Source: Schmidtea polychroa (lineage: Eukaryota). From it: DNA of 64,000 bases. Positions 1 through 64,000 of this stretch are shown in pieces. How positions within the stretch are numbered: position 1 is the first letter of the stretch; every line of letters begins with the position of its first letter. Below the pieces are notes generated by a model. That model made no database searches, was not told where the DNA came from, and saw only the letters and a list, made by a program, of their open reading frames with translations. Where the stretch lies: the NCBI GenBank assembly GCA_044892525.1, contig CM097885.1, positions 195,610,001 through 195,674,000 on the forward strand, given 5' to 3'. A program made the translations under genes and the position numbers.

Positions 1-1114
1 CCTATCAAAATGTGTTTCAATGTTTTTAAATGAAACTTGAGTTTTACAATTCCATAGGTTCAGATATCTGAGCCATTGGCAGCTCGCAATTTTCCGGTTG
101 GAATAGAAGATGACGCGAAAGTCTTCGGTATGATTGATAAGCATGAACATGTGTCGCAATATAATTGATTTTTTGGTTTAGCGGAATTTCCAAAAGATCT
201 TAAAAGTTTTTTTAAAACAGCTACCGTCTAAACATTTTTGAGCTTTCTTTTTAAAAATCGAAATGAAAATACAGTTTGAAATGATTTTGATATCGGTCTT
301 ATTCGGCCAATAGCAACTTATGCAGGACATCTTGGAGGAATTTTTAAATTTAAAATGAAATTCGCAAATTAATTTTTTCTAAAGAAGTGAAAAAGTTAAT
401 CACTCTTGTTAGTATATTCTTTTCCCGAACTCCGGGTATTAATTGTAACGATCATTAAACTATAAATAAATTCCCACTTTCAAAAATATGTATTTTATTA
501 CACAATATCTAAACAAAGTTAGGAGAATCCAAACTATGCAATTTTTATTGACAGGATCTTTTTAAATATTCATACCTACAATTCAACATACAATTTTTAA
601 TTACAGTATTTTTTATTTATTTTTTAAAATTAATTTCAATTATATTTTAATAAACCTATATATTTAATAAAACTTTATGAAACTTTTTATTGTAATTTTA
701 AATTTGATTTTAACTATTCTAATAATTAAAAGTTTTACGTGATAATTATTTTTACTTTAAAAGAATTGTTTCCTTTTATTACAATTAATTTATAGAAATC
801 TTTAGAGTATTTTTAGACATCTCACAATTCTTATGTTGAAAGACACATCCTTATCGGAAAATTATTTTACAATATTTTGTATATTATCATTATCAAAAAT
901 TTATTTTCTTTAATAAAACAAATTTTTGATTAATAAGCATAATGGAAATAATTGAAATATTAAAAGTAAACAGGTGAAAGGTGAATAAACAAATTATGTT
1001 TTATTTACACAGTACGCACTGATAAAATTTTTAAGTTTAAAATTTAATATTTAAAATTAAAAAAATTTAATTCAGCTATAATGCAACAAATTTAAAAATC
1101 AGAAATTTATTTAT

Positions 1115-1210
1115 TTAGAAATTCATAATTTTATCATTGAATTTATTAATTTCTTCTTGAGAATTGGCAATACTGGTTTCGCTTGTACATTGACTTGGAT
1201 CATTGGAAGA
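1115..1210 (-). CDS. NOS1AP: CAPON last coding exon [31 protein letters not shown]-stop
   Basis: tttag acceptor after a 42-bp intron; TAA at 1117-1115. Confidence 0.78.
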   Translation of the reverse strand, partial: SSNDPSQCTSETSIANSQEEINKFNDKIMNF

Positions 1211-4200
1211 CTAAATTGATGAATAAATATTTTAACTTTGAAAAATCTTTACTTTTGACTTTTTAATGTCGATGTGATAATCACCATTGACATGAGGTGA
1301 CCAAGAAGCCATTTTATAAAAGTTTCTGGTAATTGAGTGATCTAATTTCCGATAAAAGTCCATTTCATCGAAAGGGATTTCTTTTTCACTAAAAATTATT
1401 CTTTATTTATTGAAAATTTATGAGTAGCTAAAACTTGGATTTTAATAATAGTTNNNNNNNNNNNNNNNNNNNNNNNNNNNNNNNNNNNNNNNNNNNNNNN
1501 NNNNNNNNNNNNNNNNNNNNNNNNNNNNNNNNNNNNNNNNNNNNNNNNNNNNNNNNNNNNNNNNNNNNNNNNNNNNNNNNNNNNNNNNNNNNNNNNNNNN
1601 NNNNNNNNNNNNNNNNNNNNNNNNNNNNNNNNNNNNNNNNNNNNNNNNNNNNNNNNNNNNNNNNNNNNNNNNNNNNNNNNNNNNNNNNNNNNNNNNNNNN
1701 NNNNNNNNNNNNNNNNNNNNNNNNNNNNNNNNNNNNNNNNNNNNNNNNNNNNNNNNNNNNNNNNNNNNNNNNNNNNNNNNNNNNNNNNNNNNNNNNNNNN
1801 NNNNNNNNNNNNNNNNNNNNNNNNNNNNNNNNNNNNNNNNNNNNNNNNNNNNNNNNNNNNNNNNNNNNNNNNNNNNNNNNNNNNNNNNNNNNNNNNNNNN
1901 NNNNNNNNNNNNNNNNNNNNNNNNNNNNNNNNNNNNNNNNNNNNNNNNNNNNNNNNNNNNNNNNNNNNNNNNNNNNNNNNNNNNNNNNNNNNNNNNNNNN
2001 NNNNNNNNNNNNNNNNNNNNNNNNNNNNNNNNNNNNNNNNNNNNNNNNNNNNNNNNNNNNNNNNNNNNNNNNNNNNNNNNNNNNNNNNNNNNNNNNNNNN
2101 NNNNNNNNNNNNNNNNNNNNNNNNNNNNNNNNNNNNNNNNNNNNNNNNNNNNNNNNNNNNNNNNNNNNNNNNNNNNNNNNNNNNNNNNNNNNNNNNNNNN
2201 NNNNNNNNNNNNNNNNNNNNNNNNNNNNNNNNNNNNNNNNNNNNNNNNNNNNNNNGGATTGCCTCTGACTGGCAGTTATTTGGCTTTTTTCTATCGCGTC
2301 TGTGTGCGCGGTTTGGTCTTGGTGTGCGCACACAGGCGCGAGCAATGGATTGATTTTGTAAATCGGTAATTTGTTAATTGTAATTTTTAATTATATTAAG
2401 TTTTAATTAGATTTTGAATTGGTTTGTTTAAAACGGCGATTGTTGGAGAACTTTTAGAAATTGGATTTAAGTTGTGAATTCGATTAATTCTTGGTAGATT
2501 ATGAAATTAGATTTTTTTAAATTGGAAATTTTGTGGAATTTTTTAAAGATTTGTTTAAAATTGAATCATTTGAATTGGTAATGCGAGCGGGAAGTTTTGT
2601 GTATCATTTGGAATGTTTTGGTTGTCAAGAATGTAATCATAGAGGAGCTCATGGAATAATTGTTGTGGTTGATGTTACCGATCAAGATTCGTTTAACAAT
2701 GTTAAAAATAGGCTTAATGAAATCGATAGATATGCGAAAGGAAAAATTCCCGATAAATTAATTGTATCGATTGTCACGGAACTTTCACAGTTGTTGCCAT
2801 CATTTTTCATGATTATGCATGGGATCGAGTCTTCTAAATTCACAGATAAGTTCGTCAATAAAAACAACGATATTGTATTATGTATTCGTGAGGAAATAAT
2901 ATTGAATCATGCTATGTCGGATTTTTCAAATCGATTTGTTTGCAAAACGGAAATCAGAAATTATTTAATTGAAGAATTATCAGTTGTCCGAATTAAAACA
3001 TTTGGGTAAGTCGAAGTTTGAAATCGCGCGTGTGCTTCGACGGAAACTGCAACTGGACAAAATGATATTATTCAATAATGATCCACTGTCCTCTTTGGAA
3101 GAAAATAAAATTATCAACCATTCNNNNNNNNNNNNNNNNNNNNNNNNNNNNNNNNNNNNNNNNNNNNNNNNNNNNNNNNNNNNNNNNNNNNNNNNNNNNN
3201 NNNNNNNNNNNNNNNNNNNNNNNNNNNNNNNNNNNNNNNNNNNNNNNNNNNNNNNNNNNNNNNNNNNNNNNNNNNNNNNNNNNNNNNNNNNNNNNNNNNN
3301 NNNNNNNNNNNNNNNNNNNNNNNNNNNNNNNNNNNTGTGGAATTACATTTAGAAACTATGCATGTAAGCAAACTTGCAATAATTTTTTAGCTTACTTGTG
3401 CTCGGAAAATAATTCATTGAAATAAACGGCTTTCTGATCAGAATGATTATTTTTGAAAAAGTTTGAATTTATGGAAGACTCTTGACTGTTTGTTGCCTAG
3501 ATATTTTTAATAATTTAAAATTAAATATTTATTTAAATGAGAGTCACAAATCTTACAGGAAATCTAAGATTTTCCTGAAACAATTGATTAAGATCAATTT
3601 CATTTGTGGAATTTGGTTTCGAGTTCCGGTGGTTTTCAAGTGACGAACAAGTGCTCGTTGTGATATCGAGGCCAGATAAGCGAAGCATGCACGACTCACA
3701 TTGGTTTTGACGAATCTCTTCAAATGTTCGCTTGATGAATGTTGATAGTACTTTGTTCTGACAAGCCAGCTCCTCTATTTGACTCTATATATTAATAATA
3801 TATTCAATCCAATAATATATTAATAATATATTCATAATATATTAATAATATATTCAATCCAATAATATATTTAATATTGAAAATGTTTTTCAAATTTTGT
3901 TTAAAATAATACTTTGTAGCAAGTCAATGTGCAGAAATGTTCAGAATCAATTAGTAAAAAGTAACTATTTTCAGTTTGTATACAAGAATGGAAAACGGTA
4001 TCATTTGAAATGTGAATGACATCCGAGAATTCACTAACTTTTCTATAGAAAAACACAATTTCTTGCTTTTTTGTATCAAAAAATAATTATTAAAAACACG
4101 AATAAACTTTAGACTAATGAGAATTAAAATTTTTAGTTTATTTTTGGTTTGCATTCTAATACTTGAAAATACTTTGTCACAAGAATATGGATGAGGGATC

Positions 4201-7200
4201 GGATGAGGTATTAACAAATAATAGGAAACAAACTGCAAATGTCATTAATGAATTTATTCATTATTTTCACCATTAATCAACTATTTTCCCTGCGTATTTC
4301 CCTTTTCCATTTGAGACAGTAACCCTATATTTTATGTGCTTGTAGAGCAATTTTGTAAATTTATTTATTGTAAATTGATGTAAAAATTAATTTTATTATA
4401 TTTACAAGAGAAAAATGTAAAAATATTGTAATTCTATGAGAGTTGAATGCGAATGGAAATATTATTTGTTGATGGCCAAAAAGGCAGATGTCCAGTGAGA
4501 GAGTAGAAAAGTATAAAAAATCATAATTTATGAAAACAAAATTCAAACTCTTTTCCACTTTTTGACCTGTTAAATACAAAATTATAAGAATATTTGTTTG
4601 AAACTAAATTTTAGAGGAGAAAGTTTGAAAATATACAATCACATTTTCGAGTTTTGTTTCGTAAAATATTGACTATAGAAAGCTATACCAATTAAGTATC
4701 AATTATGATAATTTCCCATTGTAATTGTAAATATATCCGTCCAATTAAGCTCATTATCTTTTGATTTGATATAAAAAACTTATAATTGAAAACTTTTAAA
4801 AATCCAAATTTTATTACTACTATATAAGATAATATTTATGTTTTGTGTATTTAANNNNNNNNNNNNNNNNNNNNNNNNNNNNNNNNNNNNNNNNNNNNNN
4901 NNNNNNNNNNNNNNNNNNNNNNNNNNNNNNNNNNNNNNNNNNNNNNNNNNNNNNNNNNNNNNNNNNNNNNNNNNNNNNNNNNNNNNNNNAAATATATTTT
5001 TAAAATTAACTACAATTATATTTTACGCCATTTAACATAGATTTTAATGATGGAAATACATTTTTCCAGCAACTTAAAATTAATTCGAAATATGTTTAAC
5101 ACTTTTCACCAACTTTAACAAGAAACTCATAATTAGTTGAAACGAAGACAAAATGTCAAACATCGCACTTATATTGAATGCCAATTAACTTTCACGGTCG
5201 CCCAAACGAGCAAGTGTGAATGTCTTAGTATTGTTAGGAAAAATATTTTATCAATTAAAATTTTGACTCGGTGGGATGTTTTTTGGGAAAATAAAGACCG
5301 AACCGAAGACCTAGAAACTAAATATGGAATATGGTCCTAACATTTTCAAAATAAACAAATTTATAAATAAATATTTATAAATTTAGAACTATATTAAATT
5401 GAAATTCGTATCTGTTTTCTAATTAAATTTCCAAAAATATATTTATTACTTAAATATTTGAAATATGACGCTATTTAGTAATATAATTTTAGTATGATTA
5501 TTAGTAGTATTATTTATTTCATTTTTAAACTCTATATTAACTTTGTATGTTTGTTTGTTTGTATTTTATTTTCAATTTTATCAATATTTACAAAATTTCT
5601 TTCAAAATATTATTAAAATGTTCCTTTCAAAGTAATTTCTTTTTTTTCCTAATATTTAATATTTCATAGCATTGAGCATGCATATAGAAATGTTAATTTT
5701 GAGAGAATGTAAAAGAGTGNNNNNNNNNNNNNNNNNNNNNNNNNNNNNNNNNNNNNNNNNNNNNNNNNNNNNNNNNNNNNNNNNNNNNNNNNNNNNNNNN
5801 NNNNNNNNNNNNNNNNNNNNNNNNNNNNNNNNNNNNNNNNNNNNNNNNNNNNNNNNNNNNNNNNNNNNNNNNNNNTTTTGAAAATATTTATTTAATAATA
5901 CCGTGCAATCAGATTATATGGCCTTAATAATTGAGAAATCTCTCTCAATTAAATTGGCCAATCGGAGAATTAATTCCCAATTTACTCTTAGGGCTGAATT
6001 ATAATGGAACCCAAAGGAAAGCCTAATGAAAATAAGCTCAATCAGACTTAATAAGTATATTATCAGAGAAGTCATTGTGAAAAACCGTAGTTTATGTTGC
6101 AATCAAATCTCATTATCATAATTATCTTCAGCGACTTATTTGGTTAAAGTTGTTGAGAAAACTGAAATTGAAAGTCCATTTGAAATTCAGGCCAGATTCA
6201 CGAAAAGAGATATTCATGCTGGAGTTCGAATGCGGGCAATTAGTTTGATAAAATTTGCTTAATCTTACAATAATTTGACTGAAAAAATATTTTTTTCATA
6301 TTAAAATGAAATTTTCATTTGAAGAGAAATCGAACTTTTTAAATCAAAGAATTTTTTATCTGATAAAAATGTTTTGTGCTGATCGGTAATCTTAAAATTT
6401 AATTGGAATTTATAAACAAATTAACTTTCAATGATTAAGGAAATCTTTATCTGAAATCATTTGATCCTTAATTGGGAAAAAATTTTTATATATAATGCTA
6501 ATATCACTGAAATAAGATTCAAAATTGATAATAATTAATTAAGTAGTTTTGTCGTTCATTTTTCGTCGAAAATAAAAGCTGTAAAAACAATTATAAATAA
6601 TAAATAGTTAAACATACATTGCAACGATTTAATTATAAGAAAACGCCAATCAAACATTTTTTTCACGATATATTTCGACAGTTTTCCTGTCATCATCAGG
6701 TGGGATATAATAACTATATAAATTAAGGATTTTAAACAAATTTATTAATTTTATTAATTATATAAAAAAAATTTTATTTAATAAAGATATTTAATTATTT
6801 TTAAAAATTATAATTAAATTAATATATTATTTTTAAAATTTTAGCATTCAGAATTTAATTTAATAATTTAAAAAATTTTTTAATTATTTAATTTAACAAA
6901 CAACAATCAATACATACAATATACAAAAAAATTATTTATTTTAATAAAAAATAGGTATGTCTGATTTTAAAATTTTATTAAAAAATTTCGATAATTATTG
7001 GGAATGTGTGATTTGCGAGGCGTTGTTGATAGTCATTGAATCCGAAAATTAATGTGCAGAATGCAGTGAATACTTGTGTTTTAAATGTTTTTAAATAATT
7101 TTTTTTGTCGAAATATATAGTGAAAAAAATGTTTGATTGGCGTTTTCTTATAAATGATAACGAATAATTTGTAATCGAATATAAATAAAAATTTCATTTT

Positions 7201-10200
7201 TAAATTAATTTTTAAATTTTGCAAATAAATTATTTAATATTGAATTTTTAGAAATCTTTCAAATGTTGCTCTCAAATTTGACTATATTTTTCTTTGAGTT
7301 GTATTTTTATGGTTGTGAGAGAAGTTTCTTATTTTTTGATGGGAACTATCATCTGTTAGAAACTAGCGAACGCTGCGTCGACTTTGGAGACTTTCACTTT
7401 CTACATCTACCTCAGTGCATCTCATTTACCATTAAATACAGAATTAAGAAACTGGTTGACTGTATTGAAATAAATGTAACTTCTGAAACAAATAATTATA
7501 AATACATTTTTTAAAGGAATGAGAGAATTGTTTTAATACATTCTAGAATACTAGAATAATAGAAAAATTAAGTTCAAAATTTAAAATGAAAATTGTTTTT
7601 TTTCGTAGGTCAATTTTGCACTACTTTATTTTAGTTTTTGTTTATCCTATTTTTGTATTTTATGAGAATATAACAGCAAATTAGGCACATCTCGGTTCGT
7701 GTTTCTTATATTGATAACCAGTGTATTTTCTACGTTTGACACGCCTTTTTTATTATCACAAATGTAAGAAATTTGTCTTTCTGGTGCTGATGCAATAGAA
7801 TAAAATAGTGATGTAAAATATTTGAAAATTGCCTTAAATTGGCAAATGATATTAAAACAATTATTTCTATACACTTTATTCTAATATATATTTTACCAGT
7901 GAAAGGTAGACATCATTTTATTTAAACCAGAAGTTCTTAGTTAAAAACTTTTGAATATGCAACACAGTTGAAAAATATTTTTAAAAATTAATTAGTCTTT
8001 GAATTACTATTTTAATAATTCTAATAAATATCGTTTAACTATATTTTACAACACAAATATAAACAGTATTATTACAAACAACTTTAATAAAAAAATATTT
8101 ATTTAAAATTTAATAAATTTTATTCCAGACTATTTTTATTTTTAAAAGAATGTTAACAAAATGGTTTGTTCAACTTTCATTAAAAAAATTGTTCATTTAT
8201 TGATTTTTATTATTATTTTTATATTTGCATATTTTTGTGAGTTCTGTTTGTTAGATTCCAATTTATTTTACAGCTGTCACCAATAACATAAACATCAGTA
8301 ACTTTTATTTAATGTTATTATTTTATTTTTCCCACTGGTAAAATTTTGTAAATAATGATAAATATGAGATTTTTCTGTACTTATGACCCGCCTGACACTT
8401 AAATATTACTAAATATTTACGAAATAAAATGCTAATAATACAAATAAAAATTTGAAAATAACTAAAATTTTACTAAAATTGCTAAAAATTATGCTAATTA
8501 TCCGAAAGATTTAATTTTCATTTCATATATAGTAATTAGTTAATTAATTAAAAATATATTTAATGAATATAGTAATGAATATAGTAAAGAAAATGTATAG
8601 TTAATAGATTTTAACCTAAAAGCAAACATTAAAAAATTAAATAATTGTGTACAAGTACGCATTTCCAGGTATTCTTACCATCGACTGTCGGCCTGGTCTA
8701 ACGATATCTAAATCCTAAACATAAACTCTGATTTTTTTCCCTTTGGGGACTGGAAAATTTTATAATAAATTTTATAATAAAATAATAATGTGTTATTTGC
8801 ATCGATTAAAATTATATTATCAACATTTATAATTACCGTTATACGTACGTCAATAACTTTTTTTAATTAATTGCAAATATTATTTTGTATTTATTATCCA
8901 TTTACTAATTATAGGTAGAATATCGTTAAATATTATTTTTGTAAATATTTCTTTATATGTTTTATTTGATAATAACCAATGTACATACGTCCAGAAGTCC
9001 TTCTCTTTGCCATAGTTATGTATATCAATATTGTTACAGACATATGCTAGTATAACCAACAAGGAGATATGTTTATGTTACAACAGGCTTTGAGTTTTGA
9101 ACCCAAAGGTGGCAATATTCGGATCCTTCCTATAAAATTATATAGGTTTAGTTTGCATGTTCAAAATTGTGTTCAGCTGGAAATCCAAAACAAAAAAAGA
9201 TTCTCTATATTATAGATTCTTGGACCCGTCATATCCACTCCGAACATGAGTCGATTTGAACTCCATATGTACAATGGTTAGATATTTATTTCAATCTACA
9301 GCTCAAGTATTTGGCAAGAATGTTTTATGATCGTGGCAATATTTTTAAATTGCATTCTTATTTACTGATCCAATATTTATTTGGAAACTATTTGATACTA
9401 CTGGATAAAATCAGGATTGTTAAATATGTAATGTTTATATTTCATCAACCTTCAAGATGCCTGTTTCAAATTTATTGTATATTTTTGTAATGACATCATC
9501 TGTAAAAATTCACTATTTATAAAATTCTTAAAATTCTTCAATATTTTCTTCTTCGATCCCATGTTTATTAATTACCTCTTGATTTCATGTAGAAATAATC
9601 TATTTTTAAGTTTATAATTTTTTATAGATATTGAGAGCCGTCACGTTTTAGTAATTTCAAATAGCTTAATGTAATCTATAATTTATAATAAATTAAGGCA
9701 AAAATCTTTTCATAAAAATTAAATGTTGTTACTGGTGTAATTTTACGTTAGTTGTATAGGCGATATTTAATATCTTAAAATATATGTTTGTAGTGAGCCG
9801 TTACTCGGCTTTAACAAATTCTATATAAATATTATATACAAAAACGGAACGTAGCCTAAATGGGCGATCATTAACGAATAATGATCAATTAGAACACAAT
9901 TATGGCCAATAAAATATCACGTATAACAGGACATTAGTTGGAACATCTCAGTCTACTCTAACTCATTCCAAGAGTCAATCAAAATTCATGCAATCAGCTA
10001 ATAATTCTTATTATCATTCAGGCTCCATTAATCAATCTCAGACGAAGAAAGCAAATTCGATGACATGTTATTATTATCAAGATCAACTGTGTTCGACTCA
10101 TAATGGTTTTAGTGTTAGCTCTCATAAACCAACACCGTCATCCATTCCCCGTTCGCAATCACCACAATTTCACATGGGAAAGACACAGTCAAATTTAGTT

Positions 10201-13200
10201 CTGCAAAATAATTCTGTTTCAGAAGTAATTATGCCAAGTAGCGTAATATCTTGCATTGAAATTCATAAACATGTAAATTCACTAAATCTCTCCAATTGAG
10301 CCAAGATGTTGAAATGGTTCCGTATTTTCAAAGATATTCCATATGCTTATAATTCGCGAAATAATGTAATAAATCCTAACAATTATATGAACCCGAATAG
10401 ATTTGTTATCTAAAAAGTACATGAATCAAATATGTGTCCAAGAAATAACGAATGAATAATTTGATTGGGATATCTGAATAAATTGGGAGTTTGAAAATTA
10501 ATCGTTACTTTTTATGATCAGGAGTGAACTATGAAATTTAATTTTCGTCAATCAATGAATATTATATTTTTTTAGTTTATAATGATTTATGAAAAAATCA
10601 ATTTGATTATGTAAGTTAAAGTTGTTTTACTTTTACTTGTAAATTTGTAATTTGTAAATTGAAAATTTAAAAGGATCTGTGCTGGAAAATTGTAATTCAA
10701 AAATAAATATTAAGTAGAAATATTTTCTTGATTATTGCAATGTTTGCAAGTATTATTATAACCACAACAATGTTTTTATTAAACCAATGTACTACGATTA
10801 CAAATGCTATGCCATAAACCATTTTTAAAACTAAGTTTGGACTATAAGTATTTAAACATTAAAACCCACATACTAACGGCTATAATTTCCAGGCTATGTA
10901 ATTATTTGAATATGCATTATTTGAAATTTTTTTTTTCATTTGCAAACTAAACCTATGTAAATTTTTAAGTAAAATCAGAATATTGTTACCATTAAGTTCA
11001 AAACTTAAATCCTGTTGTATCAAAAACATAATCTCTTTGTAAATAGCAAATTAACATTTTCAATCAACTATTATTATAAATTGTGTCAGTACATAACGTG
11101 ATTTTTATTACGGTTGTTTTTGAATTATTATTAATACTTTTATTATTACTTTTAACCCTTAATTGCTTTGGTTAGCAAATTTGCAACATACCAAAATTTC
11201 ACGTTTAAATCGCCTAAAATAAATAAGAACTAACCATTTCATAGTGTTGCTTGTGAGCTACAAAGCTATTTAACGGATTTAGTTCATTTTACTTTAGATT
11301 TTTTAAATTATTTTTATAATAATATATTAATTAATTAATATATTAATTAATTTTATTCAAAAAAAATTTAAAAAAATCATTCAATTGAGGGTTAATTTAT
11401 TTACTGCCAAAATAATTTATTACTATAATTTACACATAACATCATATAAAAATACATCTGGAAATGTACTATTAATAAAAAGTTAGTCTCATCCATAATT
11501 TGTATACTTAATTTATTATTGTATTTTTAGTAGCATTACTAAAATTATTCAACAATTTCATATTGTCAATATTGTATTAAACAACAAAACTCCTACAGAA
11601 ATTGAAATTCCTAAATTGGAAGCTAGTAAAAGTAAAAACTACAAACTTAGGTGCCCGATTTACACTTGTAATGTTGTTTTTTCAGTTGGAGAATTTCATG
11701 ATTATTGTATGTTTATTTTAAATTATTTATTTAAATTATTGAAAAGTCATAAATCAAATGATTAAATGTTTTTGTGATTTTTCATTAAAACTGAACATTA
11801 TTTATTGAATATACAATATTTTTTATTTGAAAAACTGCCCTTTTCTGAAGTCTAATTATTTAAACAATATTCATTCTTATTCAGCAATTATAATTTCAAG
11901 TACAAATAGCACCCATTAGGGCCAAAGAGAGGGAGGAGACGGGTATTTTTCCCTGGGTCCGGTTTTGAAAGGAGGCCCGGAGAGGTGCACTAAAATTTTT
12001 AATCGTAACAGAAAAACTTACAGAATTACAACTGTTGATTTACTTCTTTTCGGATGGTAAATCAACATTTTTTCCGTTGATTCTGACCTTAAAGATTTTT
12101 CGATGGATTCACCTTTGATTTATCGTTAAATGACGATTTTTAAATTTTTTTAAAATTCAAAATAACTGTAAAATTATGTATTTACTCTCTTTTAAACATC
12201 AAATCAAATATGAAAACTTTCAAATTAATGAAAAATTCATTGATTTAAAATTTTTGTAAAGATTTTCAGAAAACCTTTGAATCAATGGATTTCACCGCTG
12301 ATTTTTTTCCTGTGTGTATCTAAAATGATAAATTGTCGGTGTCGACCAGAGATTATACGTAACTATGTAAAACATGTCTATTGTTCTCATTTGCAAAGGT
12401 GTTGTAGAAAAAAAAATCAGATTTAGTAGGGACAAAAAAAACCAATTGTCCGTTCAACCGAAAGTATGCTTGCATACAAACAAAATATATAACAATTTAG
12501 ATTTAAAATAAAATTATAACAATCAATAAAGGGCCAGCGTTAATCATTTTACCGGGGCCCGGCCAGGCTTTCCACGGCCCTGGCACACACACATATATTA
12601 ATATTTTTCATTTATTTTTAAAAAAACATATATAAATATAAACTTTGAAGACTTACAAAATAATCATTATTTTCTACCCAAAACTAAGATAAGATAAGAT
12701 ACATTAAGCACACAAGTTTAATTTGGAAAACTGAAAAAATGTATCAAATCACAACAAATAAATAAAAGTAATTGAAAAAATAACACGAGTGATAAATAAT
12801 AATCTTCATTTATCAATTGCACAAATAATTATATTGTGTATAAAATTAATTTTTAAATGTTGCTGTTGTAGTTGCTGTAAAACTGTAAAAACATTCGAAT
12901 GAGCTTTAAATCTTTAAAATACGAGAAAAAATAGATTTTAGAAGTTCAAAGGACGTTTAGTTAGTTCTTTTTAATAAATANNNNNNNNNNNNNNNNNNNN
13001 NNNNNNNNNNNNNNNNNNNNNNNNNNNNNNNNNNNNNNNNNNNNNNNNNNNNNNNNNNNNNNNNNNNNNNNNNNNNNNNNNNNNNNNNNNNNNNNNNNNN
13101 NNNNNNNNNNNNNNNNNNNNNNNNNNNNNNNNNNNNNNNNNNNNNNNNNNNNNNNAAATAATAACAAAAATTTAAAAATAATTTATTTTCCAAAGACGAA

Positions 13201-14648
13201 AATATAATTATAAAATATGTTCTTCTAACTTAAATTTAAAAATTATGTTTAATAAATTATACGTAGATGACAATACTATAATCCCAATGATTTGAATAAA
13301 CTGAAATATGTAATTATAATTATTGTTTAACTCCCCCCAGTCATTAGATGGGTATTCAAAGGAATTAGGGAGCTTACTATCGGAAACTAACGGATAATTT
13401 ATGATCACTCCAAATCAAATGACTCACCCAAACATTGTATTTAAAATAAAATAAATCCTGATTTATCTCCCTTCCTTAAATGTAAACATAAATTTTTGGA
13501 TGATAAAAATTCAACTTAAAATGTCTCAAAATGTTTGATAAAAGTGTTTTATTTTAATAAAAAACAAAGAATTTTATGGGATTATATCAGACATTAAAAT
13601 TGAAAATAATACAAAAAATCGGAAATTGAAAGTGAATTTTCTATAGATTGAAAATAACAAAAGTGAAACAAAATCATTCAAAACAATGTCTAATGACACG
13701 AAAAAATAAATAAATTATAATTAATTTATAATTAAAAAACACAATTTAATATTCTATATAATAATATTATAAATAAAATTTTCTGTTTTATATAAAGAAA
13801 TCAATGGCACATTTTTCTACTATCATGAAGTAACAACTACCTTTAACCCCAAAGGAAACAGAGTATCTTCAAAATAGTCAAAATATTATCTGTCGTTGAT
13901 TTCTGTAAGATTAACCTCGTATTTTCATGATCTTCCATATAATTAAATAAATATAATTTTCAAATTCAGAATGTCAAAACTATATTAAAGTAATTAAAGC
14001 TTTGATTTAAACAAAGTATGATTGATATATGTAATTATTTAAAATATACTTAAATAATAAATTATTTTTATTTATTAAAGTTTTAAAATATTATTTATTT
14101 CAAAAATAAATTTATGAAGATTACCAATAAAAATAATGAGAAATTTCTCTTAGAGAAAAAAATCATTACGTGCATGTGAAGCAGGAAACAGAACAATTGA
14201 TATTGTCATACGGTACAGTAAATAAATGAAAGATTTATTAGGACCCGTTTACATAAAATATAGCTGCGGTATTTATTTATATAGTATAAATGTTGACTGG
14301 GTTCATAAAAATCATAAATTAAGAGATTAGCAAATAAATGTTTCAAACTTCATAACTACCTTTAAGCAATTAAAAAAGATTTATTTAGTTATATTGGTAA
14401 TAAATTATTGTAAATTATTTGGCGTATGATAAATCATAATAACATAAAGTTATAGAAAAATATAAATTTACATTGAACTGTTTTTGCTAAAAATATATCA
14501 AAAATTACTTATAAAACTAAAAATATATTCACTTGAGAAAGACAGTGCCGAAAATTCGTGAGTATCAAAAACATCGATATATTACTGATTCATAATCAAG
14601 CTTTTTAATAAATAAGAAATTAGAAAAAAAGTTCTTTTGATATATACA

Positions 14649-14691
<43 letters not shown>

Positions 14692-17600
14692 TCGCGTCTG
14701 TGTGCGTTTTTTACTTTGACATTGGAATAATTTGTGTGCGCACACAAACGCGGACAATTGTCAAGTTGTTATCACAGTTTTGGATTTCAGTTTTTCAATT
14801 TTTGGATTTATATCAGTTGTTTAAATTTGGTAGGTTCTGTGATTGTTTTGAAAATACAAAGGTTTTAAAAATTCGTTTATTAATTTCAAAATGGAAAAGG
14901 ATATTATGATTGTATGGAGTTTAGAAGATAGAAAACAGAGTGATGTATTATATGGACATTCAGAATCAATAACGAAATTAATCAACGAAACTAACTCATT
15001 CCTTGGAAGTGTGGATTTATGTGATTATGTAATCTCATGGAAATTAAATCTTGATCAAATGAAGTTGAATAAATTCAAATCAGCTGAAGGTTCAGAAATG
15101 ATTGACAGACACATGGAAATTTGGACACGAATCTCTATAAATCGGTCTTTATGCTTGTCGTTATCCCCGAGCATGAGTTATTACTAATTGAGGAATCAAG
15201 TCAAAGGCTTTTAGCTGATGCTTCGAAAGAAGATGATGCTCAATACAAGAGCGAGTTTATCAGAGCCAACATGTTCCGTTCGACATTTAAACATCTAGAA
15301 TAAAAGTTTCAAAACCAGTGAATCAGAAATGTTTTGTAATTTTCTTTGTGAAAATCTTAACGAAATATTTTGCTCGCATCTTAAGAAATGGTCATTCTAA
15401 GGTTACTTATCAGGTGTGAGAATTTCGAAACAAATTTTTACCTAATTGAAAATATAATTAATTATAAAAATTTTAACCGTTTTAAAATTTTAAAATATTA
15501 AATAATATAAAGTGTTAAACTATTGGAAATTGTATTTAATTTTAGCATTAGTTTAAACAAAATATTTTAATAAATAAGTCCAATACGATATTTCTGTATT
15601 TTATTATTCCATATTATACCAAACAAATTCAAACTCACCTGACATTTAATTCTGAATTTTATTTCTTCTTCTAATTGATTTTTCAACAATTCTAATTGAG
15701 TTTTCGATATTTTCGTGCCGAGATTTTGAGGTCGGAAAAACTGGGAACTGAAAAGACTATCGAAAGTTGGCAATTTGGAATTTACAGTTTTTATCAATTC
15801 GCCAGAAAGGTTGGAATTCATTTCCGATAACTAGAGGAAATTTGAAATAACATTAAGCTAGTTGATTTAATTTGTTGTTTATATTAATAATTAAAAATCT
15901 TTTTATCATAATATTGACGATATCCGTGAATTTAATCTCAGGTTACAGACATCAATTAACATTCATTATACAAAGATAAATATAAACTATAATTATGAAT
16001 GTATTTATATAATCTACTATGAATTTCGAGTTCATAATTTAATATTTCTAGACGTAAACAATTTAAACTATAAATAATGACATGCAGGATTCTGAAGAAT
16101 TTTAACGAAGAAAGAGGATAGGAATTTTGTTATTCACAATTCGCTGTATCAAAAGATTAATACTTGAAAAGGACTTCTATATTGCATTTATAAGACTGTA
16201 TTAATAATTTAATATGATTATCACTAAGTGATGTGTTTTGTATAAAATAACCTTTGTTATAAATAAGTAACTTACAATAATTTATTGTATATATATATAT
16301 ATTACACACTTAAAAATTAAGAAATTTCTAAGAAGTCGTGAGAGGAAATTCCTATACTATTCAGAAATAACTGATGTATATTTCATATAAGAACATTTTT
16401 CAATTTTCACCTCTGATTTCTTTTCAATTGACATTGTATTGTTCGTTGATATTGTTTGATAAATTATTTATTAGTAACTTACATCCAATTTTATACATAT
16501 TGAAAATAATTATTATTTTAAAATACATAAAATAAATGATAAATAATTAATAGATAATGAAATGTATTTTAAAATATACTTATGCCAGAGATTTCCGAAT
16601 TAGAGGACAAATAAACGGATGTGTCCACTAAAAGTATAATTTCTTTAAGCATATTTTAATTTTTAGAAACATTTCACTCTGTAATTAAAGCACACATGCA
16701 TAAAGATATATAATATTTTGTTTGGCTGAATAAAATTTGTTACAACTATGTCTCTTCTTAACAGTAGGTGTGAGGCGTTTTGTAATTTGTATTTAAATAA
16801 TGGTATGATGTTGTGCATGTTTGATTGTATGCTGAAATTCTTACTCATACATTAATTATTATTTTTTAGAAACTCCTCAAACAAATTAACGTTATAATTT
16901 GTTTTAATAATATGTGTTTTTTATAATAAACGTGTTTCAGTTATGGATTCTATTAATACCCGTAGCTCTGTGGCTAATAGTAGGTAAGGCAAATATTTTA
17001 TAAAAAAAACAATGCTCATAGTTTGAAATCTTTCTGTAATACCCTAGAATTTTATTATTAACGGATATTATTATTGAATAAATATTAAATAATTATACTG
17101 TGAATATTATTTATATGAACAAAATTTTATCTTTAAAAAATTTACTTATATTATTTTATGAAATTACTGGAGAACCAAAGATTTTAATTTAAAAAGCTAA
17201 AAGTTTAGAAAAACCACTGGCTTTGCTATACATAAATCAGTTATATTAAAGCAAATTAACAGTAAATTTAAAATTATAACTTTTTCTGAATGAGTACTAT
17301 ATAACAAAATGAATGAACGAGCTTGATTTATGTTAAATTTGGTAGTTTAATCAAATATTACACAGCCTAGTTTCCAGCAGGAAATGGAGAAACAAAAATT
17401 TTGATTTTTTATATTTATCTACTACTTTCAATACATTTATGCTTGAAAATATCTAATTTCTGTTTCAAATTCCTATTTGATAAAAATAAAATAATATTTA
17501 ATGATTCCCATGTTTTATTTATGGCAAAAAAAGAAAATTGATACATTTACAAATTCTGGTATGTTCAGTTAAACAAATAAATTGATAAGTTGATCATAGT

Positions 17601-20600
17601 TATTACGTATGTCAGTTTTAGTAATGAATTTAATTTCCATTAATTTCTTGTTCACGAAAATTACCGGAATAAATTTTGATATAATTAAAATGAAATCTTC
17701 AATATTTAGTATTTTGTTGTAATTAAATTTAACATTTGTTCGCATTACTCTGAGATATATAAAACTCATTAATGCACCTTTGAGAATAACGATTTCAACT
17801 CAAATCAGAAATTAGTAGAAACATTATTTTTCCCTTTAAATATTTTTATTAAAGGCATTGAAAATCTATAGTCCAAGGTAGTATTATTAAGTTTTTTATA
17901 ATTAATGTCAATTTTAGCGGTTTTATGGCCTTTAATCAAGCCAACGTTGAACAAAATTATATAATAATAATTAGAATTACAGTAAACCCTCCAACTGCGC
18001 GGTAGATACGTTCCACAAAAACAACGCGCAAACCGAAACCGCGCACTGTGAACCCGATTTTATATGTAATTATGGGGTTAGGTTCCAGATATTACAAAAA
18101 TATTAAAAAATATAATAAAAAGTCTTTATTCAACGACTAATATACATATTTACATTTATATAAACATAAAAACTAATAAAAACAGTCTCAATTCATTGCT
18201 TTTACATAATTAATATTACTATTATAAAAATTAATAAAAATTTAACATAAATAAAAATTATAAAAAACCTATTAAATCAAAATGAGTATTAAATCAAAAA
18301 CCAAAAATTTTATTTATACTTACTTTATAACACTCTTTAATTGATGTAATAATTTTTTATTACGGTTATATCTAATGCACACGAATAAGATTTTTTTGAA
18401 TTTAATACTAATATATTTTTAATTAAATAAACACTTGTATAAATATCTATTAATTAAAACTATGTAATTTTACATCCTAATCCTAACCACATCACTAGAA
18501 AAATGAAACTGCCTTTATTATTTTTATATAAAAAATACAATGCATCGAAATACGATGAATCACTATTTTCACTACCATATGTATTCGTAGTTTTACGGGA
18601 TTCACCATAAAAAATTAAATTGACATGATTTTTCTTGTTAAAATAGACAAAAACAAAAAAAACCGCGCAGCTACGAAATTTTTAGCGCGCAGATCGAAAT
18701 TTTGGTATTAAAGGTTTGGCCGCGCAATTGCGAAACCGCGCAATGAAAAACCGCGCAGTTGGAGGGTTTACTGTATTATTAAATTATAATTTACAAAAGA
18801 AAAATAATCCGTTAACCTACTACTGAAATAAATCATCTATAACAATTCAAGTACTGCAATGTGGCAACAGTTAATTATATATGTAATTGCTGCACGAATA
18901 CATTTGTTCATTCTTATTTTCACTAATTTTCATAAGAATATTCTTTATTCCATTTTATTTGAAATTATAATCTTTACATAATTATATAAAAATGATAATT
19001 TAATATAAATAAATTAAATAACAAAATATTTCTGGAAGGTTAGGTGTTGCGTGATTAACTGGACATAATTTCAACATTATACAGGTAAGGTTTAGCTGAA
19101 GATGTCAATTCTAGGAAATATTCATCGTTCGATTAAAATATATTCTTTTAAATTCGTTGTATGTATAATAAATTATTATATTAATTAATTTTAATAAGTT
19201 AAAATTAGAAATGTGTATTTTTTATCATAACATTGAAATAAGAGCATTCAGAATTTCTATTAAGAAATATCAATCATAAATTTGCACAGTTTTATTTTAA
19301 ATTTCTGAAATTCTGATAATAATTATGATAACCATATTTAAATTATATTTATTTTAAAATAATTAATATCAAAACCATTATTTTGGAGGAAATGTCATTA
19401 ATTTATATATGAGAATTATTAATAATTAAATTGGCAATAAATTTGAAAAATTAAATAATAATTATATCTATTTTATTATTTTTCTACATATTTACATGGT
19501 AGGTGTAAGGAAGAATGATAAATAAATATTACATAATTAATTAAACTAATCTATTGCATAATAATGTCAAAGTCGTAGTATAAAGATCAGAGTTTATTTA
19601 TTATGGTTGATTTTAGATGTTAGATTGTATGCATGCTTGTAGGTATTTTGAATGAATAATATATAAACCAATAAACTCCTTTTTAGATATTATGCAATGA
19701 AGAGCTATATAATAGACTCTATTAAATAGAGTGTTGGAGGTTTGTTTGGCTAAATAAAATTTGTTGCAACTATTTTTATTCTTGATAGTGGGAAGGCAAA
19801 TATTTTATAAAAACAATGTTCATAGTTTGATATTTTTGTGTAATAATATGTTTAATTTTAATATGTTTTAATGTGTTTTATTTTTTTAAAATTCTTTTGG
19901 GTATATTTTTTAATAGCATATCTATACACATAATATACATACAATTTAAATTTAAACAGTAAATAAGCTCGATAAAATAAACATATTGCAAATATTTAAT
20001 TATAATTAATTTTTTCGATGTTGTATTATGTTAATTTGTTGTAAATTAGTTATATTATAATCCAATTTTCAAACATTATCACCATACTGTGAAAATATAA
20101 TATTCACGATCTATTTCAAAAAAGCAATCATAAAATATATCGAAGATGGGCATAGCATCTATAAGGTGGCCTGAACTCTTATTTACAAGCGGGTAATATA
20201 TGGATTTTTAGGGATTTTAAAGATCTGATTTCCAACCAAATTTATACACGGACAAATTATATTGATGCCCTGTATACAATAAGCGGAAATCCAAAGACAC
20301 TCACGGTTTCAATATTAAATATATGGATTAGAAACTCATTGGACTCAACTTCATTGACAAAAACTATCAATTCTATCAATTCTTTGTCCTTTTCTGTGGT
20401 GCCTTAAGATCGACATATTGCAAAATATGAGGATTTTTAAGAGAAGTCAGAAATAAACTTAGTTCTAACATTATACAAGAAATTTATGACATCACTGATA
20501 AATGTGATAAATTGGATTTAATCAACAAATAAAAAATTTATTTAAAAAATTTGCGTGATTTTTAAATATTTTTACATATCACAGAATTTCAATAATCAAA

Positions 20601-23600
20601 ATAATGCCTATGCAAATATTATGCACATGTCTANNNNNNNNNNNNNNNNNNNNNNNNNNNNNNNNNNNNNNNNNNNNNNNNNNNNNNNNNNNNNNNNNNN
20701 NNNNNNNNNNNNNNNNNNNNNNNNNNNNNNNNNNNNNNNNNNNNNNNNNNNNNNNNNNNNNNNNNNNNNNNNNNNNNNNNNNNNNNNNNNNNNNNNNNNN
20801 NNNNNNNNAAATTATATATAAAATGAAAACCTTTGTTTAGTTTATACTATTCAAATTATAGACATATTAACATAATTTACCTGATTTGATATAATATAAT
20901 TCAGGAAGAGATATGATGAAAGGAAGCTGTCAAAAGTTATTTTTTTCTCTTCATTCAGACCATTAGAATGCGATTTTATGCTTGGTTCACTGATTGAATT
21001 CGGCACAGCTGAAAAGAAATAAAATATATTTAAATCTCATTTGAGATTAAAACAATTGACTTTGTCTATACAACGTAAATTTAATTAATTTATTAATTAC
21101 ATATTGGTTCTTTTTCAATTAGTTTAAAATGTTTGATAATTACTAATATGAAGTACTTAAAACTTTACAATAACTAGATTTTTTAATCAGCATTTTGACA
21201 TTTTTTATTCATTTTCTTCTGAAAATCGAAAAGTTTACAATTTATATAATATTACATAACATTTTTTTAAAATTATTATTATATATTTAATATTAAAGTT
21301 AATTACTAATATGCAACTTTTATTCTAATATTATCTAAAAATCAAAAACCACTATTAAATAAATTTAATTTATTTTATAGGAATTTTTGTCTAATACTAA
21401 CGGTAACGATAACTAAATTTACGAACCATATTATAAGAACTTTTTTTCCAATTTCACCACTTATATTTTTTCCATTTTATTTTATTTATTTAAAAGAGCT
21501 TGAAGACTATAAATCAGTAATATATCAAAAACATCGATATATTACAGATCTATAGTCTTCAAGCTAATTTATTATTATTGTTATCATATAGACTTACTAG
21601 AGTTTATGACTAATACATATAATAATGTGCTTGTTATTAAATGAGTGCTTAAAATAAATTATTATTATTTTTATTGATATTATATTTATTGTAGGAAATT
21701 TATTTTATATATTTTTTATTTAATATCTACCGAAGATATTAGTTTGTGAAGAAAAACTGTTTAATTACAAGAGGTTTTAGAAATAAAAAAAATCAACGCG
21801 TGTTTAATTGTTCATACAGTGTTTAAGGGTGTATGTGTGAGAATGTAAAACAATGCATAAATAGAAAAAGGCTTTAAATAACAAAAGTGAAGCATTTATC
21901 TGCAAAATGATGTGTTTTATTGTTTAGACAGTGCTTAGTTACCTCTATAGAGAAGACTGGAGCAGGAAATATAATGCTTCATTAAATACAATAAAAAATA
22001 AAATTTCTGCGCCTTTTATTTTATATTCTAATAGTGAAGATGGTTTGGATGGATATTTGTAGATTCAACAAGACAACCAAGGAAATATCATATATGTGTA
22101 GCTGAGACACTGATTCAAACTTTATTTAGGGCGTTTGAAAAATACTATTGTATTTAATTTTCAATGGGCCCTATTTTAATAAAATAGATAAATTAAATGA
22201 GTTAGCTAATTATGTAATAACTTGTTTAAAACAAGAAAAAATGTAGAGATAAATTATTCAAAAAAGAAATAAACAATAAATTATACAATTTTTTACATTA
22301 ATAATAAAAATAATATAAATTAATAAATAAATATAAATAATATAAATTTAAGTGACGTTAAAGTTTGTGCCGTTAAACTTTTAATTGTTACAATATTTCA
22401 TTATATTTCATTAAATCTTATTAATATGTTTAATTGACATTATATTTTTTAAATAATTGACTATGAATCAGTAAAGATATAAAAAAACATCGATATATTT
22501 ACTGATTCATAGTCAATGTTTTAATAAATATAATGTCAATTGAAAATGCAAAGAAATCAGAGATGAAAATCAAAAGATGTTCCTATAATATTATTAAAAT
22601 TACTCTTATAAATATATTTTCGTAGAAAGAAATATGGACAACTATTATATTTCCTGTATTATTTTTATAATGTTATAATTATTTTTATAAGACTTTCAAT
22701 TTTGAGTTTATTAATAGCAATTTTTATACTTTTAGTACTTTGGTTTTTTATTTGCATTTTTGTTAAATCTTTGAAACTTTGTAAATTAAATATTTTAAAT
22801 ATATTGAATTTATTATTAACTATGAGTCTAATAATTTCAGGTGGTGGGATTTATAAAACATTTTTATATACCAAAAATCCAATATTTCATTTTAATAAAC
22901 TATAAAAATTCAAATTAATTTCTTGTAATTATTTGCCATTCTTTTCAGATTTGACACTTTCTATGTATTAGATTAGTTGGATATTATTAATTACCCAATT
23001 TCGCCCGGGATAGATTCATTAGCACTTTTATTCATTATAATTACTTTCAGTTATACTGTTATTACAAATTTATTCCAACAGGTCGTTATACTCAATGGTC
23101 GTAGTTTCTTGATAATCATCGGCGATGATAAGCAATGTTAAGGGATTCTTCATCCTTGACATTCCCACATACAGCTGTCCACGTGAAATTCACTTTTCTG
23201 TCAAATCTAAGCATATGACTTTGATCAAAAGGAAAACGGTTGAAAATAACAAAGTTTATCTAGAAATGACTGTAAGAATAATATATGCAAATTCAAATCG
23301 TTACTGTTCTCCGTTTGTGAGAAGCTTTAGTAGCAAACATAAAACAGACAGACACTGATATTAACACCTTTTAGGGTATAGTTTAGAATTTTTTTAGAAT
23401 TTTTTTTTTTTAGAATTTTTTTAATTTATTTTATTATTTAAGAGTTTAAGATATTTATGAAATTCTTTCAATATTTCTCATTTATATCGTGTTTATTTCG
23501 TTTGTTAGATTTAAATAAAAAGGTTTAAATCATAACTTTACAAATTATTTCTTTTAATGGAAGAAATTATAAACAATTGACTTCAAATAATTGAAAATAG

Positions 23601-26600
23601 TGGCTTCTTTTCATTGAGAGTTTCAAATAAACAATGACGAAATTGAATCTGTCTCCCTTTTCAGAGATAACTCTACAACAAACTGCTAATATTAATGAGT
23701 TATGTGACCGAACAAATTTTTTCTTCAATTTTGTTTTAACCAAACAAATATTGATGAAAGTGAATCAGAGCCTTTGTTTTATTGTTTGCATTTAAACAAT
23801 GAAATACGGTTTTGTTGAGCAATTAATAAATATTTATTGGAATTTTACTGCCAGATTGATTTGATTTAGATTTTCTTTTCTAAATTACATTATTTCTACN
23901 NNNNNNNNNNNNNNNNNNNNNNNNNNNNNNNNNNNNNNNNNNNNNNNNNNNNNNNNNNNNNNNNNNNNNNNNNNNNNNNNNNNNNNNNNNNNNNNNNNNN
24001 NNNNNNNNNNNNNNNNNNNNNNNNNNNNNNNNNNNNNNNNNNNNNNNNNNNNNNNNNNNNNNNNNNNNNNNNNNNNNNNNNNNNNNNNNNNNNNNNNNNN
24101 NNNNNNNNNNNNNNNNNNNNNNNNNNNNNNNNNNNNNNNNNNNNNNNNNNNNNNNNNNNNNNNNNNNNNNNNNNNNNNNNNNNNNNNNNNNNNNNNNNNN
24201 NNNNNNNNNNNNNNNNNNNNNNNNNNNNNNNNNNNNNNNNNNNNNNNNNNNNNNNNNNNNNNNNNNNNNNNNNNNNNNNNNNNNNNNNNGGTAATTTGAA
24301 CCTTTAATTAAAATTTGAAGAAATATTTTGAAAATTACTTAACATTTTTTTTGATATATTGAAAAGAAAAACAAATCGATATTCTCTTTTTATTATTGGT
24401 TATTATTTATTTTTCTATTTTTAAATTTCATTTCCATTTCTTCATGCCTAATACAATTACTCAACGATTAAAATCAAATGCAGTGATTCAAATAATAATT
24501 CCGACATTTTACAGTCATTTATTTTTGTTTTAATTTTAATAATGAAATATTTTTTTCTTGAAAATATTATGTTCATTAATTTAATGTTCAATGTTTTTTT
24601 AGTAAGTATAATCAAATATTTATCAATTTTACCCTGATTTTAGATATATCAATAAAATGTGCAAAATAAATAATTTCAACAATTTAATTTTATAAATAAA
24701 TAAATTATAATCCAATAAAATCTTAATGTAAAAATTATTCTGAAATCCCTTGTTTGATTGATAATTTATTGCAATAGGAAATTGTCTAACTTCAGCGGTT
24801 AGAGAACGAAAATTTATTTTGATGTATTTATAGCAAAATATGACATATGTTTGTTTTTATGCTCTGTATTTTCTTTTATTAAGATACTCATTAAAAATGC
24901 TTCTTGCTTGATGTCAACTATCGTTTTTTTTGGATAAGAATATTTTCTGTCATTTTTCAATAGTTAAATAAAATGCTTTTTGAATACTTTCTAAAATAAA
25001 CATTTGATGAACTTTTGGGAGTGTTAGATTAATTAGATTAAAAAAATACCTCAAGTTATTGTATAAATAAAATTAAAAACTAATTCTTTTTATTTTATTA
25101 AAAATAGGCGTAATAATTTGAAATTGTTGATGTAAACTTACGAAATTAAAACAAAAATTTAAAATAGTTGATCAATGATAAAGAAGATAAAATAAGAAAA
25201 TAATTAAATGTAAATAAAAAGAATTAAATAATGTATATTATATCGTAAATAAAATAAAAATAATCTAGAAGTAAATTTATATATTTATTTCAAATTCATT
25301 TTGATTTTCATTAATTAAAGGTTTTTCAATGAGTTTGCCTTGCAAAGATCCGTGAAAACGTCTTTAGATTATAGAAACATTTTGTAAATATCTTAAGGAC
25401 CTTAATTCACTAGAATTTACATTAAATTGGCACGAAAAACTTTAAATAATTGGCTTTCAAAGCACGATTATCAGTGTCAAATATAATATTTGTCAGAAAA
25501 ACCTTTATTAATTCCAAGCTATAAAAATGATACAGTTACCTTGTTAGTTTTTTAATTTCTTGCAGTGTTCTGTAATGATAAAATAGTATTTTCTCTGAAT
25601 AGATTAGATAATTGCTTTCATTTTATTTCTACTTGTATCTGTATATTTTCTGTTTGTAAGACTTTTTAAAAAGTGTGAATGTTGATATCTTTGTTTAGAA
25701 ATTTTCTGATCTGTTTTTTTTTTACTTTTTTGTTTTGAAACCTTTTTTCGTCAAAAGATTTTGCTTGACCTTATTTTTCATTTTCTATACCATTTCTAAT
25801 CTTTTAAACAACTACTTTGCATAAATGGATTTTTTTATATTCTGTTATTGATAGTCCTACCATCTGCTGCCTTTTGGCCAGGACTGTCCCGGATTTTTGA
25901 GATTTTTCCCGTGTCCTGCGTTTAAGACAATTTGTCCCGGATTTTGAAAATTATGCAAAAGATTTTTCACTATATTTCGCAGATTATTTTTTATAACAAA
26001 ATGTTGAAAATGTTTTACCGCATGAAAAAAATTTAAAATAAAAATAACGTTTAATTTTAAAAACTTTTCACTCTCTGCCTTAAGAGTTTCCAGTGTTATC
26101 AAAAAAAGTTGTGAAGAGTATAATTTTCAATATTTTGCAAGAAAAATTAGAAAATTTATCGTACAATTACTTAATAAGACTGTTAAAGATGTAAGTTACT
26201 TTTTTTGAATTCATGATGATAGAAGAATATATTGTAAGTAATTATACGTTTTATTATCGTTTAATCAATGAATCATTGATTCAAAGAAACGCAAAAACCA
26301 CATGGATAAATAAATACAAAAAAGAGTTTAGCTTCCTGGATAAGACTAAAGAAGATGATTCAAAAGCATTCTGTAACATTTCCTCATCTACATTCTCTAT
26401 TGCTTACGGAGGTCGTGCTGACATTGTGGACCACTGCAAAACTAAACACCATCAATCGTCTGTAAATGCGATCATCACTCTATAATATAACTCAAATATT
26501 TGTTGTAATGAGTTTTACAAGAAAATTAAATCAAACTTTCAGTTGCTTGAAAAGATTCACTCACAAGAAAAGTATCAAAATTAAGAATTTATTGTTAATA

Positions 26601-29600
26601 AATATATTTTTTCATTATTAAATTAATTTGTTTTTGTGTCCCGGTTTTTTTGAAAATGTCCCGGATTTTTTCAAAAGGTTCATGGCAGGGATAGTTATAG
26701 AGCAAAAATCAACCAGTTTTCTTTCAATATAGAGATATTGACGGCTTTTAATTCATCGTTTATAGTTTTAGGTATTTTTAATAAAAATATATATTCATCA
26801 TAATACTTAAGAATACCGAAAAATTACCAGACAAAATTAAAATCTCGCAACTAACAGAATTTATTACTCATTTAATATTGTTGAGGATACCTAAATGAAA
26901 ATAACATAATAAATAAATTACCTGGGGCAAGATCGCCATGACAAACGGGACGATCTATGGGGACTCAGAAAAGAAAACGAAAGTAAAAAAAAATTAAAAA
27001 TAAGAAAGATAAATCAAATAAAAGGAAACAAACAAGAAATTAAAACAAAGGTCATTGTTAGTTAAGAAGTACAAATGAAGGTGGAATTTCAAATTCCAGA
27101 GAAACAAAATAAGGGAAAAAGCCGTATCTTGACAGCTTGTCAAAGATAGCGAAATTGTCGGAAGAAGGCGGCTTAACAAAAAAGGAAAATGGAAAAATAT
27201 CTGATATCTGTCAGAGATAAGTCTGACGTAGAGGAAAAGGAAAATGGTAAACAGACTGTCGCCAGTGCCACAAATAAAATAACTATATAAAGGAAAATTG
27301 GTGGACATGGAATTAGAAGAAAATTACAGACAAAGTGATGCGAAATTGAAAACAATTTGGAAGACGATTTGAGAGACGATTTGAGAGACGATTTTAGAGA
27401 TAAAGTTATTGGAGAAAATTAGACGTTGGATGAAACGTTGTTGGACAAACGATTGTCAAAATAATTGTAAAGGAAATAATTGTAGAGAATAATTATTGGA
27501 GAAGAGTTGAAGAAAAGAATTAGTTGAAAAATAAAGCGAAAAGAAGTTATTTGATTATTTGAATAAAGTTGTGAAGAAAGTCAAAGAAAACAACCAACTC
27601 AAAATCTCAGTTTAGAAACCAATCAGTAATTTGTGATCTTTTAATCCGGTGTTATATATAAGTGCTATTCCTCACCGAGTGTTGTAATAAGCATTGTATA
27701 GTCACCAAGCAGAGTGTTGAATTTATTGCCAGTGTAAAGAGAAAGATTATTTGTGATTAGCAATAAAGATTTCTGTTGTCAAGTGTTATTTGAGAATCGT
27801 AAAGACACTCTTGGAGTCAGAGTAACATTTAAAATTATGACCAACTCAAAATATCAATAACCCAACAATATTGAAGTGGATATATAAATAATGCATTAAA
27901 ACAAATGCCAATTTTTCAATGACTAAATTTGATTTCTTTCAACTTTTAAATTATTTTCATTACACCAATAAATCAAATTTGTTTTTCTTACGGAACAAAT
28001 TTTCGGCACTGTCTTTATCAGTTGTTAAATTTGATATTATATTCTAATGCATGATATTTTTTGTAACAAATTTATTTTATTGTCACCTTTAATTGAAATG
28101 TATGAAGCAGTATAAGAGATACTAGTTGCCTTATTTATTGGGAATGGTGTTTGTCAAATAAACATTTTTAAGAATTTGGTTATTTTAATAAAAAGAGCTA
28201 CAGAAAAAGAAAAACCAATTAAGGGAACAAATAAAAGCAGCATTCCCAACATTTAATATGAAACATTGATCAAACATTTTAGGGTAGATTTGTTGATATT
28301 ATAAACATAAAAGCTAATTTGATAAATTAATTTTTTATAGTTTTTATTAACTTATTTTTTAATTTTCTTAAATTTAAATTTTAAAATTATTGATGATTAT
28401 ACAATTAAAATTTATAAATTAAAATTTTATCAAAATTAAAACTCAATATTTCAAAGAAATCATAATTTTCTAAAGTTTAAGTTATAAAAATAAATTATTT
28501 ACTTGAAGTATTTTTTCCATTCATATATATTTTATGACGGTATTATTATATTGTCACTTCAATTACAAAAACGGTCACTTAATTTTTATTAAATTTGTCT
28601 CCTAAATTACATAATTGTGCTCTTAATTTAATTAAAATGTCTGTTAAATCAATTTAATGATCACTAGGCATTAATGATCCCTCAAATTAATTAATTGGTC
28701 TCTTTTAATTAATTTGTTTGACCGAATAATTTTAATTAAAACGCTATTAATTGTGATCACTAATTTTGAATTACCAATACTATTAATTTGAAAGTTAATT
28801 AATTGTGACCAATTTGTTGTTATCATTTGTTGACCAAATTAAACTCCAAAATTTAAAATTACCCTTCAGTCAGTGTCCGATTATCAAAGTGATGAATCAG
28901 ATGTAGAAGAAACCGGGATTCATCCTTGAGTTAAAGAGTTGATCGATGAGTACTACAAGTTAAAAGTACAAAACTTAATTGCCTTTGCTTTGAAAACTGT
29001 TTCAGAAAAGAAAGTTGGACGACCATCAAAAGAATAAAAGCCTGAGGAACCAACAATGGCACCAAGTAAAAGTACAAAACGCAAAGCTTCACTGGCCAGA
29101 GGGACAACAAAACGCCAGAAAACTTAAAACTTCTGCTAGGTTTACTCTAAAATGTTCAGTTAAATTTTGTGGTTAGTGTTTGTCGTATTTCTTATTTTCA
29201 AATTGTTTTCATTAAATTTCAAATAAACTTTTTAAACAGTTCAGTTTTCATTTTTATTTAAGTGACCATTAAAGTAATTTATGGAACCATATTTTGTAAA
29301 TTTAAGTGCTCAGTTTTATTTAATTAAAGTGACCAAATATATAATTTAAGTGATTGCATATGATTTATTAAGGTGAGCAAAGATTTTAAGTGATCATTTA
29401 TGTAATTTAAGTGACTGGATAAACGCAACCCTATATTTTATACGGGGAGTTAATAAGGTTCTACATTAATTGTTATTTCAATTACCTTGATTTCTGTATT
29501 ATAAAAGCGGATTTGTATTTATTTTTCAGGAAATGTTTAAAAAATTAGATTCCCATTTTTAATATTTCAAAACATTTTTTTCGATATTTTTAACTTCAAT

Positions 29601-32600
29601 ATTTTAAATGTATATTTTGATTACAAATTATATAATGCTTAATTTAAAGACTTATATTGAAACATTGTACAAAAATAGTAATAAAATGCTAAAATCTATC
29701 ATGTATTCAATATAGAGTAGGAATTTCCAAACGTTTGGCGACCAAGAGCTACTTTTAAAAGTGGAAATATTTCGTGACACTCTCTACTAGTAAAGAATAG
29801 ATTGGAAAACAAAGATAATATTGACCAATCTTTTTATGTTCTATATTAAATTTAGAATTATAAAACTATCAGAGGAAACTGAAAGTAGCGGAGTAAAAAC
29901 AGTAGTTTATAAAAAAATATCCCAAATCCCGAAATTGTTCATTTCTTGATATATTTAGAGGTGTATAGAACCTTTGATCTAGAGTAAATTTATCAATAAA
30001 ATTTTAATCATATTTTATTGTAATTATATTGAGAGAGTAATTGTTCATGATTATATATGTGAAATTTTCTGTAACAAAATGATAAAATATTAGATGATTT
30101 ATTTTTATATTATGTTATATTATATATTATATTATGTTATTGTTAATTAAAAAATATATTAGAAGTATCCTTTTCCTCATAAAATAATGTATTTATTAAA
30201 TTTATGAAAAAGATGAATATGAGCGCAAAAAATAAAGTAATAATTTAATTGATATTGTATTTATTAAAAGCTTAACTATGAATCAGTAAATATATCGATG
30301 TTTTTTTGATATTCACGAATTTTCGGCACTGCCTTTTTCAAGTGATGTTTATAATGCAAAATTTATAAAAATAGTAAATTAAATTTTTGATATAAAAGGT
30401 GCAAATTATTTTAATTTTATAATTTGTTGGATTACAATAAAATTAACTATTTCTTTGATAAGTATTTTATCAAAGAAACACATAAAAAATTTTAAATTTT
30501 ATTTTATTTACTCGAATCCTTAAAACAACTTTCAATTTCAATTATTCCTGACAAATATTGCAATAATCATGTTGCTCTTTTGCTCAGTTTCTCATTGAAC
30601 TGAACTTTTGCAACGCATTTCCACATTTGAATTCAAAATCTATTTAATGTCTTGTCACTTCAATCAAATCTTAAATTAAATTTATTTTACAACATTGACA
30701 AATATAAACAAAAATAATAAACAAGAAATGTTAATTTAGTTAAATTNNNNNNNNNNNNNNNNNNNNNNNNNNNNNNNNNNNNNNNNNNNNNNNNNNNNNN
30801 NNNNNNNNNNNNNNNNNNNNNNNNNNNNNNNNNNNNNNNNNNNNNNNNNNNNNNNNNNNNNNNNNNNNNNNNNNNNNNNNNNNNNNNNNNNNNNNNNNNN
30901 NNNNNTAACAAAAATTTTTAAATTAGTTAAATTAATAATCACAAAAGACAATATGATAATATAAATAATACTAATTATAATAATAATTATTATTTATATT
31001 ATTATTATCTTTTATATTAATTTTTACTATATGAAAAATTCTTGTTTATTAATTTTTTTTATATTTGTTAATGTTGTAAAATAAATTTGATTTATTATTA
31101 TTATTATATGTTTCTAAGTTTTCAAAATATAATAATTCAAATTTTAAAATACTCAAAAAATTTTAAAAAATTTAATTAAAATTTAATTTTTCAATATTTC
31201 AAATATTTTCATTATGATTTTACTAAAAATTGGTTATTCAACAACAAGTTTGGCTCTGAATATTAGAAATACTATATAATAATTGATTGGTATCGGAATT
31301 ATTTATAGAAATTAATTTAAATAAATAGGAAAGCCATTTCTGCTGTTGTTTATTAATTGATAATATTTCGACCTAAAATAATCACTGTTCAATCAAATGT
31401 GAAATTTAACTGATTTATTTTTTTTTATTTTTCCTTATGAAACTTTTAAAATTATAACCATTAAAACTAAATAATAAACTTTTAAAAATTATTAATAATT
31501 TAAATTAGTTATAATTTTATCAATATTTTCTGGCGTATAAAATTTCGATGAAAATAAAGTTAAGAATAAAAAATTATAGTAATCCCATCGAAGACAATAT
31601 TATATTTCGATTCCAGCGAAAATGACTTGTAAATTTGATCGACAGTATCTATTTCTGAAAGTAAGTTTACCGTTTTTTTTCAAATCATGTATTCACATCT
31701 ATGATTGTAAATAGCAAATTTCAATAACTTTTTTCACTACTTTTATATTCATTTGCGCTATCAATCATTTACTTTATGCGAGCCATATTGACGATTTTCC
31801 TTGATTCTTAATGATATCTAAATTAAAACAGTAATTTTACTGCCAAGTTGACAAAACGTCATTGCACTGTCAAACTCGGTGGTTTTGTTTTCCAGAAAAG
31901 ATGTCGTCAAAATCATTTTTAATTATTTAGTTTGTATTATTGTAATTGTCCTCTGGGGACCCAAATATAGAATAATAATTATTATATTCTTTTTTAATAT
32001 TTTATTCGCCACCTGCTTTCTCTTACTCAAAATTATTAATTTTCCGATTTTTCAAATATTTAATTCATTTATGGACATAAATTTTGTCTGTACTGCTTTA
32101 TAATTTTATTTTATTTTGCACTCAAATTTTATCCATAGATATTTTATTTGTTTTTATTTACATAATTCCGACATTATTATATAATGGATTAAAATATTTT
32201 TTGGCGCGAAGAGAAATCTTCGCGTTTCTTGCATAGTATTGATGAGAGCCAAAAGCTCGAAACTAGTTTACTATTGGGATTTGCACTGGGTATCACAAAG
32301 CTTGTAATCTTTATCTTATTATTATATAAAGAATTATAAATCTTAAAGACCAAAAATACTATAAAATTTACTTCTTTTTCCCTCTTTTTTTGTGGAAGTT
32401 TGCATGATTAGGTCATCTAGAGTTGATAAAGATTCAGATTGTGAATCACTTTGAGCTTCATCGTCAATTTTAACTAGATCGGCAGATCTAATAGGTTGAG
32501 CAGATTGAGAAGAAGAAATTTTCTTTTCTTGGGAAGAACTCGTTATACTTGAATTTTGATTTCTAGTTTCTGTGGAGTTTTCTTCGTCGATTGTTGGATT

Positions 32601-35600
32601 ATATTCTGAGTTGCTTTTCGTGTCTTCGGACTTTTGATTGATTCGATGACAAACATCAAATGCTTGTCCAACTGTACGGACGATTTTCATTGCTTCCATC
32701 TTTCAAGAAATAAAAAGCAAAAAGTTATTTATAGAATAAATTTGATGGATGTTTTTAGAATAATTCTGTTTTTATTTTATAGTACTTTTAAATCAGGAAA
32801 ATATATGGAAAATATTTCAGACTGGATAGGTTGTTAATTTTTGTCAAACTTGAACATATTAAGGATTTGAATTTAAACTAATTTCTAAGTGTAAAACAAA
32901 GATAGAAAACAGTATTCAGGTAAATATTTGGTTTTTTTTATATATTTTTAAACTCTCTATATTAACTTCAGTTTGTATGTATGAATGTTTGTATGGGCCG
33001 CGAAAATCTTGTGACGGCAAATTAACCCACTCCCCGTAATCGGATCGAGCTGAAATTCGGCAGATAGATTCGTTGTCGAGGACAATGCATTCTTTCAAAC
33101 TTTAGGATGCTCTTCAATTTTTTTTTCAATTTTTTCAATATTTACAAAATTTCTTTCAAAATATTAATAAAATGTTCCTTTCAAAGTAATTTCTTAACAA
33201 GGTGATTTTGCGTAATATTAAACATTTCATAGCATTGAGTACGCATATTGAAATTTTAATTTTTAGAGAATTTTAAAATTTTAACATAAAGAGAGTTTTA
33301 AAAACTATGTTTTTAAGGTAATTATTTTGTAATATTGTTTTATCGATTTTTGTATAATAATAAATATGTAGAAAGAATAGATGTTTTGTTTAAATGAGAC
33401 GATTTAAATGGAAAAAAAGAAACAAAGATATATTAATTATGAATAAAGATATATTAGTTTCATTGGAACATTTTGATAGAAAGAACATGAATATAATCGA
33501 AGGTTCGATAAGTTTAAACTATTATGCCAATTACATAGCCATAATGCAAAAAAGGAACATTTACTGATTCTTCAGAAGTTTGTTGGAAACAAACTGACGA
33601 GTAAACCATTTCAAATTGGCGAAAACCTTAATATTCATCTACAAGAGATGAAATATTTGACTTACAATGCTGAAGATTATTTGATGAGCATCATCATAAA
33701 TTCATTACCTTCAGAAATGTCACGGGAAGTCACTCGTTAAGGGGCAACCACAACTGAAGTTATTGGTAACTTGTCACTTGACAATACGGCATCATATGTC
33801 ATGCAAAGGAAATTTCCTTCAAATTCAAAAAGTATGAAATGTTGGCGACGCTCTAGTATAGATAGTCTGATTTTTAAAATTAAAAAAATTTATATTTTTA
33901 TTGATTAAAAAAATATCAATAAATATTTTATAATATAAACAAAACCAATGAGTAATATACTATATAACATAAAGTAAAATTAATTTAGCACTGTATATGA
34001 TAAAGCTATTAATCTTCAAAAAGCATCCAACAAATATTCCTTTTCATAATTATTGTCGTGACAACCATATTCTAAAATCGAGATAGTTAATCTTTTCCTC
34101 AATACTCATGCCTCTTCGTTTTCCCATATTGACTTTAATATTCACCCACCATCCCTCGAATTTATTAGTGTGAACATTCGTGACCTGATCTTTAAAATGT
34201 AACCTTTTGTTTACCAATAAATGCACATAATTTTGGTTCGGAATAAGTTCAAGGTTCTAGGTTTCGGTCAAATAGGCAGAACATCTATCGCTAAATATTA
34301 TAGTTTCTGGTTTTATGAAACGCTGCATCAACTCACATAAGGTCTCTCTTTTTCATTGCAAAACAATTTGGTAAAGTTATCTTTTAGTCTCACATTTGAT
34401 ACCACCAAATAACCAAATTTCCGGATATCGTCGGTCACGGAAGTATTTATACTTCTTTGAAATCAAGGAATAATATATTTCCCCAACTACTCCTTCTCCG
34501 CCATCATAAGCTCCGCGTCACTAAGTGTTAATAACGCCCCCGAACAAATTTCAAATAAAATATTATTTCAATTTGCACACGTTTGATTTGCTATTCCAAT
34601 CATCGACTGAGTACGGTTGGAATATCTTGATATGGTTGGAATATCTTGCAACCAAATGTAAGTAAAAATCACTAATTTCTTTTATGACAATTTACTTTTA
34701 GAAAAGAATTACCATCTCTTATAAAAATTTGTCTGCATTTTTGGGGACACTGAAAAACATACGCGTCAGAAAGTTTTTTTCGTAGTGCTCTTGTAGCAAG
34801 AACATGTTTTTTCTTGAAGATAATGCAGTAATTTTTCTTCATCGTTTACTACTTTATACAAAGATGTCTGTAATTTTCATTATGGTTACTTAAAAGTTTT
34901 ATTATATATTCAGTTGTAATTATGATTTAAATATTAATCAATAAAAATATAAATTTTTTAATTTTAAAAATCGGGCGACACATAATAAAGTATCGCTGAA
35001 ATGTTTCATTTGTAATGAAAACCATTTAGCTCGCAGTTGTCCGAATCAAAACTATTCAGGAGTCTCACTCTGTCCCAAAGAGGTTTTAAAAGATAATAAA
35101 TGAATCGGTAAAACAATGTTTAATATACACGAGTTGTTCAATTACGATAATGCGAAGAGATCCAATCAAATCACGGGGCGTTCGAGTAGGTTAGCAGATT
35201 GATCTAGCAGATTGAGGTAAGACCAAACTTGAAGTAAAGGGAAAGTATTTTATTGTCGACTGTTTTGTTTCTAGAAAGATAATATTTAGTTATGATGTGA
35301 TATTAGGCAGGAATTCTATTATTACACTATTTTTATTTGCTATTAACTGCATCGAATGTCATCTAAACGTAGAGAATACATGGAAAAGATTAGCCATTGG
35401 TGTAACAAAAGTCAATCAAAGAATAAAGATTAATTGTGGAGCTTCTAGTTTTGCAATTTGCCGCGAAATAAAGAATAAAAGTGCAGATGAAATATGCAAT
35501 CAACTAGAACAAGTGTTTTTGAAGAACGGATATAAACAAAATATTTAATTCTATGTATTTTATTTTAATATTCTAAACATATTAGCTCTGAAATAGATTT

Positions 35601-37993
35601 TTATGTATTAATAGATTGTCAAAAATTTTCAAAGTAAAGAAGATCAAGAAAGAGGGATTAAAATATTTTAAAAGAAAATAAATTTAGAAATCACCTCAAT
35701 TACAATTTATATTGGCCTTCCTAAATTTAGTGATAGTAAATGTATCATTTTGTATCATTTATTTGTAAATTTAAAAAAAATAAATTATGTAAAGTTCTAA
35801 ATAAATGAAACTAAAAAGTACCTTTCGTAAAGCTTTGAAAACATTGCATTTGAAATTAGTGGATTTGCTGTCTCTAGCGATGTAACTGAATATTTTAAGA
35901 TCCTGTGAGTCGTGTGATACATAAAAGATTCTAAATTAGATCAAAAGTCATACTTCAAACAAAAAAAAAGATTTTCATTACCTGTATATTGGATGATGCA
36001 TTAAAAGCAAACCTGTGGAAGAATTGTTGACTGGATGGTCAGAAGAGGGGCCGTTAAGGAGATTAAAGCTTTGTGATAATCTGAGTTTTATTGGAGTCTG
36101 AATTAAGAGAAAAATTATTAATAAATTTTAAAAATAAATATTAACTCATTGGCTTTGTTTTATTAAGTTAATTTAAAGTTTACTTATTTTAATGTCCTAT
36201 AATGTCCTTATAGGACATGATAAGACAGATAAAATTCTTCTAAACTTAATTATTAATTATATTACAACCTATTAATGCTGATTATTTTTTTCAAAACTGA
36301 ATATTAAAAAGATTAAATATAACTAGACATCAATAATAATTTTTACAGAAACTTGATGAATGTCTTAAATATGCATGTTAATACTTATTTCTAAAATCAT
36401 AGTATTCGTAACTCTTTCTTTCGCTATAACTTTCCTCTGGTTTTAGTCTTAGGAGGTATAGATGTTTAATTCAAAGAATATATCATCAAAATATCTCTTC
36501 AACTAAACGATATCTCACTAATTTACTAGTTATAACGGGTTTACTGAAAGAAGACTGGAATACATCAGATAACACATCACATCTATAAATAGTTAAATAC
36601 AATTTAGATGCATTAAACATGACTAATTTGAGTGGATGCACACATACACGTGTTATTAATAGCGACATCCAAAAAACATGAAGTTTATAAATTAAACTTT
36701 GAAAAACTATAGCGTCTAAGATCTGTATATTAGATCTTTCATAGTATAAAAATTGCATTTAAAAATTTTATAAGCTGTAGATTTTCAAAGTAGTTTTGAT
36801 TGATTAACTAGAAATATTTTATCTCTTAAATTTAGATAATATATTTCTAGTTCAACAACCAAAACTACATTGAAAATTATCAAATGAATCCCTCGTAAAT
36901 TGAAAATTTTGAAAATGGACAATAAATCTAAAATCCAGACACACCATTTTAGGAAATTTGATCTTTTTCATAAATCCAAAGTTTGATTTCCCCTTCAAAG
37001 ATTTGTTGAAAAAGATTAAAATTTTATTTTTTAAATGCGGATTAAATCTTAATAATTATAAAAAACATTAAAATAATTCAATTAATAAAATGCAGGTATT
37101 TTTGTCGAAATTTTTGGTACTCATATTGATGAGTTCGGCTGCATTCGGAATATTTGGTTTTCGTATTAATTTTAAATTACTTGGTAAAGTTTAAATAAAT
37201 AGCACAATAATAATCATATTATTTATTTAACTAAGTATTATTTAAACAAATTTGAGACTCAATATACTTGTCAACAATATCCAGTTTGCAAAATGAATTT
37301 GGAATCAAAATTTAAATAATTTCTTCAGCTAACTTTTTTACAATTTCACTAAAATCTCTGCTAAACATTTTCTTTCAATTCTTTTCATAAATTTTATTAA
37401 ATATGAATTGTTAATTTTTTAATTCTCACACCAAACATCCTTTCTCTTTCTCAATAAATGGATAAAATAATTTTTATAACTTTTAAAACTACAGCAGTAT
37501 AAACAAAAGGCATAAACGTGTTTATTGTTTTCCTAAAACATTTGTCATTTGGAAAGGGAGATTATTTGGGTAATATAAATTCAAATGAAACCATTATAAA
37601 ACATACCAGAATTGTATGCTGGAGTAATAAAATAAATAAATAATGTTAATATTTTTTTAACATTTTACTTGATAGATATCATTCAGTAGAAATTATAATA
37701 TAATAATTTTATATCATGAATACAATAGTTTTTATCTATGTCACTATGAACGTGCAATTTTATTAATAATATTAAAAAAATTGGTTGGAAAGAAATGGAA
37801 ATAATCAAACATTAAAACTTAGAAAGTTTTGCATTATTCGTCTATGAATAAAATTAATATTTTAAAATATTTATTTCTGTTTAGCATTGACTACTAAATA
37901 ATCATCCATAACAATTATTCAATTACATATTAAATTTAGATATTAAATTTTAATTATTTAATTAATTAACTTAATTTAGACTTAATTAATAAT

Positions 37994-38024
<31 letters not shown>

Positions 38025-41000
38025 AAATTATTAATTGATATTTCTAGCTCAGAATATTAAATGGAATTATGAAATTGTCTAAATTTTATAAATATTGTAT
38101 TCCGAAATTTAACTTAATTTTTGATACAAAATTGGATATAGTAAATGTATAAGATTCATCATGGTCATTTTTGTTGAATTTAGATTCGTAAATTTGTGCT
38201 TTTTATGGATTAATAAATAAATTAAATTTAGCCAAAATTTGTTTTGTGAAATTTTTATAAATTATTAATAAAATAAGCTTAAAAAATATCTTTTAAACCA
38301 AATAGAAACAGTTCCACTTAACTCGCTCACCTCTGGTTGGTATGAGCACTTAGATTACACTTTTGGCTGATGACTGCTAAATAATAGTAAATATTATAAA
38401 TTTTTGATTTTCACTATTAAAATAAGAAAATGAACCACATAATCATACAAAAATATACATGATGAAAGTAGCATATTAGTATTCAAAGGAAAAATGTGTT
38501 GTGTTTTGTGGGTATTAAGGACTAATAAAAATGAAATATATGCAGTATTAAATCACATTTTCCTACTTATGGCGATTATGTGAGCGAACATTAATTAAAT
38601 GATCCATCCACATGTAACCAAAAATGTAGGGTCATGAGTACGATCAATGGAGGGTTATGTTATAAATTAGCCGATAAATTAATTTAATTAAAAATCATTT
38701 AATTGAAAATCATTTAAGAAATTTATCATTATAGGGTTTTCCACATAATTTAATCATCGTTTCATATAAAATAATCAATTTAAAGGCAACATAAAATATG
38801 TTTTAACTGTTCTTAACATTATGTAATTACTAATTATTTTTTGAAAGTAATACGTATAATTAAATTAATTATATGGAAAATCCAATTTAAATTAATAAAC
38901 TCCAAAATAAAAATATATTCAACGAATTTGGTTATATTTATAACAATAAAAATTTAAAATGATTAAAAATTGCGGATTAAATACATCAACTTTCAAATGG
39001 ATAAAATATAACTTAAATAGATACAGGGTTGAATAAAATATAAACATCAATCAACATTCACTTAAAAATGTTCTCGACGTAGAGCTCTAAAAATACTGCT
39101 TCACATGCTCATAATAGTGATTATAATCCTTTTCCGAAATCGTAAAGCTGATTTGAAGTATTGCAGCATCTCCAACTGTATTAGAATTCAATGCCTTGAT
39201 AAAACTCTTCAACTGCGCGAAAGTTTGCTCAATGGGTTCAGTTGTGGACTGTATGATGGAGAAATTTCAATGTATTCCCATATGATTCTATTAGAATACG
39301 TAATCGTTCTGCTTTGTGGATGCTGCAATTATTCCTCATCTCTAGAAATTCCAGCTTCAGTAGTTATTTTTCCAAAGAGCCGAAAAATCTTTCAGTATTA
39401 TATGGGAATCATAAGTTTTGTACCAAAGCAATTCGTTTTTATGTATTACAGCAAAAGTTGAAAAATTACTGCTTCTAAGCGCCGCGACAGTTTTCCTGGG
39501 ACTTGTACCGATTAGACTACGACCATATGATTTCCTTCTCAAAGATGATATTCCCATTTCATCGATATAAATGGCTTTGTTTTCGTCCATTAGTACCATC
39601 GATTGTGCAATATTTCTTTGAATATTTCTGGAGTCAAAACGACCAGTTTAAAACTGTAACAAAACAACTTAAGAGTTCGGTTTATAGTACTTTTTGAAAC
39701 TTGTAACGCGAAGGTTTGCTCAATCAGTTGTTTCATTGTTTTCGGTGTTGTAGAAACGTCTTCGGCAATAATTTTATCGATAAACATTTTAATCTTACTA
39801 GTTATTTTTTTATCTTTTGGCGTATGTATTCGAATTGATTCCACTTTCCCATTCAATTTGAGCACTCTGACTACATTGGTCACGGTTTTATAAGGAATCT
39901 CGCATTCAATCGCTGTTGTCGAAATTGTCTTTCTCAGCATATATTACTGAATCAGACAACTGTTTTTAGAATTCCTTCTTGGCATGGAGGATTTAATTGA
40001 AAAATTTAATGATTAAAAGGAAGCGACATTTAGCAGCATCTATTTATCTTATATTTTGATTATTTTATGTAAATTGACGATTGTTTTATTTGACACTTGA
40101 TTTATTTATATGAAACTCTGTTGAAATTATAAACTTAGACATTATTTCTGACATCTTATTTATGATGTGTAAATTCTCGTTTGCAAACGTTAAGAACTCT
40201 GCAAAAAAATAAGAATTTTAATTTTCTCTAGAATATTTTCAAGAAAAATATTTTTTATTATAATTAAAAATAAATAAATTTTTTGACGTTCTCACAAATA
40301 TTACATTTCAGAATATGAATGTTTAAAATTTTTTCCAAAATTTTGTATATATACTGTAGACCTAAGAAACAAAAATAATATTCATTCGTTCCTATGCATA
40401 CTGAATNNNNNNNNNNNNNNNNNNNNNNNNNNNNNNNNNNNNNNNNNNNNNNNNNNNNNNNNNNNNNNNNNNNNNNNNNNNNNNNNNNNNNNNNNNNNNN
40501 NNNNNNNNNNNNNNNNNNNNNNNNNNNNNNNNNNNNNNNNNNNNNNNNNNNNNNNNNNNNNNNNNNNNNNNNNNNNNNNNNNNNNNNNNNNNNNNNNNNN
40601 NNNNNNNACTAAATTCAAGACAAGAATTTTTGGCTTGAATGATCAGTGGTTCTTGCTTTTTTTGTTTGAATTGACTTATTTATAAATTAGTAATTAGAAA
40701 TTTTTCAAGTAATTTTATTTATTCTGACCATATATACATTTTATATAATGATTAATAGTTTTCACTTTTTCTTAATTAAATAATTGAAATTAATCTGCTT
40801 TATTATTTTATTATTTTCACTATTATTACCTTAATTTATTAGTGAGACTTAGAAATTTAACTTTGTTAATTACATATTTAACAGTTTTTTATTTTTTATC
40901 TAATTACTTTAATTATTATTAAATATTTAACATAACATTTGATTAACACTTAATTGTATCTCAATTAATTGCCTGTGGATTTTTCAGAAGCAAATTATTA

Positions 41001-44000
41001 TTAATTAAAATAAAAAACTATTAATTATGAAACAAATAATACTAAATTTCAGTCTCATGTTAATAGGTGAAACTTCTATATAATGATTAAATTATTTAAT
41101 GGCTTTTGGATTTATTGTGTTGTCATTATAATTTTAAATTATTAATTTTGTTTTAATTTATCTCTTAATTCTTGATTTAATTTTTAACAATATATCAATC
41201 TTTCCAATTTTTTCACAACACCTTTTTACAGTGTTTCAATTTATTTAAAACATTAAAGTCTTTGAATTACATTTTAAACAAGATAATATTTAATTATTTT
41301 ATTTTCATGATTACTATCTTGAAATATTAAAGAAAAATAATTCAAATATTTTTTGTATTAATATTTACAAGATCCTTACGAGAATTATCACTTATATATT
41401 TTTTATTAAACTGCTTTGATTAATGTTTCTTTGGTTGGAAATTCAATTACCCGTAACTAATTTTCACAATTTTCTCCAAGCAAACTTTACTGTTTTCACT
41501 TCATCAGCTCTCTTTTCTAATAAAAGAAAACTTGAAACTCATTACAGAAAAACGCAGAAAAATCAATAAATAAAACTTTATTCAATTTTCAAAATCAGCA
41601 TTAGTTATACTTCAGATATAACTACTTTCACTCTCCATAAAGCCTGCAATCAGTCCTTTGGGAGCTTTCCAATTTGCTTTTCAATTAACTAGTCATTTTC
41701 TGCCTTAGTAGTGTCCGTGTAACTTCATTACATATCCTAATTGTTCACCTGGCTACGCAGCAGATATCGTTTAATTTACTTGGTCAAACTGTCTAATTTG
41801 ATTACCCAACTTTGGCTGCAGCAATTTTCAAAGAAACTCTCATTTCATAAATGAAACTTTCTCAAAATTTGTAAATGTCAAAACAAATGATGCATTAACT
41901 TGTTTTAATCAAATGAATTATTAATGATGGTAATCATCTTTAATTTAGATTTAATATTTCACAATTTCAATTCAAAAAATTTAGTTTTGATAAATTTTCG
42001 AGAAAATGGAAAATCATAATAGAAACATTTTGTGACTGTCTTTGATTGTATTAATAAAAAATATATCAGGGAGAACTTTAATTATATTTCCTATAGAAAT
42101 TTATTCTATGGAATTTCTGTGAATGGAATTCCTGAAAGATGATTCATTTGTTGAAAGATTTTTTAATTGAATTTTCTGGAAAGATTTTTTATAATGGAAA
42201 TCCATCGGTGATTTGATTTGATTTGATTTTTACTGTCTGCTGTCGTTAAGTAAAATTTTATTTTGTTATTGTTATTATAATTAATTACACAGAATTCATA
42301 CAATATACATATGAACCATCAAATGTAGCAGCAATTTTAAGATGACCAAACGTCCCGCTTTTGGCGATACTGTCCCGATTTTTCACGATTTATCCCGCGT
42401 CCCGCAACGTTTTTCAAAAGTTCCGACTTTTAGAATTAAGTTAAATTTTATATTTATGAAAATCATTGTTTTGCATTCTAAGAATCCTACGGACTACTAA
42501 GACTAACATATTGCTTTTCTTACCCAGTTACATTGTATTTGTTTCTCAGTTTTCTTCGTGTTCGTACTGCGCGCTAGGAAGCTAATTAAACAAATAAATA
42601 TTACAAATCTGCTACTTACCATAGAAAATTAAGGTAAGTAATTTATTTATATATTTCATAAATACATAAATTTTCTTAAACTTAGCTTAAAATACTCGTA
42701 GTCTTTAATTTTATGTTGATAACAAAAAGTATTATCACTGACCCTAATCTTAAAAGAAATTTTAGAAAGAAATATAAAAATAAAATTCTGCAAATATTTT
42801 AAGTTAATCAAACTAATAATATGTCAAGGAATAAAATATTATACAATTTTTTTATATTTATGTTAAAAATCAAAAAATATTACCATATTATTTTTATTCT
42901 ATATGAAAATTTTTGTTGATACCCCCACCCTTCAAAGTTGTCCGCTTTGTCCATCTAAAAGTCTGGTCACATTAAGCAATATATATTTTATAATTGAAGT
43001 CTCACCTAAGGCGGAGAACATCTCTTTAGTAGTTTATATTTTATAAAAATTAAGGAAAAGATATTAAAAAGAGTTGGTCAATGGAGAAAAAGATCAAAAG
43101 ATTTCATTGAAGTTTTTTAAAAATAAAAGTATATATATAAAACCTTTAAAATCACTGTTTATTGTTTTGTTATATGGTTATTTTGGTATTTTTCCGTTAA
43201 TTATTCTTTAGTTATTACAAATTAAAATTTTAAATAAAAATATTTTTATATGACAAATCATTGGTAGTAATTTGTTTTATCACATTGATTTTGTTTGTTT
43301 TAACTCTACTGTGATTTTCTATCAAACAATTCTATCATAATTCCTAATTTGAAATATACGTGGTAAGGCTTTGAAGTCCTTAGATTTACATACAAATAGT
43401 GAAGTTAGTGGAGCCAGATTCTTTATTATTAATAAGACTAATATGTAGGATTTATTTCTCAACATAACTTTCAATAACCGTATATCATTAGTTTGAAAGC
43501 CATTAAGAAGATTTCTTGCCTCTTCTCTACAAGAAATTTCTCCATATTTTTCTTCAAATTATGCTTCAATTCAAATATTTTACCTGTCAAATCTTTCTTC
43601 CGATGATTGAACAAACAAAAATCCCTAGACGCAAGATCTCGGTTGTATGTGGATGGTCCAACTGTAAAAACACACATTTTGCTATTGCTTCCTGTTTTCG
43701 ATAAGACATGTGAATTGGAGTGTTGTCTTGGAGAAATAAAGGTCCTGGTTTCGTAGCTTGTTTCGTATGCCACTGGGTTCATTGATCAAGGTGGTGTAGT
43801 GCTTTAATCAACCCTCAAAAATACACTTAATCTATTGAATATTATTTTTCCAATCTCCTTTTTAAATAAAAACTGATTTACGTTTATAAATTGCACACTG
43901 CATAAAAAATTGTTTAAATCGCCGAATGACTGTAATTAAATATATATGTGTCTCATTATGAAATATACAATAACTTTGTTCTAACTTTATATTTTTTCTA

Positions 44001-47000
44001 CGTGAATAAGAACTTTTTCACCCTACCACAAATTTACTATTTCTGTGGATTTTACCCAATTTTTAATATATTAATTATACATACTACTCAAGTTCATCAA
44101 TTTAATGCCTATCTCTTGGACAATAGGATTTGCATTTACTCAAATTAGAAACCATAAGTTCATATAAACAAATAATGTGAACTCCAAAACCAATTTATAG
44201 GATTTAATAAAATCTTTTATTTTTTTGGTCACATTTGATCTGTTATAATTTTTTCATCAAACACATTAATTCTATGCAACACAAAATTTTAGCATTGTAT
44301 TGAATTAATTTTTGATTTTTTGTCAGAATGGAAATAAACAAAATATAATCATTATAAGATTGAATTTTCAAAAGTTTGATAGTAGTTTAATGGAATATTA
44401 AAAATAACTGGCATTGTTGAATTGATATAAATACATATATAATTTAAATTTATTGCAAAATTACTTTTATAATTTTATAAGCTTAGTTTATTTTAAATAT
44501 GACAAATAATTTTAAATTGATTTACTTTAATATTATTTTGATACACATAATAATTGAAACTTATTTTTATTTAATTATAAGAAATTGTTGAGTCTAATTG
44601 AGTCACTAGTAAAATCTGTCTTGATACATCTGAAATGGTTGTATTTTGAAATGTGAATGTATACGTTAGTTAAATTGATAAAGAAATTTTACAATACACC
44701 AATCCCTCGATTTACTCGGTAGATACGTTCCAAGAAACTAACGCGTAAATCGAGATTTTAAATTCATACAAAAATGATAGATAGGTTCCAGAAAATAAAA
44801 ATCTGCGTAAATCGAGACTTCGAGTTCATATAAAGTAAGGGAAGAAACTCGCGTAAAACGAGGTATAAAAATAAATAATTTTATTTTCGACATAAAGAAA
44901 ACAAAATTCATAGTAAATTAATTGAATAGTTTTCAAATGTACATACTTTTTAATATTCATTTAAATTATATTACACCTAATTCCGAAATTTAGTAACTTC
45001 TATAATCTAAAGAAAATCAATAAATTTATACTATAGGAACACACAAACTTACCTGTGTGTAGAAATTTATTGTTTATAGGAATTTTTTTTTATTTATTAT
45101 AGGAATATTTTTCCTTTCATAACTTATTTCAATTATTTTTTATTATTATTCCAGTAGATAGTAATTTTTATTTCTTATTTGATCATTTATTTGCAGATTT
45201 TGCAGATTGGAATATTATCGAAAAATATATTTTAACCAATATTTTGTCTATTTTATTTACCTGTTTACCAGAGATATGTAAATGATTAAAAAAATATTGA
45301 TTTTTAAAATTAAATTAAATTAAGTTTTTTTCATATTTGAAGTATTTGTATCAATTTTCAAAAAACATTAATATTAATTTAAAAATTCTTAATAATTTTA
45401 AATAATTTTTTCGAAAAATATCTGCTTTAATTTTGATCTAATTTATTAATCAAGAAATTGTAAATATTTAAATTGAAGTAATTTAGGGAATAGGAAAATA
45501 ATCCTTGTAATTAAAGATGGAATCGCAAACCTGTGTAATTATCAATTTTTATAAAAATTGCAACTTATCCTGATATTATTTTAAGTCATTTTTCGCTACA
45601 TTGCATAATTAAACAAGACGTTATCATATTTTGTTATTTCTATATTATTTTATGTCATTATTTTCATGGAATTGTCATTTATTATAAGATAATTTAAATT
45701 TTTGATTGAAACTGACTCCAGATGTGTTTTTTGATTAATATCAAAATAACTCTTTTAGTGAACACAACTTTAAAATTAGTAAAAAATAATCCTCAGATGA
45801 CGGGTTTCATCATTCTATTTTTGAGGGTTTTATTATGTTAATTTATATTGTATAGTAATGGAATATTTTGTAAATATTAATAATACTAGTAAAATAAATA
45901 AATATTAGTAAGTATCAGTATATTTTTCTGGGATTTGTAACAAAATCTTTTATGTGTTCATTGAACACTTGTCAGGTAGATGTGTTACAAAAATATAAAG
46001 GTTGCACGGAAAATTAATGATTATTTTAAGAATTTTATAAATCTTTTATTATTTAATATTTAGTGGTAGATGTGTGTTAGGTGTGCGCCGCACAACTAAT
46101 GAAAAATTGAAAATTTTTATTTTCTCATCTTTTGCTTTTCATATTAAAATTTTACAGCAATTTTTATTAATGGTTATGAATATTTGCTTTTTTTTAAGAA
46201 AATATAAAGTAATAGGCAGTCCATTATGTAACAATATTACCTTTTTGTTAGTTTTATATTACGCATGTGTTATCTTAAATAGTATACCTACGAAGATGTA
46301 ACCCACAGTAATACTAATACAAGTAGAATAACGTTTAACACTAACTCATTCGTGTTCATTTTATACTGACGCGCAAGTACAAAATGTTTGATGATTATCC
46401 AAACGCGCCCGTTTTAAGAAGTTAATGCTAAAACTTTATTTTTGTACTAAATTATTTATTTAGAATTTATAGTATTTAACTTATTTTTATAATGTATATT
46501 TTTTAAAAATATATAATCTTTTATGCAAAGAAACACTATTTTCAATTGAAATCTTTTAAAAAGATTTTTTCATCAAGTGGACTCTCCCTAACCATCGATT
46601 TCTGGCAACATATAACTTTTATAATTTAACATCACACATAACTTTGAAACTCACGCTTTGCCACTGCTAATAGTAAAAATAATCAAAAAATAAATAAAAT
46701 ATTTTTTTTAAATTTTCTTTTCAAATCAACTCGATGCATGTTTATGTCGCATTCAATTTCTGATCCGTTTCAACTGCTGAAATTTTTAATTTGAGGTTTT
46801 TGCAAAAATCTCAATTTTTGTTAAATTATATGCACATGGAAAACAATTTCCATTTTTCAATATTACCATTGAATAGTAAAAACAATTATATCTATCTAAG
46901 GAAACCATATTCAACTGTTTTTTTTTGAAAATTCTTGATCTCTTCTTTTTGTTTTATTATAAAGTTTATAATATATTCAACAATAAAATGAAAAACTTAA

Positions 47001-50000
47001 AACCAAATGCGCATGTTTGTATAATACAATTAATAATTTTCTAATGTATTTTTGTGGATATTTTCTTTATAATACTTAATTAAAAATATTTTTTTAATTC
47101 AAAATGAAAAATGCTGGTATTTTAAATATTTATTTTTTCAATTATATAACTTTAAAAACTCATTAAAACTTTTTATTTCTAATATGGCAAAACATCACAT
47201 AGTCTGCGATAATAGACGATGGAATCTGTAATAGGCATCACTCATAAGCGGGTGATGCCGGCGATGCAAATTACCGGGGCCCGCGATATAATCATATTTG
47301 CATTTTTATATAATTAAATAATTTTATTAATCTAAGTTTGTGATAATTTAAGTTTATATGTAATAAATAGTAATAAATAGGATAACTAAAACAAATGTTT
47401 TTTTTAATAATATATCAGTTTGTAATTGCAAAGAGGGCCCGTACTCACGAATTGCATCGGGGGCCCGGCCTTGCTCTCGACGGCCATTGTAATGGGAATA
47501 TTATGAATAGTATATTTTATTTAAAGTAGTAAAATGGTAAATAAAACATAAATATTGTCATTATTATACGATGTTTATCAACACACAAAACCTTTTAATC
47601 GACATATAAAAAATAATCTGTAATTTTTGGCTTCCTTCTTTGATTTTAAAATTTATTTGATCCTAAGGGTCAATGGGAATATATTTTCCAGAGATCTCAG
47701 GAAAATATCCAAATTGTTATTTATATTCTAATTTTTTCATCTTTCTGATTATTGAAGCCTTTTCATGAATATTTGAAGGCATCAAATTAATAAAGAAATC
47801 AAATCAATAAAACAAACATTGAAATTTTAATTTGTTTAAAAATTAAAAATTTGTCGAAATTATAAAATATTCACAATTAAGAAATTTCATAACTTAGGGT
47901 GGTCATCTAAAAGAACTTTTGAGTGGATTAAAAAATTATGCAATAAATTACATATTAAAATAATTCAAAAAACATTTAATAAAATTACTCTATTCTAATA
48001 ATTTTTTTGATATTTAAATTCCAAACTATATAGATTATATGTATAATTTAATTTTAAATAATTTCTCAAAAAAATCGATAATATAATTAATATTAAGTCA
48101 ATAAAATGTTTTTATTTAGTTAATGCATTAGGATTTTTTATTAATATTTTCATATTAATAATATTATTTTTCATATTAATAACAAACTCTATGTAAAGAT
48201 CTGGCTTTGTGATCTCAACAGATTTATTAATCAAAGCATTTTGACATGTGTTGCTTTAATTGTTTCTTTAAAAAATTGAATCTAACGCTAGAAGATCAAC
48301 TTGTTTGAAAAGTACTTCCATAAATATTCTAGTACTAAATTATTGCTAAATTACCACATATTAGAGAAACAAAATGCCAGTTCTTACAAAATGGACTCAT
48401 ATTTTTTTACAAAATCTATATTCCGAAACAACTTATTTTAATTCTAATTATGAATAAAATTATTCAATAAAATTAATTATATATATTTATACTCTGCACC
48501 ATTATTTAATTAATTAATTAAACACTGTAATTAAATAAACATTGTAGACTTTATTAATAATAATCGCCATCCATACATCTTTTTCACTATATATTTCGAT
48601 AGCATCACTATCATCGTCAGGTTACCTACATACACGAGAGATGAATAACTATATAATATTGATAATTTATAAACAAATTATTAATGTAAGTAATGTAGCT
48701 AACCTGACAATGATAATGATGCTATCGAAATATGTAGTGATAAAGTTGTACGAATGGTGATTTTTAAACAATTAAAGTTGATCAAATAAGAGAGCGCCGA
48801 GAATTTGTATGTAGTTAGAATTTATTGATCTCATGATTTCAGAAAATTATTAGAAAAAGAATAAAAGCAAATTAAAAAGGTTATTTATTTAATATGAAAT
48901 CACTTCAATGTTTTATTTTAAAATATAAATTAGCTCTCAGTCTATCGTTTAAATCAAAAATTTACTTTTTTTAAAAAATGTAAATTTCAGAAAATATATC
49001 TGTATTACACGGTTAAATGCAATATTTATTAAAAAACGCCGGACTGTAGTAAATGTCACTAGAATATTCAGGTAATATTTATAAGATAAAACCACTCCCA
49101 AACTTATATGTCTGATTTTTAGTTTAAGAAACAAAATTAAATTTTATTACTATTTTTACAAGTATTTTACAAATATTTATGATAATTGGATAAGTTATAT
49201 TTAGAGTAAGGACTCGTTAAAAAGAAGTCAAAATGAATATTTTTTCTTGTAGCGAATCTAATAAATATTTAATTTACAGTACAAGTAACTGATATATTCT
49301 CAATATGAATTTTGACACAGTAAACCCACTTACATCCTAATAAAATACTCCCTCTGTCCAAAAATGATAGTCCAGTTGTATTTTATAGCAGTTGCATTTA
49401 GTACAGAATAACACAAAACTGGCGCCAAAATGTTGTTTAAAAAAAATAAAATTTTTTTTATTGAAAATCTATGGCTTAAAGTTAATATCAATCTATTTTC
49501 GATGATACTGAATAAGATTATACAATCTGTTTTAAGTAATTTTGAGTGGTTACAAAGAAATTACGATTTAAAGTCAAACTGGACTATCACTTTTGGACAG
49601 AGGGAGTACTTGTCAATACTTATAACATTTTATCTTAACTATCCTTCATCAATAATTGTTGTAATTTCCGTGCAAGTAAATTACCATTTTATTTTCTTGT
49701 AAAGTTTTTATTTAAATTATTAATAATCTATTGAAAGTTGTAAGGACTTGAAATTGCAACAATAAAGAAAACTCATTCCTTACCTTGAACTTATATTTTG
49801 TTAAAATCTTTAATATTTTAAAGAAAATTACGTCGAATTAATTTTTTTAATATTTTTAAATTTGATGTTGTTGTTAAGAGAATTGAAATTGTAAGTTATT
49901 AAAAAATAAATTCATATTTTGATTAATAATATGAGAGTTAAAAAATATGATTTTTAGTAAAATATTTTAAATTTTAATTCACTATCTATTAACAATTGTG

Positions 50001-53000
50001 TATTGTTTAAAATGAATGCAAAAAGATTTAAAATTGGTTTAACATTTTATTGATATGCTCACTTGTTAAAGTTTGTACAAAAATACAGTGATAGCTTTCT
50101 GTTTTATAAAGAAATTATTCATGCCCAATCTTTGGAACTGTGATGGTTCATTAACAACTTTATTTTTATTTTAGTAATAATTGTTATTTTAAAATTATAT
50201 TTGCCATCAACGTGACTTTGAAACACTCAAAGATGTTAGATATCAAATTTGTCGACACAATTTCTCCTTGCAGTTTTATTATAAATTAAATCTTCAACAT
50301 CTCTATATTCAGTAATTTGTTTCAACGAAAAAAGTAGAGACTTCAAAGAAAATAACAAAATTACTAATATATTAAATGAAAATATTTGTAAAGATTCTTT
50401 ATTATGTGTTTTTTAATCTTTAAAAAATGTTAAGAGATAATAATATATTATTCATTGATCATCCATTCTATAAAATTGGACTGCTCAAAACTTTGTCAGT
50501 AAAATCTTTAATATTGTTCACCAATCATGAAATATTTTTAATTTTTTTTGTTTTGTATAATATTCAAACTTTTTTTTAGTTTGAATTTATTGATCTTTTG
50601 TCATATGAAAAAGGAAGAGAAAAGAAATTATTCAAAAATGTATTCACAAATTTGGAAAAACTTTAGTTAAAAATGTAAAAAATAGGTGTTGGTCCGTCAA
50701 TTACTAAATTAATCATATTAGTTACTTATAAAATGGCCTCAAGTTGCAAATATTTTATATCAAGAATAAATGTAAATTCCTTAATGAGTATGTTAATATA
50801 AATTTTCTAAATAAAATTACTTTGATCTTATTAGTATTTCTCCAGAGATTTATCGCTTATTTTAATTTTAAACTACGGAATTACACGAGATTTTGTTTAA
50901 ATCAATATTTAAAATTATTAATAATTTTTTTTATTTAAATTGTTTATTAATTTTTGTAATTTATTAAATATTAAATTTATTAATTAACTGTAAATAAATG
51001 ATAAAAATTCTAAATTTTTTAAAATTTAAGGTTTGCAATAAATTTTTTTCTGTAAAAAAAATAATTTAGATATTTATTTAGTTGAAGTAAAAAATATTAA
51101 AAATAGTTAAAATTAATTAATTGTGTTAAATAGATAAAAAAAATCAATAAATTACAATTAGAAACAAGTGAAAAGAATAGATAGTAATAAATGATAAACT
51201 ACTGGTAATATTTTTAAATCTAATAAATATTTTTTTGGATTTCGTATCATTAGTATATCTCATTCTGAAATCCCTGATCCCAAAATATGAGTCTGATATG
51301 TTTTCCTTCTGTGCAGCTCTGAGTATAATGGGTATAAGAAAGTAAGTGTTTTAAAGTATTTAAAATTTAAAAGAATAGTTTTTTCAAAATCATGTTTAGA
51401 AAGAAAATTTTTTAACGAAATGAGATTTTTACAGATGAAAAGAATTTTGACCAAAATGTCCTAAGATATAATATACTTCATTATATTTTAAGTGGTTTTC
51501 AAACTTTAATCATAAATTAATGTCGTTTTTGAAGATAAAAATAATTTATGAAATATTAATGAAAAAATAAAACTCTTAAAAGTATACCAATGTGCTTACA
51601 TTTATCGTTCTTTTTTTACATTAACATTCTTTTTATGATAAAATTTAATAATTTAATTTGTAATAAAATTAATCAATTACTATCGAAAAAAAAGTAAAAA
51701 ATATTATATTCAATCAATGTTGAAATAAATTAAAGATTTATTGTCAAAACTATTAATTTTATTAAAAATAGAGAAATATTCATCAAGTTAATTACCTAAA
51801 GTAAAATAGTAAATAATTTATTATCGAAAGAATAAACGAAGATCAAATGAACATTTTACGAAATCTAGTAGTTTGTTTATAATAAATGGTGTTTGTGTTC
51901 AATTTATATGGAACCATGAAAATATATTTTATAAATTTCTCTTTTAAAAATATTTACCGCTTAACTTTGATTAAAGAAATCTCTGGTGGAATTTTCGTCG
52001 AGTGAAATTACACAAATTACGCAATATTCACGTTAGATTTGTATTGTCGGACTGTTGAATAGATTTACGCAAAATTAAAACAAAAAGACAAAAGAATGGT
52101 TGAGAAAATTTATCAAAAACAATTGAATTATTTCTCAATGGATAATAATTTAAAGCTTAATTAAAAACCCATTAGAATAATCAGGCAATTCATTATCTTT
52201 TCTTGTTTTAACTGTAACAAGATTTTTAATTACTGCAGTTGAGTTAGATGATCCAATAAGAATGTGACAACATTATTGCTATTTCTGTGGAATTGGACGA
52301 AATTTCTGTTAGATAGATTAATGTCAGAACGAAGAAATTTTCAAATAAATATTTTTCACAACACTGACCGACTTTTTATTAACTGAATAATTGGGGAAAA
52401 TCGTGAATAATTATCGAAATTTGAATTTCAAAGCTTTATTTCTCAAAATTCATTACAATATATAANNNNNNNNNNNNNNNNNNNNNNNNNNNNNNNNNNN
52501 NNNNNNNNNNNNNNNNNNNNNNNNNNNNNNNNNNNNNNNNNNNNNNNNNNNNNNNNNNNNNNNNNNNNNNNNNNNNNNNNNNNNNNNNNNNNNNNNNNNN
52601 NNNNNNNNNNNNNNNNNNNNNNNNNNNNNNNNNNNNNNNNNNNNNNNNNNNNNNNNNNNNNNNNNNNNNNNNNNNNNNNNNNNNNNNNNNNNNNNNNNNN
52701 NNNNNNNNNNNNNNAGGTCATATGCATTAATTTTATTGTACGCTGGAATGAATGTAGGTTTTACGATAAGGCATTTTTGGTAAATTAAATTAACTTTATG
52801 CTCAAGTTTTTTGTACAATGGTTTGTATTTTTTAAGCAGAATATAATTTGAAATTTGATTATAGTTTTTCTCATTTTCTTTTTAAATGAAATTTGAATAA
52901 GAAAAATGCAGAAATCTTCGAAAAAGTATTTTAAGAAATTTGAAACCCTTGAAATTAACAAATTTGTTTAAGTTTAACTCGCTATCCATTTTACTAATAT

Positions 53001-53661
53001 TTTATATTGGAAGATACAAATGCTATCAAGATTTTATATTTTGCAATTGTCATTTTTATTGCAATCTTTTTTACACTGGGCTGGATTTACCAGAAGAACA
53101 ACAACAATTTTGATATTTATAAACGAGTGATTAAAATTAAAACTAATTATGGTTATAAGTTTATAAAAGCAGAAAAAAACGGAAAACTAGGATTTTGAGA
53201 AAAGACGTGAATTATTTTTAAATAAAAAAGTTATAAATGTGAAATTAAAATTAATTCTTTTAAAGTTTTCTGGAGTTTTACAATAAAAGTTTTCATATAT
53301 TTAGAGTATATTTGAAAATATATAATTAAAACCAAATTGCGTATTTATAATAATTGTCCTGAAATTTTAGAATTAATAATTTTTTGCAATTCCATAATTT
53401 TATTTGAAAATATTTCTTTCCAAATTTGTGTAAATATTTACTAAATATAATTTCGTTAATTTATGCTAATATCTCTTACTTCTGCAAATTGCCAATTTCG
53501 GCAATTTGGGTATATTGCCTGAAAAATAATAAAATTTTAATCTTGTCAAAATTCAGCATTTGACGAGACATTTTTATTCTCTTTGGATAGAACAAAATAT
53601 AATGCCTTTACTTTGTCTTTAGAGTTTGTTGTTTATAAAAGATTTCTTTAAATTTTTTAAC

Positions 53662-53696
<35 letters not shown>

Positions 53697-54132
53697 TTTC
53701 AATCAAAATCTTAGCTTTGACTAAAATTTAAAATTTGACTTTGATTTAAAATTTGTCTTTTTTTAAGATGCTTTTAAAATATAAATTATTATAATTAGAT
53801 TAAATTTAAGTAAATAAAAACTTAACAACTTTTAGGAGTTAAAATACATTTATATTTAATAAGTTATAATGTTTTTATTTTTTTTTTAAATGAGTAATAT
53901 AAGATTTCCTATTTTCTGTTTGACTTAATTTTTAGTTTAAATTTAAAAAATTTTATTTATTTCATTTAATCAAAATTTTAAACCAATGAAAATGAATTGA
54001 AAAGAAAGATAAAAAAGCATTTGAAAATTGCAACAGTGGAATTCTGAGAATTTGAAAAAGATAATATAATAATCTAAATATTTTTCACTTAATATACAAT
54101 TATTTGCAAGACCTATCTTATCATATACTTGT

Positions 54133-54213
<81 letters not shown>

Positions 54214-57200
54214 TTAAATAATTAATTTCAAGAAATTAGAATATCATTAATATTATTAATTAATTATTATAATTTACTGAATGCTTCTTTATATCATTTA
54301 TTAGGAAGCCTTAAGTCAAATTAATTTCAATGTGAGCTAAGAGACAATGCTTAATTTTAACTGAGTATCCGATAAATTATTGTTGATAAAAGGCCCCACT
54401 GATAAAATAGACACTGAAATAGCTCTCAATGAATAGATTTGTTGTTGCAATTAATGGAAGATTTTCATTTATCGCTCCAGCAATTGCTAATGTGGATGTG
54501 ACAATTCTATTTTTCTATTTCAAAAAAAAGTCTTAAATGAGATTGAAAACTAATTTTGGTAAAATAAATTTGTAGATATGAAAGCAATGGATTATTTTGA
54601 CAATTAAAACATTTTTAGCCGACGCTGATCGTGTATATTTTTATTATTATTGCTATAGAAATTTGTTTGTTATAATTGTGTTGACTTGAATTTATTAAAT
54701 GTATTAACTCACTTTTTTGCGACTTCTTAAATTGACATAGACCCCGTCGATGGAAATTTTAAAGTAGACTCGTTCCTTTTTCACGGCTTTCGCTTTGAAT
54801 TCAAACTGAAATTAAAAGTTGGCTTAAATTTTAATAAAATTATTTTCTTACAAAAATATCATAAGTAATAAAATTAATATTTTTAAAAGATTTTATTGGA
54901 TAATTTTAAATTAATTTTTTTAGTTTTCTATTTGAACATTTATCTGTGAAAAAATAGAATTTGTTATATTTTATAAATAAAAGCTTTATTGTAAATTTCA
55001 TTTCACTGAATGGATTTAACTAGGAATTTAATTAAATTAATTTTACAAAAATTACGAATGAAAATTATAAATGAAAATTGTAAATTGAAAATCTCAACTG
55101 GAATAAGATTATAATATGTCCATGATTATATAAATAAAATCAAGGTGGTTATATATGAACAAAAACAAGGGACCTAGATGACTACTCCCCTTGCTAGATG
55201 GTCTGTCCTAAGAGAAAGATTATTTTATGTTTACTGCTTTTCAAAATAAAAAAAATATTGTAGTTGAATTTGGATTCCTGAGTTAAGTAAATCCAAGATT
55301 TAGTAATAGAGTTTCTGTTCTTTCGACGTTTTGTATTTCTCGAAATGAAATTTCCCGAGAAATCGAGAAAGTTTTAAGACAATGTCGAGCGAAGAAGTTT
55401 TTAAAACTAGTCTAAACTTATAAATTCCTTTGAAAATTTTAATTTAACTTTTTCAAACTATGTCCAAGGAGGAAAATGAAACTTAATCATATTTTAATAT
55501 TTAAAATTCATGAACTAACCGATTTAAACAAATAAGTATTCTATTATTTATCATAAAGCATTCCTTTTTTATTGTTAATAAAAACAAAAANNNNNNNNNN
55601 NNNNNNNNNNNNNNNNNNNNNNNNNNNNNNNNNNNNNNNNNNNNNNNNNNNNNNNNNNNNNNNNNNNNNNNNNNNNNNNNNNNNNNNNNNNNNNNNNNNN
55701 NNNNNNNNNNNNNNNNNNNNNNNNNNNNNNNNNNATTTAAATTATTTGTCAAGCTTACAGTAATATTTTTCAGTCAAAAAAGTTTTCTTCAATCTTGCAA
55801 CTACTTCAACTCTATTAAACCCATTTTTGAATGTTTTGTCTCTCTCAAGACCTTTATATAAACAAAATTATTTTAGAAAATATTTCATTAAAATAATTGC
55901 AAAAACAAGATTTTAAAAGTTATTTTAAAAAGTAAATATCATTTAAATTCAGAATTTTACCCATTGTTTTTTATGTATTATTTTAAAAGCAAAAATTGAC
56001 TTAAAAAAGATTTTCCGTCGATGTGCTTTTAAACAAAAATGTACCTAATTAATGCAGTTTTTTGAATTATTTCTCCTCCTGGTCTTTGAAGATATTTAGC
56101 CAATTAAGAAGAAATATTTTTCATTTTCTTTGTTTTACGACGATAATGATTGCTCATATTTTCCACTCCCCATTTTTTATAGAATACTTAGAAATTAATG
56201 TGTTAACAAAAAGTCATTTACTCTGGTGTTTTAATTACAAAATTAATTTATGTTACATAAACAAGAAGACTGGAATTTTCAAACCCAGCTACAATAGAAA
56301 TGCCTTTTTCCAATATTTTTAAAAAAGATTTTAAAAGATAAAAAACATATTTCAATTTCTTTTTCTTCATTTCAAGTTATAGATTTATCATGATTTTTTG
56401 GCATGGTCTTTTTAAAGTATCTGTAAAAAAGGGCTGTTTTGTAAATGCAGTTTTAATAAAAAATATTGATTTAAAATCTAAAATGAAAATAAAACAAAAT
56501 TGAAAATGAAAATAATCGTTTAGTGTTGGAAAGTAAAACACAATGTGTGATTTTTTTGGAAATTTAAAATGGCAAATATGAAATTGTTTTTATCCAAATA
56601 TTTTAAACCCATTATTTCACTGTTGATGTTAGATTGCTTTTATTTTAGAAATTTAGGTTTGTATGTTTTAAGGGTTTCCTTTCGTTTAGTTTGATTATAT
56701 TTGAGAGACGTTTTCCTGATTTTATACCGTCGGTCGAGAAAAAGGCTGTATGTTGTTTGATGAAAGATAAGGTTGATGCAGTTATTGATGCAGTGACTGC
56801 AACGCTGAACTCTGGTGCTATATTTTTAAAAACATCATACGGAATTAAAATTTAAACAAAACATTTATTTTTGACATAAATTAATTAATAATAATCAGTT
56901 ATTATTTTCTGCAAGAAAAAAAAAGTTTTTTTAACCAAAATTAATACTCCCTCTGTCCAAAAATGGTAGTGCAGTTTGACTTTAAATCGTTATTTCTTTT
57001 ATATTCAACAGTGATACTTAAAATGCAGTTTTGTTATTTGTTCAATCAATAAAATAAAATTATTTAATGTGTTTTTACTGTAAAAGGTTTTACAAAACCG
57101 TTCAATTTTTAATATTCTCTATTGACAATCATTTTGGGAAAAAGGCTAAAATGCAAATGGATTATTATTTTTGGACAGAGGGAATAAAAGATATTGTGCA

Positions 57201-60200
57201 TTAAAGGGTTAAATATCAATAAATGCCTTTGTAGATATTCTGTTTGGAAAATAATGTCTTCATTTTATTTATTTTGCTTATATTTTTAATATTGAAAATA
57301 AATGACCCTTAGGTCTACTGAAAAATAGCTGATGTTGCTGTGGTGCAGAAAGAATTTGTTATGCCTGCTTTAACAGAATGAGCAAAATTGATGAATTATT
57401 TTTAAATATATAAATAACATTATAATTAATATAACTAATTAACTTGTCGGAGAAATTGAATTTCTTTAAAAACACGATTAAATTTCAAATCAATTTTCAG
57501 TCATAAATAATCGCCTGTTTCCCAAGGGAATGTGAGCGAGAGCAATGCAAAAAGATAACCGAACACAAATTCCAGTGCAATATGATTTATAATACATTAT
57601 AATATGTCGAATAATAAAGTATTTTCATTTGATAAAAATGATCCCAAAATGTTCTTTATTGGTATGGCAGTCAAAAAATGCAGTGAAGAATTAAAATGTT
57701 TCTCGGTTTCAAATGTTCGTCAATTATGCCGATTTACGAGTCCATTGACGAGAAAAGTGCATGCCTTTGAAAGCTATCGAGTTAATAGAGAAACCTTTCG
57801 TATTATTTGATTCTTTTAAAGTTGTTAATTGTCCATGATAAAATATTAAGAAATTTCATAAAAGTAATTTTATTGGCAAAGATTGAATATTTTATCGAGA
57901 GGTTTTAAAAAGTGTTCTCTGATGACATATCTCACCTTTCCGGCCTTTACTGTGCGTTTAACATAAGTACATTTTCAAGTATTCATAAAATAATATTCTT
58001 AGTTCACAGGTTTATTGAGCCCATAAAGTTGCTTTTGTCTATTATAAAATTACTTAAATTCGTATCACAACTTATTAACACCTTTAAATCCGAAAAATAA
58101 CCAACTTTGAGCAGGGACGGCTCTACCATATACGCGAATTAGGCGGCCGCCTAGGGTGCAAAAATATTTTTCTAAATTATTTCTCGACTATATAAAAAAA
58201 AATTATTTATTATGATATCTTTAATTTTTCTCTTTCACAATTGTCACTCCTATATTATTTTGTACTATTATTTATGTATTTTGAAACTGCATATATTATT
58301 ATATTTTGAAATGGACAAATTTTTTATTTCACTCAATAAAAGATTTATTACGAAATACCTACTCGTTGAATTAAGAAATTTAAATTATTAAAACATAATG
58401 TTTCAGTTGGCATTCTTTAAGGTAGGCGCTTCATAAAAATTTGCCTAGGACGCTAGGCTTGGACAAAATTTCTTAAGCCGCCCCTGACTCTGAGAAGCAT
58501 ATGAAGATATTTTATTTTAACACTAGAAAGTTCTTTAAATTGGGAGAAAATGCGAAAGAGATATAAAGTTTTTGGATTGTCATATTGAGACATTATTTCA
58601 TGATTTGTCACCATCATTTTATAGTATTATTTGTTCATGAAGGATTTTGAAACGGCCTTAATTCTGATATTTTTGTCTTTTCAGAACCTTAAATTAATAA
58701 CACGTGGTAATCTACATATAAAAAAACATTCAATTAAATTTTGAGGAAGAAAGCAAATATTGCATTAATATTTGCAAGAATAAAAACAAAATTATTTGCA
58801 AATTAGCAGCCGGGTTTTTTGTAGGATTCACAATCAGTGCAATATAAAGATTCTATTTCATGATATATTGTATTTGTAAATTGAGAATGAAAAATATTAT
58901 GATCATGTAATATAAAATCGGATACAGATCTTGCATCTACAATAATATACACAAACATCATTAAGTAGGTTAGCGATAAATTTAACAATTTCTCTCATCT
59001 ATGTTAAAATCTTTATGCCATTCCTTCTCCAAAATTAAGATTACATATTTGCATCCAAGGCCGTAACAAGGCATTATTGCGCCCTGTGCGGTTCATATAT
59101 ATGGCACCCCCAACTTACGAATTCAAAACAGTCTACTATAATCATTATAATGTTCATGTTAAGATTGTTGACTATGTACTCATCTCTAGCTATTATATAA
59201 TAGGTAGTAATGCTCTTAAAATTCTGTTGCTAATTGAAAAAATGACAGGAACCCATTTTGTGGATTAACATTTTATAAAATACACACCTACGAAGGCACG
59301 CTAATGGACCAGTCCAACCAGTAATGTTAAAGATAGACTACCTAGGATGTCGTTTTTTTTCGTTCATGTCATTTATTATTTTTTATTTATATTTCTTCAT
59401 TTTTTGGTGGTATTAAAAAATTGGTACATCCCTGTGTAACTGCACTGCTCGCACCACCCTTGTTATGGCCCTGTTGACATCCACAAATGTTAACATAAGT
59501 TATATTGGGAAGTAAAATTCTGCACTAGTCTGTTCCTATTGAAAAATTAAAGTTATCAAAGTATTGGTATGGTTAATTATTAGTTTGTCGTGTCTGTGTG
59601 CGTTCTCTGTTTACATTTGAGATTGGGTTTGTATGCGCACACAGACGCGATTAGTGTCATTTTTTGTGAATTAATTATCGGTTTTCGCGTCTGTGTGCGC
59701 TTTTTACTTTGTTGGATGGATTTGTGTGCGCACACAGACGCGGACAATTGTGAATATTATGATTTGAGTTTTTTGTTCGGTTAAGTGATATCGATTTTTG
59801 GGTTTTTGATTTCTGTCGATTTTGGAAATATGATTCAAATTCTGGAAGTTTTTAGAATTGATTTATAATTTTGGTAATTCGGGTTGGTTCGAGGAATTTT
59901 TGTTTAAAAGATTACTTTTTATACCAGTTTTGAATTTTTGGCCTTAGTGAAATATGGAAGATAATGAATGTTTGATATGTCGTATTTCAATGAGCAATAT
60001 AGCGAAGAGATGTCTTTTCAGCAGCGAAACTCGTCCATGTGATCGTGGCTCAACAAGATCGTTGCAAATTATTAACGGAAGTAATGTAAATGTCATAGAT
60101 AATCAAGATTTTTATGAATTCGTTTATATTTCAAAACTTCTAATTGACATTAATTCAATTTTTCAAAGTTTATCAAAACGATTGGAAATCAACGATTTAA

Positions 60201-61466
60201 TTTCTGTAAATCATGAAATGACAGAAGAGGAACTCCAAGATATGTGTATGAAATTTCCCCAAAAATTTAAAGATATTCGTAAATTATCTGAAACCATTTA
60301 TGACATTAGCGATAAAAAGATAAACTTGCTAACTTATGAATGTGATATTCTATTTAATCGAGTTCTTAAAAGGATCAACACAATTCAAATGTTTATTAGC
60401 CAAAGTGTTGAACAATTATCCAATGTTTCAAATTCAATCATGGCTCAATCTCAAGTTATTGGACACGTTAGATGGTTTAACAAACAATGGTTTTGTACAA
60501 ATAAAGCGTGTGATGCGATTAATTACAAAGAAATTCCTCTGATGTGTCTTAGACGAAAACAGGTAAATTAATGAGTTTATTAATTAAAACTTTATTTGCA
60601 TAATGATTAAGCATTTCTGGAATTTTCTTTCTAAGTCCTTACTTGTGCAAGTTACAACATTTTCTGTTACTATTCTTCACCATATACATTCGAAGATGCC
60701 GGTAATTAGTATAATTACTATAATTAGTAATCATGTTAATATCAATACTTAAATCCAATACGGTCTGTACTTACATTTTGCCCTAGCTTCACTCGTGGCT
60801 TGTCACATCATTTACTATTTACATTTTTTATTCCTATTTTTTGACCTAGTGTTAAATACGGCACTGCGAGTGTAAGGTATATAAATAATTATATAAAAAG
60901 AATTTAGCTATAAGCGTTTAACTTGTTAACTAGGAAATAATATATAAGCAACAGTATATATGTATATAAAGATAACGTCCAAAAAGAGTTAATGGTAAGG
61001 AATTTATGTTGATGTAATTGAGAGTAAATTATTTAAACTTATTAGTTTATTGTAAAATTACTTTTTTTAATGTAAAACTTTATTCGTGCCAGATATAGAT
61101 TACAATCTTGAACTATTTGAAGAGTACTTTACTAACTAGCAATGAACGGAAGTTGGGAATCACTTTATTAAATAAAGACAAAGATAAAGAAGTAAAATTA
61201 ATTAAAATCTAATTTAAAGTTTTCCGTATGTCATGAAACCAAGGTCAGAACTTAGTAAATAAATTTATTCCCACTATGTTGCACTGTATAAATGAACTAA
61301 GTATGTTTTAAATGTTTGGATTTAATGTTCAAATTAGTCACTTTTAGTTAGACATAAAAATATTTTAAATATTTTAAAATAGAAAAATTGTTACCCTGAT
61401 ACGTCTCATTGCTGATACAATTTCCAGGCGATTCTGAGGTCTAGCGACATCCATTGACCCGATATA
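1115..61466 (-). CDS. NOS1AP: CAPON/NOS1AP (DYC-1-like) PTB-domain adaptor, 5'-partial spliced CDS: join 61466-61395, 54805-54713, 36097-35982, 35930-35822, 32699-32372, 21008-20881, 15830-15639, 3784-3557, 3496-3396, 1388-1253, 1210-1115
   Basis: All 10 introns are GT-AG and phases match (0,0,2,0,1,0,0,0,2,0); total 1599 nt open to TAA. Peptides [24 protein letters not shown] / [16 protein letters not shown] / [32 protein letters not shown] / [16 protein letters not shown] and [21 protein letters not shown] match the CAPON PTB and coiled-coil regions as I recall them. Confidence 0.93.
1253..1388 (-). CDS. NOS1AP: CAPON exon (136 nt, 2-0) [45 protein letters not shown]
   Basis: tttttag acceptor, gtaaag donor, phase matches previous exon. 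Confidence 0.8.
2294..2341 (+). promoter_or_regulatory. TGTGTGCG hairpin cassette head, copy A
   Basis: TCGCGTCTGTGTGCG (2294-2308) / CGCACACAGGCGCGA (2327-2341), 18-nt spacer. The inverted repeat is certain; a promoter role is inferred. Confidence 0.5.
2533..3123 (+). pseudogene. Chimeric ORF A: LMO-type LIM fragment fused in frame to a Rab1 fragment plus unidentified segments; frameshift near 2990
   Basis: [25 protein letters not shown] (2569-2643) joined directly to [31 protein letters not shown] (2644-2736); GTG start; continues in another frame ([25 protein letters not shown]) into the gap. Confidence 0.8.
3396..3496 (-). CDS. NOS1AP: CAPON exon (101 nt, 0-2) ATNSQESS...ELFSEH(N)
   Basis: ctag acceptor after a 60-bp intron, gtaagc donor, open frame. 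Confidence 0.8.
3557..3784 (-). CDS. NOS1AP: CAPON exon (228 nt, 0-0) [19 protein letters not shown]...ENLRFP
   Basis: atatag acceptor, gtaag donor; aligns to ARVHQLLLQNKDMLQHI. Confidence 0.85.
3786..3872. repeat. AT-rich minisatellite abutting the CAPON exon acceptor
   Basis: attaataatatattcaatccaataatatat twice plus a partial unit. Confidence 0.8.
5522..5719 (+). mobile_element. Internally deleted copy of the 32945 HINE-like element
   Basis: Shares the 5' end, microsatellite and about 150-bp 3' segment; runs into an N-gap. Confidence 0.65.
6631..7155. mobile_element. Penelope-like pseudo-LTR remnant with inverted partial copy
   Basis: About 50-bp inverted arms 6631-6680 and 7107-7155; the left arm runs into the hammerhead, the right arm is truncated before the CTGATGA core. 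Confidence 0.55.
6664..6702 (-). ncRNA. Minimal type I hammerhead ribozyme (Penelope-type)
   Basis: cac-CTGATGA-t-gacag-gaaaa-ctgtc-GAAA-tatat-C-gtg: full core, 5-bp stem II, palindromic ATATAT stem III, 3-bp stem I. Confidence 0.75.
8950..9300 (-). mobile_element. Possible second Merlin remnant
   Basis: GVQIDSC, FCFG and EGSEYCHLW fragments in the expected order; heavily decayed. Confidence 0.3.
9794..10413 (+). pseudogene. Ser/Asn/Gln-rich decayed exon or reading frame, donor gene unknown
   Basis: One frame of about 206 codons after a tttgtag acceptor, with only 3 internal stops (9826, 9910, 10297); includes listed ORF 9988..10299. Confidence 0.5.
11917..12582. mobile_element. hAT-type MITE (CAGGGCC termini)
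   Basis: Termini tagggcc / ggccctg; imperfect 8-bp TSD gcacccat / gcacacac. Confidence 0.7.
14529..14561 (+). ncRNA. Minimal hammerhead ribozyme, U3-A8 core variant
   Basis: tcac-TTGAGAA-a-gac-agt-gcc-GAAA-att-C-gtga; one stem II mismatch. Confidence 0.55.
14651..14688. repeat. (AT)19 microsatellite immediately 5' of cassette B
   Basis: Direct reading. Confidence 0.95.
14692..14752 (+). promoter_or_regulatory. TGTGTGCG hairpin cassette head, copy B
   Basis: TCGCGTCTGTGTGCG (14692-14706) / CGCACACAAACGCG (14739-14752), 32-nt spacer, followed by GACAATTGT as in copy C2. Confidence 0.5.
14891..15303 (+). pseudogene. ORF B: single WD40-repeat-like fragment plus unidentified tail, frameshift near 15120
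   Basis: [42 protein letters not shown] has GH...W WD40 spacing; overlapping ORFs 14891..15187 and 15121..15303. Confidence 0.6.
15639..15830 (-). CDS. NOS1AP: CAPON exon (192 nt, 0-0) LSEMNSN...[22 protein letters not shown]
   Basis: ctctag acceptor, gtgagt donor; aligns to AQVHLLKDQLAAEAAARLEAQ coiled coil. Confidence 0.88.
17980..18773. mobile_element. pogo/Tigger-type MITE
   Basis: Perfect 23-bp TIR CAGTAAACCCTCCAACTGCGCGG, TA on both flanks. Confidence 0.92.
20100..20520 (+). mobile_element. Possible pogo-like transposase remnant (internally deleted)
   Basis: [19 protein letters not shown] (HTH-like) and [22 protein letters not shown] (resembles pogo C-terminal region), with stops. 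Confidence 0.35.
20881..21008 (-). CDS. NOS1AP: CAPON exon (128 nt, 1-0) (T)[42 protein letters not shown]
   Basis: Strong tttcttttcag acceptor, gtaaat donor, open frame; supplies exactly the phase 1-to-0 bridge required. No recognisable homology. Confidence 0.72.
21497..21565. repeat. Fold-back palindrome of the pseudo-LTR tail
   Basis: 30-bp arms with 2 mismatches around the loop aaaaacatc; arm sequence matches the tail after the 14529 and 30313 ribozymes. Confidence 0.8.
22456..22517. repeat. Second fold-back palindrome of the same tail
   Basis: attgactatgaatcagtaaa ... tttactgattcatagtcaat around aaaaaaacatc. Confidence 0.8.
22985..23360 (-). mobile_element. Helitron 3' end: PIF1-type helicase C-terminus and terminal hairpin
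   Basis: [39 protein letters not shown]-stop (helicase motif VI), then cccgggcgaaattggg hairpin remnant at 23009-22994. Confidence 0.72.
25852..26693 (+). mobile_element. Non-autonomous hAT element retaining the transposase N-terminal zinc finger
   Basis: TIR tagtcctaccat / atggcagggata; TSD gttattga / gttataga; subterminal gtcccgg repeats; ORF 26213..26485 with [29 protein letters not shown] (second Cys changed to Ser). Confidence 0.88.
26879..27867 (+). mobile_element. Solo LTR (989 bp)
   Basis: TGTTG...CAACA termini, ATAT 4-bp TSD, CCAAT about 27619, TATA 27653, AATAAA 27762, short gagacgattt tandem in U3. Confidence 0.82.
28536..29431 (+). mobile_element. MULE/Mutator-like non-autonomous element
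   Basis: Perfect 10-bp flanking repeat tatattttat; long imperfect TIRs built of GTCACTTAA / TTAAGTGAC units; internal decayed coding tail (KKVGRPSK...KRQKT-stop). Confidence 0.8.
30313..30345 (-). ncRNA. Minimal hammerhead ribozyme, U3-A8 core variant
   Basis: tcac-TTGAAAA-a-ggc-agt-gcc-GAAA-att-C-gtga; perfect stems I and II, palindromic AATT stem III. Confidence 0.62.
31560..31960 (-). mobile_element. Possible Gypsy RT N-terminal remnant
   Basis: NDFDDIFSG ... KKNGKLTF resembles EF.DVFS ... KKDGKLRFCVDY; many stops. Confidence 0.35.
32372..32699 (-). CDS. NOS1AP: CAPON exon (328 nt, 0-1) [19 protein letters not shown]...KEGKR
   Basis: gaaag acceptor, gtaaa donor; end of PTB followed by Ser-rich linker; matches listed ORF 32343..32699. 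Confidence 0.93.
32945..33304 (+). mobile_element. DINE-1/HINE-like (Helentron-associated) element
   Basis: Inverted ends tttttaaactctc / gagagttttaaaaa, internal (TGTA/TGTT) microsatellite, core ...cggatcgagctgaaattcggca...; second internally deleted copy at 5522. Confidence 0.65.
33600..33856 (+). mobile_element. Gypsy-like gag remnant, left part (interrupted by Merlin)
   Basis: Decayed frame ending [10 protein letters not shown], read as the start of a zinc knuckle that continues after the Merlin. Confidence 0.45.
33857..34984 (-). mobile_element. Merlin (IS1016/ISXO2-like) transposon, decayed transposase about 34880-34030
   Basis: [75 protein letters not shown] in one frame with stops; about 40-bp near-perfect TIR core; no clear TSD. 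Confidence 0.88.
34985..35548 (+). mobile_element. Gypsy-like remnant: CCHC knuckle, aspartic protease, integrase-like fragment
   Basis: [15 protein letters not shown]; [12 protein letters not shown] (degenerate DTG) and YDVILGRN; [22 protein letters not shown]; RT and RNase H missing. Confidence 0.7.
35822..35930 (-). CDS. NOS1AP: CAPON exon (109 nt, 2-0) [36 protein letters not shown]
   Basis: tttag acceptor after a 51-bp intron, gtact donor; PTB core motif. Confidence 0.96.
35982..36097 (-). CDS. NOS1AP: CAPON exon (116 nt, 0-2) TPIKLRLSQ...LLLMHHPIY(R)
   Basis: ttcag acceptor, gtaat donor; ends in the conserved HPIYR. Confidence 0.9.
36781..36877. repeat. 97-nt imperfect fold-back hairpin
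   Basis: 37-bp arms attttcaaagtagttttgattgattaactagaaatat / atatttctagttcaacaaccaaaactacattgaaaat. Confidence 0.8.
39024..40120 (-). mobile_element. IS630/Tc1-superfamily DD34E transposon, decayed transposase about 39985-39105
   Basis: HTH region ([11 protein letters not shown]), IYIDEMG..YGRSLIG, (D to N)[19 protein letters not shown] with 34 residues spacing after fixing two frameshifts; degenerate CAGGGTT / CAGAGTT termini (boundaries uncertain). Confidence 0.85.
42338..42974. mobile_element. hAT-type MITE (TAGGGTGACCA-like termini)
   Basis: TIR taagatgacca / tggtcacatta; TSD agcaattt / agcaatat; gtcccg subterminal repeats. Confidence 0.82.
44697..44870 (+). mobile_element. Truncated pogo/Tigger-type MITE related to 17980
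   Basis: Shares ccctc..cggtagatacgttcca and ataggttcca; no second TIR found. Confidence 0.6.
47236..47488. mobile_element. hAT-type MITE, same family as 11917
   Basis: Shared 3' end ggggcccggcc..ctctcgacggcc; TSD gtaatagg / gtaatggg. Confidence 0.7.
48561..48766. mobile_element. Inverted pair of hammerhead-bearing pseudo-LTR fragments
   Basis: About 70-bp inverted arms (48561-48630 / 48694-48766); second core mutated to CTGACAA. Confidence 0.6.
48585..48623 (-). ncRNA. Minimal type I hammerhead ribozyme, same family as 6664
   Basis: CTGACGA-t-gatag-tgatg-ctatc-GAAA-tatat-A-gtg; stem II covaries with the 6664 copy; stem I weak. Confidence 0.65.
49348..49606. mobile_element. Stowaway-like Tc1/mariner MITE
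   Basis: 30-bp TIR CTCCCTCTGTCCAAAA(A/G)TGATAGTCCAGTT with 1 mismatch, TA flanks. Confidence 0.92.
54134..54212. repeat. (TAA)n microsatellite, about 26 units
   Basis: Direct reading; a shorter (TAA)n lies at about 53662-53693. Confidence 0.95.
54713..54805 (-). CDS. NOS1AP: CAPON exon (93 nt, 0-0) [31 protein letters not shown]
   Basis: tttcag acceptor, gtgagt donor; matches [24 protein letters not shown]. Confidence 0.95.
56947..57184. mobile_element. Second Stowaway-like MITE, opposite orientation
   Basis: CTCCCTCTGTCCAAAAAT / ATTTTTGGACAGAGGGAA, TA flanks; left end matches the reverse complement of the 49606 end. Confidence 0.88.
58112..58486. mobile_element. hAT-type MITE
   Basis: TIR cagggacggct / agccgcccctg; TSD actttgag / actctgag. 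Confidence 0.88.
59056..59473. mobile_element. hAT-type MITE
   Basis: 16-bp TIR caaggccgtaacaagg / ccttgttatggccctg; imperfect TSD tttgcatc / ttgacatc. Confidence 0.82.
59588..59742 (+). promoter_or_regulatory. TGTGTGCG hairpin cassette head, tandem copies C1 and C2
   Basis: C1 59588-59602 / 59636-59650; C2 59685-59699 / 59729-59742; the C2 spacer is homologous to the copy B spacer. Confidence 0.5.
59954..60571 (+). CDS. ORF C: uninterrupted 205-aa ORF of unknown function (N-terminal CxxC, central helical segment, GHVRWFN motif)
   Basis: ATG start, longest gap-free ORF in the window; CAG|GTAAAT donor at 60563 just before the stop. Confidence 0.6.
   Translation: MEDNECLICRISMSNIAKRCLFSSETRPCDRGSTRSLQIINGSNVNVIDNQDFYEFVYISKLLIDINSIFQSLSKRLEINDLISVNHEMTEEELQDMCMKFPQKFKDIRKLSETIYDISDKKINLLTYECDILFNRVLKRINTIQMFISQSVEQLSNVSNSIMAQSQVIGHVRWFNKQWFCTNKACDAINYKEIPLMCLRRKQVN
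61395..61466 (-). CDS. NOS1AP: CAPON exon (72 nt, phase 0-0) [24 protein letters not shown]
   Basis: ttaag acceptor, gtaac donor; near-identity to CAPON [24 protein letters not shown]. Confidence 0.95.
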
Positions 61467-62069
61467 CTTAATGGAAAATTATTATATTATTTTTTTATAT
61501 TATTACAAATAAATTCAACATTATTTTCAAAACTATAAATTTGTTCGAATTTATAGATTTCAGAAAAAATAGACATATTTTTTCTTTTTTGAAAAGGTTT
61601 TCCATAATTATCAGTAGTTGAAATTTTTCGTTACATTTAAGTAAATTAATTCTACTTTGGAAATTATTTTTTTTGTATTTTTATCAAATATGACTTGCAT
61701 TAACATCGCCATAATTAAATATAAAGTCTTTGAAGAAATTCCATTAAATGTGTTTAATATACTGAAAGCAAAATTAAATCAGGGAGATTTTATAAAATAT
61801 AAGTATAAAATATTTTGTTGTTTGANNNNNNNNNNNNNNNNNNNNNNNNNNNNNNNNNNNNNNNNNNNNNNNNNNNNNNNNNNNNNNNNNNNNNNNNNNN
61901 NNNNNNNNNNNNNNNNNNNNNNNNNNNNNNNNNNNNNNNNNNNNNNNNNNNNNNNNNNNNNNNNNNNNNNNNNNNNNNNNNNNNNNNNNNNNNNNNNNNN
62001 NNNNNNNNNNNNNNNNNNNNNNNNNNNNNNNNNNNNNNNNNNNNNNNNNNNNNNNNNNNNNNNNNNNNN

Positions 62070-62170
62070 TTATCGTTTTCGGATCTTGGTTATGAATTAA
62101 AATGTTATGAATGTGATGTCACAGACATAGGAATGACTACCCGTCATCTTCGTTCTCTAGTTTTTAATTA
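62070..62170 (+). mobile_element. Penelope-like GIY-YIG endonuclease fragment
   Basis: GYELKCYECDVTDIGMTTRHLRS resembles VYKITC..C..SYIGMTTRHL. Confidence 0.6.
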
Positions 62171-62281
62171 CTGTTGATTAAAGGAATTGATTAATATTAA
62201 TAAGCTCAATTGTGTGTTTTTGTTTTCGGAGTGAAACACGTTTTCAATTTATTTGTGAAATCATACTACATCCTATTAGTA

Positions 62282-62838
62282 TCGAAGTGTAATTAAATTC
62301 TTTGTTTTGTATGATAATAACAGTCAGCATATATGGAACCAGTTATATCTCTCTCGTACCACAATCTACGATAGAATTACCCAGTTTAAATATGGTCGCT
62401 ATTCAGTGATGGATGGTGAGAAAATTGAGGATTTTTGTAAAATGTCTGACCATAAAAGGTCAGAATGTTTGCAAATTGTGAAGGAAGAACTTTGAATTAC
62501 AATCAAGGATATTTCGCAGCGATAGTAGAATGCGAGTACTGGAAGAGTGCATGTCATCCTGAATGAATCCGGCTTAAGAAAATTTGCATCCGGGTTCGTT
62601 CCACGTTTTCTTAGTTCTGCTATATGTGAAAGCTGAAGGAAAACCTGTCCGCCAAACCTTCTCAATTTTGATGAATTATTGTGGATGAAATCATTGGTTG
62701 ACTGATTGCCTGAAGCTATGTCGAAAATGTGTGGTTATCTTCAAGAACTTTATCGATCTTCTTTCGACTAATAACCGCAAAAATATCAGTTAAAACCGGC
62801 AATAATTTTCATAACTACATTTTGCTTTAACATCCTCA
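62282..62838 (+). mobile_element. mariner transposase 5' remnant
   Basis: LSRTTIYDRITQFKYGRYSVMDGE, RITIKDIS, GRVHVILNESGLRKFASGFVPRFLS (WVP motif variant); frameshifted; boundaries approximate. Confidence 0.7.
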
Positions 62839-63708
62839 GACCGTGTGAACATTACAATGTACAATATTTTCTTTCCTTTTTTGAAGCCTTTTCAATGTAT
62901 TGAGTTCTTTTGCAAATTGAAATGTACATGTTGTATTTTCCAAAGTCTTAAAAATACGAAAAAATTTTTTCATCATCCTTAAAATATTAGAAAAAATATT
63001 AAAAAATTTCATAAAATATCTTTTTAATAAAAAATAAAAAGTCATAATTTTGGATTTTAAAAAATGTCATTTGAAAATTGAACAAGATTTTACACTTTAA
63101 TGTTATGATTTCGACAAAATATATTAAACCTGTTTTTTCAAAGTCGTCAATAAATATTAGAAAACTTTTTATCTCAGCAAATTTTTAACAAAATTGTTTT
63201 CATAAATTTATAATCTCAATTATTTCATAACATATAAAATAATATAATTATGCAAATTAAAATAAAATCGAATTTTCTCATTCTTTATCCTGGAAATTTT
63301 ATTTATATAGTAAAATGAATAATCAAATGAAAATTCTAAATTTTATTTTCTTATGCCTTTTGAAAGTTGCCTTTTTTAACCGTAGTAAGCAGTGTGATAA
63401 TAAGTCTTTTTCTACAATTTGTTTTACTCAATTAATTATCAAACCCTCCTACTTAATATCTTTGAAATGGCATTATTGCGTTCATATTTACAAAATATTT
63501 AATTAATTTTTTTGCCAATATCAAAACAATTCATAATCATTCATAAATAGGCTTGCCAGATAAAAATTTCGAAAAAAACGTACATACAAAAATTGATCAG
63601 CATAAAAAAGAAAACAATTAAAGATACATGTTATGTATTTTTTTTATTATTATAATTATCAGTAAATATGTTATATATAAAATTATTAAATTATTTTAAA
63701 AAATAAAA

Positions 63709-63910
63709 TAATTTTAAAAATAAATCACAGGCTCCTTAATTCTGCCTTAACAAAAAATTAATTATATCACTTCAATAAAATATTAAAATTAATTTTATGA
63801 ATAGTATAACAATTTAAAAAACAAATAACAAGGACTTTAATTCTGCCCTTAAAAAACTTAATTATATTAATAGTAAAACAATTTTAAAAATAAATCACAA
63901 GGACTTCATT
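63709..63910. repeat. Degenerate tandem repeat, about three units
   Basis: aattttaaaaataaatcac(a)gg..ttaattctgcc recurring at about 63710, 63820 and 63880. Confidence 0.65.
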
Positions 63911-64000
63911 TAATTATAATTTGATTAGGTATATTTTTCATTTCCTTTAAGTTTTTTTAATAATTCATCTTTCTGAATCATATATTTGTAAAACTCTTTG

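Follow-up and report, generated by a model that had tools for sequence, protein, structure and literature searches.

Helentrons carry inverted repeats of 12-16 nt (PMC11417382, PMC4067079), and canonical Helitrons (HLE1) insert between A and T and have a 3' hairpin with a CTRR motif following within about 10-12 nt (PMC11417382, PMC5148889). In Fusarium oxysporum, mimp ('miniature Impala') is a MITE derived from the transposon impala, and its presence predicts effector genes that share no similarity among themselves (PMC3599309). As for base composition near transcription starts, the TSS-proximal GC skew of invertebrates has been reported to be C-biased on the coding strand (PMC3315797). Here we describe four hairpin-capable inverted repeats with 15-nt arms (0-2 mismatches), called heads in the following, within the window, that is, the whole 64-kb stretch of DNA that was analysed. 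They occupy three loci, and each locus continues through a leader into an open reading frame (ORF). We tentatively regard the repeat as a promoter-side component of lineage-specific genes. The features are collected in Table 1.

Table 1. Positions of the heads, leaders, ORFs and neighbouring minus-strand exons in the window.
Feature	Position	Strand	Description
Head A	2294-2341	+	arms 2294-2308 and 2327-2341; loop 18 nt
Leader A	2342-2580	+	G/T-rich, C-poor; upstream ATGs inside
ORF A	2581-3006	+	candidate first coding exon, 142 codons from ATG; half LIM domain and Rab1 piece in frame
Head B	14692-14753	+	loop 32 nt; right arm within perfect palindrome; (TA)24 immediately upstream
Leader B	14754-14890	+	G/T-rich; first ~30 nt homologous to C2 tail
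ORF B	14891-15187	+	98 aa; a second open frame at 15118-15303 comes after it in a different phase
Internal exon	15640-15830	-	well formed; consensus acceptor and CAG/GTGAGT donor; 336 nt from end of cassette B
PTB/PID-domain host gene	35819-35929, 32343-32741	-	two exons and intron
Head C1	59588-59650	+	loop 33 nt; without own ORF; 34-nt T-ended tail abuts head C2
Head C2	59685-59743	+	loop 29 nt; 88.6% identity to head B over 67-70 nt
Leader C	59744-59953	+	G/T-rich, C-poor; upstream ATGs inside
ORF C	59954-60562	+	candidate first coding exon; 203 codons to CAG/GTAAAT donor

The initial annotation had reported these four copies, with spacers of 18-33 nt, and all of them were recovered. The number of arm matches was eight, against 0.00 expected from 100 shuffles, and a scan at 3 mismatches yielded no additional arms in the window. 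All heads point in the same direction and share a sharp 5' boundary. They all begin with TC, the canonical Helitron 5' start, which is a trivial match of little weight, and the preceding base is A, C, G and T across the four copies. Folded as single-stranded DNA, every head formed a hairpin (free energies between −16 and −20 kcal/mol, with z-scores from −3.9 to −7.6). The arms are CpG-rich in a window that is AT-rich (24% GC). A 14-nt palindrome surrounds the right arm of B and C2, as had been noted before, and in three of the four heads (A, B and C2, the second and third not being independent) the right arm is directly followed by a palindrome of 8-10 nt, absent in C1. Every one of the four copies has a T-run 28-35 nt past its right arm, T making up 38% of the window; that of C1 abuts C2. 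A head consists of a hairpin of about 50-65 nt and a tail of about 30 nt.

Differences between the arms were found at 5 of 120 positions, whereas divergence is far greater between the loops of C1 and C2, which are still homologous. This agrees with the earlier description of conserved arms and divergent spacers and identifies the arms as the constrained part. Constancy of arms around variable interiors is also seen in transposon subfamilies without any host function. Loops included, the sequences of hairpins B, C1 and C2 show common descent; they therefore represent a dispersed repeat family and not merely a convergent motif. A covariance model built from the four heads scored just those four at 73-93 bits, all else being noise below 13 bits, so no decayed copies are present in the window. 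In gapped alignment, the similarity between B and C2 ran through about +30 nt and faintly further into the leader; leader homology was negative by local alignment. Outside the window, the census covered viral contigs and metagenomes and used the arm core with a spacer of 12-40 nt. It gave no match in viral contigs and 26 in metagenomes, with no AT-rich relative among them: 23 were GC-rich palindromes (59-75% GC) and three lay in contigs of simple (TG/CA)-type repeats (48-54% GC). A literature search for the exact string of the arm and of the palindrome found nothing.

At all three loci an ORF starts 137-240 nt downstream of the head on the same strand. Taking both strands together, the longest two ATG ORFs of the window, with 205 and 142 codons, start 210-240 nt past a head. 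ORFs of 98 codons or more that begin 100-260 nt downstream would occur at all three loci by chance with a probability of about 2e-6; the association of heads with ORFs is far beyond chance. The stop codon of ORF A (3007-3009) lies within a GTAAGT donor, which is one of only two plus-strand GGTAAGT sites. ORF C, in its full length 205 codons plus a stop ending at 60571, terminates two codons past one of two AGGTAAA sites. Both ORFs are in phase 0 at these strong consensus 5' splice sites, which suggests that spliced plus-strand exons, real or recently real, have their 5' edges marked by the heads. Both further exhibited coding periodicity (GC1>GC2>GC3). ORF B is short, with a weak coding signal and without a clear donor site. 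The start (A/G)TG GAA that had been assigned to all three ORFs holds for B and C, which begin with ATG GAA; A has a GTG at 2533 and its first ATG at 2581.

The three ORFs showed no relationship among one another, as had been stated. The initial annotation saw a host-gene fragment in each of them, and here the outcome was divided. ORF A contains recognisable gene pieces with sharp boundaries, all in sense orientation (LIM, E 1e-5; Ras, E 6e-6; Rab1, E 2e-12), and its protein search matched Rab1 proteins alone, over about 30% of the ORF length. No chimeric LIM-Rab1 relative was found among 5.8 billion proteins. The product of ORF A cannot function as a LIM domain or as a Rab1 domain. For ORF B the best match was WD40-like with E 0.05, which is not significant, and for ORF C protein and domain searches returned no homologue. 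Exact look-ups of the window ORFs found no match on record. AlphaFold single-sequence models reached a pLDDT of 35 for ORF C and 43 for ORF A, too low for use. The genes headed by the hairpin repeat are lineage-specific.

The leaders proved to be G/T-rich and C-poor, as described earlier, with G/C counts of 41/7 for A, 22/11 for B and 43/14 for C2, and with 47% T. Few 150-nt segments in the 64 kb have a stronger G>C skew. This skew is strand-specific and sets in already within the loop. Since the TSS-proximal skew of invertebrates is reported to be C-biased (PMC3315797), a G>C leader is not a generic transcription signature. The upstream ATGs in the leaders of A and C are awkward for efficient translation.

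Head, leader and ORF of cassette A share an island of 868 bp (2256-3123) with a gap on either side, the head lying 38 nt past the upstream one, so that placement and orientation of this cassette depend on the scaffolding alone. ORFs that appeared to span N runs were artefacts and were left out, and no claim made here reads across an N run. The cassettes had been described as intronic and antisense to CAPON. A minus-strand gene with a PTB domain is indeed present, but its nearest annotated relative matches the PTB domain of ANKS1B best, and not CAPON; a neighbouring minus-strand exon was seen for cassette B only. The nearest relative in protein searches was a forest-soil metagenome contig of 958 bp.

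We propose, with some reserve since we hold it to fall a little short of probable, that the dispersed palindromic repeat acts as, or lies within, the region close to the promoter in lineage-specific genes. The orientation of the heads is fixed and their distance upstream of candidate first exons varies within a narrow range at all three loci. Three loci in one window are the basis of this reading. Points against it are the upstream ATGs of leaders A and C, the short, weakly coding ORF B with its lack of a clear donor, the failure to find downstream exons, and the G>C bias of the leaders. The two 15-nt arms, together with a third half-site at the loop's 3' end, would form a CpG-rich island in 24%-GC DNA, to which a sequence-specific factor would bind. 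Transcription would then begin at or just beside the head, cross the G/T-rich 5' leader of 137-240 nt and proceed into a first coding exon, where the transcript would be spliced at the 5' splice site that ends it; the ORFs and their donors can be read directly. The ORFs would be neighbours of the repeat and not its cargo. Judging from its layout, the repeat may have originated as a miniature non-autonomous element of Helentron type (HINE/DINE-1-like). The alternative offered by the initial annotation, a promoter motif serving young nested genes, fits the data at least as well as capture does. A further proposal would make the head a mobile promoter module of ~60-100 nt that sets off transcription of flanking DNA wherever it is inserted and thereby seeds, or by capture assembles, new chimeric genes with splicing, of which the LIM-Rab1 ORF would be an example. 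We consider this quite improbable; if true, the module would be a eukaryotic 'portable promoter' behind gene birth.

The heads might instead be tiny passive non-autonomous elements, Helentron-type or MITE-like, that favour T-rich open 5' regions and have no role in expression of the ORFs. The common descent of the hairpins, loops included, is what such elements would leave, as are the similar copies B and C2 at a distance of 45 kb and the pair C1 and C2, which follow each other head to tail 97 nt apart. Arm length and layout are HINE-like, and HINEs favour T-rich targets (PMC4067079), in keeping with the T content of the leaders. There is also the precedent of mimp, always found in effector promoters, the deletion of which had no direct effect on expression (PMC3599309). 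However, neither a TSD nor a consistent target dinucleotide accompanies the heads, and 64 kb of mostly non-coding DNA contained no decayed head, in contrast to other MITE families of the window, for which decay is seen. The uniform orientation and similar ORF distance at all three loci are not expected of a passive insertion either, and the boundary of the element is not sharp, as the weak similarity between B and C2 runs on into the leader. We regard a purely passive element as rather unlikely. The initial annotation went in another direction and proposed a mobile head that acquires gene pieces. The recurrent 5' signal stands and the hairpins share descent, but nothing marks the ORFs as cargo, and only one in three carries recognisable gene pieces. 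In the corresponding explanation, the head is the sole terminus conserved in a gene-piece-capturing element of rolling-circle or Pack type, so that head, leader and ORF would move together. ORF A, a true in-frame LIM/Rab1 chimera with the sharp boundaries and the lack of any chimeric relative described above, speaks for it; Helitron-like elements do capture gene fragments, some of them with a 5' stem-loop (PMC11417382, PMC5148889), and DINE-1 has been reported in association with gene duplications (PMC4067079). Against this, the ORFs lie outside the inverted-repeat pair, significant gene pieces are missing from those of B and C, and those of A and C resemble ordinary first exons in ending at consensus donors. 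Like the initial annotation, we found no second terminus common to the cassettes, no TSD and no poly(A) tail, and the flank alignment suggested there for defining common ends revealed no shared flanks. A CTRR suffix and an A-T insertion site were also missing, and Rep/helicase had zero matches in any ORF of the window. Capture is thus unsupported, and we judge it distinctly unlikely.

Two more explanations deal with the transcript itself. If the heads were alternative promoters and the ORFs variable first exons of one long plus-strand gene, the common exons would lie beyond the window. This would account for the uniform orientation of the heads, for the phase 0 of ORFs A and C at strong donors and for our failure to find downstream exons of the head-led ORFs within the window. 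The three exons are mutually unrelated, however, unlike those of known variable-first-exon clusters, ORF B has no donor and the placement of cassette A on its island contig is uncertain, which leaves this arrangement very unlikely. The head could also be the 5'-terminal hairpin of an RNA, with the cassettes as retro-copies of chimeric template-switch transcripts. The sharp 5' boundary in all four heads, the sense orientation of every recognised gene piece and the onset of the skew within the loop are compatible with such an origin. We hold it to be highly improbable in view of the missing poly(A) tail and TSD, the consensus splice donors at the ORF ends and the head's failure to match a known RNA family.

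Assignment to established classes was also attempted. CT[AG][AG] was absent within 15 nt past the right arm of all four heads. For a MITE, no boundary choice tried gave a consistent TSD for heads A to C2, and the window contained no transposase partner with head ends. The linkage to a Rep/helicase or a transposase that the initial annotation had put forward for checking was likewise not found in the window. Remnants resembling Tc1/Tc3 transposase, below threshold, lie at 39360-39940 with no head arm nearby, and a protein search with the Tc1-like ORF gave zero matches. A Pack-MULE or Pack-type element was rejected because the ORFs lie outside the repeat pair and begin 137-240 nt from it, and a chimeric retrogene because cassette B lacks poly(A) and TSD and ORFs A and C end at consensus donors. 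No Rfam family matched at gathering score, which speaks against a known structured RNA and against a spliced-leader or small-RNA gene; relaxed matches were far below threshold and driven by simple repeats. A miRNA precursor would need a longer stem than the 15-17 bp present here. A replication origin was dismissed since the opposite skew is absent upstream, an integron-like attC cassette since the units are 12-45 kb apart in the intron context of an animal, and an assembly or adapter artefact since the loops differ among copies.

Among described systems, HLE2-reverse elements and proto-Helentrons have a 5' stem-loop like that of the heads, but they measure 5-11 kb and carry RepHel genes and a matching inverted repeat at the far end (PMC11417382), which the window does not contain. 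Helitron and Pack-type capture produces chimeric ORFs from unrelated host gene pieces, as in ORF A; there, however, the pieces lie between two conserved termini, whereas here they lie outside the repeat pair. The initial comparison with Helentrons was a reasonable structural lead, the arms being within the 12-16-nt range of these elements (PMC11417382, PMC4067079). By analogy, the layout of the heads appears closest to the miniature Helentron-derived HINE/DINE-1-like elements (HLE2). Their repeats of 12-16 nt compare with 15 nt in the heads and may be palindromic, as in mite HINEs, which is also true of the right arm here; their small palindrome past the right repeat may have a counterpart in A, B and C2 (PMC4067079, PMC11417382). 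Boundary T-runs and T-rich targets may be comparable, with the 3' end of the heads being placed from T-runs only. The microsatellite association of HINE/DINE-1 is paralleled by the (TA)24 next to head B, and their head-to-tail neighbours by C1 and C2 (PMC4067079, PMC11417382). They differ in having a core of hundreds of bp between the repeats, as opposed to 18-33 nt, and neither an autonomous Helentron with matching termini nor a T-T junction was found in the window. If the heads are merely a small repeat favouring 5' regions, they amount to an ordinary entry in a repeat catalogue. In genomic position they resemble mimp, a short inverted-repeat element upstream of unrelated lineage-specific genes (PMC3599309). 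Mimp is a recognised MITE with impala as its source, whereas the heads have neither TSD nor partner in the window, belong to an AT-rich animal and look fixed in orientation and ORF distance. Should the head prove to mark the 5' side of lineage-specific genes commonly in this genome, it would provide a concrete example linking a transposon-derived module to chimeric gene birth and would allow genes to be found without any similarity, as mimp does in Fusarium.

The 15-mer arm of the hairpin repeats (heads A, B, C1 and C2, each formed by two inverted arms around a loop) occurred eight times in the window with at most two mismatches, as four inverted pairs, against 0.00 occurrences in shuffles. 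Tolerating three mismatches yielded no extra arms there. Built from the four heads and run with filters off, a covariance model gave them plus-strand scores of 73-93 bits and detected no decayed copies in the window; its best non-head match, a mini-palindrome at 46072-46117 with the arm core and a 1-nt spacer, was not significant (12.6 bits, E 0.35). Every head formed a DNA hairpin far more stable than those of its own shuffles. Differences among arms affected 5 of 120 positions. Of those between paired arms, two would form wobble pairs on the plus strand and one would do so on the minus strand; no change was compensatory. The conserved property is the arm sequence, beyond mere pairing. In all four copies it was the same strand of the loop that was G/T-rich. 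The loops of B, C1 and C2 were homologous (z 2.9-5.9 versus shuffles), and the short loop of A could not be aligned. Heads B and C2, 45 kb apart, shared 88.6% identity over 67-70 nt, and C2 was nearer in sequence to B than to the adjacent C1. The right arm of B and C2 makes a perfect palindrome with the 3' end of the loop, which allows the unit to be viewed as three half-sites, of which two are direct and one is inverted.

On its right-hand side the repeat has a soft rather than a sharp boundary, since the similarity between B and C2 in gapped tests ran on past the head, through a tail of ~30 nt with a T-run at its end (z 4.2), and was faint beyond it. A T-run lay 28-35 nt past the right arm in all four heads, and that of C1 adjoins head C2. 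The leaders, which separate heads from ORFs, had some of the strongest G>C skew in the window; the local test aligned none of them with another. TSS-proximal skew in invertebrates is reportedly C-biased on the coding strand (PMC3315797), so that the strand-specific G/T richness of leaders and loops cannot simply be taken for a transcription signature. Leader-like words were also seen in a purine-rich, C-poor plus-strand stretch at 26800-27600 (12-nt tandem repeat at 27362-27400), yet with no head before it and no ORF after it.

When both strands of the window are considered, the two longest ORFs that open with ATG (205 and 142 codons) each start 210-240 nt past a head. Counting ORF B as well, the head-ORF association at three loci had a chance of ~2e-6, for thresholds set after seeing the data. 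The plus strand has only two GGTAAGT sites, and the stop codon of ORF A falls within one of them; the end of ORF C comes two codons beyond one of two AGGTAAA sites. The two exons both end in phase 0. Coding-type periodicity was found in ORFs A and C and was absent from ORF B. ORFs A and C resemble the initial coding exons of spliced genes. A search of the window for their downstream exons found none.

The initial annotation had proposed a mobile head carrying a different host-gene fragment in each cassette (head, leader and ORF). This held for one cassette of three. Two central domain segments are recognisable in ORF A, one from a LIM domain (residues 9-37) and one from a Ras-family G domain (residues 35-76), and each scored above the Pfam cut-off. 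The second piece is Rab1 (E 2e-12), with similarity falling sharply after ~31 residues, and each piece is without parts required for a working domain. No protein among 5.8 billion clusters combined LIM and Rab1 in this way. ORF B yielded only a WD40-like (E 0.05) and a LeuRS-like (E 0.56) match, and ORF C matched nothing in protein and domain searches.

The window has a GC content of 24.4%, a CpG observed/expected ratio of 1.0 and 12 N runs. Our argument crosses none of these runs, and gap-spanning ORFs were left out. An 868-bp island (2256-3123) with gaps on both sides, one of them 38 nt before the head, carries head A, its leader and ORF A, so that the scaffold position and orientation of this cassette are only as good as the scaffolding. 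The minus-strand gene to which the cassettes had been called antisense does exist as a PTB/PID gene. Its exons matched a forest-soil metagenome contig at 81% (local tblastn) or 83% (phmmer) amino-acid and 78% nucleotide identity. Its name, CAPON, was not borne out: among solved structures, the nearest annotated relative matched the ANKS1B PTB domain best, and judged through this relative the label may be wrong. The ORFs and transposon remnants of the window had no record in protein collections. The two 55-nt MITE ends resemble those of Stowaway-type, mariner-derived MITEs. One fragment of the palindromic MITE family lies a short way upstream of a (TA)24 tract and head B.

Features of the window, with positions and strand where assigned
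Feature	Position	Strand	Remarks
Heads A, B, C1, C2	2294-2341, 14692-14753, 59588-59650, 59685-59743	plus
ORFs A, B, C	2581-3006, 14891-15187, 59954-60562	plus
PTB/PID-domain gene exons	35819-35929, 32343-32741	minus	match to PID protein from NCBI assembly
Further well-formed exon	15640-15830	minus	polypyrimidine acceptor, CAG/GTGAGT donor
Decayed transposase remnant	39360-39940	minus	Tc3-type HTH and DDE_3 matches below threshold
Decayed transposase remnants	43471-43782, 62280-62492	minus, plus	mariner-like by eye only; no Pfam match
55-nt MITE end, two copies	49554-49608, 56945-56999	opposite orientation	TA, then C/T-rich terminus; 93% complementary
Palindromic MITE family	22426-22547, 30244-30345, 14529-14629, 21466-21557		several copies, 79-91% identity
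Element with 99-nt inverted ends	9068-11030		ends 79% complementary, ~1.8 kb between; 103-aa ORF inside without Pfam match
Dispersed duplicate, ~150 nt	5563-5714, 33117-33277		85-96% identity, 27.5 kb apart
Tandem repeat, 28-nt unit	3787-3876		3.4 copies
Tandem repeat (TAA)29	54134-54222
Tandem repeat, 101-nt unit	63677-63893		1.9 copies

We tentatively favor, with somewhat less than even confidence, a head that is a dispersed palindromic repeat, probably transposon-derived, that acts as, or is located in, the promoter-proximal part of plus-strand genes that are lineage-specific. Recurrence, arm constraint, splice donors and a constant orientation and spacing of heads relative to coding first exons were shown; a factor would bind the head, transcription would start at or near it, and the head itself would stem from a transposon. 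The main rival, a passive small element favoring T-rich 5' regions, accounts for the same layout without any function and has a parallel in mimp elements in Fusarium effector promoters (PMC3599309); we consider it rather unlikely. The association of heads with ORFs is striking, but all of the evidence comes from three loci of a single window.

Less well supported is the capture of gene pieces led by the head, as the initial annotation had it. ORF A does hold such pieces, but the inverted-repeat pair does not enclose the ORFs, the head is the sole feature common to the cassettes, cassettes and heads showed no TSD, CTRR suffix, A-T junction or poly(A) tail, and the window holds no Rep/helicase; we regard capture as improbable. 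That the three ORFs are alternative first exons of one long gene is quite improbable, and an RNA-level origin of the cassettes very improbable indeed. Helitrons, Pack-type elements, classical MITEs and chimeric retrogenes each failed at least one defining feature tested. No head arms were found near the decayed Tc1/Tc3-like transposase remnants.

The head matched no Rfam family and, as an exact string, nothing in the published literature, and was not found in AT-rich metagenome or viral contigs. Metagenome loci with the 11-nt arm core (L003, L006, L012-L016, L018, L023-L026) proved unrelated to the window, the core being shared through a coincidence in the pattern searched for; they constitute a palindromic intergenic repeat family in contigs of 71-74% GC. 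The head is a new sequence family of a kind already known, short elements with inverted repeats at the promoter end of lineage-specific genes.

HINE/DINE-1 elements have subterminal inverted repeats of 13-15 nt, sometimes themselves palindromic, a 5-10-nt palindrome close to the 3' end, T-rich targets, T-runs at their ends and associated microsatellites (PMC4067079; cf. PMC11417382). The heads are similar in arm length and in the palindromic right arm; their T-runs, the small palindrome after the right arm (three of four copies), the (TA)24 tract beside head B and the one head-to-tail pair may be further likenesses. They differ in having no core region, no partner and no proven ends. Miniature Helentron derivatives are the closest structural likeness of the heads, as a lead rather than as a membership.

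Follow-up and report, generated by a model that had tools for sequence, protein, structure and literature searches.

A linker-free, in-frame junction of LMO LIM and Rab1 fragments in a putative mosaic gene

How did an internal fragment of an LMO-type LIM domain and an internal fragment of the GTPase Rab1 come to be read in a single frame, with nothing between them? The question is raised by an open reading frame, here called ORF A, in the window, by which we mean the whole 64,000-nt stretch of DNA analysed. ORF A spans positions 2533-3009 of the + strand, with its ATG at 2581 (142 amino acids from the ATG; 2581-3009), and its translation reproduced exactly the LIM and Rab peptides quoted in the initial annotation. 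The underlying stop-free frame (2521-3006) has 162 codons, and 200 shuffles of the window yielded none above 146; no other stop-free frames in the window are as long as this one and that of ORF C, described below, each of which exceeds all 200 shuffles. In ORF A, residue F13 begins at 2569, R37 corresponds to 2641-2643 and the A of RYA to 2734-2736. LIM runs into Rab1 with orientation and reading frame unchanged and without a linker, a single Arg codon (AGA, 2641-2643) being common to both homologies. The in-frame LIM (LMO)-Rab1 fusion proposed in the initial annotation was correct to the base, with both fragments scoring above the Pfam cut-offs, and the two pieces are, as had also been stated, internal fragments of LMO LIM2 and Rab1 that would not fold alone.

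The first piece (2569-2642, + strand) is a fragment of an LMO/Beadex-type LIM2 domain. The Pfam LIM profile (PF00412) matched amino acids 9-37 of ORF A over profile positions 7-35 of 58, with 26.0 bits (cut-off 22.9), and phmmer against PDB aligned residues 9/10-39 with LMO4 and LMO2 at E values between 5e-4 and 4e-3. Compared with an insect-type LMO (P0030), 20 of the 25 residues were identical (about 80%). A word-index protein search with the LIM region (amino acids 1-40) returned no candidate. At the nucleotide level, similarity to the 126-nt LMO exon of locus L002 was confined to the last 74 nt of the exon (52/74); the first 52 nt matched ORF A at chance level (13/52), which ruled out a whole exon aligned through a 'GN' match in register. 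A complete LIM domain is a double zinc finger with eight ligands in the order C-x2-C-x16-23-H-x2-C-x2-C-x2-C-x16-21-C-x2-(C/H/D). The piece in ORF A retains four of the eight, the H-x2-C-x2-C-x2-C alone, with FFKD at the position of the upstream CxxC and with the downstream half swapped for Rab1.

The second piece (2643-2766, + strand; about 125 nt with a one-residue insertion) covers the beta4-alpha3-beta5 segment of Rab1/Ypt1, from GAHG to DKLIV, and was recognized by Pfam, by phmmer against PDB, by a Rab1 profile and by an exhaustive protein search. The Pfam Ras profile (PF00071) matched residues 35-76 over profile positions 68-109 of 162 with 26.3 bits (cut-off 21.6), the Rab1 profile was matched at positions 77-124 of 203, and in PDB the best hits to residues 35-85 were Rab1/Rab1A with E values of 1.8e-12 to 1e-11. 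Identity to Rab1 across the retained segment is 74% (32/43 residues). The figure of 26 identities in 31 residues, which the initial annotation had given for Rab1A, was recovered exactly in the PDB alignment; the end that it had assigned to the homology, position 2736, proved too early, and the similarity runs on to DKLIV (amino acid 78, nucleotide 2766). Weak resemblance to Rab1 possibly reaches amino acid 83 (nucleotide 2781). Rab and Ras GTPases are characterized by the motifs G1 (P-loop, GxxxxGK(S/T)), G3 (DTAGQ), G4 (NKxD) and G5 ((E)TSAK). None of these is present in the Rab piece: G1 and G3 would fall upstream of it and are both absent, and S-I-V-T-E stands at the position of NKxD. Sites that are invariant in functional Rab1 have changed (VVYD to VVVD, KQWL to KNRL, loss of NKxD), and the divergence of these positions points to relaxed GTPase constraint.

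Because four of eight LIM ligands remain and G1, G3, G4 and G5 are missing, the predicted product of ORF A is neither a LIM domain or LMO protein nor a Rab/Ras GTPase, and, judged from its sequence, it cannot act as either. Set against the LMO and Rab1/Ypt1 donor families, it holds fragments only, with no complete zinc module or nucleotide-binding motif. Its function would be new, or it would have none.

The remaining 80 residues of ORF A (2767-3006, + strand) form a tail in which no homology was detected: Pfam and PDB searches gave nothing credible, no strong match was found among the best 150 of the exhaustive search, and a diverged continuation of Rab1 was ruled out by a Rab1 profile score of -1.3. 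Single-sequence AlphaFold models, with pLDDT values of 43 and 35, were of insufficient quality for a fold search. The stop codon of ORF A lies within a sequence resembling a 5' splice-site consensus, GG/GTAAGT (3004-3011, + strand), and ORF A is possibly a first exon. Downstream, the sequence meets a run of N at 3124.

Relatives of ORF A as a whole were sought in protein records. An exhaustive HMMER search of 1.84 billion representatives yielded 680 matches, all of them Rab or LMO proteins, with no full-length relative and no other protein combining LIM and Rab. A word-index search with the whole ORF A found Rab1 only, and exact look-ups of the ORF A and ORF C proteins found neither recorded as a called gene. 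An old, conserved and functional LIM-Rab fusion gene, to which the long open frame and the 5'UTR-like leader (see below) could be ascribed, would be expected to look otherwise: with no relative in the exhaustive search and with every catalytic or structural motif of either domain absent, we regard it as hardly credible.

How the pieces were joined can be approached by comparing their ends with the exon structures of donor-type genes, for which the genes of other species were used. LMO exons end in CAC/CAT AG/gt, in phase 2, in three independent animal loci (L002, L006 and L007), and in L002 the next exon opens with A TTC TGC. ORF A changes to Rab1 at 2642/2643, the same nucleotide as this conserved exon end. 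The 3' end of the LIM piece therefore coincides with an exon boundary in three genomes, and its 5' end is intra-exonic. For Rab1, intron positions differ between lineages. The arthropod-type exon spans (S)YYRGAHG to DYTTAK (L001 and about ten exon-fragment proteins), and relative to it the ORF A piece begins 8 nt after the exon start and stops approximately 70 nt short of the exon end. In at least one eukaryote (L003), a phase-2 intron lies within the Arg codon before GAHG, and it is with this type of intron only that the 5' end of the Rab piece coincides. The initial annotation had named two plausible phase-2 intron sites. The one in LMO (CNH-AG/A) was confirmed in the three animal loci; the one in the Rab Arg codon before GAHG was found in L003 and is absent from the arthropod type. 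Its proposal that whole exons had been captured was not supported by these structures from other species, since the LIM piece corresponds to the last 74 of 126 exon nucleotides and the Rab piece lies inside an arthropod-type exon. In the heterologous structures each piece falls within one donor exon, and because no donor exon-exon junction is spanned, the pieces give no indication for or against an RNA step.

These observations bear on two ways of joining the pieces. In the first, captured LMO and Rab1 exons lying next to each other were transcribed and spliced, from the authentic LMO donor to a Rab1 acceptor that was either a true intron site or a cryptic TATTATAG/A arising from AT-rich YYR codons, and the spliced form later became established in the DNA through retroposition or intron loss. 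The exact position of the LIM breakpoint fits such an origin better: it falls on the phase-2 exon end conserved in three genomes, which under random switching within the exon would be a coincidence of roughly 2-3% by our own estimate. The L003 intron, the matching phases, which keep the frame, and the sense orientation of both pieces agree with it. Against it, the first 52 nt of the LMO exon are missing, the Rab piece both starts (8 nt in) and ends within an arthropod-type exon, more steps are needed (juxtaposition, splicing, reverse transcription), and neither a donor exon-exon junction nor a poly(A) tract nor a target-site duplication was seen. On balance we consider this route unlikely.

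The second way is copy-choice. We lean, tentatively and at somewhat under an even chance, towards ORF A being a lineage-restricted mosaic (proto-)gene in which partial gene copies were joined by copy-choice and are expressed from a shared promoter/leader cassette. The pieces would have been joined as the copying enzyme switched from one partial template to another; the simplest version has a retroelement reverse transcriptase copying mature mRNAs, with replicative DNA repair as a further possibility. If the donors use AT-rich codons, the LMO-Rab1 junction permits 4-5 nt of microhomology, ATAG(A), and the switch may have taken place at this short overlap, coinciding with the LMO exon end. LTR-mediated retroposition is documented to produce multi-gene chimeras of partial mRNA copies that show microsimilarity where they join (PMC5131818). 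Around ORF A no retroelement sequence, poly(A) tract or target-site duplication can be seen, and N runs border on both sides the island that carries it. To keep the frame open through 162 codons, across at least 2-3 junctions, would take luck or selection.

The shared cassette lies upstream of ORF A and consists of a hairpin and a leader; hairpin, leader and ORF are referred to as module A. The hairpin (2294-2341, + strand) has arms at 2294-2310 and 2325-2341 that enclose a loop of 14 nt, a predicted DNA folding energy of -20.4 kcal/mol (z -6.8) and a covariance model score of 69.7 bits, and it is followed, to about 2352, by the conserved sequence RRCAATKG. The leader, a presumed 5'UTR (2351-2580, + strand), contains 3% C, 47% T and 18% G. 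A single ATG was observed in it versus 5.5 expected, and its lone upstream ORF (2501-2581) has a stop overlapping the main ATG (TAATG).

The same arrangement, on the same strand, was found 5' of two unrelated orphan ORFs at approximately 14.7 kb and 59.6 kb. Module B comprises a hairpin (14688-14756, located by motif search; covariance model 89.4 bits), a C-poor leader (14765-14890) and an ORF of 98 amino acids (14891-15187) with a weak WD40-like N-terminus (PLRG1, E 0.05); a second coding-like stretch in a different frame (15106-15303) weakly resembles LeuRS (E 0.6). Module C has two tandem hairpins (59590-59648 and 59686-59742; motif, fold and covariance model), a C-poor leader (59755-59953) and an orphan ORF of 205 amino acids (59954-60571; stop-free frame of 206 codons), which stops two codons past CAG/GTAAAT (60560-60568). 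All of these features are on the + strand. No secure donor homologies were found for ORFs B and C, which weakens the case for tying the cassette to mosaic formation; a reading of ORF C as a mosaic of RING, cold-shock and RanBP2 segments received no support from Pfam and PDB. A constant exon shared behind alternative first exons was discarded, as the candidate 5' splice sites of ORF A and ORF C differ in phase.

The hairpins are conserved and GC-rich, with 15-17 bp stems and arms 14-30 nt apart, and lie upstream of the ORF. The motif occurs four times in the window versus none expected, each time on the + strand, and a covariance-model search of both strands of the whole window found no copies beyond those four. 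Pairing was kept in 59 of 60 cells of the stems, and four of the five deviations were U-G pairs, which are tolerated in the + strand RNA only. Conservation between modules is limited to approximately 70 nt; nothing downstream is shared, and the leaders of different modules could not be aligned. What the leaders (125-230 nt, between hairpin and ORF) have in common is a T/G-rich, C-poor composition that is rare within the window and, taken together, a depletion of ATG (3 observed versus 11.1 expected, P about 0.0005). In the window, Rfam 15 gave no match at gathering thresholds, permissive scans returned sub-threshold generic hairpins only, and a tRNA search found none. Scanning viral contigs for the motif gave no hits, and metagenome contigs gave only two GC-rich chance hairpins of bacterial origin (L004 and L005). 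A scan for bacterial promoters and terminators was set aside as irrelevant, the DNA being eukaryote-like. Composition and position suggest that hairpin and leader serve as promoter/5'UTR; the mosaic would then be transcribed and, probably, also translated.

The recurrence of the cassette also bears on whether the junction could be an artefact. Module A occupies a short island of 868 bp (2256-3123), bordered by N runs of 802 and 212 nt, as might be expected if it were a chimeric contig created in assembly or library preparation. The junction, however, lies inside contiguous sequence, and an overlap of 1-5 nt cannot mislead a k-mer assembler; the hairpin-leader-ORF architecture was found twice more in long gap-free sequence; and a fresh chimera would not show the divergence from any functional donor that is seen in both pieces. 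An artefact is in our view very improbable.

Among known systems, LTR-mediated chimeric retrocopies resemble ORF A in several respects. These retrocopies, which are mediated by LTR retrotransposons, include the maize Bs1 hybrid ORF (PMC5131818, with Elrouby & Bureau cited therein). Like ORF A, they are partial, intronless, sense pieces of at least two cellular genes in one new frame, with a possible short overlap at the junction and a product that can be transcribed immediately. ORF A differs in that neither an LTR nor a primer-binding site nor internal retroelement sequence was seen next to it, module A being bordered by N; and no repeated flank was found between modules beyond the 70-nt upstream hairpin. 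LINE template-switch chimeras of the U6-L1 type are bipartite and tripartite retro-pseudogenes. They too have a short, sharply bounded, structured 5' element followed by unrelated RNA-derived sense pieces. Here, in contrast, the hairpin belongs to no Rfam family, no poly(A) tract (including after modules B and C) or target-site duplication was seen, and a non-homologous leader of 125-230 nt separates the hairpin from the ORF.

Helitrons begin with TC, carry a 3' hairpin with CTRR about 10 nt beyond it, and insert between A and T. Inspection of the four hairpins revealed no consistent CTRR, or YYAG on the other strand, at the expected distance, and neither side of them shows a conserved element body. 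Pack-TIR/Pack-MULE elements and Helitrons, like the sequence studied here, combine host exon fragments from different genes and can give rise to chimeric transcripts (PMC8277862; PMC4224331). Their termini flank the cargo and introns are usually kept, whereas the arms of the cassette hairpin are adjacent to each other and upstream, with no second end. The flanking terminal inverted repeats and target-site duplication that define Pack-TIR/Pack-MULE elements were not found. The 'tinkering loci' of Drosophila are likewise kilobase-scale, transposon-rich regions in which dispersed gene fragments yield composite proto-genes (bioRxiv 10.64898/2026.08.09.743762). Their mechanism, ectopic recombination, leaves shared non-coding flanks, and the sections of the preprint considered here mention no conserved hairpin/leader cassette.

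Capture at the DNA level, by Pack-TIR or Helitron transposons, ectopic recombination or replicative repair at repeats, would make the open frame of ORF A a by-product. Transposon remnants abound in the window, the fragments are partial, the second coding-like piece of module B is out of frame, Pack-TIRs have been described in animals (PMC8277862), and fragment hubs with composite proto-genes in Drosophila, in the preprint cited above. Yet the cargo is not enclosed by the arms of the hairpin; a second terminus, a target-site duplication, a CTRR end and common downstream sequence were not found; Rab1 directly adjoins the LMO exon end with no donor intron or flank visible; and the 162- and 206-codon frames and ATG-depleted leaders favour expressed units over debris. 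We judge DNA-level capture, too, to be improbable. A broader role of the cassette, as a dispersed and possibly mobile promoter/5'UTR unit that recurs before new coding mosaics and orphan ORFs and acts as a platform for gene birth, with the LIM-Rab1 ORF among its translated products, is speculative, and we think it quite unlikely.

Multi-donor, in-frame mosaics of this kind are rare natural cases of domain-fragment shuffling at an early stage. ORF A combines a base-exact match to an exon end on one side with apparently intra-exonic breakpoints elsewhere, and given this contrast, the donor genes of its own species should distinguish a splicing-based from a copy-choice origin. The LIM-Rab1 fusion itself is perhaps neutral. 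A genome-wide family of the cassette, if it exists, would open a path, not described before, by which gene fragments become expressed proteins, and would indicate a regulatory module common to young genes.

ORF A (2533-3009 (+), ATG at 2581) is a real in-frame mosaic of partial LMO and Rab1 pieces, apparently restricted to this lineage; none of the motifs that define either donor domain is present in its product. The peptides quoted in the initial annotation are an exact translation of this frame. In Pfam, residues 9-37 matched positions 7-35 of the 58-position LIM profile and residues 35-76 matched positions 68-109 of the 162-position Ras-family profile, both above the curated cut-offs and directly adjoining each other. 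Among solved structures, the best matches were LMO4/LMO2 LIM2 (E 5e-4 and weaker) for residues 9/10-39 and Rab1/Rab1A (E about 1e-12) for residues 35-85. Alignment reproduced the 26 of 31 identities previously counted to Rab1A and gave 20 of 25 identities to the insect-type LMO protein P0030. The two pieces were indeed fused without a linker, the Arg codon AGA (2641-2643) being common to both homologies. The Rab1 piece had been ended too early, at 2736: allowing for an insertion of one residue, the similarity reaches ...DKLIV (nt 2766) and, more weakly, residue 83.

None of 200 shuffles of the window gave a stop-free frame as long as the 162 codons of ORF A (maximum 146). A word-index protein search with ORF A retrieved Rab1 proteins only. 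An exhaustive HMMER search against 1.84 billion representatives gave 680 hits, none of which extended over the whole ORF or combined LIM with Rab; the top hits with several matching stretches were faulty predictions of LMO or Rab genes in which exons are repeated. The protein has no record as a called gene. Judged by these searches, the fusion is therefore confined to this lineage or unannotated.

Exon boundaries were compared using LMO and Rab1 loci of other organisms. In three independent animal LMO loci (L002, L006 and L007; in the latter two the exon was located with a 24-residue probe from P0133) the LIM2 exon ends in phase 2 with ...TGC, AAC or AAT, CAC or CAT, AG/gt (slash, boundary), and in L002 the next exon starts with A TTC TGC. 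The junction in the window reads ...tgt aat cat AG/A gga gct; thus, the switch to Rab1 occurs at the same nucleotide as the end of the LIM2 exon, as the initial annotation had proposed. This exact match is the main support for its model, in which whole captured exons were joined by splicing, and which is a serious rival to the explanation favoured below. On the genes of other species, the whole-exon claim agrees with the 3' end of the LIM piece but not with its 5' start. Similarity to the 126-nt exon of L002 was limited to the last 74 nt (52/74), and the first 52 nt were at chance level (13/52 vs a window-wide mean of 11.7). The LIM piece therefore begins within the LMO exon, unless more of that exon persists in the 5'UTR in a form too decayed to recognise. 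In L002, the insect-like comparator locus, the LIM2 exon and the one after it are each repeated in tandem many times (32659-33600 and 37144-38400), which explains the mis-predicted P0030; the repetition stems from an error of assembly or from genuine local amplification of exons.

Rab1 intron positions differ by lineage. In the arthropod-type gene (L001) the exon starts with cag/C TAT TAC CGA GGC ((S)YYRGAHG) and ends with DYTTAK/gt, a structure found in about ten independent exon-fragment predictions. On this structure the Rab piece starts 8 nt inside the exon and stops about 70 nt before its end. The phase-2 acceptor postulated earlier, inside the Arg codon immediately before GAHG, is absent at that position from the arthropod type but present in L003, Rab1 of another eukaryote; further exon ends in other lineages are KLLV(G), NEKV and KLLVGNK. 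Rab1 written in AT-rich codons would read TAT TAT AG/A here, which would be a plausible cryptic acceptor and would also share ATAG(A) with the LMO mRNA (CAT AG/A). As judged from these heterologous gene structures, no piece of ORF A spans a donor exon-exon junction, which would be direct evidence for an RNA intermediate.

We suggest that copy-choice between partial templates joined the LMO and Rab1 pieces. Template switching by a reverse transcriptase on mRNAs would be the favoured route because both pieces lack introns, lie in the sense orientation, cover only part of their donors and can have a short overlap in common. Such switching has been documented for multi-gene chimeras with microsimilarity (PMC5131818). 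Accumulation of fragments at the DNA level is a second serious rival; it would resemble the Drosophila 'tinkering loci' or alternatively Pack-type capture (PMC8277862).

For the 80-residue tail of ORF A (2767-3006) no relative was detected in Pfam, PDB or the Rab1 profile, and other frames contained no further Rab1 pieces. Directly 3' of the Rab1 piece lie 27 nt, gtatcgattgtcacggaactttcacag (2767-2793), a multiple of three in length, with a GT start and a pyrimidine-rich CAG end. Its intron-like ends could mark a relic or be fortuitous; as an intron the segment is below the typical animal length. The stop codon of ORF A lies inside GG/GTAAGT (3004-3011) and ORF C, another ORF of the window, stops two codons past CAG/GTAAAT; both are candidate 5' splice sites.

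The window, which contains twelve N runs, has a very high AT content (24.4% GC with these runs excluded). Two short inverted-repeat elements in opposite orientations (49343-49611 and 56945-57186; I5, I12, I16 and I21) have common TIRs starting with TACTCCCTCTGTCC, which we take to resemble Stowaway-type (Tc1/mariner-derived) MITE ends. Further inverted-repeat pairs (9068-9166/10932-11030, 6633-6680/7106-7153 and 22426-22547/30244-30307), among them 99-nt arms spaced 1.8 kb and 48-nt arms, 98% complementary, spaced 425 nt, suggest non-autonomous DNA transposons. Decayed Tc1/mariner-type transposase remnants were found at 39360-39943 (-), with weak HTH_Tnp_Tc3-like Pfam matches in 39593-39943 and DDE_3 (E 0.005) in 39360-39647, and at 43474-43785 (-) and 62280-62492 (+), which are mariner-like by eye only and had no Pfam match. 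A direct repeat of about 150 nt (85-96% identity, families D2 and D4) occupies 5563-5714, running directly into an N run at 5720, and 33117-33277. Isolated GC-rich islands with common GGGGCCCGG-type motifs (12524-12600, 47228-47296 and 47424-47502), in a background of 20-25% GC, are probably one repeat family. The segment 32346-32702 (-), with a Pfam PID match below the cut-off (E 0.025), probably encodes a PTB/PID domain end followed by a Ser/Thr-rich low-complexity tail, and is probably the sole ordinary host exon in the window.

ORF A lies within a gene-like unit whose upstream cassette is recurrent. A GC-rich hairpin with a 17-bp stem, followed by RRCAATKG, is located at 2294-2341 (+); motif matches revealed the same element at 14688-14756 (+) (module B) and, as two tandem copies, at 59590-59742 (+) (module C). 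These four matches, always on the + strand, compare with 0 expected, and a covariance model run without filters found no more copies in the window. Pairing is kept in 59 of the 60 stem cells. Of five deviations, four are U-G, a pair that only RNA of the + strand tolerates; from four copies, this is no more than a hint. Conservation between the loci is restricted to the hairpin stretch of about 70 nt. The sequence upstream of hairpin B, whose 5' arm adjoins a perfect (TA)n microsatellite (14650-14691), has nothing in common with the other modules. Each hairpin is followed by a leader of 125-230 nt (T 47-49%, G 17-21%, C 3-7%); the leaders cannot be aligned with each other, yet are compositionally identical, and only eight patches of the window have such composition, three of them these leaders. 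Every leader ends at the ATG of an ORF, of 142 (A), 98 (B) and 205 (C) residues. The three ORFs are mutually unrelated: the start of ORF B is weakly WD40-like (E 0.05), with a second coding-like piece of module B in a different frame, and for ORF C, whose 206-codon frame likewise exceeds all 200 shuffles, neither Pfam nor PDB yielded a relative. Module A is flanked by N runs (1454-2255 and 3124-3335), but an assembly artefact is unlikely, since the same layout is seen again where the sequence has no gaps, and both pieces show divergence from any functional donor.

ATG is depleted in the leaders (3 observed vs 11.1 expected, P about 0.0005), as would be the expected product of selection on a scanned 5'UTR. 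The single upstream ATG of leader A opens a 26-codon uORF (2501-2581) whose stop and the main start codon overlap in TAATG (to 2583), an arrangement typical of termination-reinitiation that could also be due to chance. Hairpin and leader would supply the LMO-Rab1 mosaic with transcription and a scannable 5'UTR.
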